Virus record (IMG/VR): IMGVR_UViG_3300032277_000041
Coordinates: 1-33,957 of that record
Length of the DNA stretch: 33,957 nucleotides
Source of the DNA: a virus
Taxonomy: Duplodnaviria > Caudoviricetes
Direction: 5' to 3' (one strand)
Position numbers and translations under genes: made by a program. Below the pieces are notes generated by a model. The model was not told where the DNA came from and made no database searches. It worked only from the letters and a program-made list of their open reading frames with translations. This document shows, in pieces, positions 1 to 33,957 of this stretch (the stretch's first letter is position 1; every line of letters begins with the position of its first letter).

Positions 1-36
1 CCGCGAGCAGTGCCTAGTCGGTTGACCAGCACCGAC
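1..36. repeat. 36-bp terminal overlap (circular assembly junction)
   Basis: ccgcgagcagtgcctagtcggttgaccagcaccgac at 1-36 is identical to 33922-33957 and lies inside a coding frame. Confidence 0.95.
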
Positions 37-998
37 GCGACCGACGCGTAGACTGCCAGGTGCACATCAGGACAGTCGGCAGCACCAGCCAGCGCAGTCA
101 TCCATCCCTCAAATGTCCCGGCCTGCTCAATGCCTGACAGTAGCTGCGCCTCTCCGCTACCGGGGTCGACCTGCAGCGAGACCACATCCGTCGAGCCCAC
201 CCAGTCACTGCCGAGCAGGAATCCGTCCGCAGTCCCATCGCTGACCCATCCGCACCGGCTAGCTACCCGCTCCACCTGCATGCGCGAAGCATTGTGCGCC
301 AGCGCTGCAGTCAGGAACCGGACCACCATCGACGCATTGCCAGAGGTCACCCCAGATCCTCGATCGCCCAGCGCTGCAGTCAGTGTGCGCGCGTCGACCA
401 CCACCGACTGACGCACGACCCGCGAGTAGACCGCGCCTGTCCATCCTGGCCACTGCAGTCGGACATGGTGGTCACCCGTGTCGACGTCGAGCAGCCGACC
501 GACCGGCAGCAGCGGAACAGTCGAGACGAAGACGTCGCCCTCGCCAGTCGGGTCTGGTCCCCAGATGCCATCGGCTTTCACTGTCCACCCAGGCGGGCAG
601 GTCCAATCCGACGCCACCCACGGTAGCCCCTCGACCGGTCGGCCAGCGGTCCCATCGCCAGGAACGGAATCAGACGCGATCGACAGACCGCGCAGCGCCC
701 CTTTCACCAGTGTGCGCAGCCGCTTGACCGGTTGAGTCATTCCGCGCACCGCTGCGAGGCGCATGCAGACCGCTTCCCACCCAGGCGGATCGATCCGAGC
801 TAGCGTCGAGCATCGCTGCAGACCATCGCCCTCCATCAAGGTCGCGACGGCCTCTGCCAGTGCAGGTCGATCCATCTCGCCTGCGCGGTTGATCAGATCC
901 ATCAGGTCTGCGCGCGTCGCGGCAGCAGTGTCTGCCCCTGCGACCTCGACCCCGAGCAGCCCTGACAGCGACCGCGACTCGGTCTCGTTTTCTTGCAT
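1..998 (-). CDS. N-terminal part of a DUF927-family helicase/ATPase; joins 32826..33957 across the circular junction (~697 aa total)
   Basis: ATG at 998 is preceded by CACGGAGAAACC and reads MQENETESRSLSGLLGVEVAG. It is in frame with the 32826..33953 ORF once the 36-bp overlap is collapsed. Only the first ~280 nt were translated by hand. Confidence 0.8.
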   Translation of the reverse strand, partial: MQENETESRSLSGLLGVEVAGADTAAATRADLMDLINRAGEMDRPALAEAVATLMEGDGLQRCSTLARIDPPGWEAVCMRLAAVRGMTQPVKRLRTLVKGALRGLSIASDSVPGDGTAGRPVEGLPWVASDWTCPPGWTVKADGIWGPDPTGEGDVFVSTVPLLPVGRLLDVDTGDHHVRLQWPGWTGAVYSRVVRQSVVVDARTLTAALGDRGSGVTSGNASMVVRFLTAALAHNASRMQVERVASRCGWVSDGTADGFLLGSDWVGSTDVVSLQVDPGSGEAQLLSGIEQAGTFEGWMTALAGAADCPDVHLAVYASVASVLVNRLGTAR

Positions 999-1011
999 GG
1001 TTTCTCCGTGT

Positions 1012-1944
1012 TCAGAAGGTGTATCCGTGGAGCCCAGCTAGCTCCCAGAGGTGTCCAGTGTAGCCGCACGAGTTCGCATGATTGCACTTCGCGCGGCGCA
1101 GTTGGGATGGCTCGACGAAGAACCAGACCGACGGTCGACTGCAGGCCGGGCAGACAATGCCACGCACGATCGACCCTGACTGCCGGTCGACCTCATGGCC
1201 TCCGAGCGTCTGGCCAATCTGCCTGCGCGCGCTGCCGTCTTCCAGCAGCAGCCGTCGAACCTCTCGGTCTCGGTCTCGGTTGCTGCGCACCATACTTGCG
1301 CGCCGCTGCTCGACTTCCGCCCTGCGACGACTCGCCTGCGCTTCGCGCTCGGCTACTGCCTGGCGCGCGCGCTCGACGACTCGATCCAGATTCAGCAGCG
1401 GACCTGCAAACCGGTCGCGCGGCAGATGGATCCAGTGCGCACGCGCCGCGCCTGGTTTGGCGACAGGGACGTAGAACATCCGCGCTGGGTCGATGCACTT
1501 CTTGTCTGCCTCGGTCCCGACCGTCGACAGTACCTGCCTCATCACATCCGGCCAGACTTCGGCAGCGACTGGTCTAGCTAGCGGCAGCACCACTCGCAGC
1601 GCAGGCGCAGGTGCGTTGCCGTTCGACCGCTCCTGCATGTGCGAGAATGTCGTGTGCCCGATGTGAATCCATCGGCTCCACCGCTCGCGCGCGACCCTCG
1701 CTGGCGTTCCGTCATCGTAGTCGAGCACCAGCCACTGCACATCTGCCACGTTCCGCGATGCCCGTGTGGTCCCTGGCCTGTACGTCACCGGAGACCACAA
1801 CGCGACCCGCTTCGATCGCTCATCGCGCGAGGCGCAGTCTGCGAACCGACCCAGCCGATGCGCGATGGCCTCGATCTGCACATCTCGCGAGATTGGCTGC
1901 GTCGAACGGAGGTGCGCGAACATCGTGATCGCGCGCGTGCTCAT
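1012..1944 (-). CDS. AEP-superfamily primase/PrimPol with C-terminal zinc finger
   Basis: Motifs WLVLDYDDG (DxD), HTTFSH, LRVVLPL and CIDPARMFYVP; C-terminal CPAC...CNHANSC. Likely start at 1944 overlaps the helicase stop (ATGA). Confidence 0.8.
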   Translation of the reverse strand: MSTRAITMFAHLRSTQPISRDVQIEAIAHRLGRFADCASRDERSKRVALWSPVTYRPGTTRASRNVADVQWLVLDYDDGTPARVARERWSRWIHIGHTTFSHMQERSNGNAPAPALRVVLPLARPVAAEVWPDVMRQVLSTVGTEADKKCIDPARMFYVPVAKPGAARAHWIHLPRDRFAGPLLNLDRVVERARQAVAEREAQASRRRAEVEQRRASMVRSNRDRDREVRRLLLEDGSARRQIGQTLGGHEVDRQSGSIVRGIVCPACSRPSVWFFVEPSQLRRAKCNHANSCGYTGHLWELAGLHGYTF

Positions 1945-3782
1945 GGCGTCCATCCCCTGCGCAACCCCAGTCGCTTCATCGTCGCTGCTGCCTTCCATTC
2001 CGTGATCAATCGCTCCGCGTGGCCTCGGTTCCTCGGTTCCTGCTCGACACCCAAGCGACGCAGGTACTTTCGCTGCGGGTCGGTAACCGGTAGTCGACGC
2101 CACTCTGCTTCGCGGTTCACGATCTTCGCAGCCTGCCTGCCGACCTCTGCGACGAGGTCACCTGCAATCTCCGCAGCGACTGGTCGACTGTTCAGCAGCG
2201 TCGGTCGACGCGCGCGCGGTGGCACGATCATCGGCCAGACCTGGCCTCCGCTGGGGATCGTGTAGGCCGTCCCGTAGCTACCGAGTCCGAGTGCGCGAAC
2301 GCCATCCGGTAGATCGATCCACTCAGGTAGCCACTTGCTGCGCTTGCGCGATGGGTCGGTCACCCCTGACCGTCCACCTTCGCCAGTCGCCATCGCCCAC
2401 CCTTCCGGCGAGACCAGGAACGGACCATCGACGTTGATGATGCCGCTGCGTCGACCTGCCATCGGTGGCCTCGGTCGGTGAAGCTGCAGGTGCGGACCTG
2501 ACCCGCCGTCCTCCGTCATCGGGACGATCTTGGCATCCCACATCGAGCCCTTGGGTGCACTCCAATCGCGATCATGGTGGTCCTCGGTCGCGACCCACTT
2601 GGTCAGCCCTTCATCGTCTCGACCGATGCCGAGCGCCACGGATGAGACCAGCGAATGCACCTGCGCGGCACCGAGCACGTCCCAGACATCGAATCTGCTC
2701 TTGCCTGGGTACAGCCTCGCGCCTCGACCCACGATCTGAATATACAGCGTCTTCGACCCGCACGGTCTAGCTAGCACGATGTGCGCCGTGCGCGGCAGGT
2801 CGGTCCCCTCGGTCAGCACTCCGCAGTTGACGATGACGTCAATGTGGCCAATCTCGAATGCGCGCAGGGTCTCGCGTCGCTGGCCTGCTGGCGTCTTGCC
2901 GGTCAGGTAGGCTGCGCGGTGCGCGCCCTCGACCAGTATCGTGTGCGTCCTGATGACCTGCGCGACATCCATGCAGAAGATCAATGTCGGCTCTCCTCGC
3001 ACCTCGTCTGCAATCTGCGCGACGTGATCTGCAATGCCTGCATTCAGCAGCGCCTTCGCGAGATCTTTGTCTTCGTCGTCGCCATCCTCGCTGTTCGCTT
3101 GGTCGATGGCTGCGCGCAGGCGGGGACCGACTGCCAGCGGTCTGTCGTGAAAGTCAGGCTCTACCAGGTAGCCGCTGTCGATAGCTTCCTGCAGGCTGTA
3201 GGAGTACGCAGGGACATCACCCCACATCGCAGACAGCCGGATGGCATCTGCCCGTTCTGGCGTCGCGGTCAGACCAAGCGCAAAGCATCCGCCGCTGCCG
3301 ACCGAGTCTGCCTGCATCAGTCCAAGTGCGACGTCTCCCCAAGATCGACCGGGGACGTAGTGGTGCGCCTCGTCGAGCACGATCAGCGATGGCGACCCGT
3401 GCTGCAGGTACGACCCTGCGCGGTGCTGCATCGTCTGCACCGAGGAAAAAACAACCTGAGCCGAGCAGTCATCCGCGCGGCCTTTCACCAGGCCGGAGAC
3501 GCTAGCTAGCGACTCGAAGTGATCGAGCGCACGCACGGTCGCGAGCGGTTGCGTCACCAGTTCCTCGCGGTGTGCCAGCCAGAGCACGCGGGCGTCTGGC
3601 TTCGACTCGACTGCGCGGCGCACGCTTTCAAGTGCGGTGATCGTCTTCCCCACTCCGGTCGGCAGCACCAGCAGCGCGCGACGCTGACCGCTGCGCCAGG
3701 CGTCCCGCACACCTTCGATCGCGTCTAGCTGCACCTGTCGCAGTTGGAACGACCGCAGCGCGGGTAGTTGCTTGTTGTCCAT
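1941..3782 (-). CDS. Superfamily II DEAH helicase (YejH/RadD/Irc3-like)
   Basis: Walker A LPTGVGKT, LDEAHH, LTATP, LTEGTDLP and QIVGRGAR; RBS CACACGGAGG. Confidence 0.92.
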   Translation of the reverse strand: MDNKQLPALRSFQLRQVQLDAIEGVRDAWRSGQRRALLVLPTGVGKTITALESVRRAVESKPDARVLWLAHREELVTQPLATVRALDHFESLASVSGLVKGRADDCSAQVVFSSVQTMQHRAGSYLQHGSPSLIVLDEAHHYVPGRSWGDVALGLMQADSVGSGGCFALGLTATPERADAIRLSAMWGDVPAYSYSLQEAIDSGYLVEPDFHDRPLAVGPRLRAAIDQANSEDGDDEDKDLAKALLNAGIADHVAQIADEVRGEPTLIFCMDVAQVIRTHTILVEGAHRAAYLTGKTPAGQRRETLRAFEIGHIDVIVNCGVLTEGTDLPRTAHIVLARPCGSKTLYIQIVGRGARLYPGKSRFDVWDVLGAAQVHSLVSSVALGIGRDDEGLTKWVATEDHHDRDWSAPKGSMWDAKIVPMTEDGGSGPHLQLHRPRPPMAGRRSGIINVDGPFLVSPEGWAMATGEGGRSGVTDPSRKRSKWLPEWIDLPDGVRALGLGSYGTAYTIPSGGQVWPMIVPPRARRPTLLNSRPVAAEIAGDLVAEVGRQAAKIVNREAEWRRLPVTDPQRKYLRRLGVEQEPRNRGHAERLITEWKAAATMKRLGLRRGWTP

Positions 3783-3819
3783 TCGTCCTCCGTGTGTGCT
3801 GTCCCCAGCAGGGCTGACC

Positions 3820-3900
3820 CTATCCGCCCATGGCGAAGAAGATCAGCGAGAAAATGATGATGAGGCTAGCTGCTGCCTCGATGTGCTCTTCGGTGCTCAT
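3820..3900 (-). CDS. 26-aa hydrophobic peptide (MSTEEHIEAAASLIIIFSLIFFAMGG)
   Basis: ATGA overlap with the upstream gene's stop; single hydrophobic stretch; too short for the ORF track. Confidence 0.5.
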   Translation of the reverse strand: MSTEEHIEAAASLIIIFSLIFFAMGG

Positions 3901-4115
3901 TGTGCCCAACCTTTTGCAAAACGCGCGCCCGCTGCGCGGCACCAGGTCGCAATTTCAGAAACGTGATCGACGTTTGGTTGTTCAACAGACAATTCGCAGC
4001 GACGTGCACGCCAGTAATACTCGGCAGCTTCGTCTTCGATGACAGTGATCGGACTGTCCTGCTTTACGCCACGAAGTGAAAGGTATTGAAGAAGACCTGC
4101 GCGAGATGTTGTCAT
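3897..4115 (-). CDS. Hypothetical protein (72 aa) with its own promoter and leader
   Basis: Start MTTSRAG at 4115, after RBS ACCACGGAG, a GGGA hairpin and a TATAGT -10. Confidence 0.7.
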   Translation of the reverse strand: MTTSRAGLLQYLSLRGVKQDSPITVIEDEAAEYYWRARRCELSVEQPNVDHVSEIATWCRAAGARFAKGWAQ

Positions 4116-4215
4116 TTTGTGCTCCGTGGTTGTTAGCGCCGCCGTCCCCGGCGACACTCTTCTACTATAGGAGTCCTGAAGATCGGCAAGGAGAAATATC
4201 AGATTATTTGAAACT
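4116..4215 (-). promoter_or_regulatory. Early-type promoter with GGGA leader hairpin
   Basis: -10 TATAGT (4164-4169); hairpin AGTGTCGCCG-GGGA-CGGCGGCGCT (4135-4158); AT-rich upstream region with an ATCAGA box; no good -35 at 17-nt spacing. Confidence 0.6.
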
Positions 4216-4702
4216 ATTTCGACTGAGACTCCAACCACGCCAGCACCAGACCCAGCGCCTGCCACGCGTGCGAGGCGACGCCGTACAGTGGACCAGGTGC
4301 AGCCTTCTTTCCGACCGCAGGCCGTGCTGGCTGGTCGTGATCTGCGATGCAGGCTGCACGCACGCGCGAGTCTGCCGATCCCGTTCCTGACAGCACACCC
4401 AGCGACCGCAGCACCTGTCGACGCGTCATCGTGGAGACCTGGCAGTCGAGCGCACGCGCGGTGGATTCCATGCCGCCTGCAGCCCAGGCCGTATCCAGCA
4501 GATGACCGATCACCCCAGTGCCGAGCGGACCCATGCAGGTCGGTCGCTCGATGATGACTGGCCCTGCGTGGTCTGCCATGACGCCGACGATGGTAGCTAG
4601 CGTCGCTGCCTTGTCTGCCCGCGTGACGCAGCGCGCCTCGGTGTCGTACAGCACGAACCCAGAACACGATGGCCCTGGGTCGATGCCCAGCACGATCACC
4701 AC
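4214..4702 (-). CDS. RuvC-like Holliday junction resolvase
   Basis: N-terminal VLGIDPG, central IIE and C-terminal HAWQALG pattern of RuvC/RNase H fold. Confidence 0.8.
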   Translation of the reverse strand: MVIVLGIDPGPSCSGFVLYDTEARCVTRADKAATLATIVGVMADHAGPVIIERPTCMGPLGTGVIGHLLDTAWAAGGMESTARALDCQVSTMTRRQVLRSLGVLSGTGSADSRVRAACIADHDQPARPAVGKKAAPGPLYGVASHAWQALGLVLAWLESQSK

Positions 4703-4974
4703 TCACCTCCGTCGAGCGGTTTGAGCCCTTCGCGGATCTGATCGAGCGTGCGCAGTTGAGCTTCGGTCTGCTTCAGACGCAGCGCGCGCACCTGCTCCAA
4801 CCAGTACCGGCAGTGCCTCTCAGACGAGTCGAGCATGGCGATCGTCGAGGAGCACATCGCGTACAGCGCCAGCGCAGCATCAGCACGGTCGGGATCGAGA
4901 GGCGGATCGCCTGCCATCAGTGTCTGGAAAAGCGCCTTCGCGCGCGCGGCTTCCGCCTCTGACTCTTCCGTCAT
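4696..4974 (-). CDS. Hypothetical protein (92 aa)
   Basis: Start MTEESE overlaps the HTH gene stop (ATGA); helical character. Confidence 0.65.
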   Translation of the reverse strand: MTEESEAEAARAKALFQTLMAGDPPLDPDRADAALALYAMCSSTIAMLDSSERHCRYWLEQVRALRLKQTEAQLRTLDQIREGLKPLDGGEW

Positions 4975-5231
4975 TGCGGCTCTCCCATCACGATCCAGAC
5001 TGCGACCTGCCATGCAGTCAGTTCGGAGCGCTCCGCGACAAGGAGTGAGATCTTGCGAGCCACTGCCACCGGGCATCGCGTCGCGCCTTTCTCGATGTAG
5101 CAGATGGTGCCCTGGGACAGTCCCAGTCGCTGCGCTAGCTCAGCCTGCCGCATGGGAGGATTGCACGCCAGGCGCAGAGCCTTGATTGCCTGGCCGTGGA
5201 TGGCGTGCTGGGTTTGCTGTTCTGTTGTCAT
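4971..5231 (-). CDS. XRE/Cro-type helix-turn-helix regulator
   Basis: IKALRL...MRQAELAQRLGLSQGTICYIEKG; RBS ACACGGAGG. Confidence 0.85.
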   Translation of the reverse strand: MTTEQQTQHAIHGQAIKALRLACNPPMRQAELAQRLGLSQGTICYIEKGATRCPVAVARKISLLVAERSELTAWQVAVWIVMGEPQ

Positions 5232-5262
5232 CTGAACCTCCGTGTTCATTGAGTCCGCCGCT

Positions 5263-5371
5263 CCACTACTTCAGGAACTGCGAACGCGCAACCATAAAAC
5301 GTGCATCATTTCTATTGCGCCAGCAGTGTCTGCTGACTACGTGGACCGAGCCACGCGATGGACGCGATGGC
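5263..5371. promoter_or_regulatory. Back-to-back sigma70-like promoters
   Basis: Leftward TTGCGC (5291-5286)-17-TAGTGG. Rightward TTGCGC (5315-5320)-17-TACGTG, with inverted repeat CAGCAG-tgt-CTGCTG in the spacer. ATGGA-loop hairpin at 5350-5371. Confidence 0.6.
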
Positions 5372-5383
5372 ATCGGAGATAGA

Positions 5384-6418
5384 ATGACAATCAAGACGCC
5401 ATCATGGCTGCCTGCGCCGGTACTCGACCGGTTGACGATCTACGACACGCGAGAGGCCTGGTTGGACGCCAGGAACAAACGCATTGCAGATGGAGTCATC
5501 GGCTCGACGACTGCTGCAGCGCTGATCGCGCTGTCACCATGGCGGAACCCGTGGGATTGCTGGGCTGCCGTCCACGCACCGCACCTCATCGAGCAGACGA
5601 CCAGCGACCCGCGACTGCTAGCTAGAGGTCTCGCGCTGGAAGGATTGGCCGACCGCCTGTATCGAGAGGAGACCGGATCGGAGACGTGGGGAGTCGACGC
5701 GCACATGGCAGTGATGTCTGCCGACCTGCTGTTCTGCGTCTCGCCTGATGCCTTCTGCCGCCATCCCAGCGCAGGCGTCGGTGTCGCTGAGTACAAAATC
5801 GTGCAGCCCTGGAGGCGCGACAAGTATCCGAGCGAGTACATCGAGATCCGGTCGCTGGCTGACCTCGACGCTGCCTCGACCCTCGGTCGCTGGCCGGTAG
5901 ATCGCCAGTATGTGATTCAGTGCCTCGTGCATCTGATGGCGACCGGTGCAGACTATGTCGACCTCTTCGCTGTCTTCGCGAAGGACGTGCAGCTTGGACA
6001 CAACGTCGACGGCTGGGACTCGCCCATCGCGGTCGAAGGTACTGCGCGCATGCGGATCTGGCGCGACGCTGACATGCTCATCGACGTAGCTACACCAATC
6101 ATTGACGCGCACTTTGACATCATCAAGAACGGAAAAGAGCCAGTGACCTTTGCGCCTCCGCCACCGTGGGACACTACACGCGACCCGCTCGACGGAAAGA
6201 GAGACGCGACCGCAGACGAGGTATCGATCTTGGGTGACCTCGCAGAAAAGTCGAACCGCGCCAAGGTCGACAAGGCTGACATCTCGATGCTGCGCGCTCG
6301 GCTGCGGGACTGCATCGCGGACAGTGGCAACAAAGGCATCAGCGCTGAATCTGACAGCGGAACCAAGGTGACCGCCTCGGTCAGCAAGTCCGGTCGACTG
6401 ACCGTCAGGGGTCTGTGA
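5384..6418 (+). CDS. YqaJ/lambda-Exo-like exonuclease
   Basis: WLDARNKRI...IGSTTAAAL...SPWRNPW...RGLALE...SPDA...AEYK...YVIQ (PD-(D/E)xK); adjacent to RecT. Confidence 0.85.
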   Translation: MTIKTPSWLPAPVLDRLTIYDTREAWLDARNKRIADGVIGSTTAAALIALSPWRNPWDCWAAVHAPHLIEQTTSDPRLLARGLALEGLADRLYREETGSETWGVDAHMAVMSADLLFCVSPDAFCRHPSAGVGVAEYKIVQPWRRDKYPSEYIEIRSLADLDAASTLGRWPVDRQYVIQCLVHLMATGADYVDLFAVFAKDVQLGHNVDGWDSPIAVEGTARMRIWRDADMLIDVATPIIDAHFDIIKNGKEPVTFAPPPPWDTTRDPLDGKRDATADEVSILGDLAEKSNRAKVDKADISMLRARLRDCIADSGNKGISAESDSGTKVTASVSKSGRLTVRGL

Positions 6419-7242
6419 TGTCAAGTGTCCAAACGACGTCAGTCACGCTTCGCGCCCGCGTGCAGCGCATGGCCTCGACGATGCTGCTCGACATGGTTGG
6501 CGAGGACCGAGCGAAGGAAGCAAGCGCGCGCGTCGCGATGGCCTTCGCTGCTGCACATCGCGCAGCTAGAAACCCTGCTGACATTGAGCGCTGCTCACCG
6601 GAGTCGATCGCGTCTGCGGTTGCGCTGTCTGCGCTGACTGGCCTGATGCCTGGAGGTGCTATGCCAGGCGTCTGGCTGGTGCCTCGCAGTGGTCAGCTTC
6701 AGTGGATGATTTCGCACCGTGGACTGACCACACTGTGCAGGCGCGCTGGCTACCAACTGTCGACCTGCGTGGTCGGCACCGCAGACCACATCGCAGTCGA
6801 GTTTGGAGAAGTGACCGAGCACCGTGTCGCCGTTGGAAATGAGGCCACCGGACTGGATGACCTCGCAGGTGTCATCGTCTCCTGCAAGCGCCTGACAGAT
6901 GGCGCGGTCCTCGGTCGCTACTGGTTGTCAGGTGCTGACGTTCGCAAGCGAGCGCGCGCCAGAGGTGCTGGTCCGGTCTGGAAAACTTGGCCCCTGGAGA
7001 TGGCGCAGAAGACTGCGATCAAGTGGGCCTGCGCGAGAGGCCTGGTCCCGATTGAGTCCATCGAGCTAGACCAAGCGCTCGCAGCAGACACACGTGCAGA
7101 GATCGATGAGCGTCCACGGGTGCAACTGTCACGGCCTGCGCTGCCTGCTCCGTCTGACATCTTCGGATCGGAAGAGCCAGACGACGACCCTGCGCCGGAA
7201 CCGGTGGACGCAGAAGTGCTCGACGACCCGATGGCGATTTGA
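6418..7242 (+). CDS. recT: RecT-family ssDNA annealing protein
   Basis: CSPESI, WLVP, QWMISHRGL and W...EMAQKTAIK motifs; acidic C-terminal tail; coupled to the exonuclease. Confidence 0.85.
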   Translation: MSSVQTTSVTLRARVQRMASTMLLDMVGEDRAKEASARVAMAFAAAHRAARNPADIERCSPESIASAVALSALTGLMPGGAMPGVWLVPRSGQLQWMISHRGLTTLCRRAGYQLSTCVVGTADHIAVEFGEVTEHRVAVGNEATGLDDLAGVIVSCKRLTDGAVLGRYWLSGADVRKRARARGAGPVWKTWPLEMAQKTAIKWACARGLVPIESIELDQALAADTRAEIDERPRVQLSRPALPAPSDIFGSEEPDDDPAPEPVDAEVLDDPMAI

Positions 7243-7502
7243 TGTTGCCTGGTATTCCTGCAGGTGCCATGGCCGTTCTTGACTATGTCGCCAGTACCCA
7301 GGTCTGCTATCCGTGGGTGCGTCTTGCAGAGATAGCGCCTGCAGTGCACCTGTCGCAGAAAACGGTGTATCGAGGTCGACGCGCATTGTTGCAATACGGT
7401 CTGATCATCGAAGGTGGCACAGACTCTCGACCTGAGATCCGTGCGACGATGACAGGCCGGAAAGTGATTGACGCGTTCATGCGTTCGGAGGTGACCAGAT
7501 GA
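7242..7502 (+). CDS. Small winged-helix/HTH DNA-binding protein
   Basis: LAEIAPAVHLSQKTVYRGRRALLQYGLI pattern; stop/start overlap with recT. Confidence 0.65.
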   Translation: MLPGIPAGAMAVLDYVASTQVCYPWVRLAEIAPAVHLSQKTVYRGRRALLQYGLIIEGGTDSRPEIRATMTGRKVIDAFMRSEVTR

Positions 7503-7720
7503 GAATCACGCCATGGTATCTGGTCGGACGTAGCTACCAGTGCTCGATGCGCGCTCCGTACTGCGATCTAGAAGTGTTGCCGGTCGATCTCGGCTGGCAG
7601 TGGAGGGTCTGCAAGATCGATCCAGTCACGGGTCGATTTGCAGTCGTGCATCAGGGCACAGAGGATCGACTACCTGCTGCGAAGGCGGCAGCAGTGGACG
7701 CAGCGAACCGGTCGCGGTAG
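7499..7720 (+). CDS. Hypothetical protein (73 aa)
   Basis: ATGA overlap and GGAGG RBS; WQWRV...AKAAA pattern common in small phage proteins. Confidence 0.65.
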   Translation: MRITPWYLVGRSYQCSMRAPYCDLEVLPVDLGWQWRVCKIDPVTGRFAVVHQGTEDRLPAAKAAAVDAANRSR

Positions 7721-7791
7721 TTTGCGACCAGGCGCGCTCCTCGGTCTCTCTCCGTGTGCTGGGTTGAGCGTGGCGGCCTATCCATCCGCTG

Positions 7792-7830
7792 CCCCATCGA
7801 CATGTCCCCCCGGTCGATGGGGTTTCCTGC
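7792..7830 (+). terminator. Hairpin, possible intrinsic terminator of the recombination operon
   Basis: CCCCATCGAC (7792-7801) pairs with GTCGATGGGG (7813-7822), followed by TTT and a T-rich tract. Confidence 0.5.
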
Positions 7831-7864
7831 GTCTGGGTGTTTTGCGTTTTCTGATCTTTTGTGG

Positions 7865-7938
7865 TTGCGCTATCAGAATCCGTGAAGTATGGTGTCGGGG
7901 CGGGGCGGGGACGCTCCGCACAAACCACGGAGAACGAA
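7865..7938 (+). promoter_or_regulatory. Sigma70-like promoter, GGGA leader hairpin and RBS
   Basis: TTGCGC-17-TATGGT; hairpin GCGGGGCG-GGGA-CGCTCCGC (7900-7919); CCACGGAGAA. Confidence 0.7.
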
Positions 7939-8286
7939 ATGACTCAGATTAACTGGAAGAAGCAGTATGCAGGCGATGGCAGCAGGATTCTCGTAGGCCC
8001 AGTGAATGACCGAGGGCTCTACCTACGCCTACAATCAGACCGATACAACGGAGGTTGGCAGCTACGCCTGATCGATCACGGTGTGAACGCAAGCTGTAGC
8101 ACGCTCGCCACAGCACGCTCGCCTCAGGGAGTCAGCACTTGGCAGCAGGCCAAAGTTTGGGCGCAGGGCCAACCTGAGTTGAACCCTACAGTGGCCAACC
8201 CGTGGAAGCTCAAAGCAAGAGACCTGCATCGAGATTGCACGCGCGAGGAGCTACACCGACTTCTGCAGATTGCAGAATATAGCTAG
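7939..8286 (+). CDS. Hypothetical early protein (115 aa)
   Basis: Start MTQINW after the conserved leader and RBS. Confidence 0.75.
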   Translation: MTQINWKKQYAGDGSRILVGPVNDRGLYLRLQSDRYNGGWQLRLIDHGVNASCSTLATARSPQGVSTWQQAKVWAQGQPELNPTVANPWKLKARDLHRDCTREELHRLLQIAEYS

Positions 8287-8329
8287 ACTCGCTGACCGAG
8301 CGAGGTGCCGGCGATGGCGGTGCGATTAT

Positions 8330-8429
8330 TTTCAGATTTTCTGAAGAAAACGCTACCGCTGAGAGAAATGATCGGCTATAGTAAAGGGGCGGGCCGGGGA
8401 CGGCACCGCGCCAAACACGGAGAAACAAA
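8330..8429 (+). promoter_or_regulatory. Promoter, GGGA leader hairpin and RBS
   Basis: Palindrome TTCAGA-ttt-TCTGAA; -10 TATAGT (8377-8382); hairpin at 8389-8409; ACACGGAGAAAC. Confidence 0.65.
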
Positions 8430-8876
8430 ATGACCGCAGCAATCAACACTCTTCGCGAAGCCCTCACCACCCTCGAAGACAACACCCCTGACTTCCTCGC
8501 TCCTGAGCGCGCCGCGCACGACGCAGCAGTAGACGCCGCACGCCGCGAACTGCACGCCGCCTTCGGTCGCCAGGCACACGCCGCGCACGTAGCTAAGACC
8601 TACAGCGCAGCGCTCGGCAGCAAGATGGAAGCGCGGGTGCACGCCTTCGGAACCCAGGTGCGGATCGCAGGCCGCTGGCACATGGTCGGAACCAACGTCA
8701 ACTTCACTGACTGCTACAACGCACGCTGCAGCCTCACCGGCAAGAGCACCTGGGCTCGCATGGTCGACGGTCGCTGGCTCGTCACTGTCTACCGGGCAGA
8801 CGGCAGCAACATGCAGACCATGCGCTGCAGCCACATCCAGAGCGCAATGAAGCAGATGAGCAGCTTTCTCCGCTGA
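8430..8876 (+). CDS. Hypothetical early protein (148 aa)
   Basis: Strong RBS and phage-like codon usage. Confidence 0.8.
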   Translation: MTAAINTLREALTTLEDNTPDFLAPERAAHDAAVDAARRELHAAFGRQAHAAHVAKTYSAALGSKMEARVHAFGTQVRIAGRWHMVGTNVNFTDCYNARCSLTGKSTWARMVDGRWLVTVYRADGSNMQTMRCSHIQSAMKQMSSFLR

Positions 8877-8882
8877 TCGGAG

Positions 8883-8972
8883 AATATCAGAAAACCTGTA
8901 GACAACGCGCGCTGCAGGTAGTACAACAAAGGTGCGGGCGGGGACGCCGCGCACACACCACGGAGAAACGAC
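8883..8972 (+). promoter_or_regulatory. Sigma70-like promoter, GGGA leader hairpin and RBS
   Basis: AATATCAGAAAACCT box; TAGACA-17-TACAAC; hairpin GTGCGGGCG-GGGA-CGCCgCGCAC (8932-8954); CCACGGAGAAACG. Confidence 0.7.
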
Positions 8973-9257
8973 ATGACTAAATCTGCATTCCGAAATTACT
9001 ACTTGGTCCAACTGCACACCAACCGTATGCGCGTGCAGGATCGGATCGCACAGATCAAGCGCAGCATTTGCGTTGAAGAGGACAAGCACGGGATCGACCT
9101 GTACGGAAGCGCGAAAGGCCTCGACGAGTTGTGGTGGCGCGGAGAATCTGATGCCGCAGAGAAAGTTGCAGCCATGAACAGAGAACTCGTTGGCTTGAAA
9201 GTGCAGCACGACGAATGCTGCGCCGAAATCAACCGCGCTCGTCTGGCGATGAAATGA
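8973..9257 (+). CDS. Hypothetical early protein (94 aa)
   Basis: Conserved leader and RBS; coiled-coil-like sequence. Confidence 0.75.
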   Translation: MTKSAFRNYYLVQLHTNRMRVQDRIAQIKRSICVEEDKHGIDLYGSAKGLDELWWRGESDAAEKVAAMNRELVGLKVQHDECCAEINRARLAMK

Positions 9258-9439
9258 CCGCAGACCTCTACACGAAAGAGAGCCACCGTTTAGTCACTGT
9301 GCACGCCTGCGAGGCAGATGCCCGCGCCTGCGCGAAGGCCTGCACGCTCGACGGTTGCCCAACCAAGGCGTACCGGCGCACCGTCAAGATCTACGCAGGG
9401 ATGACGGTTGTGATCTGGATGACTGCGCCTGCGCGCTGA
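9254..9439 (+). CDS. Hypothetical protein (61 aa)
   Basis: ATGA overlap with the upstream gene; starts MTADLYTK. Confidence 0.6.
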   Translation: MTADLYTKESHRLVTVHACEADARACAKACTLDGCPTKAYRRTVKIYAGMTVVIWMTAPAR

Positions 9440-9560
9440 CCCGAATCAGATTATGCTGATCAGGCGATATGCTCCTGGGATGGAGTTGCTGCCGTCGCGC
9501 TTAGGCTTGCAGAGGCCCTCCGGCGCGGCGGCAGCATTTATCGCAACCAGGCAGGGATGC

Positions 9561-9599
9561 CTGATTTACCACACGGAGAAACGATGACTACACAACAAC
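9561..9599 (+). repeat. Direct repeat copy 1 (RBS plus MTTQQ codons)
   Basis: 32-bp exact match between 9568-9599 and 10634-10665; 37/39 identical when extended. Confidence 0.9.
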
Positions 9600-10630
9600 A
9601 TCGCTTTGTTTTAGGTGAGCGCGTGTCCGAGCCTGCAGTCTTGCCAGAGTCGGTGCATCTGGTCGTGACTAGCCCGCCGTACCCCATGGTGGAGATGTGG
9701 GACGCTTCGTTCTCGGCCCAGCAGCCAGCCGTAGGCAAAGCGCTATCCGCCGTAGATGGTTCCGGCGCCTTTGAAGCCATGCACTCGATTCTTGATGCCG
9801 TCTGGGCTGACTGCCATCGTGCGGTGGTTCCTGGCGGCTTGGTGTGTGTGAACGTGGGTGACGCTACCCGCAAGCTAGGGAACGACTTTCAACTGTTTTC
9901 CAATCACGCCCGCACGATTCAAGGGCTGCTGTCGGCCGGCTTTCAGTTGCTCCCTGACATCGTCTGGCGCAAACCCACCAATGCGCCCAACAAGTTCATG
10001 GGGTCGGGTATGCTCCCAGGTGGTGCCTACGTCACCTATGAGCATGAGTACATCATCATCGCGCGCAAGGGTGGGCGTCGCGTGTTTCGGACGGCGGCCG
10101 ACAAGGCTCGTCGGCGTCGCAGCGCATATTTCTGGGAGGAACGGAACCTGTGGTTTTCGGACGTGTGGCAGGGACTGACTGGTGTGAGACAGGCAATGAA
10201 GGGAACCAAGCGGTCGCGCAGTGGTGCGTTTCCCTTCGCGCTTCCCGCGCGTCTGATCGACATGTACTCACTGCAGGATGATTTGGTGATGGACCCGTTT
10301 GCGGGCACAGGCACGACCGCCCTGGCGGCGGCTGCCGCGGGTCGCCACAGTGTCTCGGTGGAAGCGGACGTCTCAATGCAGCCGGTTTTTGAACGCACGC
10401 TCAGCCGTGTGTGCGCGGTTTCATCAGGGCGGACGCGTCAGCGCCTCGATGCGCATCGCGCTTTTGTTGCTGCGCGGGTGGACTCAGGAAAGGCTGTTAA
10501 GCACGTCAGCCAGACCTATGGTTTTTCTGTGATGAGCAGACAGGAAGTTGAGATAGCTCTACCGGTTGCCACTAAAATATCTCGGTTGGATCAAAACAGA
10601 TGGAAGGTCGACGCGAAAATCGGTATCTGA
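9584..10630 (+). CDS. Beta-class amino-DNA methyltransferase, Zim/M.MthZI-like (probably m4C, CTAG)
   Basis: VVTSPPYPMVEMWD, NVGDATR, LPDIVWRKP, KFMGSGMLP, AYVTYEHEYI, AYFWEERNLWFSDVW and DPFAGTGTT. These blocks match my recollection of CTAG-specific m4C MTases of the haloarchaeal Zim family. Confidence 0.85.
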   Translation: MTTQQHRFVLGERVSEPAVLPESVHLVVTSPPYPMVEMWDASFSAQQPAVGKALSAVDGSGAFEAMHSILDAVWADCHRAVVPGGLVCVNVGDATRKLGNDFQLFSNHARTIQGLLSAGFQLLPDIVWRKPTNAPNKFMGSGMLPGGAYVTYEHEYIIIARKGGRRVFRTAADKARRRRSAYFWEERNLWFSDVWQGLTGVRQAMKGTKRSRSGAFPFALPARLIDMYSLQDDLVMDPFAGTGTTALAAAAAGRHSVSVEADVSMQPVFERTLSRVCAVSSGRTRQRLDAHRAFVAARVDSGKAVKHVSQTYGFSVMSRQEVEIALPVATKISRLDQNRWKVDAKIGI

Positions 10631-10665
10631 TCAACCACACGGAGAAACGATGACTACACAACAAC
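10627..10665 (+). repeat. Direct repeat copy 2 (RBS plus MTTQQ codons)
   Basis: Matches 9561-9599. Confidence 0.9.
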
Positions 10666-10847
10666 GCACGCACCTCGTCGTCTGGCTGCTGGTCCTCTGG
10701 GACTTCTGCGACGACCTCCTGACTGATGCGCTGCTCTGCGGAGATGGTGCGCGCGAGACTATGGCGGCCCTCGATGACATCGAGACGGAGCTAGAGCGCC
10801 TGGGTATCGACGTGCGAGACGTACCCGGTGCGGTCCGCGCGCTATGA
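10650..10847 (+). CDS. Hypothetical protein (65 aa)
   Basis: Start MTTQQRTHL after CCACACGGAGAAACG. Confidence 0.7.
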   Translation: MTTQQRTHLVVWLLVLWDFCDDLLTDALLCGDGARETMAALDDIETELERLGIDVRDVPGAVRAL

Positions 10848-10938
10848 TCACGCCGATGGGTGCTGCAACACATCACATATGAAAATCGACACGGTTGGAA
10901 CCCGCAGCGCCCATCGGCACATCTCTCGGAGGCCTACC

Positions 10939-11316
10939 ATGTCTGCCACGCTCACTGCCATCGCTGTCATCTCCGCACTCCTCGTCGGCATCGGCGCAGG
11001 GTGGGGACTGAAGCCAGTGCCGGACACTGCTGACGCACTCGCAGAGCAGGCTCGCGCCATCGAGGCCATCCAGACAGGTCAGACGGAGCTAGCTAGCAGC
11101 CTGACTCGACCGATCGTCATCGACGCGGAAATCAGATCGCAGTTGGCAGAGGTGCCGGTGCAATGCCTGAAGGGCGCAGGCGGAGACCCGCTCGGAGTGC
11201 AGTGCCAGTGGAGCACGTGCATTCAGCACGGTTCCTCCAGTGCGCAGAGGCCAGAGTGCCGCGCCATCTCAGACCTGCTGGTAGAGCAGATGCGAGGAGC
11301 AGCCTGCGCTGATTGA
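10939..11316 (+). CDS. Membrane-anchored or secreted Cys-rich protein
   Basis: GGAGG RBS; N-terminal hydrophobic helix, short coiled coil, 5 Cys in the C-terminal half. Confidence 0.7.
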   Translation: MSATLTAIAVISALLVGIGAGWGLKPVPDTADALAEQARAIEAIQTGQTELASSLTRPIVIDAEIRSQLAEVPVQCLKGAGGDPLGVQCQWSTCIQHGSSSAQRPECRAISDLLVEQMRGAACAD

Positions 11317-11317
11317 C

Positions 11318-11893
11318 CTATGGCCAGGCGTCGAGGATCGCTCGCGCATGAGTGTCGATGGCGTCAGCAGTCAGCAGGTCGCGATGGTCTGGCTGGTCGA
11401 TGAAGCCAAGCTCTAGCAGCACCGCAGCGACGCCTGCAGGCGTGACCGCGTAGGACGGCTCGATGAGATTTGCTGCGTTGTTCCACGTGGAACGTGTGGC
11501 AGCGATGCAGCGCGCCCGCCAGCGACCGTCGAACAAGTCTGCGACCGTGGAGCACCAGGCGCCAGCGAGACCAGCGCCAGTCGTCGATCGGGGGTCGTAC
11601 ATTCCGAGGATGTAGCTACCGCCACCTGCGTTGACGTGGAGATGGCAAACGACGCCAGGCCCTGCGCCAATGGCTGCATGGGCAGACTCGCGACGCGAGG
11701 TGTAGGTCCATGGTCCATCGCGGTCCGAGTCGTGGATCGAGACGCGCGACCCGCCCAACGCGCGTGCACGATCTGCTACCGCTCGGACGATGTCTGCCTC
11801 TTGTCCCATGTCTGACGTCGCGCCTGGATCCCACCGGTACTGACCACTCTTGCTGCGGTGTCCGTGACCTTGGATGATCGCGATGTGCATCAT
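11318..11893 (-). CDS. Endolysin, N-acetylmuramoyl-L-alanine amidase (Amidase_3)
   Basis: Zn-amidase motifs IIQGHG, E, HLHVNA and LLELGFID. Confidence 0.88.
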   Translation of the reverse strand: MMHIAIIQGHGHRSKSGQYRWDPGATSDMGQEADIVRAVADRARALGGSRVSIHDSDRDGPWTYTSRRESAHAAIGAGPGVVCHLHVNAGGGSYILGMYDPRSTTGAGLAGAWCSTVADLFDGRWRARCIAATRSTWNNAANLIEPSYAVTPAGVAAVLLELGFIDQPDHRDLLTADAIDTHARAILDAWP

Positions 11894-12171
11894 GCAGACC
11901 GGTCAAGCTTGGCGTACAGCCCACCGACCTTTCGCTCGATCCGTTCGCCCTGCTCTTTGCAGTCGCGCATGCTTTCTAGCCAAGCCTCTCGATCTTTGCC
12001 GTGCTCGTCGATGAGTCGATCCACTTGGGCAAGATGGGAGTCAACCCAGCGCGTGCAGGCCGGGATGATGGTATTTTGGAGGAATCGCCACAGTGCGAGA
12101 CCGATCGTCAGCAGCAGCAGGAGCGATGAGGTCGGACCTGTAGCTAGAGTCAGCAACGTGGTCTCATCCAT
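11890..12171 (-). CDS. Putative holin (single TM plus coiled coil)
   Basis: N-terminal TM (LLLLLTIGLALW); directly upstream of the amidase. Confidence 0.65.
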   Translation of the reverse strand: MDETTLLTLATGPTSSLLLLLTIGLALWRFLQNTIIPACTRWVDSHLAQVDRLIDEHGKDREAWLESMRDCKEQGERIERKVGGLYAKLDRSA

Positions 12172-12451
12172 CAGACTGACTCCAGGCCAGCGTGGCTGCC
12201 GTGAGGCCGAGTTGATCTAGATGCGACTTCAGCACACCGGTCTGCCCTGCTGCGATGCGCGCGAGGATGTCTGCGCGGACCTGCGCAACGGTCGCGGAGT
12301 CGACGCCCGTGCAGATCATGCCGACCTCCAGATCGTCTGCCGGAACTAGCTGCATCGAGGCGCTAGCTAGCGGTGCAGTTGCGTCGATGTGCGCGAGCGC
12401 AGACCCATCGTCAGCATATGCGATCTCGACCAGCCTGAGTGCGTCGCTCAT
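12164..12451 (-). CDS. Hypothetical protein, possible tail fibre chaperone
   Basis: Start MSDALR overlaps the stop of the preceding gene; lies just after the receptor-binding candidate. Confidence 0.55.
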   Translation of the reverse strand: MSDALRLVEIAYADDGSALAHIDATAPLASASMQLVPADDLEVGMICTGVDSATVAQVRADILARIAAGQTGVLKSHLDQLGLTAATLAWSQSDG

Positions 12452-13263
12452 TTGTACCTCTGAACTAGAATGCGAGTCACGGTGCAATCTGCCTTCTCAC
12501 CGACGCCGACGTAGGCGTTTAGCCCGTTTGACTGGTATATAGGTGTTGTCCCGTTTAGGCCTACAGCATCCCCGCCCACCGTTATGGTACCAGAACCGCC
12601 CGGTAGCGGGGTGGGTGGCGTAGTGCCTGACGTGTCCATGACCTCAACAATCGCGCCAGACAGGACGATCGAGGTGACGACCCGCGATGTCTTGATCGCT
12701 GTAGTCGCCAGCACGCTACTGTTGGACGTGTTGCTGCGCACGCGCACGTCCTCGTTGGTGCCATCGTTGTTGTCTTTTAGGAAGATGCCGCGCGCCTCTC
12801 CGCCGTTATGGCTGTTATTGTTGCCCTTGTTGACCCCAATGAACGCCTGCGAAGATCCTGCACTTGGGTAGACGAGAGACGTGATGACCACGTGGACCGC
12901 GTAGATGTACGACGACACATCTGCCCGCGTGTAGCTAGCAAGCAGCGCGTCGATGTCCCATGACGCCGTGACCGTACCCGATCCGGTTCCGCCATCGCAC
13001 AGCAGGCCAGTTCCGTTGGTGGCTGTCACGCTGCCATTCGCGCTGGAGTAGCGAGTGACTGTCTGCGATAGCGTGGCGTCGCTGCTCTCAAATTGCAGAG
13101 TGACCGTGCCGCTCGTCTGTGCACTTTCCGTGGTCACGTCTGTGCAGTCAATGTCTACGAGGGTAGTCCACGAGCCAGTGCCACCACCACCGCCACCGCC
13201 ACCGCCACCGCTGGCGGTGTTCGGAGTCGATGGAAATGCTGGTGCGCTGGGGTACGCCATCAC
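12448..13263 (-). CDS. Putative receptor-binding/tail fibre protein
   Basis: Short N-terminal anchor, Gly-run linker, Ser/Thr/Gly/Asn-rich beta-type domain; last gene block of the tail operon. Confidence 0.6.
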   Translation of the reverse strand: MMAYPSAPAFPSTPNTASGGGGGGGGGGTGSWTTLVDIDCTDVTTESAQTSGTVTLQFESSDATLSQTVTRYSSANGSVTATNGTGLLCDGGTGSGTVTASWDIDALLASYTRADVSSYIYAVHVVITSLVYPSAGSSQAFIGVNKGNNNSHNGGEARGIFLKDNNDGTNEDVRVRSNTSNSSVLATTAIKTSRVVTSIVLSGAIVEVMDTSGTTPPTPLPGGSGTITVGGDAVGLNGTTPIYQSNGLNAYVGVGEKADCTVTRILVQRYK

Positions 13264-13676
13264 TGGCCTCCGACGATCGGCAGCACGTAGACATCAACGG
13301 TGCCTGCGTTGTCAGACGACCCATCGGGGACCAGGCGCACATAAAGCGACCGGCCTGCATCGAGCGTGACCATCCCACCGATGCGCGCGCTGTTTGCCTG
13401 ATCGGCCTTCGCAGTCGACGCAGCCTGGTACAGCATCGCGGAGTTCGCAGGGACGGTGCTCTGACTAGCTACCGCCTCGTGAATGTCAGTGCGGTAGTTT
13501 GTGCAGGAACCGCTGACCGCGTACGTGTGGACCTGAGACAGTACGCAGGCTGCGGGCAGGTGCTCACCGACCAACAGCTCTTGCACGGTGGTCCCGCTCG
13601 CACTCGAAAACGTGCAGCGCAGGCGGTGCAGTTGGTGGCCGTTGGCGTCAACGTGGATGGTTTTCGAGACAGCCAT
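13260..13676 (-). CDS. Putative virion structural protein (138 aa)
   Basis: GAGGAGG RBS; beta-rich sequence; within the tail module. Confidence 0.6.
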   Translation of the reverse strand: MAVSKTIHVDANGHQLHRLRCTFSSASGTTVQELLVGEHLPAACVLSQVHTYAVSGSCTNYRTDIHEAVASQSTVPANSAMLYQAASTAKADQANSARIGGMVTLDAGRSLYVRLVPDGSSDNAGTVDVYVLPIVGGQ

Positions 13677-13706
13677 GGGGCCTCCTCTGCTGTTTTTTGG
13701 AGGGTA

Positions 13707-15299
13707 TCACGCTTCGGGCAGTATGTGCAGACGCAGTGCAACGGTGCCTGCAGACCAGTCGCAGGAGATCGACGTGACCATAGCCGGTCGCAAGATCGCA
13801 CCAGTGCTGGTGACGCTCGTGCTGCGAGCCATCGTCGTGCGGTCCCAGACTCCAGCATGGTTGAGGTCGACCCAGTCACCGACGCATAGCTGCGCAGCCT
13901 CCAGCGTAGCTAGCACATCAACCACGACGCAGATCCTGGTGTGCCACGGTCCCGCGCGCCTGGCGATCGACTCATTGATCTTCTGCTGGTTCTGGTAGAC
14001 GTTGGGGTAGCCGTCGACGATAGGGCTGTCAGCGATCGTCGCGATCATAGGCCTGGTGTCAGGCGCCTCTGCGATGGCTCCCCAGTCGCTCAGAAGTTGA
14101 CCGCGCACCGTGAAGTAGCGCGCCTCGACTCCATTGCTCGGATCGTAGTTGCTCCGGTCAGGCAGTCCGGCTGCGAGGATGTTGCTGCCGTCTAGCTTCA
14201 GCACGAACGGTGGCGTATGCCTCCAGTAGTCGAGCGCAGGCCGGATCGAGATGTCACCCTGGCGCGTGCACAGCCACAGACCGTAGCGCTGCAGTTCAGT
14301 CTGCAACCACTGCAGAGCAGGCCCCTGCGGAGTCGTGCTGACCGTGTGGACGATGTACGACCCTGATGAGATTGTGCCGTTCAGTCGACCTGCCGTCTGA
14401 GTGAATCCAGCCACATCGATCAGCCCTTCAGGGACAGCGAGTCCCCACGACTTTGGAAGCGTGTCGTAGATGCCGTTCGTGCCTGTGCCAGTCGACACGA
14501 GGATGCGCAGTGCCATGTCGACCGGATGGCGTTCGATCCAGCAGACCTCTTGGACTTTGTCACCTGCAGATGCGTTGGAGCCAGTCGTGTTGAACTGCGC
14601 TGCGGTCGACACCCCTGTCAGGTTGTTTCCTGAGACCCCAGTGTAGGTCAAAATGTATGGGCTACCGCCTCCGCTCGGAGTCACGAGCACCGCACCATCC
14701 TTGCCGGTCTCGCGCTGCATCGTGGGAGACGCAGTCAGTTGGAGCGTCGTGTGCGATCCGAATGTAAACGGCGCAGATAGCGTGCCAGTCCTCGCGCTGT
14801 CTTCGGAGCAGTCGAAGAACAGCCCTGAGTCGTTCCCGCTGTTTGCAGTGCCTGGTGCGACCGCCGCCTCTGGTCGACTGATGACAAGTGCGAGCGGTCC
14901 CCATCCTGACACGAGCGACTGCGGACCGACTCCAGACACGTCGCGCGCCTGACCTGCGATGATGCGCTGACCCATCCCTGCACCGAAAAGACGCAGGTGA
15001 ACTTCGCAGGCTGCGCCTCTCGGCAGGGCATCGACTGCCCACTGACCAGCATCGATCCCAGCGACCGCGACACGCCACTGCGACTGGCTGACATCTAAAC
15101 TAGGAATCGACAGCGACTGCGACGACAGCGCGAGCGGTGCGCCTGGCGACAGTGCGACCAGACCGGTCGAGGCCTGATCGGATCTAGCTAGCTGAGTCGG
15201 TCGACCAGGCACGAGGGTGAACGCAGGCATCTTGCGCAGCGTGTATGCGCAGGCAGCGGTGCGACCGAGCGCTGCGATAAATGTCGCAGACCATGCCAT
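13707..15299 (-). CDS. Tail tip/baseplate hub-like protein
   Basis: 530 aa; second gene after the tape measure; HPVD...LRIL and C-terminal LCVGDWVDL hub-like motifs. Confidence 0.65.
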   Translation of the reverse strand: MAWSATFIAALGRTAACAYTLRKMPAFTLVPGRPTQLARSDQASTGLVALSPGAPLALSSQSLSIPSLDVSQSQWRVAVAGIDAGQWAVDALPRGAACEVHLRLFGAGMGQRIIAGQARDVSGVGPQSLVSGWGPLALVISRPEAAVAPGTANSGNDSGLFFDCSEDSARTGTLSAPFTFGSHTTLQLTASPTMQRETGKDGAVLVTPSGGGSPYILTYTGVSGNNLTGVSTAAQFNTTGSNASAGDKVQEVCWIERHPVDMALRILVSTGTGTNGIYDTLPKSWGLAVPEGLIDVAGFTQTAGRLNGTISSGSYIVHTVSTTPQGPALQWLQTELQRYGLWLCTRQGDISIRPALDYWRHTPPFVLKLDGSNILAAGLPDRSNYDPSNGVEARYFTVRGQLLSDWGAIAEAPDTRPMIATIADSPIVDGYPNVYQNQQKINESIARRAGPWHTRICVVVDVLATLEAAQLCVGDWVDLNHAGVWDRTTMARSTSVTSTGAILRPAMVTSISCDWSAGTVALRLHILPEA

Positions 15300-16072
15300 C
15301 AGTACAGCCTGCCGAGTTGGCTGAACCGGTCGATGGTCGTCCGAGCCTGACCGACTGACCCTGCGAGCGCGTCGCCAGACTGACCGAGCGACCAGGCCTC
15401 CGCCATGTCTTCGCGCAGTTCCAGACGCAGATCGAAGGTGCGACCGCGCGAGGAAGACGTGATGATTGGGTTGTCAAGTTGGTCGTCTGGCAGCTTCAGG
15501 TGCGGGTAGAAAGTGCGCCGTCTGCACAGCAGCATCCCTGGATGGTCGTACCGCAGGTTGCGAGAAAGCTGCACCAGGAACGTCGACCCGATCGCCGTGA
15601 TGGATTGCACTTTGTGCACCTCTCGCGCGCCGCCTGGACTCGGTGACTGGATGACCACCTCGTCACCTGAGAGGATCGACGCCGATGGATCCCACGGCGC
15701 ATACTTGTTTGCCGGGATGCCGATGACGTTGACGCCTCGCGACGCGCCTGCAACGGTGTAGCTACCAAACGCTGCACGACTACCGACTGCGACGCCGATC
15801 GAGTAGCCTGCGAGCAGGTGCGACTGCAGCGACCGGAGACCACGGATGGCGATGGCCTCGTTGGTCACGTCTGGTCGGAGGTGCTGACGGATCAAGACGA
15901 CCCGTCGCCAGTCGCCATAAAGCTGTCGAGTCATGCCGCCTGCGATCGTCTCGGCAGTCGCTGCGTTGACTTCAGGGTCTTCGTCCTGCAGGTCGGAGAT
16001 GAAGTCTGGAATCGTGATGGTCTCCAGATTCCCAGTCCCCATCGGGTACCAGCTAATCGTCGTTGCGCTCAT
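15299..16072 (-). CDS. Distal tail-like protein
   Basis: Directly follows the tape measure gene; 257 aa. Confidence 0.55.
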   Translation of the reverse strand: MSATTISWYPMGTGNLETITIPDFISDLQDEDPEVNAATAETIAGGMTRQLYGDWRRVVLIRQHLRPDVTNEAIAIRGLRSLQSHLLAGYSIGVAVGSRAAFGSYTVAGASRGVNVIGIPANKYAPWDPSASILSGDEVVIQSPSPGGAREVHKVQSITAIGSTFLVQLSRNLRYDHPGMLLCRRRTFYPHLKLPDDQLDNPIITSSSRGRTFDLRLELREDMAEAWSLGQSGDALAGSVGQARTTIDRFSQLGRLY

Positions 16073-18327
16073 GATGCAGGCCTGATGGTGGTAGAGGAGG
16101 CGCGACCGTACGTGCCATATTGGGCATCGTATTGTCTAGCTAGATCATCGAACGGGTTCGACCGCACCAGCGCCTGCGACCTGCGTGGCCTGGTCGACAT
16201 CATCGCGAGGCGATCCGACTCTCGCGCGACCGCAGCCTGACCGTTGGTGGCTGTGCGTGCTGAACTAGACGATCGGCTCTGGCGACCGCTGAAAATGTCC
16301 TGAGCCGCTGCTCCAACCGCTGCGCCGCCGCCTGCGCCTACTGCTGCTCCGAGAGGCCCGCCCAAAGCAAATCCCGCGACGCCGCCGATCAAGGCACCGA
16401 TGCGTGCGCCGCGCTGCTCCTCGTCGCCCTTGAAGATCTCGCGCAGCACCTCACCGAGAGCCTTAGCAATGGCGACCGGTAGCTCGACAAGCAACGCGAA
16501 GAAAATCTGAGGCGCTGCCTCGATCAGCGCTGGGATGAGGTTCTGGATCAACGAGATCGCAAAGTTCGGGAGCACTTGACCGATCAGCTCTGGCAGCGCC
16601 TCGATGGCAGTGAGCAGTCCAGCCTGCAAGCCCTTCAGCGACTCCTTGATCCCCTTGACGCCCTGCTCACCAATGAACTGCAGACCCGAGACGGCAGCGC
16701 CTGCGACACCGAGACCTGCTCTGCCTGTCGCACCTGCGATGGAGGAAATCGCACCGCCTGCATCGCCTCCGAGCACCTGCGTTCCGACTGCGATGCCTGT
16801 CTGCGCGCCTTCAAACAGGCGTGCCCTCCTGGCTGCGTCAATCTCAGCCTGGCTTGGTCCGATAGGGTCACCAGCGCGACCGACCAGCGTAGGACCGCCT
16901 GCTGCTGCTGCTGCGATTGCTGCAAGGTCGGAACGGGTGCGACTGTCTACAGTCGACACGATTTGTCGACTGGGTATCTTGTCCTTGTCCTTGTCCTTGT
17001 TTTTGTCTTCGTCTTTGTCCTCATCGCCATCGCTACCGCTGGGAGTGACTCCACCTGCATTGATCTCGGCTGACAGTTCGCGCAGTCTGAAGACCTCTTG
17101 CGCGCCTGTCGTCAGCGCCTCCTCCGCACCTCGAAACCCTGCAGTCACTGCGGCCTCTGGCAGACTCCCTGTCATCGCGCTTGCGACCGCTGCTGGCACT
17201 GCCTTCGCTGAGTCTAGCAACTGATCTAGGTGATCTTGGAAGGTAGCTATACCGGCGGTGAAGTCCCCGTTCTTGATCTGCTCTAAACCAACCAGCATAG
17301 TCTCGATGGAACCGATAAAGCTCTCGAATGGCGCGCGCATTCGAGTCTCTGCGTTTTCCATGCCCTCGACGAAACCGTTGATAGCTCCCTTGGCAAAATG
17401 GAAGCTGAGAATCATAATCTCAGTAAATGTGTTCAGCTTTTCTGTACCATCGATCATGTCGAAAATCTGAGCCTTCAGACCAGCCATCACGGTTTCAAGT
17501 TGCGCCGTTGCGCGCTGCCAGGCCCCAGCCTCTGCCGCTGCCTTCGGTCCGACCTTGACACCGAACTCCTTGGCTAGTGCAACAAAGGACTCTAGCTCTG
17601 TTCCACTCAAAGCCTGCAGCAGTTTCCCTGCAGACCTACCGAGAGTGTCATTCGCTAGCGAAGATCGCAGCGCGCTTGTCTCCATCTCGTTCAGCGCTGC
17701 AAGCGTCTCGCGAAACACTACATCCCCATCGCGCAATTCTCCGGTGAGTTCATCGCGGACCGAGACGCCAAGCGCCTCAAATGCGTCTGCAGTCTTGTTG
17801 CCTCCATCGGCAGCGGCAGTCAGGTGTCGACCGAACTGATCGAGGCCAGACGTCAACGCAGAAAACGACAGGCCCGATCCCTCTGCTGCGAGGCGCAGTC
17901 CCTGCAGCGTGTCGGTCGCGATGCCAGATCGAGTTGAGGCGTCAGTGATGTCGTTCCGTAGGTCTGCGATCTCCTGCCCAAAAGCCTTCAAAGCACCGAC
18001 AGCAGACGTGACGGAACCGAGCAGCATGGTCCCGCCCATCGCGACAGCGAGACCAGCCACCCCACCTGCCAGGCCAGACACACCACCGAGCGCGCCGCGC
18101 AGACCTGTCGCCATGCCGCGCAGGCCACCGGTCGCAGTCTTCGATCGGCGGTTCATCGTTGTGATCTGGCGACCAGTCTGGACGGATTCATCACCGAGGT
18201 GATCGACCGCGCGCGCAGTCTCCTTGGTCTGATTTTCAAGCTTGCGCGAACCGTCGACCGCTGACCGGGTGCCAGCCTTGGTCCGGTCTGTCAGCTTGAT
18301 CAGATATTCGACGGTCCCGTCTGCCAT
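16069..18327 (-). CDS. Tape measure protein
   Basis: 752 aa, Ala/Gly-rich helical; DASTRSGIATDTLQGL and FEALGVSVRD motifs; follows the chaperone genes. Confidence 0.9.
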   Translation of the reverse strand: MADGTVEYLIKLTDRTKAGTRSAVDGSRKLENQTKETARAVDHLGDESVQTGRQITTMNRRSKTATGGLRGMATGLRGALGGVSGLAGGVAGLAVAMGGTMLLGSVTSAVGALKAFGQEIADLRNDITDASTRSGIATDTLQGLRLAAEGSGLSFSALTSGLDQFGRHLTAAADGGNKTADAFEALGVSVRDELTGELRDGDVVFRETLAALNEMETSALRSSLANDTLGRSAGKLLQALSGTELESFVALAKEFGVKVGPKAAAEAGAWQRATAQLETVMAGLKAQIFDMIDGTEKLNTFTEIMILSFHFAKGAINGFVEGMENAETRMRAPFESFIGSIETMLVGLEQIKNGDFTAGIATFQDHLDQLLDSAKAVPAAVASAMTGSLPEAAVTAGFRGAEEALTTGAQEVFRLRELSAEINAGGVTPSGSDGDEDKDEDKNKDKDKDKIPSRQIVSTVDSRTRSDLAAIAAAAAGGPTLVGRAGDPIGPSQAEIDAARRARLFEGAQTGIAVGTQVLGGDAGGAISSIAGATGRAGLGVAGAAVSGLQFIGEQGVKGIKESLKGLQAGLLTAIEALPELIGQVLPNFAISLIQNLIPALIEAAPQIFFALLVELPVAIAKALGEVLREIFKGDEEQRGARIGALIGGVAGFALGGPLGAAVGAGGGAAVGAAAQDIFSGRQSRSSSSARTATNGQAAVARESDRLAMMSTRPRRSQALVRSNPFDDLARQYDAQYGTYGRASSTTIRPAS

Positions 18328-18331
18328 TTTG

Positions 18332-18559
18332 CTAGCTCCCTGGCGCGGGCATCACCCACATGCAGTTGTCGCCGTTTCGCTGCAGCCATTGGCGCTGGGT
18401 CTCAGCACCAGCACCTGCGCACAATCGAGAGAGTAGCAGATCGAGCCATTGCGCGAGGATCGGATCTTCATCCGGTCGCACGACCCACCGGCTCGGAGTC
18501 TGCCCGTACCGTCTCGCCATCTCGTCCAGTTGATGCAGCAGCCTTGGATCTTTCGCGAA
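18332..18559 (-). CDS. Tail assembly chaperone extension (gpT-like), probably made by frameshift
   Basis: Overlaps the chaperone ORF in the +1 frame and fills the gap to the tape measure gene; contains MARRYGQTPS. Confidence 0.6.
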   Translation of the reverse strand, partial: FAKDPRLLHQLDEMARRYGQTPSRWVVRPDEDPILAQWLDLLLSRLCAGAGAETQRQWLQRNGDNCMWVMPAPGS

Positions 18560-18968
18560 ATCGTAGTGCACGCGCAGCCGCCTCTGCGTAGCTACCGATC
18601 CCGACTCCTGCGATGGTCCCGACATCATGCAGCGGCAGTCGACCGACCCAGACCCGCTTGGGATCGACCTCGATGTTCTCGTCTGCCTTCGCTAGCACGA
18701 GGATCACTGGCTCTGGCTCACAATCTGGCTGACGCATTTGAGAGACGGTCAGGCAGGCGATGATCTGCAGGTGCTGCAGGTCTGCCGTCACTGGCTCGCG
18801 CGATGGCTTGTCTTCACCATTGAGCCCAGCAACCAGCCCAAACAGCGTGGAAGCATGGGCGTCGAAGTCAGCAGGCGCGAGAGGATCGCACCCAAAGTCG
18901 AACCGGGTTCCGAGACCGTCAGTCTCCACCCAGGTCGGCTCGGTCAGTGCTGCAAAGTCGATCGGCAT
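18468..18968 (-). CDS. Tail assembly chaperone (gpG-like)
   Basis: Lies between the tail tube and tape measure genes. Confidence 0.7.
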   Translation of the reverse strand: MPIDFAALTEPTWVETDGLGTRFDFGCDPLAPADFDAHASTLFGLVAGLNGEDKPSREPVTADLQHLQIIACLTVSQMRQPDCEPEPVILVLAKADENIEVDPKRVWVGRLPLHDVGTIAGVGIGSYAEAAARALRFRERSKAAASTGRDGETVRADSEPVGRATG

Positions 18969-19936
18969 CAGGAAGCCAGCGCAGAGCTATCGTCGTTGAC
19001 GACCACGAACTGCACCGGGGGATCGGTGCCATCGTCGCGAGGCTCAAAGATCGCAGTCTCCTCGTTGAGTCCGACTGACTGCGCGTTGATGACGACCGCT
19101 TCAGGCACGAGCGCATTGAACAGGTTGATGCGGACCTGGTCAGTGCCGTCGGTGAACGTGATGTCACCGTCGCTCTCGGTGCCTGCGGTCTGAGCATCAG
19201 CCCAGTTGTCATTCGTTTTGTACCGGGTCACGCTCAGTCGCGCGTTCCGAATGCCAGTGACTGCAGCGCCAGTGAGGCTCGACGATCCGAACCCGCGCAG
19301 GCCCTCGACTGCGTTTTCCAGATCAAGCGAGATGGAGCGCGGCGTGTAGTCAACGGAGTTCCACTGCCAGCGATTCGCCTGGTGGTAGATGACCGGGTTC
19401 TCGTGTGCCGACAGCGATGGCGTCGGTGCAGCGCCTGGTGTGCTGGACATCGCCACGAAGTTTATCGACAAGCGCATCAGGCCTGGAGTCTCAGCAGACA
19501 GCGTCGCGGATGTGACCCGAGCACCTGCGATGACGTCTCCACGCTGCAGCGCGCCGGAGCTAGAAAGCGTGTCGCGGGCAGTCCGCAGTGTGATCGATGG
19601 AGGCTCTGCGCCAGGGTTCAGTACGTGGGTGTACGGTCCCGATCCCGTGGTCGACCAAGTGCCACCGACGCAGGCCTGCAGAAATGAGGTCAGCGCACCG
19701 CCCTCGTAGTAGCAGATCACTTCGAGAGATCCCGAGACCTCGACCTGCTCTAGGTACCGTGCTTTCAGGTAGCTAGTCGTGCCGAGCGCAAGGTCATCGA
19801 TCCGCGTGCGAGTGCTCGCGACGTTCAGACTGAGTGAAGCCAGACGCGCCCACAACGCAGCAGCGACTGCGGTGCCTTCGGTCGACTCGAATCCGATTCC
19901 TACAGCGGCATTTCTGCCCAGATATACAGCGGCCAT
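18968..19936 (-). CDS. Major tail tube protein
   Basis: N-terminal GRNAAVGIGFESTEGTAV and GPYTH motifs; size and position fit a siphovirus tail tube. Confidence 0.8.
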   Translation of the reverse strand: MAAVYLGRNAAVGIGFESTEGTAVAAALWARLASLSLNVASTRTRIDDLALGTTSYLKARYLEQVEVSGSLEVICYYEGGALTSFLQACVGGTWSTTGSGPYTHVLNPGAEPPSITLRTARDTLSSSGALQRGDVIAGARVTSATLSAETPGLMRLSINFVAMSSTPGAAPTPSLSAHENPVIYHQANRWQWNSVDYTPRSISLDLENAVEGLRGFGSSSLTGAAVTGIRNARLSVTRYKTNDNWADAQTAGTESDGDITFTDGTDQVRINLFNALVPEAVVINAQSVGLNEETAIFEPRDDGTDPPVQFVVVNDDSSALAS

Positions 19937-19938
19937 GG

Positions 19939-20706
19939 TCAGGTCTCCTCGGCAGTTTGAGCAATGCGCAGTGCAGGGAACAGCAGCACTCGCGAGTATG
20001 AAGTGGTAACAGTGATCTCGTCAATATAGTCGGCATCGTTGACGCTGCCGGTGACCCACATGTAGACGATTGTGCGTCCATCGTATTCCGAGCAGCGCGT
20101 GTTGGCTGGCGTATTTCCTGAGTTGAACGCACTGCCGTCGTTGCGGGTAGCTACGGTGACGAAGGCGATGGTCTCTAGATCTGCGCTACCGTTGAGAGGC
20201 ACCGCCTGCCGTTTGAGGTGCTCGGTCACATCGAACCCGATCCAGCCTGACTGCCCCGGTGGCCAGGCGTACCGACTGCGCGGCACATCCTCACCTACCG
20301 GTGGTGATTCGGCGCGGATGATGACTGAACCAGGCGCGGGTCTGCACGCGAGGACAGTTCCAATCTTGGCGCTGCTGACTGTGAACGATGAGGCAGTGTC
20401 TGTCGGGCTGGACTCGCCCCAGTACAGATACAGGATCACCGTCGCGTCTGCGCTGTCAGGAGTCCAGTCGTTGACCTCGAGGATTGCACTGCGCGCTGCG
20501 TGGTCCCACGTGTCACGCGACCAGGTCAGCAGGGTCGTCCCATCCGAATCGCAGACCTTGATGTCATGGCCATTCGTCGCGACGTTCGACCAGAATGCGC
20601 CCCAGTCAGACGGGATCGTGATGGCGACGTCGATGGTCGACGCGCCTCCGATGTTGTTGACCGTGACTGGTGCGCGCCACTGCGAATTTGCGTTGAACCA
20701 CGACAT
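19939..20706 (-). CDS. DUF2341-like domain virion protein
   Basis: W...WRAPVTV...NGHDIKVCDSDGTTLL.W...W...ILYLYWG matches the DUF2341 pattern. Confidence 0.7.
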   Translation of the reverse strand: MSWFNANSQWRAPVTVNNIGGASTIDVAITIPSDWGAFWSNVATNGHDIKVCDSDGTTLLTWSRDTWDHAARSAILEVNDWTPDSADATVILYLYWGESSPTDTASSFTVSSAKIGTVLACRPAPGSVIIRAESPPVGEDVPRSRYAWPPGQSGWIGFDVTEHLKRQAVPLNGSADLETIAFVTVATRNDGSAFNSGNTPANTRCSEYDGRTIVYMWVTGSVNDADYIDEITVTTSYSRVLLFPALRIAQTAEET

Positions 20707-20707
20707 G

Positions 20708-21178
20708 CTAAGTCCTCGACCAGAAAAGCTGCAGGGTCATCGCGACGTAGGCATCGCGACTGCGACCGTCGACCTCTGGGCCAGTCACGATCTCCGTATC
20801 GACCGAGAGGTCATGCACTGCTGCCGCACCCAGGTTGCGAGACGAGTGTAGCGCGAGGATGATGTCAGCTTCCAGATTGTTTGCTGCAGCTACCGCCGTG
20901 CCAGGCTGCGACCCTCCGGTCACGACTCCGAGCAGATCGATCGACAAGGTCTGCCCGTACTGCGAGAGGTCTGCGCCCTGACCGCCTCGCACATCCTGCC
21001 GACCTCCGAGGTAGAACGCGACGTATGGTCGGACCCGCGAGATCGGAGGACCGGCCAGATCTAGCTGCTCCACCTGACCCGTTCCGCTGAGGTCGTAGGT
21101 GTACGAGCCCGATCCATCGATCCCAGACAGCACCGTCGACAGCGCGCTCGCAATCGTGTTGCGGTTCGTCGTAGTCAT
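20708..21178 (-). CDS. Tail terminator/completion protein
   Basis: 156 aa; position in the head-tail cluster. Confidence 0.6.
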   Translation of the reverse strand: MTTTNRNTIASALSTVLSGIDGSGSYTYDLSGTGQVEQLDLAGPPISRVRPYVAFYLGGRQDVRGGQGADLSQYGQTLSIDLLGVVTGGSQPGTAVAAANNLEADIILALHSSRNLGAAAVHDLSVDTEIVTGPEVDGRSRDAYVAMTLQLFWSRT

Positions 21179-21852
21179 CGCGCCTCTCCGGTGATGCTGC
21201 CTGGTACGTCCATCGCTACCCTAACTGCGTCATCCAGTGTGCGCGGCACCTCGCGACGGGTAGCTAGCCAGGCTTTCTGGGCAAACTTGGATGCGGGTAT
21301 CGTCGTCTTTTTCCGCAGCCACCATCGCACCACCCCGTCTGCATTCTTCTTGTCCTCGATCAGTGCAGCCAATCCGAAAAACAAGTATTGGAAACGCAGT
21401 GGGTTCGGGTAGTCTCGTGGCGACGCGTAACGAGCAGCGCCGCCGGGCGTCTTCACGCTGTCGGTAGGAATGGCGAGCCACTTGGCCCTGACCGGTCGCA
21501 CTACGCCACCCTGATCTTGAATGCGCGCATAGATCAGATTCTTCCCACCGGTGCGACCGCCTGCCGACAGAAACACCGACAGCGGCGCACCCTGCATGGC
21601 GCGACCGCTGGTCTCAACCTGTGAAGATACACCCTCGACTCTAGCTAGCGTGCGACCTGTCTGGACTACCCGGCCTGCGATGCTGCGTCGGAGTGCGCCG
21701 GTCCTCGACCGTGGGTTCTTCGTCGCGTTTCCGACTGCGCGTGACTGCATCTTTAGCGCCAGCGCGGTCGCCCTGCGTTGGAGTACCCGTGCCAGGCGCG
21801 GTCCTGCATTCTCGCAGCGACGCTCCCACTCCTCGACAGACAGTCGCTCCAT
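21175..21852 (-). CDS. Neck/tail completion protein (HK97 gp10-like)
   Basis: Basic; RTGALRRSI, YARIQDQGG and IPASKF motifs. Confidence 0.7.
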   Translation of the reverse strand: MERLSVEEWERRCENAGPRLARVLQRRATALALKMQSRAVGNATKNPRSRTGALRRSIAGRVVQTGRTLARVEGVSSQVETSGRAMQGAPLSVFLSAGGRTGGKNLIYARIQDQGGVVRPVRAKWLAIPTDSVKTPGGAARYASPRDYPNPLRFQYLFFGLAALIEDKKNADGVVRWWLRKKTTIPASKFAQKAWLATRREVPRTLDDAVRVAMDVPGSITGEAR

Positions 21853-22454
21853 CAGGGAACCGCGAGTCGATAGTCCGTCAGCATCTCGCGGACTTCAGGC
21901 AGCAGCGACAGCGGAGAAACAGACCGAGAGCCTGCGCGGGTCTGCGTGCTGGTCGACCCTGCTGCAGACGTGTTGCCGATGACGTGAATGCACTGCACGA
22001 TGGCTGCATCAGTCAGCGTCGGATGGTTTGCGATCGTGTGCCCTGCAGACACGATCACTTTGTTTGCGCGGTGAGCTAGCGACCAGGAGTGCGTCGCGTC
22101 CACCAGTAGCTCGATGCGCCGTTCGTTCTTGACGTACTCGCTCGCAGCGAGCAGCGTATCATCGCCATAGTCCTGTTCAGGATCGACGTGCACCGATGTG
22201 ATGGAGAGGATCGGAGGAGTCGGGAGCACTGCGACGTTGGCATCATCTTCGAGGCCTAGATCGTAGCGACCAGGGAACACGGTGTAGGTAGCCGCCTCCA
22301 TGGTCTGCGCGCCCGAGTCCGGTTGTGGATGGAGGCAGTACCGGGCGAAGGCTGCATCGATCCGAGCTAGGAGCGTCGTGATGGTCGAGTCGTCTGCGGA
22401 CGAGAGCGACGGTGCAAGTGCTCGCACCTGCGCTGCGGTAGCTAGCGCCATCAT
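21852..22454 (-). CDS. Head-tail adaptor/connector
   Basis: LATAAQVR...PILSITSV...LLPEVREMLTDYR, typical of gp6/gp15-like adaptors. Confidence 0.75.
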   Translation of the reverse strand: MMALATAAQVRALAPSLSSADDSTITTLLARIDAAFARYCLHPQPDSGAQTMEAATYTVFPGRYDLGLEDDANVAVLPTPPILSITSVHVDPEQDYGDDTLLAASEYVKNERRIELLVDATHSWSLAHRANKVIVSAGHTIANHPTLTDAAIVQCIHVIGNTSAAGSTSTQTRAGSRSVSPLSLLPEVREMLTDYRLAVP

Positions 22455-22669
22455 TCACCCCTGAGCAAATCGCGAGACCGTTGGTCGATGGCGTCAAGCA
22501 CCTCTGAGCGTCGCAGGGTCTGCGATTCGCAAACCCGCAACGCAGAGAGGTTCCGATCGAGCGAACCAGAATCGATCCGCTTGATCAGTGACTGCGCCCC
22601 CCTGGCCATCTCGCGAAGCGAGACAGCAGGGGTCGAGACAGTGCCTCGAATGGCGCGATCGAAGACCAT
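22451..22669 (-). CDS. Small hypothetical protein (72 aa)
   Basis: Stop/start overlaps on both sides; E...RRSEVLDAIDQR motif seen in small post-capsid phage proteins. Confidence 0.6.
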   Translation of the reverse strand: MVFDRAIRGTVSTPAVSLREMARGAQSLIKRIDSGSLDRNLSALRVCESQTLRRSEVLDAIDQRSRDLLRGE

Positions 22670-23070
22670 CAGTCAGCGCGCACCCGTTGCAGGGTGACAG
22701 CGCAGAGGCCCTTGACTGCGATGCCAGATCCAGCCTTCGTGAGAGCCACCTTGACCAGCCCGCCCTCTGCCACAAGGTTAGACCCTGCTCCAGAAAGTGC
22801 GATTGGCTCGTTGGTGCCTGCGACGACATCGCCTGTACCGCTGGTCGATGTCACGATCGTCCCGAGAGAGACGCCCCCGACGGTGACCGTGAACGTCACG
22901 TTGTTGCTGTCGTTTGCGGTGATGGCGGCTTCAGGGATGAAGTCGACATTGGTGACCTGCGCCTTGCCGCCGAGACGGTTGATGGCGTACACGTCGCCAG
23001 CAGTGCCTGCGGTAGCAACCCCAGTAGGAAGCTGCATCACGGCGGTGCTAAACTCGTTTGATTGACTCAT
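22669..23070 (-). CDS. Putative capsid decoration protein
   Basis: 133 aa, Gly/Ala/Thr/Val-rich; immediately after the capsid gene. Confidence 0.6.
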   Translation of the reverse strand: MSQSNEFSTAVMQLPTGVATAGTAGDVYAINRLGGKAQVTNVDFIPEAAITANDSNNVTFTVTVGGVSLGTIVTSTSGTGDVVAGTNEPIALSGAGSNLVAEGGLVKVALTKAGSGIAVKGLCAVTLQRVRAD

Positions 23071-23078
23071 GGTAGACC

Positions 23079-24599
23079 TCAGACGCTCATGTTGTAGGCA
23101 TAGCGGACACCCTTGTCGCCAGCTTTGGTCAGATCCTTGAATCCAACCCGCTGACGGGCACGCATGTAGGTTCCAGCGACGGTGATGTCATTCTGGAGGG
23201 AGACGCTGGCACCGGCACGAAGGACGCGACGGAACATGCGGCGGTTCAGCACGACATACCCAGTCTTCGTCTTGGTCACGTTGTCGTAGACGCCAGATGC
23301 GTTCATGTCGGAGGTCATCGCGTCAGTCATGATGATCGGGTGACCTGCGATGCTGCCCACTTCACCGGCCGCGATTGGTGCCCGGTTGCCATAGTCGTTG
23401 GCGCTCACGATGCCAGACAAGCCAACAAAGTTCTTCAGGTAGCCTTCTGGACTCGTGATGATCGGCATGTCGCCAGGCACGCTGCGAGGTCCACCGACTG
23501 CGTTGATGTCAGCGAAGAGAGTCGCGAGGGAGTGCGTCGACCGGTTGACTCCATTGCTGTCATCGAGCGCGATGGAGCGCAGGCCCTGGAAGGTCCGACG
23601 GTAGTCGATGCTGCCAGCGTCCACTGCACCGAAGTAGCCACGGGTGTCCCAGCTAGCGATGGTGTCCTGGTGAGTCGCAGCGGTGTCGCCGTTCATCAGG
23701 CAGAGACGAAGGCCCATCGCGAGGCTGCGCGAGATGGCATCACGGATGAACGGGAAGGCAGCGACGATGGAGTCACTGGCTGCGTCCTCGTGGATCAGGA
23801 CCATCGTGTACATCGGGGATGCAGTGAGGGTCAGCTTGTTGGTTCCGACGCTGCCCTTGCTGAGTGCAGCAGGGTTGTCGCCAGTCGCTCCACCGCCCTT
23901 GTACGGCACGGGGTACGCGGTACCGACTGGAAGCTCGACGGATTCCGACTGAATGGTCAGGCTGTCGAAGAGACCGATGAAGCCATCGGGGTCGTACTCT
24001 TGGACCTGCCACAGTGGGCTGGCGAGCAACGGAGTCGGGATGAACTCGCCACCGCTGCCGTTCTGGTCGTCCCATGCCTTGCGGATCGGAGCAGGCATCT
24101 TGGACCAGGCGCGCTGCACGCGGTTCCACGCCTTGGTTTCTTTCCGCACAACTTCGGCGCGGTAGCCTTGGCCCCGATGATCGAAGGCGTCGCGACCGTG
24201 GCGTGCCACGCTGACGACGTAAAGCGATTCGCAGGCTTCGATGAGGTTGCGGTGCGCGTCGTTGAGCGGACGCGCAGCCAGCAGGCCATCGCTGTCGGAC
24301 CGGCAGAGAGAGGAATCGTCCGAGTCGTGACCGCGAAGGAATACGCGACCATCGGTGTCGACGAAGCGCTGCACGAGTTCGCGATCGGAACCGCCAACGG
24401 TGGCGAGCGGATCGTGGTTGCGCGCCTTGCTCTCTGCGAGTTCTTGACGCACGGTGCGCAGGTCGTCAGCCATCCGAGCGATCTGCTCAGTCTGCTCAGT
24501 GGACGATCGGGCTCCTGCATCTACCTTTTCGGCGAGTTGCTGGGCCTTTGTTGCAGTGGAGGCAGCGAAGGCCTGCCACTCGGCTTGGGTCTGGGGCAT
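23079..24599 (-). CDS. Major capsid protein (HK97 fold, N-terminal coiled-coil delta domain)
   Basis: Start MPQTQAEW after CCGGAG; GGEFIPTPL, LMNGD and GSIAGHPII motifs; follows the protease. Confidence 0.88.
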   Translation of the reverse strand: MPQTQAEWQAFAASTATKAQQLAEKVDAGARSSTEQTEQIARMADDLRTVRQELAESKARNHDPLATVGGSDRELVQRFVDTDGRVFLRGHDSDDSSLCRSDSDGLLAARPLNDAHRNLIEACESLYVVSVARHGRDAFDHRGQGYRAEVVRKETKAWNRVQRAWSKMPAPIRKAWDDQNGSGGEFIPTPLLASPLWQVQEYDPDGFIGLFDSLTIQSESVELPVGTAYPVPYKGGGATGDNPAALSKGSVGTNKLTLTASPMYTMVLIHEDAASDSIVAAFPFIRDAISRSLAMGLRLCLMNGDTAATHQDTIASWDTRGYFGAVDAGSIDYRRTFQGLRSIALDDSNGVNRSTHSLATLFADINAVGGPRSVPGDMPIITSPEGYLKNFVGLSGIVSANDYGNRAPIAAGEVGSIAGHPIIMTDAMTSDMNASGVYDNVTKTKTGYVVLNRRMFRRVLRAGASVSLQNDITVAGTYMRARQRVGFKDLTKAGDKGVRYAYNMSV

Positions 24600-24641
24600 T
24601 TTGTTTGCTCCGGTTGTGGTGAGGTGCCCAGCATGGGCGCA

Positions 24642-24666
24642 CCCATGTTCTATCACGGAACATGGG
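24642..24666. promoter_or_regulatory. Inverted repeat around a CGTGATA box upstream of the capsid gene
   Basis: CCCATGTTC-tatcacg-GAACATGGG. Confidence 0.5.
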
Positions 24667-24678
24667 AAAGGTGGAAAG

Positions 24679-25530
24679 TCAAGACCAGGGGAAAGTTGGT
24701 CCGTCGTTTGGCTGCGGTTTGTACGGCAGGCCGGTCGGCTTTTCTGCAGTCGATGCCTGCGCGACGTAGCTGCGCGCGAGTGCTGCGCGCGGGTTCATCG
24801 GCATCGGAGTCACCGAGGCTTCCAGCAGACGGGGCCGGACGTAGACTGCGCCCCTCGTGGAATACCTGGTGTCTTCTTCTGGCAGCGAGGCACGCGCGAT
24901 GACTGCTGCCGGTCGGAATCCGACCGAGACCGTGCGGAGTACGCCCTGCTCCAAAAGTGCTGCGACGGTCTGTGACAGTGGGTAGCTAGCCACGGGCGTC
25001 GGAATCAAGGTGCCGCGAAGCACGCCACCGGTTGCGCGCACGTTCGTCCACTTGCCGATCGGAGGCGCGGAGTAGTCGTGATTGTATGGCGCGACCGGGT
25101 TGCTCTTGAACTCGGACAGATCCCAGGTCTGCTCGACGATGTCGTCTGCCCGGTCTGGCGCTGCGTCGCTCATCACGAAGCGATAGGTCGGACGCTTTTC
25201 TTCGTCCTTGTCTCCTCGCTCCTCTTCCTCTTCGTCCATCGGCATCCCACCGAGGTCGTACCGTAGGACGGTTCTGTACGACAGGGAAAATGGCGACTCA
25301 CCGACCGAGCCTGCCAGGCGCTGCACCAGATCTGGATCGAGCAGTTGGTCAAGGTGCGGGACAGATCCACGCGCGACCGCGTACACGTCATCCGTCGTGC
25401 CACCGACAGACTCAGCCATGCGCGCGACCAGGTAGTCCTGCAGGCCCTCGCGGGTAGCCTCTCCGATCCAGCGGCGGATCGTATCAGCAGGCGTCGATGT
25501 GATGAAGATTGGTGCGGATGCGCTGCTCAT
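24679..25530 (-). CDS. HK97-type prohead protease
   Basis: DRADDIV, YNHD, PIG, SVGF and LLEASVTPMPMNPRA motifs. Confidence 0.9.
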   Translation of the reverse strand: MSSASAPIFITSTPADTIRRWIGEATREGLQDYLVARMAESVGGTTDDVYAVARGSVPHLDQLLDPDLVQRLAGSVGESPFSLSYRTVLRYDLGGMPMDEEEEERGDKDEEKRPTYRFVMSDAAPDRADDIVEQTWDLSEFKSNPVAPYNHDYSAPPIGKWTNVRATGGVLRGTLIPTPVASYPLSQTVAALLEQGVLRTVSVGFRPAAVIARASLPEEDTRYSTRGAVYVRPRLLEASVTPMPMNPRAALARSYVAQASTAEKPTGLPYKPQPNDGPTFPWS

Positions 25531-25532
25531 AG

Positions 25533-26774
25533 CTAGCCCCTGATGTTGACCGGGCGAACGACGCACCGGCAGTTGATGTCCTCGGCAGGGTCGAAGAATA
25601 GACCAGGCCCCTCGCCAGACGCACCCGAGATCGTATCGAACGGCTCGCCTGGTTGCACGCGTTCGCCGTCTAGCTCTTTGTGAGACTCGCGCACTGCGTC
25701 ATCCTGACTGGTGACCCACTCCTTTTCAAAGACGACGCCGATGTTCGCTGCCTGGTTGAATGCCATTTCCTGACCCTGCGACACGGTGCGCGCAGTTTCG
25801 GTGCGCGCGATGGTCAGTGCTCGCGCAGGCGAGAATGCATGGTCTCGAATCAGCGTGCGTTGTAGCTCACCGACTGCGACGCCGTCAGCTAGCCCAGCGC
25901 GCACGACCTTTGCGACTCGATCCTTTGTGACCTGCTGCACGTCCGCGATCATTTCCGCGATGATCTGGTAGGTTGGATCAAGGGTGGGGTCAAATTCAGA
26001 TTCCTCCATCAGCAGGCGCGCGACTACCGCGTAGGATCTGCGCACGCCTCGCTCGATCGTCTGCGCTGCAAACTGCTCTTGCACGATTGCGACCTCGACA
26101 TCATCCATCAAGATCGCGCGCAGTTCCTCGTCGCTGATGCTGCGAGAAATGGACCGAGTGCCACCTAGCACCCTTGCGATGCGGTCGTTGTACCGTGCGA
26201 CCTGCTGCGGAAAGATGCCGCTCTTGCCAGTGCGCCACTGCGCTCGGATCTGCCTCTCAGTCGGTCGCTGCACCGAGTCCAGCCAGCGCCGCCAGTAGAC
26301 GCCAGGCAGGGTGTCTGCACTGGTTCGGACCATTCGCTGCACCGGTCCGCAGTGATGGTGATGCCTGCGCTTGCGCTTGTCTGCTGCGTCCAGTTGGTTC
26401 CGCTTGCGTCGAGCCCATGCCCGTCCGCTGTCTCCGCCCCATAGATCCCAGGCGATGCGCAGCGGTCCGACTCGATCGCTGGCGGTGTCCCACTTTTCCG
26501 TGCCGCGCTGCTTCTGTGCCTCCGCGCTGAACCGCTCAAAGAATGCAAACATGTCGCGCACGTTGTCAGGGTGGATGTCCTGACCCGAGAGGATCCGATT
26601 GGCCATGTTCAGAGCCTTTCGGGTTCCTCCTCGACCGTGCTTTCTCCGCAGATCCTTTCCGCGCTTGGCTGCGCGCTGCATCTGCTTCGTAGCTACCAGA
26701 ACGATTGCGTCGTAGCGGCTCGGAGCAGAGCCCCCCTGGCGCGCGACCACCTGATACGGCATCGCCTCGGTCAC
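25533..26774 (-). CDS. Mu gpF/SPP1 gp7-like minor head protein with extra N-terminal domain
   Basis: C-terminal IARTET, KEW, D.AVRESH..LDG and EDINCRC; N-terminal IAWDLWGGDSG domain. Confidence 0.85.
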   Translation of the reverse strand: MTEAMPYQVVARQGGSAPSRYDAIVLVATKQMQRAAKRGKDLRRKHGRGGTRKALNMANRILSGQDIHPDNVRDMFAFFERFSAEAQKQRGTEKWDTASDRVGPLRIAWDLWGGDSGRAWARRKRNQLDAADKRKRRHHHHCGPVQRMVRTSADTLPGVYWRRWLDSVQRPTERQIRAQWRTGKSGIFPQQVARYNDRIARVLGGTRSISRSISDEELRAILMDDVEVAIVQEQFAAQTIERGVRRSYAVVARLLMEESEFDPTLDPTYQIIAEMIADVQQVTKDRVAKVVRAGLADGVAVGELQRTLIRDHAFSPARALTIARTETARTVSQGQEMAFNQAANIGVVFEKEWVTSQDDAVRESHKELDGERVQPGEPFDTISGASGEGPGLFFDPAEDINCRCVVRPVNIRG

Positions 26775-28186
26775 GCCTCATCCCGCAGAAGTGGTCCCAG
26801 GAAATCGAGCAGGGCTCCGACCTCAGTGCGCAAGTCGTCTTCATCGTCTGGGTCTGCGTCGGTCAGCATCTCGCGCAGCGCCTCGACCTGCGTGATGATG
26901 TCCTGCAGCGCTTCTGCGTCCGCTTCGGCTGCAGGGTCGGCTGCGACCTCGTCTGGTGCGCCTGGTGTGTTCGGGTCGATGCCAAATGAGGCGACCTCTG
27001 GTGCATCATCAAACCGCTCGAAGGCATAGGCCTCTGCTGGGCTCATGCCGTTCGCGATGTGGAGCGCGACGCGTTGCAGGCGCTCGGTCCTGCCGTCTTC
27101 CATCTCCGGCAACACATGACAGACGCGAATGCCCGTGAATCCTAGCCGGCGAACGAGGTCCGTCAGCACGTCATCGATCAGGCTAGCTAGCGGTGTCAGC
27201 GTGTCGACGATGTATGAGCGACGCTCCATCTCTGCCGTCGCGTAGTTCGCAGACTGCAGACCCAGCAGCGTCGGAGGCACACCGGTGACTGCGCTGATGA
27301 CCTTGACGGTGTACTCGCGCGAGGCCATGCCGCCTAGCTCATCGACTGTCCAGTCAAGAGCCTCGAAGGTGCCTGCGCCCGACATCACTGCGACGCCTCC
27401 GGTCTGCTCTCGGAGGATGCGATCGATCTGGGTCTGCATGTCGCGCACCTGCGGACGACCCCAAGTCGACTTCGGATCTCGCGGCACGTAGGCAGCATCT
27501 GGTCTGCCCCTGCCAGCCTTCTTTGCCATCTGCGCTGCCATAGCTACGTCGGCTGCGAGGTCTCGATCCATCGGCTCGACTTCGCCCGTGCCGTACAGGC
27601 GCTGGAGTCCACCACCGCCCGATGCGTAGCGCAGGTGAGCGATGCACTCAGGGTCGTAGGACACATCTGTGCCCTGCTGGTCGTAGACATATGCGAGCGC
27701 GCTGCCGTCGCGACCAGGTGTGATGTTGACCCGCGCTGGCTCCAGCAGCAGCATCCCAGTCGGCGCAGTGCCTGGTGCACCCTTGCCGACTGGCAACACG
27801 TATGCGTTCCCACCTGGCAGCAGGTCGGTCACAAGTTGCGTCCTGAACTGGCGCGCGGTCTGCATCGTGTTGGGTCGATCGAAAAGCTCGCAGAGCGGAT
27901 GGTCCTCGATCGTCTCGTAGCTATCGCCGTTGTACCGCTGCACCTTTAGCTGCAGTGCAGCCAGCGAGGATGCGCGGATGTCGACTGCTCGCCAGTACCA
28001 CGGGTTCGCCAGCAGTGCAGACGCGGCGCGGCGCGGGTCGTAGGCAGTCGGGACTGACTCAGCGCTCGCAAAGTCTGAGCCCGCGACGAAGGCCTGCTCA
28101 TCGCTCGGAGGCTCGACGGTCACAACAGACAACGCGCGCAGGATGCGGACCGGTAGCGACAGAGGTGTAGGTTGTGCAGTGCTCAT
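26771..28186 (-). CDS. Portal protein (HK97-type)
   Basis: HPL...PN, GNAY, LEPARV, IAHLR, GVPPTLLG and NYATAE motifs. Confidence 0.92.
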   Translation of the reverse strand: MSTAQPTPLSLPVRILRALSVVTVEPPSDEQAFVAGSDFASAESVPTAYDPRRAASALLANPWYWRAVDIRASSLAALQLKVQRYNGDSYETIEDHPLCELFDRPNTMQTARQFRTQLVTDLLPGGNAYVLPVGKGAPGTAPTGMLLLEPARVNITPGRDGSALAYVYDQQGTDVSYDPECIAHLRYASGGGGLQRLYGTGEVEPMDRDLAADVAMAAQMAKKAGRGRPDAAYVPRDPKSTWGRPQVRDMQTQIDRILREQTGGVAVMSGAGTFEALDWTVDELGGMASREYTVKVISAVTGVPPTLLGLQSANYATAEMERRSYIVDTLTPLASLIDDVLTDLVRRLGFTGIRVCHVLPEMEDGRTERLQRVALHIANGMSPAEAYAFERFDDAPEVASFGIDPNTPGAPDEVAADPAAEADAEALQDIITQVEALREMLTDADPDDEDDLRTEVGALLDFLGPLLRDEA

Positions 28187-28225
28187 GTCGCGAGCGTATC
28201 ACGGACCGGATCGAACGGCGCAAGA

Positions 28226-28254
28226 ATGCGAAAGCCCCGCGCGGGGGCGGGGCT
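28226..28254 (-). terminator. Intrinsic terminator of the moron
   Basis: On the minus strand AGCCCCGC-6-GCGGGGCT is followed by TTCGCATT. Confidence 0.6.
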
Positions 28255-28275
28255 CGGGTCGGCAGGTGGGCGCCG

Positions 28276-28512
28276 TTAGGCGTTCGTCGCTGCGTCATCG
28301 CTCATAACGTAGGTCAGCATCGCGCGCGCTGCGTAGACAAAGTTGGCCGGTGTCCGCTCATAGCCGCACACGTCGTTGAGGTAGCGCGCTGCGTCTGTGT
28401 CAAAACTTTCGACAGTTGCCCGGCTGCCGTAAATCGTACACATAGAGCGCTGACGTGTGATGAAGATACTGCGGAGGCGTCGGTATTCGGCTGCGGCTTC
28501 GGTGCGGGTCAT
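28276..28512 (-). CDS. Moron gene, hypothetical protein (78 aa)
   Basis: Start MTRTEAA; own promoter, leader hairpin, RBS and terminator; sits between terL and portal. Confidence 0.75.
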   Translation of the reverse strand: MTRTEAAAEYRRLRSIFITRQRSMCTIYGSRATVESFDTDAARYLNDVCGYERTPANFVYAARAMLTYVMSDDAATNA

Positions 28513-28610
28513 CTTGCTTCTCCGTGTGTTGTGGTGCAAGGCTCCCGCCTCGCCCTCTAAGTATGGCCCGCTATTGGTCTCCCGTCAATAGGTTTTCTGA
28601 TATTTCAGCA
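28513..28610 (-). promoter_or_regulatory. Sigma70-like promoter, GGGA leader hairpin and RBS
   Basis: AATATCAGAAAACCT; TTGACG (28588-28583)-17-CATACT; hairpin GCGAGGC-GGGA-GCCTTGC (28536-28553); ACACACGGAGAAG. Confidence 0.75.
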
Positions 28611-30388
28611 ATCAACCGCAACCGCCGCGCCTCCATGACAAGGTACCGCAGCGCGTCCCACGCGTGATCTGCCCCAACCACCTCGGTCTCGCGGTGCACC
28701 GTCAACTGCGACCGGTCGCCTGCGTTGATGTCTCGCCATGCTAGCTCTGCGATCTCTGCTCGGAGCGGTGCGGTGCTCGTATCGTCGTGGATGAGCAGGC
28801 CCGCAGTCCCGTCGCGGACTTCGAGCAGTCGGTCAACCGCTGCGAAGCCTTCGCGCCTGGCCTTGATTGCTGGTCGAGTCGGCAGCCCCATCTGAGCCCA
28901 TCGGTCACGGGCGTCTGCGTCTGCTGGGTCTGCTGCGCGGGCGTAGGGCTCTGGTGTCGATCGACCAGTCCCGTTGCACGTCGAGCACTGCTCCGCCGCT
29001 GCGAAGCGTCGATCCCACCATCGGTCCGCAGGCCAGTCCTCGCGACCAGGCCAACAGTCTGGACAGCCCTCTGCACGATGCACCGCGTAGATGTGCGCGT
29101 CGGTGTTGACGCCCGCCTCATACCTGCAGCGCAGGATGTGGAGCACCCCTCGCGGATCGACCGCACCCCAGATGTAGGCGAGCGGTGCACGGAATCCAAA
29201 ATCCAGCCCGTCGATGCGCGGCCAGTCTGCCATCTCGGATTCTGGGATCGCCTCGATGACGTGGACCGATGGGTCGTAGCTAGGATGCACCAGGCCCTCT
29301 AGCTGCACGAATTCTGCATGGCGTCGGACCCTGCGCTCGCGCTCAGTCATCGACGCGAGCCATCTGCGCATGGCGTCGCCATCGATCATCGGGTTGTCGA
29401 TCGGGTCGAGTCGGTAGACTTCCACCTCGCCTGCGCTGCGCGGCGGATCGCGGAACAGGATGTCGACGACTGCTGCCGACTTTCCGCGCGTCGGAGTGAA
29501 CGTGCCAAGCCAGCGACCGCCCTGGTCTGCGACTGCTCGCACCTGCTCGCGCAGCACGTCGACGTCTCCATGGTCTTCGTCGTTGTGCACTAGTGGAGTC
29601 GATGTGCCCTGCCATCGTTTGCTGGCGTCTGCTCCGCTGGTCGTTTTGAACAGCACGCTACCTGGCAGGCCTGCTCCGCTGCCTGGCTTCCATGTACTCG
29701 CAGTCTGCGCAGCAAATCGTGCGGACCATCTCCAGTCGCTAGGCAGGAGGCTGTCGTAAATCGGGCGCAGGTAGTCTCGCGAGTCATCGTTGGTGATCGA
29801 CCCGGCCAGCACCAGTGCCGGAGCTAGCTGCAGTCGACCCCGATGCAGACCGTTGCGACGCAGGAATTCTGCGACGTCAGGATGCGCTGCGCCCATGGCT
29901 GACATCACTCCGCAGATCGATCCAGACCAGGACTTGCTGCTGCGGTTGCCACCAAGCGCAACGAAGTACAGCGCAGACGATGCCAGAAACCGACGGATCA
30001 TCTCTAGCTGCGAGGTGCGCTCCTCCTCGACTCCGCAGGCCGGACAGCGGTGCAGGTCTCCTGACACGTGCTGCATCGCGACGCCGTGCATCGGTTGTTC
30101 GTCGGTCGGACCGGTCCTGCCACATGGCTTGCCTGCGGAGTTCATCAGCCGACCAGTCGAGGCGCGCACCCAAGTCGGATCGCTGCAGGTCTGACACTCC
30201 GGTCGCCATAGCTCGACGAACCGCAGCGGATGTCCTGCGTAGATCCTGCGCTGCTTCATCTCGTGCTCGATGAGCGCCTGGCACGCTGCCTCGATGTCGG
30301 ACGGGACTGCGCACTGGTTCTGGATGATGTAGAGCGCCCATCGGATCCGGTCGTAGTAGCTACCATCAGTCGGTGCGGATGGAATCAC
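28571..30388 (-). CDS. terL: Terminase large subunit
   Basis: Walker A GGNRSSKS, Walker B VHNDED, TFTP coupling motif, nuclease GLDFGF/ADPA/DHAWDALRY; likely GTG start at 30388. Confidence 0.9.
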   Translation of the reverse strand: MIPSAPTDGSYYDRIRWALYIIQNQCAVPSDIEAACQALIEHEMKQRRIYAGHPLRFVELWRPECQTCSDPTWVRASTGRLMNSAGKPCGRTGPTDEQPMHGVAMQHVSGDLHRCPACGVEEERTSQLEMIRRFLASSALYFVALGGNRSSKSWSGSICGVMSAMGAAHPDVAEFLRRNGLHRGRLQLAPALVLAGSITNDDSRDYLRPIYDSLLPSDWRWSARFAAQTASTWKPGSGAGLPGSVLFKTTSGADASKRWQGTSTPLVHNDEDHGDVDVLREQVRAVADQGGRWLGTFTPTRGKSAAVVDILFRDPPRSAGEVEVYRLDPIDNPMIDGDAMRRWLASMTERERRVRRHAEFVQLEGLVHPSYDPSVHVIEAIPESEMADWPRIDGLDFGFRAPLAYIWGAVDPRGVLHILRCRYEAGVNTDAHIYAVHRAEGCPDCWPGREDWPADRWWDRRFAAAEQCSTCNGTGRSTPEPYARAADPADADARDRWAQMGLPTRPAIKARREGFAAVDRLLEVRDGTAGLLIHDDTSTAPLRAEIAELAWRDINAGDRSQLTVHRETEVVGADHAWDALRYLVMEARRLRLIAEISENLLTGDQ

Positions 30389-30546
30389 TCGACCACCTGC
30401 GCACCATCGTACAGCCCTGATGCATATCCGACCTGGTAGGCCACCAGGCACATTGCTCCCAGGCTAGCTAGCCAGCACAGCATCGCGACCGCGACTGCCT
30501 GCCACAGAATGCGCGTCGCTCGATCGTGGTCGATGGTCAGCGTCAT
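30385..30546 (-). CDS. 53-aa single-TM protein between terS and terL
   Basis: MTLTIDHDRATRILWQAVAVAMLCWLASLGAMCLVAYQVG...; 4-nt overlaps at both ends (ATGA, GTGA). Confidence 0.65.
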   Translation of the reverse strand: MTLTIDHDRATRILWQAVAVAMLCWLASLGAMCLVAYQVGYASGLYDGAQVVE

Positions 30547-31112
30547 TCGACTCCGCCCCCTGCCAGCAAGCGCGCCAGTTCATCCGATGGGTTGACGGTC
30601 AGCGACCCTGGAGTCTCCACCGAGCCTGACACCTCAACCCGCTCTGCCTTCGGAATGCCTGCGCGGTCCATCACCATCTCAGCAGCACGCAACACGTCGC
30701 GGTGCGATGCCGATGGGTCAGACAGCACAGTGCGGATGCGCTTGATGGACAGCGGCAGCAGGTCATTCAACCCACGCGCTGCCATAGCTACGCGCTGGAC
30801 CTTGACCGACTCCAGTGCTGCCAGCCATGCCTCGTCGGATCGGTACCGCGAGATCGTGCACTCGTTGAGGCCTGAGATCTCTGCAGCGCTCCGTCCGGTA
30901 TGCCCTTGGATGATGGCTTCGAACGCTAGCTGCTTCTTGCCCTTGAACACCTGCGGCACGTCGACTGGCTCGATGACTGCTGCCGATGATGCGTGGCTGC
31001 GTTTTAGAAGCTGGGTGAGCGCAGTCGTGTCACCGGCTAGCGCCTTCTTGACCAGCGCTGCCTCTGCCGTTCTCGTGATGCGGTCGGTGTCCTGGTTTGC
31101 GATCTTGGCCAT
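30543..31112 (-). CDS. terS: Terminase small subunit (HTH)
   Basis: HTH (GRSAAEISGLNECTISRY) and LRAAEMVMDRAG...KAERVEVSG; upstream of terL. Confidence 0.75.
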   Translation of the reverse strand: MAKIANQDTDRITRTAEAALVKKALAGDTTALTQLLKRSHASSAAVIEPVDVPQVFKGKKQLAFEAIIQGHTGRSAAEISGLNECTISRYRSDEAWLAALESVKVQRVAMAARGLNDLLPLSIKRIRTVLSDPSASHRDVLRAAEMVMDRAGIPKAERVEVSGSVETPGSLTVNPSDELARLLAGGGVE

Positions 31113-31115
31113 CGG

Positions 31116-32432
31116 TCACCCCTCTTCGACAGGCGCGAGCGCGCCAGGACCGGGATCGACGTTGTGCGCGATTGCCCACTTCGTCCACCTGCGTCGGATG
31201 ACGTCGCAGTACCTCGGATCCAGTTCGATCAAGCGTGCGCGCTGACCGAGGCGCGCTGCAGCAATCAGCGTCGATCCCGATCCTCCGAATGGATCCAGCA
31301 CCACTGCACCAGCGTGACCCGATTGACACAGCATGTCAACGATTAGCTCAACTGGCTTCATGCTCGGATGCTCTTTGTTCTGACGCGGTGCGCTGTGCTC
31401 AAAGACCGATGATCGACCGCCACCTTTGAGTTGCTGATGACTGCCTCGCGTCCATCCGTACAAAATCGGCTCGTGCCTGTACGGGTAGTCAAGATTCATA
31501 TTGAACACTGGCCGTGATTTCATCCAGATCAACTCATGCCGAATAAAACGCAGTCCAGTTGGTCCGAGGCTATTCCAGAATGCAGACATCAACGGTCCGC
31601 TCGGACAGCAGACGTAGAACGGAGATCCGGCTACACTACGATCAACGAGAAGTCGAAACACGTCGGTCAGCAGGATCTCCAATTCGTGTGGACTCAGGCT
31701 GTCGTTAATGATCGTGAGGCCATCCCGGTTCCCGTCTGCGCGATCGCCACCGACTACGGATACCCCATACGGCGGATCCGTCCACACGGCCTCGACCAAC
31801 TCATCGTTTAGCAGCAAGTCCCACGCAGACGGGTCGGTCGAGTCGCCACACACCAGCCGATGCGGACCGAGCACATAGACCGCGCCTGGTTGACTGTCTG
31901 CCTCATCTGCTAGGTCGGGCACATCGTCATCGGACTCATCAGGGTCGACCGCTTCGTGCTCGACGCTAGCTAGCAGCGCTGCGATCTCATCTGCGTCGAA
32001 GCCCATGCCATCGAAGTCGATCCCGTTGGCATCTAGGTCTGCGAGCACTGCTGCCATCAGGGCTTCGTCATCCTGCGCGTTTTTTGCCTGGCGATTGTCC
32101 GACAGCGCGAACGCCTCGAACTGCGCCTCGGTCGCGAAGTCCACCCACATCACCGGGACAAAACCAGGCCCGATCCCATCCGGCGCATTGCGCGGGACGA
32201 ATGCTGGATCTTCCTTCAGCAGTGCGTGCATCGCGAGGCGTCGACCATGCCCTGCTGCAATCCGACGCTCCGACCGCCAGGCCGTGATCGGCACCGGAAA
32301 CCCGAACCGACGAACGCCCGCACTGAGGCGCGCGGTGCTCTCGGCACTATGGACCCGCGCATTCCGCTCCCAGGGATGCAGCGTGTCGATGTGGACCCAC
32401 TCCCAGTCCTGGCCCTTGATCTTGTTTTCCAT
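31116..32432 (-). CDS. ParB-like N-terminal domain fused to an adenine/amino DNA methyltransferase
   Basis: NARVH...FGF..PI...AGHGR...ALSDNR; HRLVCGDST, TDPPY, HPSMKPV, DPFGGSGST, ELDPRYCDVI; start MENKIK after ACACACGGAG. Confidence 0.9.
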   Translation of the reverse strand: MENKIKGQDWEWVHIDTLHPWERNARVHSAESTARLSAGVRRFGFPVPITAWRSERRIAAGHGRRLAMHALLKEDPAFVPRNAPDGIGPGFVPVMWVDFATEAQFEAFALSDNRQAKNAQDDEALMAAVLADLDANGIDFDGMGFDADEIAALLASVEHEAVDPDESDDDVPDLADEADSQPGAVYVLGPHRLVCGDSTDPSAWDLLLNDELVEAVWTDPPYGVSVVGGDRADGNRDGLTIINDSLSPHELEILLTDVFRLLVDRSVAGSPFYVCCPSGPLMSAFWNSLGPTGLRFIRHELIWMKSRPVFNMNLDYPYRHEPILYGWTRGSHQQLKGGGRSSVFEHSAPRQNKEHPSMKPVELIVDMLCQSGHAGAVVLDPFGGSGSTLIAAARLGQRARLIELDPRYCDVIRRRWTKWAIAHNVDPGPGALAPVEEG

Positions 32433-32490
32433 TGCTTGACTCCGTGTGTCGTTCAGATTGTAGCGTATCGCGCCCGATGGCGGCCCTGAC

Positions 32491-32821
32491 TGTCCCACTG
32501 TCCCACCCTTTGTCCTACCTTCTGGCCCAACCAAAACGCCCTGCTGGTGCACTTGTCCCACTTGTCCCACCTCCTGCGCACTAGACACCTATCTATCTCC
32601 GTTTTGGTCGTTTTCTCAAAATAAACGCTCCTCGTGTGTAGTCTAGTGTTGATATACATAGGACAAGTGGGACAGGTCCTATTCATGGGCATTCTGGTCG
32701 GGCCAGCGCATGGGACAATGCCGGGACAAGTGGGACAGTGAGTCTCGAAGTAGTACCGCAGTACTACCGAAGTAGTACCGCCGGAGTACTTCGTGGTACT
32801 TCGTGGTACAAATGTGGGACA
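32491..32821. other. Putative replication origin with inverted iteron arrays
   Basis: Five TGTCC(C/T)AC copies (32491-32570) and six oppositely oriented ..GGACA copies (32658-32821) flank an AT-rich core. Extra GTAGTAC/GTGGTAC repeats lie at about 32748-32810. Directly downstream of the DUF927 gene. Confidence 0.75.
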
Positions 32822-32825
32822 AGCG

Positions 32826-33957
32826 CTAGCCAAGGTCCAAGGCCTCGATTGCATCAGCAGTGAACGCCAGGCAGCGCACGCGGACTCCATCGATCCGAGT
32901 GCGGACCCGGTGAGAGGTGCCGACCCGTGCAAGCCATCCCCGTTCCTGCCATCGGTCGATCACCCCAGTGTCAAATCCGCAGTCCTGCAGCACCCGGTCG
33001 ACGGTCGCAGGCAGCACAGCTAGCTCCCAGCCAGCAGACCTGCGCCCAGTGTCCGTCTTCGGCCAGACGCCCAGCCAGCCTCCGCCCGGTGTCCGCGCCT
33101 CACCATCTCGGTCGATGATGTGCCGGTGCCATAGATGAGTCGAGCGCGATGCGCAGTAGCCGTAGACCGCGCGCAGTGCTTCGAGGGGTCGATCTGCATT
33201 CGCGCTGCCGACCCTGACTGCTGCAGCAGCGCGTGCGATGGGCTCCGTGCCTGGTGGCGGTGGCAAGTACCCGACCGCCTCCGCGATGCCTTTCGACGCT
33301 TCCATCAGTGCGAGCAGTGCTCCGAGCCGCTGCGCTACCGCACCAGCATCTGCCAGACGTTCCGACCATGCCGAGACCCGCTGCGCGTACCGGTCTGAGA
33401 CTTGCTGCCACCAGGCGACGTCCCGCCCGGTCAGGTACTCGATGACCCTGCGACCGAGATGACCATGGTGATCGAGCACACCCACGGTCAGGTCTCGCGC
33501 CTGCGAGTCCGAACGCAGCGGGGGTCCGACCAGGCACAGACACCGAGCGCGACTGCCTGCATCCTGGGTGAACGACACTGCTGACTGCTCGCCTGTCGAA
33601 AGCAGGACTGAACGCCATTCAGCGGTGCGCCTCATACCGACCGCCTGCGAACCGACGCCCGGCTTGCCTCGTCCCTTCCCTCGACCCTGGCTGTGCTGGT
33701 AGATGACCGCAGCGATGTCTGACGTCTTCCGCGCGTTCTTCGAGTCATCGAGGATCAATGGCAGATGCTGGAACAGCGCTGCGCTCGCCTCGATCTGCAC
33801 GGGCGTCGCGCGCCAGGAACCAATCAGCCGACCGTCGACAGGCTCACCCCAGACCGATGCAGCGACACGCAGCGCAGTCGTCTTCCCCTGCGAGGTCTCG
33901 CCAGACCAGTCGATCACCCATCCGCGAGCAGTGCCTAGTCGGTTGACCAGCACCGAC
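32826..33957 (-). CDS. C-terminal part of the DUF927-family helicase/ATPase
   Basis: Walker A GETSQGKTT, ASVWG, PLILDD, GRGKGR and W...LSTGE. Confidence 0.85.
   Translation of the reverse strand, partial: SVLVNRLGTARGWVIDWSGETSQGKTTALRVAASVWGEPVDGRLIGSWRATPVQIEASAALFQHLPLILDDSKNARKTSDIAAVIYQHSQGRGKGRGKPGVGSQAVGMRRTAEWRSVLLSTGEQSAVSFTQDAGSRARCLCLVGPPLRSDSQARDLTVGVLDHHGHLGRRVIEYLTGRDVAWWQQVSDRYAQRVSAWSERLADAGAVAQRLGALLALMEASKGIAEAVGYLPPPPGTEPIARAAAAVRVGSANADRPLEALRAVYGYCASRSTHLWHRHIIDRDGEARTPGGGWLGVWPKTDTGRRSAGWELAVLPATVDRVLQDCGFDTGVIDRWQERGWLARVGTSHRVRTRIDGVRVRCLAFTADAIEALDLG
33922..33957. repeat. 36-bp terminal overlap
   Basis: Identical to 1-36. Confidence 0.95.

What the first reader, a model, noticed from the sequence alone, without database searches (positions are those of the whole stretch)
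260..31972. About ten-fold genome-wide enrichment of TAGCTA/(G)CTAGCTAG(C) in a phage carrying a CTAG-family methyltransferase
Seen: a manual scan found at least 39 TAGCTA, e.g. 260, 1575, 2768, 3503, 5619, 11090, 12364, 15185, 21261, 24983, 27184, 30465 and 31967. About 4 are expected from base composition if GC is ~64% (my estimate). About 25 of them overlap CTAG. They sit inside genes on both strands and force rare codon pairs such as CTA-GCT and GTA-GCT. Known: CTAG is normally among the most avoided tetramers in GC-rich bacteria, and HIP1 in cyanobacteria is a methyltransferase-associated over-represented palindrome. Inference: a HIP1-like motif gained through methylation-linked repair or mutation bias, or selected as a self-marking or protein-binding site.
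Basis: partly seen in the sequence, partly recalled or inferred. Interest (0 to 1): 0.78.

Follow-up and report, generated by a model that had tools for sequence, protein, structure and literature searches.

The report
Unrelated phages stamped with TAGCTA
This marine phage carries the DNA word TAGCTA about 18 times more often than its codon use predicts, unusually evenly spaced and apparently at the cost of changed amino acids; three unrelated phage groups over-use the same word, which likely marks a signal read by a host DNA-handling enzyme that probably spares or repairs phage DNA.

Summary
TAGCTA occurs 39 times; in genes 36 vs 2.0 under a codon-preserving shuffle. Sites are under-dispersed (2 gaps <300 bp vs 11 expected) and leave a mark on the proteome. 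The N4-cytosine methyltransferase is CTAG-family by homology. It lies in a block missing from a syntenic relative with zero CTAG and zero TAGCTA. It is probably permissive, not the cause: 14 sites lack CTAG, the dyad is AG|CT, and none of 152 other loci with this methyltransferase family approaches this density. Three unrelated podovirus groups (22 contigs) show the same graded word, AGCTA(G>C>W), with no N4/N6 or C5 DNA methyltransferase found in five records and no protein shared with the window. No bacterial genome among about 700 searched in three phyla shows it. Best reading: a selected, strand-read signal for an unidentified host enzyme (Chi-like or self mark). A HIP1-type repair ratchet is the main rival. 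Host and reader are unknown. Ten paper searches and five look-ups in this scan's notes found no report of this word in phages; the scan did note a different evenly spaced palindrome elsewhere.

The parts
260..31972 (.). 39 TAGCTA palindromes (consensus S-TAGCTA-S) at 260,1575,2275,2768,3503,4594,5619,6087,7531,8280,8590,11090,11613,12141,12364,12932,13466,13907,15185,15759,16137,17244,18589,19770,20148,21261,21642,22439,24983,25530,26690,27184,27541,27918,29277,30357,30465,30785,31967
   Evidence: (71 of 78 flanking bases are C or G)
798..33025 (.). 32 one-strand sites AGCTAG/CTAGCT outside TAGCTA, e.g. 5135, 6564, 7064, 9873, 23651, 33018. Merged with TAGCTA they give 66 sites with no gap above 1332 bp
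   Evidence: That they fill the gaps is only suggestive (p=0.058)
9557..10630 (+). Beta-class N4-cytosine methyltransferase (TSPPY; DPFAGTG), CTAG family by homology; no cognate endonuclease in the window; contains no TAGCTA
   Evidence: PF01555; 45.6% over 338 aa to the pFZ1 enzyme; same best PADLOC profile PDLC03283
7936..10630 (+). Block of four small orphan ORFs plus the methyltransferase, not found in the syntenic, motif-free relative L415
   Evidence: ORF 8973-9257 has no relative among 1.84 billion representatives
31116..32435 (-). ParB-like domain fused to an N6/N4 methyltransferase beside the terminase genes; a 70% identical copy sits in a relative without the motif
   Evidence: L278
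7239..7502 (+). Winged helix-turn-helix protein, the only recognisable stand-alone DNA-binding regulator; also in the motif-free relative (45%)
   Evidence: (no fold match at E<=0.001; MarR/AspA-like rows)
23079..24602 (-). Major capsid gene: 7 synonymous opportunities, 0 TAGCTA; lies in the longest strict gap (22439-24983)
33922..33957 (+). 36-bp terminal overlap with bases 1-36; the primase/helicase gene appears to run across it, so the window is read as a closed circular assembly of 33,921 bp (the tool's completeness estimate is nevertheless 47%)

Best explanation
The phage genome is studded on both strands with the word AGCTA(G/C), peaking as the palindrome TAGCTA, and this word is likely a selected signal read by a host DNA-processing enzyme that would spare or repair DNA carrying a site every 0.5-1.3 kb. 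Shown: the enrichment, the even spacing, the amino-acid imprint, the same graded word in three unrelated phage groups, and its absence from close relatives.
For: 36 vs 2.0 under the codon null. Even spacing survives a null that redraws sites among the 130 codon opportunities: CV p=0.0026; gaps <300 bp 2 vs 11.4, 0 of 20,000 draws. TAGCTA ranks 1 of 199 hexamers for lack of short gaps. Motif-compatible tripeptides: 53 window-only vs 22 relative-only, rank 3 of 2,075 word classes. Sites need mixed and multiple changes, e.g. TCG-TAC to AGC-TAC and VESYP/VDSYP in the relatives vs VASYP. TAGCTA is the top hexamer in 4 of 5 unrelated records and second to AGCTAG in the fifth, 3.7-8.3-fold. Half-site weights AG>=AC>=AW>S,T in 6 of 6 genomes, with a good multiplicative fit in G316 and G320. 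No protein shared across groups; DnaB/Erf, PolA/gp2.5 and T7-type replication versus primase/RecT here. Relatives: 7 TAGCTA and 6 CTAG in 166 kb; L415 lacks the methyltransferase block and has 0 CTAG. Phages are known to over-represent a host word, Chi (PMC3784561).
Against: No reader or host was identified. A Chi-like word should also be enriched in the host, yet none of 251+251+201 genomes reached the phage's 1.15 TAGCTA per kb, and AGCTA was at most 1.6-fold in 57 bacterial regions. The sites are uniform along the genome, unlike lambdoid Chi, which clusters and runs at about 0.2 per kb. Even spacing holds only here (p=0.006) and weakly in G317 (p=0.025), not in the other four records. The multiplicative fit is poor here and in G317 (deviance 53 and 44 on 10 df, largely from the avoided SAGCTS and AAGCTT classes). 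Realised sites are not significantly less hostable in the relative than unrealised ones (16 of 27 vs 37 of 71, p=0.34). A 95% identical strain lacks one of two sites. The other groups were found by searching with the motif, and their records are 61-91% complete.
Confidence: 0.42

Rival explanations
1. HIP1-type ratchet: a methylated C in a G-meC context biases mismatch or heteroduplex repair, so new sites are fixed without benefit until about one per kb. The phage's CTAG enzyme supplies AG-meC-TAG here; host enzymes would do so in the other groups.
For: Elhai's model predicts saturation near one site per 1000 nt (PMC4390886 section 18); observed mean gap is about 870 bp with short gaps missing. 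The CTAG-forming half-site has the highest weight, most of all here (7.6 vs 2.4-4.4). The enzyme is present here and absent from the motif-free relative L415. All four lineages encode single-strand annealing proteins.
Against: The model predicts GCTAGC, but GCTAGC without AGCT occurs only 4 times, and 14 TAGCTA lack CTAG. 72 viral and 80 bacterial/archaeal loci with this methyltransferase family hold 0-8 TAGCTA each in up to 21 kb. Multi-step and non-synonymous gains. No PF01555/PF00145 in five signature records. The G-meC repair system is hypothetical in that paper.
Confidence: 0.25
2. A phage-made dimeric protein (the winged-HTH at 7239 or an orphan ORF of the gained block) coats the genome at these sites for packaging, condensation or regulation.
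For: 10-bp palindromic consensus with graded flanks. Gap peak at 460-580 bp, 18 of 66 vs 5.6 (site set chosen after seeing the data). Orphan ORFs arrive with the signature. An unchecked note of this scan (e1-5985876) reads another evenly spaced phage palindrome this way.
Against: Same graded word in three groups with no detectable shared protein. The winged-HTH is also in the motif-free relative. Sites show no bias to gene starts and no fixed period (p=0.29).
Confidence: 0.15
3. By-product of restriction-site avoidance: nearly all other palindromes are purged and sequence collects in the few allowed words.
For: SAGCTS 2 vs 67 here. The other groups have CCGG at 0 and 29-49 of 64 hexamer palindromes at 0-1 copies.
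Against: The alternatives are not forbidden: TCGCTA 13 vs 13, TGGCTA 8 vs 10.8. Other tolerated palindromes rise only about 2-fold. Avoidance gives neither even spacing nor amino-acid change toward a word. Phage C75C1, a relative of group 1 that avoids CCGG/GGCC, lacks the signature.
Confidence: 0.08
4. The sites are decoys or landing pads for RptR, the repressor of type I restriction islands whose minimal site is TAGCTA.
For: Identical 6-bp site (PMC12255303). Group 1 has TAGATA up 1.6-2.1-fold and TAGGTA at 0.7, echoing RptR's tolerance.
Against: TAGATA is 0 vs 3.3 in this genome. RptR is mainly gammaproteobacterial and needs two adjacent sites to repress. Titrating it would be expected to switch defence on. 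No PF24718 match in five phage records (where the controls also gave nothing) nor an RptR match in 151 genomes of the G002 phylum (no positive control). The weak hit to ORF 8973 (E=0.11) is not confirmed by the family profile.
Confidence: 0.04

Closest known systems
HIP1 and alternative HIPs of cyanobacteria (PMC4390886, PMC5861425)
   Same: Short palindrome 15-fold or more over expectation, about one per kb, inside genes, non-random spacing, overlapping the target of an orphan methyltransferase.
   Different: Found in phage genomes and not in any bacterial genome searched; different word; core dyad AG|CT is not the methyltransferase's CTAG; local under-dispersion at about 0.5-1 kb rather than 10-90 kb periodicity; present in records without the enzyme.
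Chi sites over-represented in lambdoid phages (PMC3784561)
   Same: A phage over-uses a short, likely strand-read DNA word; seen there in phages that have their own recombinase but no RecBCD inhibitor, and this phage has a RecE/RecT pair.
   Different: Both strands used about equally, uniform along the genome, 5-15 times denser than 0.2 per kb, and no host with the word enriched was found.
M.MthZI / M.MjaI / Haloferax HVO_0794 family of CTAG N4-cytosine methyltransferases (PMC5867850)
   Same: Beta-class order, TSPPY motif, 45.6% identity over the whole length to the pFZ1 enzyme, same best PADLOC profile.
   Different: Orphan in a phage; specificity untested; other carriers of the family do not accumulate TAGCTA.
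RptR operator (PMC12255303)
   Same: Same 6-bp palindrome TAGCTA.
   Different: RptR sites are A/T-flanked tandem repeats in one promoter; these are C/G-flanked, single, and in coding DNA genome-wide.
DNA uptake sequences of Neisseria and Pasteurellaceae; mycobacteriophage stoperators (both recalled, not read)
   Same: Dispersed motifs; uptake sequences imprint the proteome.
   Different: Those are 9-13 bp and non-palindromic, and belong to a host chromosome or are read by a phage repressor.

Membership tests
HIP1-like highly iterated palindrome | Palindrome over-represented 15-fold or more after compositional control | tested here: met
   36 vs 2.0, about 18-fold; threshold from the abstract of PMC5861425
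HIP1-like highly iterated palindrome | Density near one per kb, within and between genes | tested here: met
   1.15 per kb; 36 of 39 in genes
HIP1-like highly iterated palindrome | Contains the target of a methyltransferase of the same genome | tested here: inconclusive
   25 of 39 overlap CTAG, 14 do not; specificity known only by homology; no such enzyme found in five other signature records
HIP1-like highly iterated palindrome | Sites conserved between related genomes beyond synonymous background | tested here: inconclusive
   L271 keeps 1 of 2 sites. None of 80 displayed variant rows hits 8 cores, about 1.4 expected; most rows were not shown
HIP1-like highly iterated palindrome | Sequence GCGATCGC or relative in a cyanobacterial chromosome | tested here: not met
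   Different word, phage genome; CGATCG not enriched under a Markov null
Chi site | Strand-read word over-represented in the phage | tested here: met
   AGCTA 2.2-4.2-fold in six genomes, multiplicative half-site weights
Chi site | Over-represented and polarised in the host chromosome | tested here: inconclusive
   Not found in the genomes searched; true host unknown
Chi site | Concentrated between origin and packaging site in the phage | tested here: not met
   Uniform over ten bins, p=0.92
Chi site | Attenuates RecBCD/AddAB nuclease activity | not testable with these tools
   Needs biochemistry
M.MthZI-type CTAG N4-cytosine methyltransferase | Full-length homology and beta-class motif order | tested here: met
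   Equating the pFZ1 protein with M.MthZI is my inference
M.MthZI-type CTAG N4-cytosine methyltransferase | Methylates C in CTAG | not testable with these tools
   Indirect only: CTAG tolerated here, near zero in relatives. Homology often mispredicts specificity (94 of the viral enzymes, 96%, in PMC8919816)
RptR operator | Two or more TAGCTA-type sites close together in a promoter | tested here: not met
   Shortest gap 108 bp; 36 of 39 in genes
RptR operator | RptR (PF24718) encoded by phage or host | tested here: inconclusive
   Not found in phage records; host unknown

The most novel reading that the evidence does not exclude
An undescribed, widespread bacterial system reads AGCTA(G/C) on incoming or replicating DNA as a licence, and unrelated marine and freshwater phages have converged on writing it across their genomes, more densely than any bacterium examined and even by changing their proteins. 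It would be a positive counterpart to restriction-site avoidance.
Probability: 0.3. Interest if true: 0.88.

Novelty: new variant of a known kind. Interest (0 to 1): 0.72.

Why it matters
Phage sequence evolution is usually told as avoidance of host words. Here four unrelated lineages gain the same word, strongly enough to alter proteins, while close relatives lack it. That points to a host process not yet named and gives a direct handle on it: a six-base bait for pull-down, a synonymous recoding test, and a signature for grouping uncultured phages by host system. If the ratchet rival is right, this small genome with a motif-free sister lineage is a clean test of the methylation-directed repair model proposed for HIP1.

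Tried and rejected
Phage primase recognition site: set aside because the four lineages have different primases or rely on the host's; no solved-structure relative of the primase; no paper held all five terms. Insertion-sequence footprints or slippage of (TAGC)n: coding sites align codon for codon with relatives, and CTAG-centred words are not enriched by themselves. C-to-T deamination from CAGCTG or TGGCCA: substitutions are of all kinds, TGGCCA is at expectation, and CAGCTG is enriched in G320. ParB-methyltransferase as cause: a 70% copy in L278 has 1 TAGCTA in 21 kb. Fixed period or helical phase: none significant. Family-wide lineage-specific words: in 16 relative loci the best hexamer has z below 7, against 21.6 here. 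G001:C10, a contig with (CTAG)n runs inside a bacterial bin: 49% GC and eukaryote-like, treated as likely contamination. High-count bacterial genomes proved AT-rich and near expectation. Host assignment failed: no cultured relative of the capsid; endolysin relatives carry no taxon names; capsid hits of 31-32% in one genome, G102; the nearest methyltransferase with a taxon name is 65%, from a 'Deltaproteobacteria bacterium'. Helicase scan of viral contigs found nothing. The search for C75C1's host returned unrelated papers. Strain-variant tables were cut to 40 rows each. The promoter scan beside the G316 runs found no sigma-70 match. Weak singles L314/L439, L217 and L433 (3.0-4.5-fold) were not counted as signature groups. 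No complex prediction was run.
Full report
THE GENOME. The window reads as a closed circular assembly of 33,921 bp: a 36-bp terminal overlap, with the primase/helicase gene apparently crossing it; the tool's own completeness estimate is 47%. It is a siphovirus-type phage with terminase, portal, protease, capsid, tail tube, tape measure, amidase, RecE/RecT-like pair, primase, helicase and two N6/N4 methyltransferases. The best-matching runs are labelled microbial-mat and marine. The host is unknown.

THE OBSERVATION. TAGCTA occurs 39 times against 4.25 from base composition. In 40 called genes it occurs 36 times against 2.03 in 1000 synonymous-codon shuffles, maximum 8. AGCT overall is at expectation (109 vs 116) but sorted: CAGCTG 0 vs 24, GAGCTC 0 vs 11. 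71 of 78 flanking bases are C or G. The signal recurs in L001 (100% identical) and in a 95% identical contig, L271, so it is not an assembly artefact.

THE WORD IS CENTRED ON AG|CT, NOT ON CTAG. Fourteen TAGCTA have no CTAG. Of 41 GCTAGC, 25 overlap TAGCTA, 12 more overlap AGCT and only 4 stand alone. The 26 CTAG sites outside AGCT are randomly spaced. Fitting independent weights to the two halves gives AG 7.6, AC 3.0, AW 1.9, S 0.43, T 0.96. The fit is imperfect here (deviance 53 on 10 df), largely because SAGCTS is avoided, 2 vs 67. I infer a strand-read word AGCTA(G>C>W), with the palindrome as two copies back to back.

SPACING. Only 2 of 39 gaps are under 300 bp (11.2 expected, p=5e-5) and CV is 0.67 (p=0.005); there is no fixed period (p=0.29). 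Both results survive redrawing the sites among the 130 codon positions that could hold the word (p=0.0026; 0 of 20,000). TAGCTA ranks 1 of 199 comparable hexamers for lack of short gaps and 3 of 199 for CV. Adding AGCTAG gives 66 sites, no gap above 1332 bp (p=0.0004), and 18 gaps at 460-580 bp vs 5.6; that set was chosen after seeing the data. The two longest strict gaps hold the N4C methyltransferase and the major capsid gene.

COST TO PROTEINS. At orthologous codons the relatives often encode other residues (VESYP/VDSYP vs VASYP, AVESQ vs AVASQ, WFKTR vs WLATR), and some sites need a serine codon-family switch. Against the closest relative, motif-compatible tripeptides are 53 window-only vs 22 relative-only, rank 3 of 2,075 word classes; the classes ranked 1, 2 and 4 appear to code the same peptides. 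A second test was not significant: 16 of 27 realised vs 37 of 71 unrealised sites could not be hosted by the relative's peptide, p=0.34.

RELATIVES. Twenty-one loci at 77-88% capsid identity hold 7 TAGCTA and 6 CTAG in 166 kb. Fourteen terminase loci hold no TAGCTA, and 26 further portal loci hold 0-1 each. These sets overlap and are not independent. L415 is syntenic from RecE to the neck genes, lacks the block 7936-10630, and has 0 CTAG and 0 TAGCTA in 15 kb. This is the only relative in which the block's position could be read.

THE METHYLTRANSFERASE. The 9557 protein is 45.6% identical over 338 aa to the enzyme of Methanothermobacter plasmid pFZ1, which sits beside a MjaI-family endonuclease. 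Both fit PADLOC profile PDLC03283 best. PMC5867850 (passages) describes M.MthZI as a characterised 4mC CTAG enzyme; equating it with the pFZ1 protein is my inference. PMC8919816 (passages) warns that homology often mispredicts specificity. Carrying the family does not make the word: 72 viral and 80 prokaryotic loci have 0-8 TAGCTA each. I read the enzyme as lifting a CTAG ban.

OTHER PHAGES. Three motif-seeded scans gave 210 loci of 3 kb or more. After dropping the seed sites, 35 rows, with duplicates, reached 3-fold and 6 sites. They fall into three groups of 18, 2 and 2 contigs plus three weak singles. In five records of these groups TAGCTA is 3.7-8.3-fold under the codon null, ranking first in four and second in one, with the same gradient. 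They are Erf/DnaB, PolA and T7-type podoviruses at 43-51% GC. They share no detectable protein with the window or across groups and have no PF01555 or PF00145 match (61-91% complete). G320 has a Methyltransf_24 protein of unknown substrate. They lack CCGG entirely and most other palindromes. Even spacing appears only in G317 (p=0.025). Cultured relatives C75C1 and LUZ100 lack the word.

HOSTS. TAGCTA reached at most 0.19 per kb in 251 genomes of G002's phylum (Myxococcota by record title), 0.28 in 251 of G311's (Victivallales by title, so likely Verrucomicrobiota) and 0.5 in 201 of G004's (Planctomycetia by title). The top ones are AT-rich and near expectation. AGCTA was at most 1.6-fold, median 0.8, in 57 bacterial regions vs 2.2-4.0 in the phages. 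These are samples, and the true hosts may lie elsewhere.

MECHANISM. A word read on DNA in both orientations, gained convergently, costly, and spread for coverage is best explained by selection for a host reader that spares or repairs DNA near a site (0.42). The precedent is Chi, which phages without RecBCD inhibitors over-represent (PMC3784561, abstract and Results part 1); the missing host enrichment and uniform spread count against literal Chi. The main rival is Elhai's G-meC repair ratchet (PMC4390886, passages and section 18 part 1), which predicts the density and spacing but the wrong palindrome (0.25). A phage-made binder (0.15), avoidance by-product (0.08) and RptR decoy (0.04; PMC12255303, passages and section 25) follow. 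PMC5861425 was seen as abstract and outline only. No supplements were read.

NOVELTY. 'TAGCTA' with 'phage' returned only the RptR paper; with 'restriction enzyme', none. Broader searches listed nothing on this word in phages. The library lacks most subscription journals. This scan's notes held no record of the word; one note describes a different, 14-bp evenly spaced palindrome. Verdict: real and strong; it works like HIP1 or Chi but fails a defining test of each. New variant of a known kind; interest 0.72.

Noticed in passing
G316:C1 29420 and 29700; G317:C1 36225; L200:1930; L213:3379 and 3663: The longest (TAGC)n runs of the other phage groups are mostly intergenic. In G316 they lie upstream of small genes and end in TACAAT; G316 and G317 share TAGCTAGCTATCTATC although they share no detectable protein. 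No sigma-70 match was called.
   Followed up: partly
G317 and G320 (L382-L383, L388-L389): Extreme palindrome avoidance: 46 and 49 of 64 hexamer palindromes occur 0-1 times; CCGG is absent from all five records G316-G320.
   Followed up: partly
window-wide: Near-absent palindromes suggesting host restriction targets: CAGCTG, GAGCTC, CCTAGG, TCCGGA, CCCGGG, GGGCCC at 0; CCGCGG and CTCGAG at 1.
   Followed up: no
window 7936-9439: Four small ORFs with no family match, not found in the syntenic relative; 8973-9257 is a singleton among 1.84 billion representatives. Candidates for anti-defence or DNA-binding functions.
   Followed up: partly
G001:C10 (L176, L177): A 224-kb contig in a Myxococcota bin whose first 40 kb has 49% GC and eukaryote-like sequence with (CTAG)n microsatellites; likely contamination.
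   Followed up: partly
L275 (portal relative): Besides CTAG, this relative nearly lacks GATC and AATT (ratios 0.12 and 0.15), a different avoidance set within the same phage family.
   Followed up: no
window 28246-28632: The small ORF between portal and terminase is skipped or replaced in marine strain contigs of runs X5 and X8.
   Followed up: no
window 4140-4220: The one AT-rich intergenic patch between the divergent gene arms, a likely promoter or origin region; it holds no TAGCTA.
   Followed up: no

Follow-up and report, generated by a model that had tools for sequence, protein, structure and literature searches.

Judged from sequence, most of the hairpin leaders in this phage genome are homologous copies of a single promoter-leader cassette that is used repeatedly, and it is at this cassette that genes are exchanged or lost between close strains. 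We lean toward regarding it as an expression and recombination cassette similar to the promoter-early stem-loop (PeSL) cassettes, and its hairpin as a likely safeguard of the mRNA 5' end. The preliminary description of this DNA had proposed a covarying RNA hairpin with a fixed loop where the transcripts of early genes are predicted to begin; this hairpin is real, but the reuse of a homologous cassette had been overlooked. Because most copies are one homologous cassette, part of their sameness is explained by shared descent.

Hairpin leaders and their promoters

The window, namely the whole stretch of 33,957 nt that was analysed, is the complete circular genome (33.9 kb) of an uncultured marine tailed phage. 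A profile search of 45 proteins revealed a 34-kb siphovirus-type genome with genes for tape measure, tail tube and portal, and it encodes both a RecE-like and a RecT-like protein. Six GGGA hairpins and one ATGGA hairpin lie at the coordinates and on the strands given in the preliminary description, and an eighth, overlooked there (CAGGCA-GGGA-TGCCTG), lies upstream of the methyltransferase gene (Table 1). Five of the hairpins sit in a repeated cassette of ~95 nt, which consists in this order of an AT-rich tract, -35 and -10 elements separated by 17 nt, the hairpin at the predicted +1, an A/C spacer, the RBS and ATG. The hairpins at 3797 and 9548 lie outside this promoter cassette, our model R1 matching neither of them, and the leader at 9548 probably belonged originally to gene 10650. 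The earlier description of the RBS has to be corrected, as three leaders carry CCACGGAG and the ATGGA leader has ATCGGAG.

Table 1. Leaders, cassettes and associated features in the window
Feature	Position	Strand	Elements and remarks
Helicase leader, short-spaced type	3780..3810	(-)	short GGGA hairpin 3810-3797; ACACGGAG 3795-3788; ATG 3782; promoter uncertain
Promoter-leader cassette	4113..4206	(-)	-10-like TATAGT 4169-4164; GGGA hairpin 4158-4135; CCACGGAG 4129-4122; ATG 4115; 72-aa orphan
HTH protein gene of phage	4971-5231
RecE/YqaJ leader	5315..5386	(+)	-35 TTGCGC 5315-5320; -10 TACGTG 5338-5343; ATGGA-loop hairpin 5350-5371; GGAG 5375-5378; ATG 5384
Promoter-leader cassette	7848..7941	(+)	-35 TTGCGC 7865-7870; -10 TATGGT 7888-7893 (promoter assigned by alignment); GGGA hairpin 7900-7919; CCACGGAG 7925-7932; ATG 7939; 115-aa orphan
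Promoter-leader cassette	8337..8432	(+)	AT-rich inverted repeat; weak -35 8354-8359; -10 TATAGT 8377-8382; GGGA hairpin 8389-8409; ACACGGAG 8415-8422; ATG 8430; 148-aa orphan
Promoter-leader cassette	8882..8975	(+)	-35 TAGACA 8899-8904; -10 TACAAC 8922-8927; GGGA hairpin 8932-8954; CCACGGAG 8958-8965; ATG 8973; 94-aa orphan
Eighth leader	9548..9586	(+)	GGGA hairpin 9548-9563; ACACGGAG 9571-9578; ATG 9584
32-nt direct repeat (RBS + start)	9568-9599 and 10634-10665	(+)	flanks methyltransferase gene
N6/N4 DNA methyltransferase gene	9584-10630	(+)	inside feature 9568..10665
Major capsid gene leader, internal comparison	24597..24643	(-)	hairpin with TGC loop; A/C spacer; CGGAG; ATG 24599; weak fold, z -0.2
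Promoter-leader cassette, terL/portal interval	28510..28605	(-)	-35 TTGACG 28589-28584; -10 CATACT 28566-28561; GGGA hairpin 28553-28536; ACACGGAG 28527-28520; ATG 28512; 78-aa orphan

A GGGA hairpin (counted with a stem of at least 4 pairs) is found within 45 nt upstream at 7 of the 12 [AC]CACGGAG sites, while the frequency at random positions is 0.6% (binomial p 2.6e-13), and ACACGGAG occurs 9 times where a third-order Markov model expects 0.9. The folding z-scores range from -2.5 to -3.8 in seven of the eight leaders, that of the helicase leader being -1.2. With regard to the promoters, a -10-like hexamer read from the sequence ends 4-7 nt upstream of six stems (7900, 8389, 8932, 28553, 4158 and 5350), a distance put earlier at 5-7 nt, and a -35-like hexamer stands 17 nt upstream for 7900, 8389 (weak), 8932, 28553 and 5350, the -35/-10 spacing of leader 4158 being 14 or 16. 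These promoters escaped a generic sigma-70 scanner applied to the region 3500-11400 (1 site vs 1.7 expected), and therefore the promoter assignment rests on the alignment of 37 cassettes. In this alignment, the second base of the -10 element is A in 37/37 and the sixth is T in 76%, the G five nt 3' of the -10 element is invariant, and A stands two bases ahead of GGAG in 92%. Only some copies have a weaker, AT-rich inverted repeat ahead of the -35 element, and the GC stem is followed by A/C without any U-tract. Behind most cassettes lie one or two short genes and then terminator-like hairpins.

Covariation of the stem

Relatives of the phage yielded 49 distinct GGGA leaders, 39 of them long-spaced. 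Among 16 distinct inner stems, standard pairs are kept in 15/16, 16/16, 16/16 and 14/16 cases at four positions, which switch among G-C, C-G, A-U and G-U, so that the covariation claimed earlier is borne out; the G-U pairs point to RNA. These pair counts came from a loop-anchored script, because MAFFT misregisters the stems and leaves model R1 with 4 base pairs only. When R1 was applied to 63 sources (distant RecT-carrying loci and host regions), its matches outside the window were restricted to L259 and L106, and a loose pattern scan detected no new cassette among the at least 119 loci listed. The Rfam search that had been suggested as a check returned three weak unrelated matches with E values of up to 5, all of them away from these leaders.

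The inverted repeat might also be a palindromic DNA operator beside the promoter or an antitermination site of the boxB type, since the loop is of GNRA type and the repeat lies where operators often do. The DNA palindromy is, however, broken by the G-U pairs and the stem turnover, and no N-like family was matched among the 45 phage proteins, a search that short motifs can escape. Moreover, there is little to antiterminate because most cassettes drive so few genes before terminator-like hairpins. The boxB idea raised earlier is unsupported, and we regard this whole explanation as very improbable.

Gene swapping at the cassette

Behind the 39 long-spaced leaders, 28 unrelated protein families are encoded (median 97 aa), three protein families are found behind different hairpin types, and a PHROG search gave no match for the window's cassette-driven genes. 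Comparison with related strains revealed several replacements and deletions. In one strain, the gene 3900-4112 behind the 4113..4206 cassette (72-aa orphan) is replaced; in another case 8936-9253 is skipped, so that the 94-aa orphan of the 8882..8975 cassette is missing, and other relatives carry a different sequence after the ATG of this cassette. A related strain without the methyltransferase gene skips 9567-10634, with the joint inside the 32-nt repeat. Locus L256 is 92% identical to the window up to 28507 and 95% from 28250, with another gene between them in place of the 78-aa orphan. Loose ends are also present in related strains at 4122 and 8977.

Stretches of 40-100 nt are common to the copies and would give recombination its substrate. 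The swaps themselves are seen, and the replacement, insertion or deletion of the downstream gene would probably be carried out by the phage's own RecE/RecT.

How fixed the loop is

The loop is GGGA in 31/31 promoter-cassette leaders retrieved without specifying the loop, and in 15/15 full-context matches, although the stems change. The loop drift among GNRA/UUCG types considered in the preliminary description is therefore absent from the relatives' promoter cassettes. In the favoured reading as a swap cassette with a protective hairpin, GGGA would be a stable GNRA cap that the copies have by common descent and through recombination with one another. Judging from the position of the -10 element, transcription by the host sigma-70 polymerase would begin at the first stem base or beside it, and the paired 5' end may block the entry of RppH/RNase E-type enzymes, as established for other mRNAs. 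The A/C spacer, which is unable to pair with itself, would keep the RBS reachable; against an always-open RBS, the predicted SD accessibility with the coding sequence included varied from 0.01 to 1.0 across five leaders. Stabilisation of mRNA by 5' secondary structure is described in a published account (PMC3997798).

Several comparisons bear on this protective role. Consistent with it, other loops occur in comparable positions, namely GGAA, CAGAAA and the TGC of the capsid leader, and GAAA and GAGA loops are found in the same kind of position in the sister phage L032. On the other hand, seven GNRA loops tested have identical computed energy, GGGA also caps unrelated short stems, and GGA is retained in non-GNRA loops, i.e., ATGGA (the window and L006) and AGGGAC (two cassettes). 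The distant phage G737, for which our search found no relatives, has GGGGGAAG and GGGGAC-containing loops, and the capsid-leader control folds weakly (z -0.2), both of which also argue against this role. Stability alone is insufficient to explain GGGA, and the stabiliser reading accounts incompletely for the strictness of its conservation. Other 5' stabilisers are not known to be tied to any single loop sequence.

The GGGA loop may instead be read by another sequence-specific partner, such as a hitherto unrecognised RNA-binding protein of the phage or the host, a standby contact with the ribosome, or a contact with another RNA. This would fit the loop invariance beyond the prediction from stability, the recurrence of GGGA on unrelated stems and the poor fit of the CsrA consensus. 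We consider it quite unlikely, as no candidate partner was found among the 45 phage proteins, none of which matches an RNA-binding family, the small conserved protein 7499-7720 resembles unnamed clusters only, and the loop varies within one short-spaced leader family. T4 RegB-type enzymes cleave at GGAG; such an enzyme behind the GGAG motif was rejected, with no such family matched among the 45 phage proteins.

Possible recognition by a CsrA-type protein

The preliminary description had also pointed to the dual-site design bound by CsrA/RsmA dimers. In such an operator, a dimer of a host CsrA/RsmA-type protein would bind the loop GGA and the RBS GGA and repress or stabilise the early messages according to the host state, with the cassette still serving as a swap joint. 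The spacing and the RBS fit this idea. The distance from the loop GGA to the SD GGA is 16-20 nt in 39/49 leaders and at least 10 nt in 47/49; for CsrA, bridged distances of 10-63 nt and an optimum above 18 are reported. The RBS ACACGGA contains ACA and GGA, each 100% conserved in SELEX ligands (PMC7652899). Moreover, [AC]CACGGAG includes ACGGAG, which places a second ANGGA site over the SD. A-GGGA is present in six leaders (four CAGGGAUG and two CAGGGACG), GGA is kept in the 8- to 11-nt loops of G737, and the ATGGA loop of the RecE/YqaJ leader is kept in two phages, on a different stem in L006, fitting the CsrA consensus A(N)GGAX in a hairpin loop (PMC4005645). CsrA-like genes are present in 45/154 genomes of the candidate host order.

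However, 35 of the 49 leaders have G directly before GGGA, 8 have C and 6 have A; the earlier caveat that the GGGA loops lack the ANGGA adenine is thus true for 43/49. The stems are 8-10 bp, compared with at most 4 pairs in most SELEX ligands (PMC7652899). GGA is present in any SD, a short leader forces such a spacing, and the late capsid leader shares the A/C-GGAG design. A six-frame search of the window and 56 relative loci (8,418 segments) revealed no CsrA, nor did G737 yield one. The nearest candidate host family, to which the genome with the closest methyltransferase belongs, is represented by incomplete genomes; 1/22 of them matches a tailored profile and one more weakly matches Pfam. 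The mostly absent adenine, the lack of a CsrA in the clade and its patchy occurrence in candidate hosts weigh against the dual-site idea, and we regard it as unlikely in spite of the fitting GGA-GGA spacing and ACA-C-GGA of the RBS.

The CsrA-like proteins of candidate hosts are divergent, with Q/H-K/R after the conserved T5 and without the EEIY-type C-terminal segment. A search for CsrB-like repeats in five CsrA-positive genomes gave matches resembling coding or tandem repeats. We tentatively raise a mobile operator as a lesser possibility: the cassette might wire captured genes into an early regulon, read via the GGGA loop and the RBS GGA by a divergent CsrA-like protein of altered specificity from predatory Myxococcota (or another RNA-binding protein), and couple accessory expression to the host state.

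Host and significance

The phage likely infects Myxococcota. RecT relatives were found in 4/154 genomes of the candidate order (28-41% identical), the portal gene had no match in 301 genomes of the class of G001, and no CRISPR-spacer-like or prophage match was evident among the matches listed for 154 genomes, with 2 candidates scored per genome. An unusual anti-SD behind ACACGGAG was ruled out for the candidate order, in which the single 16S end examined is the standard CACCUCCUUU. CACGGAG occurs once among the ribosomal-operon starts listed for three genomes of this order. MCACGGAG-ATG is enriched over a reversed-pattern control in five genomes, the control being weak, and the cassette pattern gave 3 matches vs 1 for the control in five candidate-host genomes.

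The cassette should be a practical marker for harvesting the accessory genes of this clade, 28 families of which are already in hand, and these likely include host-takeover or anti-defence proteins. The fixed loop should also allow the roles of phage 5' hairpins as passive stabilisers and as protein-read operators to be told apart; if the latter is true, the hairpin would supply an uncharacterised subfamily of CsrA with a target RNA.

Comparison with known systems

PeSL cassettes are described from the T4-like phages RB49, phi1, PST and nt-1 (PMC2839356; PMC4122927). Our cassette is similar as a composite of ~100 nt with an AT-rich tract, a sigma-70-like promoter (alignment-based here), a stem-loop, an SD and a start codon, and also in preceding small orphan genes in variable regions, where it is a joint for gene insertion, deletion and replacement. 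It differs in that its genome is a 34-kb siphovirus-type one with RecE/RecT and not T4-like. Moreover, its GC stem is located 3' of the -10 element at the predicted +1, whereas the PeSL stems lie mostly between -35 and -10, over -10 or upstream, and act as terminators or attenuators; here no U-tract follows the stem, and the loop is fixed as GGGA.

The hairpin also resembles the 5'-terminal mRNA stabilisers that act against RppH/RNase E, which are stable hairpins at the 5' end preceded by few unpaired bases or none (PMC3997798), the 5' end being a predicted one here. Like the CsrA/RsmA-RsmE targets hcnA, glgC and flhDC, the leaders place a looped GGA 16-20 nt upstream of an SD-overlapping ANGGAN, and in flhDC the 5' binding of CsrA can stabilise the message (PMC4005645; PMC7652899). 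Unlike these targets, the leaders mostly have a GGGA tetraloop that is closed by G-C, lacks the 5' adenine and caps a long stem, in a phage without CsrA. The lambdoid morons are similar as single accessory genes with their own promoter and terminator, but their mobility is independent of conserved flanks, whereas the shared leader is the crossover site here (PMC2839356). Thus, the present cassette extends PeSL-type cassette shuffling beyond the T4-like phages to a small tailed phage, with swaps between close strains.

Results

A hairpin cassette before small genes

All seven hairpins named in the preliminary description were found in the window, together with an eighth (see table). A GGGA hairpin lies at most 45 nt upstream of 7 of the 12 [AC]CACGGAG sites but of only 0.6% of positions picked at random (p = 2.6e-13). 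The leaders fold with z-scores of -2.5 to -3.8 in seven of eight cases, the helicase leader being weak. Rfam gave no match, in agreement with the proposal of a candidate undescribed RNA system. Relatives were gathered by their portal and RecT proteins, independently of the hairpin (portal identity 69-99%), and the window plus 56 partly overlapping relative loci yielded 49 distinct GGGA leaders of two types. Type 1, with five copies in the window, is a promoter cassette of about 95 nt: an AT-rich tract that in some of the copies forms an inverted repeat, a -35 (predicted forms TTGACG, TAGACA, TTGCAC and similar), 17 nt, a -10, a GC hairpin of 8-10 bp beginning 4-7 nt after it, an A/C spacer, CACGGAG and ATG. 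The predicted -10 has A at position 2 in 37/37 aligned cassettes. In type 2 a short hairpin directly precedes the RBS, and the genes served are internal or core ones, namely helicase, primase, a methyltransferase-like gene and second genes of cassettes.

The claim that the stems covary was borne out: in 16 distinct inner stems pairing is kept while G-C, C-G, A-U and G-U pairs interchange (counted on related sequences without phylogenetic correction), which supports an RNA structure and disfavours a DNA palindrome. These exchanges speak against a DNA operator, and the suggested boxB site found no N-like family among the 45 window proteins (PHROG and Pfam); a boxB or operator function is barely credible.

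Gene exchange at the cassette

Behind the 39 long-spaced leaders stand 28 unrelated protein families (median 97 aa), three of which occur behind differing hairpin types. Related strains differ from the window at the joints listed in the table; those at the exchanged, the skipped and the methyltransferase gene were each seen in one contig at depth 4-7. In another strain, 106 other bases replace the whole terL-portal cassette.

Positions of joints and other features (window coordinates unless a locus is given)
Feature	Position	Strand	Observation
Eighth GGGA hairpin	9548-9563		
Exchanged gene	4115-3897		swapped for 235 other bases in a related strain
Skipped gene	8973-9257		left out in a related strain, where the cassette drives the gene that follows
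Methyltransferase gene	9584-10630		missing in a related strain; joint within 32-nt direct repeat (RBS and first codons)
Methyltransferase insertion	9568-10665		N6/N4 methyltransferase gene inserted with 32-nt duplication of RBS and start
Contig ends	4122; 8977		loose ends of related-strain contigs gather
Relative locus L256	28512; 28250		92% identity to just past ATG 28512, 95% from 28250, different gene between
Major capsid start	24643-24599	-	most likely ATG 24599 (MPQTQ...), not GTG 24656
DUF927 primase/helicase	3-998; 32826-33953	-	697 aa, spans circular junction
Repeat-rich stretch	32480-32830		non-coding, before ParB-methyltransferase gene
Divergent CsrA-like gene	L283:1420-1632	-	subfamily with L321-L332
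Two-gene cassette of distant phage G737	L371:15400-16050	-	moron-like, with promoter, hairpins with GGA in the loop, and terminator; an insertion relative to its neighbours

The loop

A search keyed to the AT-rich tract and the RBS, with the loop left free, found 31 leaders, and the loop is GGGA in 31/31. Two fixed-stem, free-loop scans of all IMG/VR gave 142 matches; 15 had the full cassette context, GGGA in every one, and all came from contigs found before. Other loops occurred in six two-flag matches on contigs that may be unrelated. The invariance claimed for the loop stands for promoter cassettes but has exceptions elsewhere: in one family of short-spaced leaders the loop is GGGA, GGAA or CAGAAA, and the sister phage L032 has GAAA and GAGA at comparable places. 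Conversely, GGA is also kept outside a GNRA tetraloop, as ATGGA before RecE in the window and in the relative L006, whose stems differ, and as AGGGAC in two cassettes. The complete distant phage G737 (74% GC, core proteins mostly 31-41% identical) carries a promoter followed by a hairpin with a GGGGGAAG loop, and another of its leaders has two loops that contain GGGGAC; this one case, at 74% GC, is no more than suggestive of GGA being kept beyond GNRA. Because ViennaRNA gives equal energy to all seven GNRA loops tested, stability alone does not explain the choice of GGGA. That some partner other than CsrA reads the loop seems quite unlikely to us.

CsrA and the candidate host

The dual-site CsrA/RsmA reading, in which one dimer would bind both the GGA of the loop and that of the RBS, survived in part. 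The GGA spacing is 16-20 nt in 39/49 leaders and the RBS holds ACA and GGA, in keeping with the bridging and SELEX data in excerpts of PMC7652899. However, the A of A(N)GGAX, as excerpted from PMC4005645, is present in only 6/49 loops, as the preliminary description had cautioned, SELEX stems are much shorter than these, and the phage clade encoded no CsrA in a search whose positive controls matched. We regard this reading as possible but rather doubtful. The late capsid leader has the same A/C-CGGAG design, which makes this RBS design general in the phage; it folds weakly, and its TGC loop, kept in relatives, could equally be that of a late gene escaping a GGA-loop regulator. A TGATA/CGATA-like motif ahead of the capsid, portal and ParB-methyltransferase genes may mark late promoters.

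The best named relative of the captured methyltransferase is a 'Deltaproteobacteria bacterium' protein (65%). The methyltransferase was matched in 31/401 genomes of the phylum of the Deltaproteobacteria MAG G001 and in 69/154 of one order, most closely in G711 (66% protein and 72% DNA identity). From this one horizontally moved gene we infer a host in Myxococcota. CsrA-like genes occur in 116/301 genomes of the phylum and 45/154 of the candidate order, there in a divergent form in which T5 is not followed by the RR/RK pair and the C-terminal segment normally present is missing. The neighbours of this gene, placed by ORF starts, are presumably queA-like and uracil-DNA-glycosylase-like. In the family of G711, the divergent profile matched 1/22 genomes and Pfam weakly one more; this absence is soft, since ribosomal L2 had no match in G711 and G721 either.

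Other features of the genome

The window is an entire virus record, which a 36-nt terminal repeat closes into a circle of 33,921 bp (62% GC). Its 45 proteins mark it as a tailed phage: PHROG and Pfam identified terminase, portal, capsid, tail tube, tape measure and amidase, as well as primase/helicase, resolvase, an HTH protein, RecE/YqaJ, RecT and two DNA methyltransferases; integrase and CsrA families had no match. The window DNA is present in three microbial-mat runs, possibly its own source run among them, and strains 85-99% alike occur in marine runs.

CTAG occurs 92 times in the window, mostly as AGCTAG/CTAGCT, and only 0-4 times in each of eight relative loci (12-21 kb); CCGCGG occurs once against 11-30 times in each, and CTCGAG once. 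This skew suggests a recent host shift, a restriction-modification shift or 6-mer selection. In the repeat-rich stretch TGTCCCA/TGGGACA recurs several times, next to short tandem repeats of a GTACTAC/GAAGTAGTACC type, and relatives have similar GTGGGACA repeats ahead of the same position. The stretch may serve as a replication origin or for packaging. In the relatives L004, L005, L009 and L268 a different gene (MEAIELFAGAGG...), probably cytosine-methyltransferase-like by its motif, replaces the ParB-N6/N4 methyltransferase and is preceded by a short GGGA hairpin.

Discussion

The phage carries a repeated cassette with a covarying hairpin and a fixed loop, and genes are exchanged at it. We lean slightly towards a protective 5' hairpin, with GGGA as a GNRA cap that descent and recombination have kept uniform. 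The predicted promoter would be active, transcription would begin at the stem, and the hairpin would shield the message from 5'-end-dependent decay, a protection established for other mRNAs (excerpts of PMC3997798); RecE/RecT may be the recombinase for the exchange. The role of the cassette in gene exchange holds under all four readings of the hairpin.

No description of the cassette was found in the literature covered, which took in few subscription papers; the titles and abstract openings on CsrA in Myxococcota held nothing on the topic. 'CsrA' and 'hairpin' are absent from the main text of a bioRxiv survey of myxobacterial phages, whose supplements could list such phages. The nearest known system is the promoter-early stem-loop cassette (PeSL) of T4-like phages, which likewise behaves as a swap joint according to excerpts of PMC2839356 and PMC4122927. 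In those excerpts, however, PeSL stems act as terminators and lie mostly in or upstream of the promoter; our cassette works like a PeSL but lacks this defining feature.
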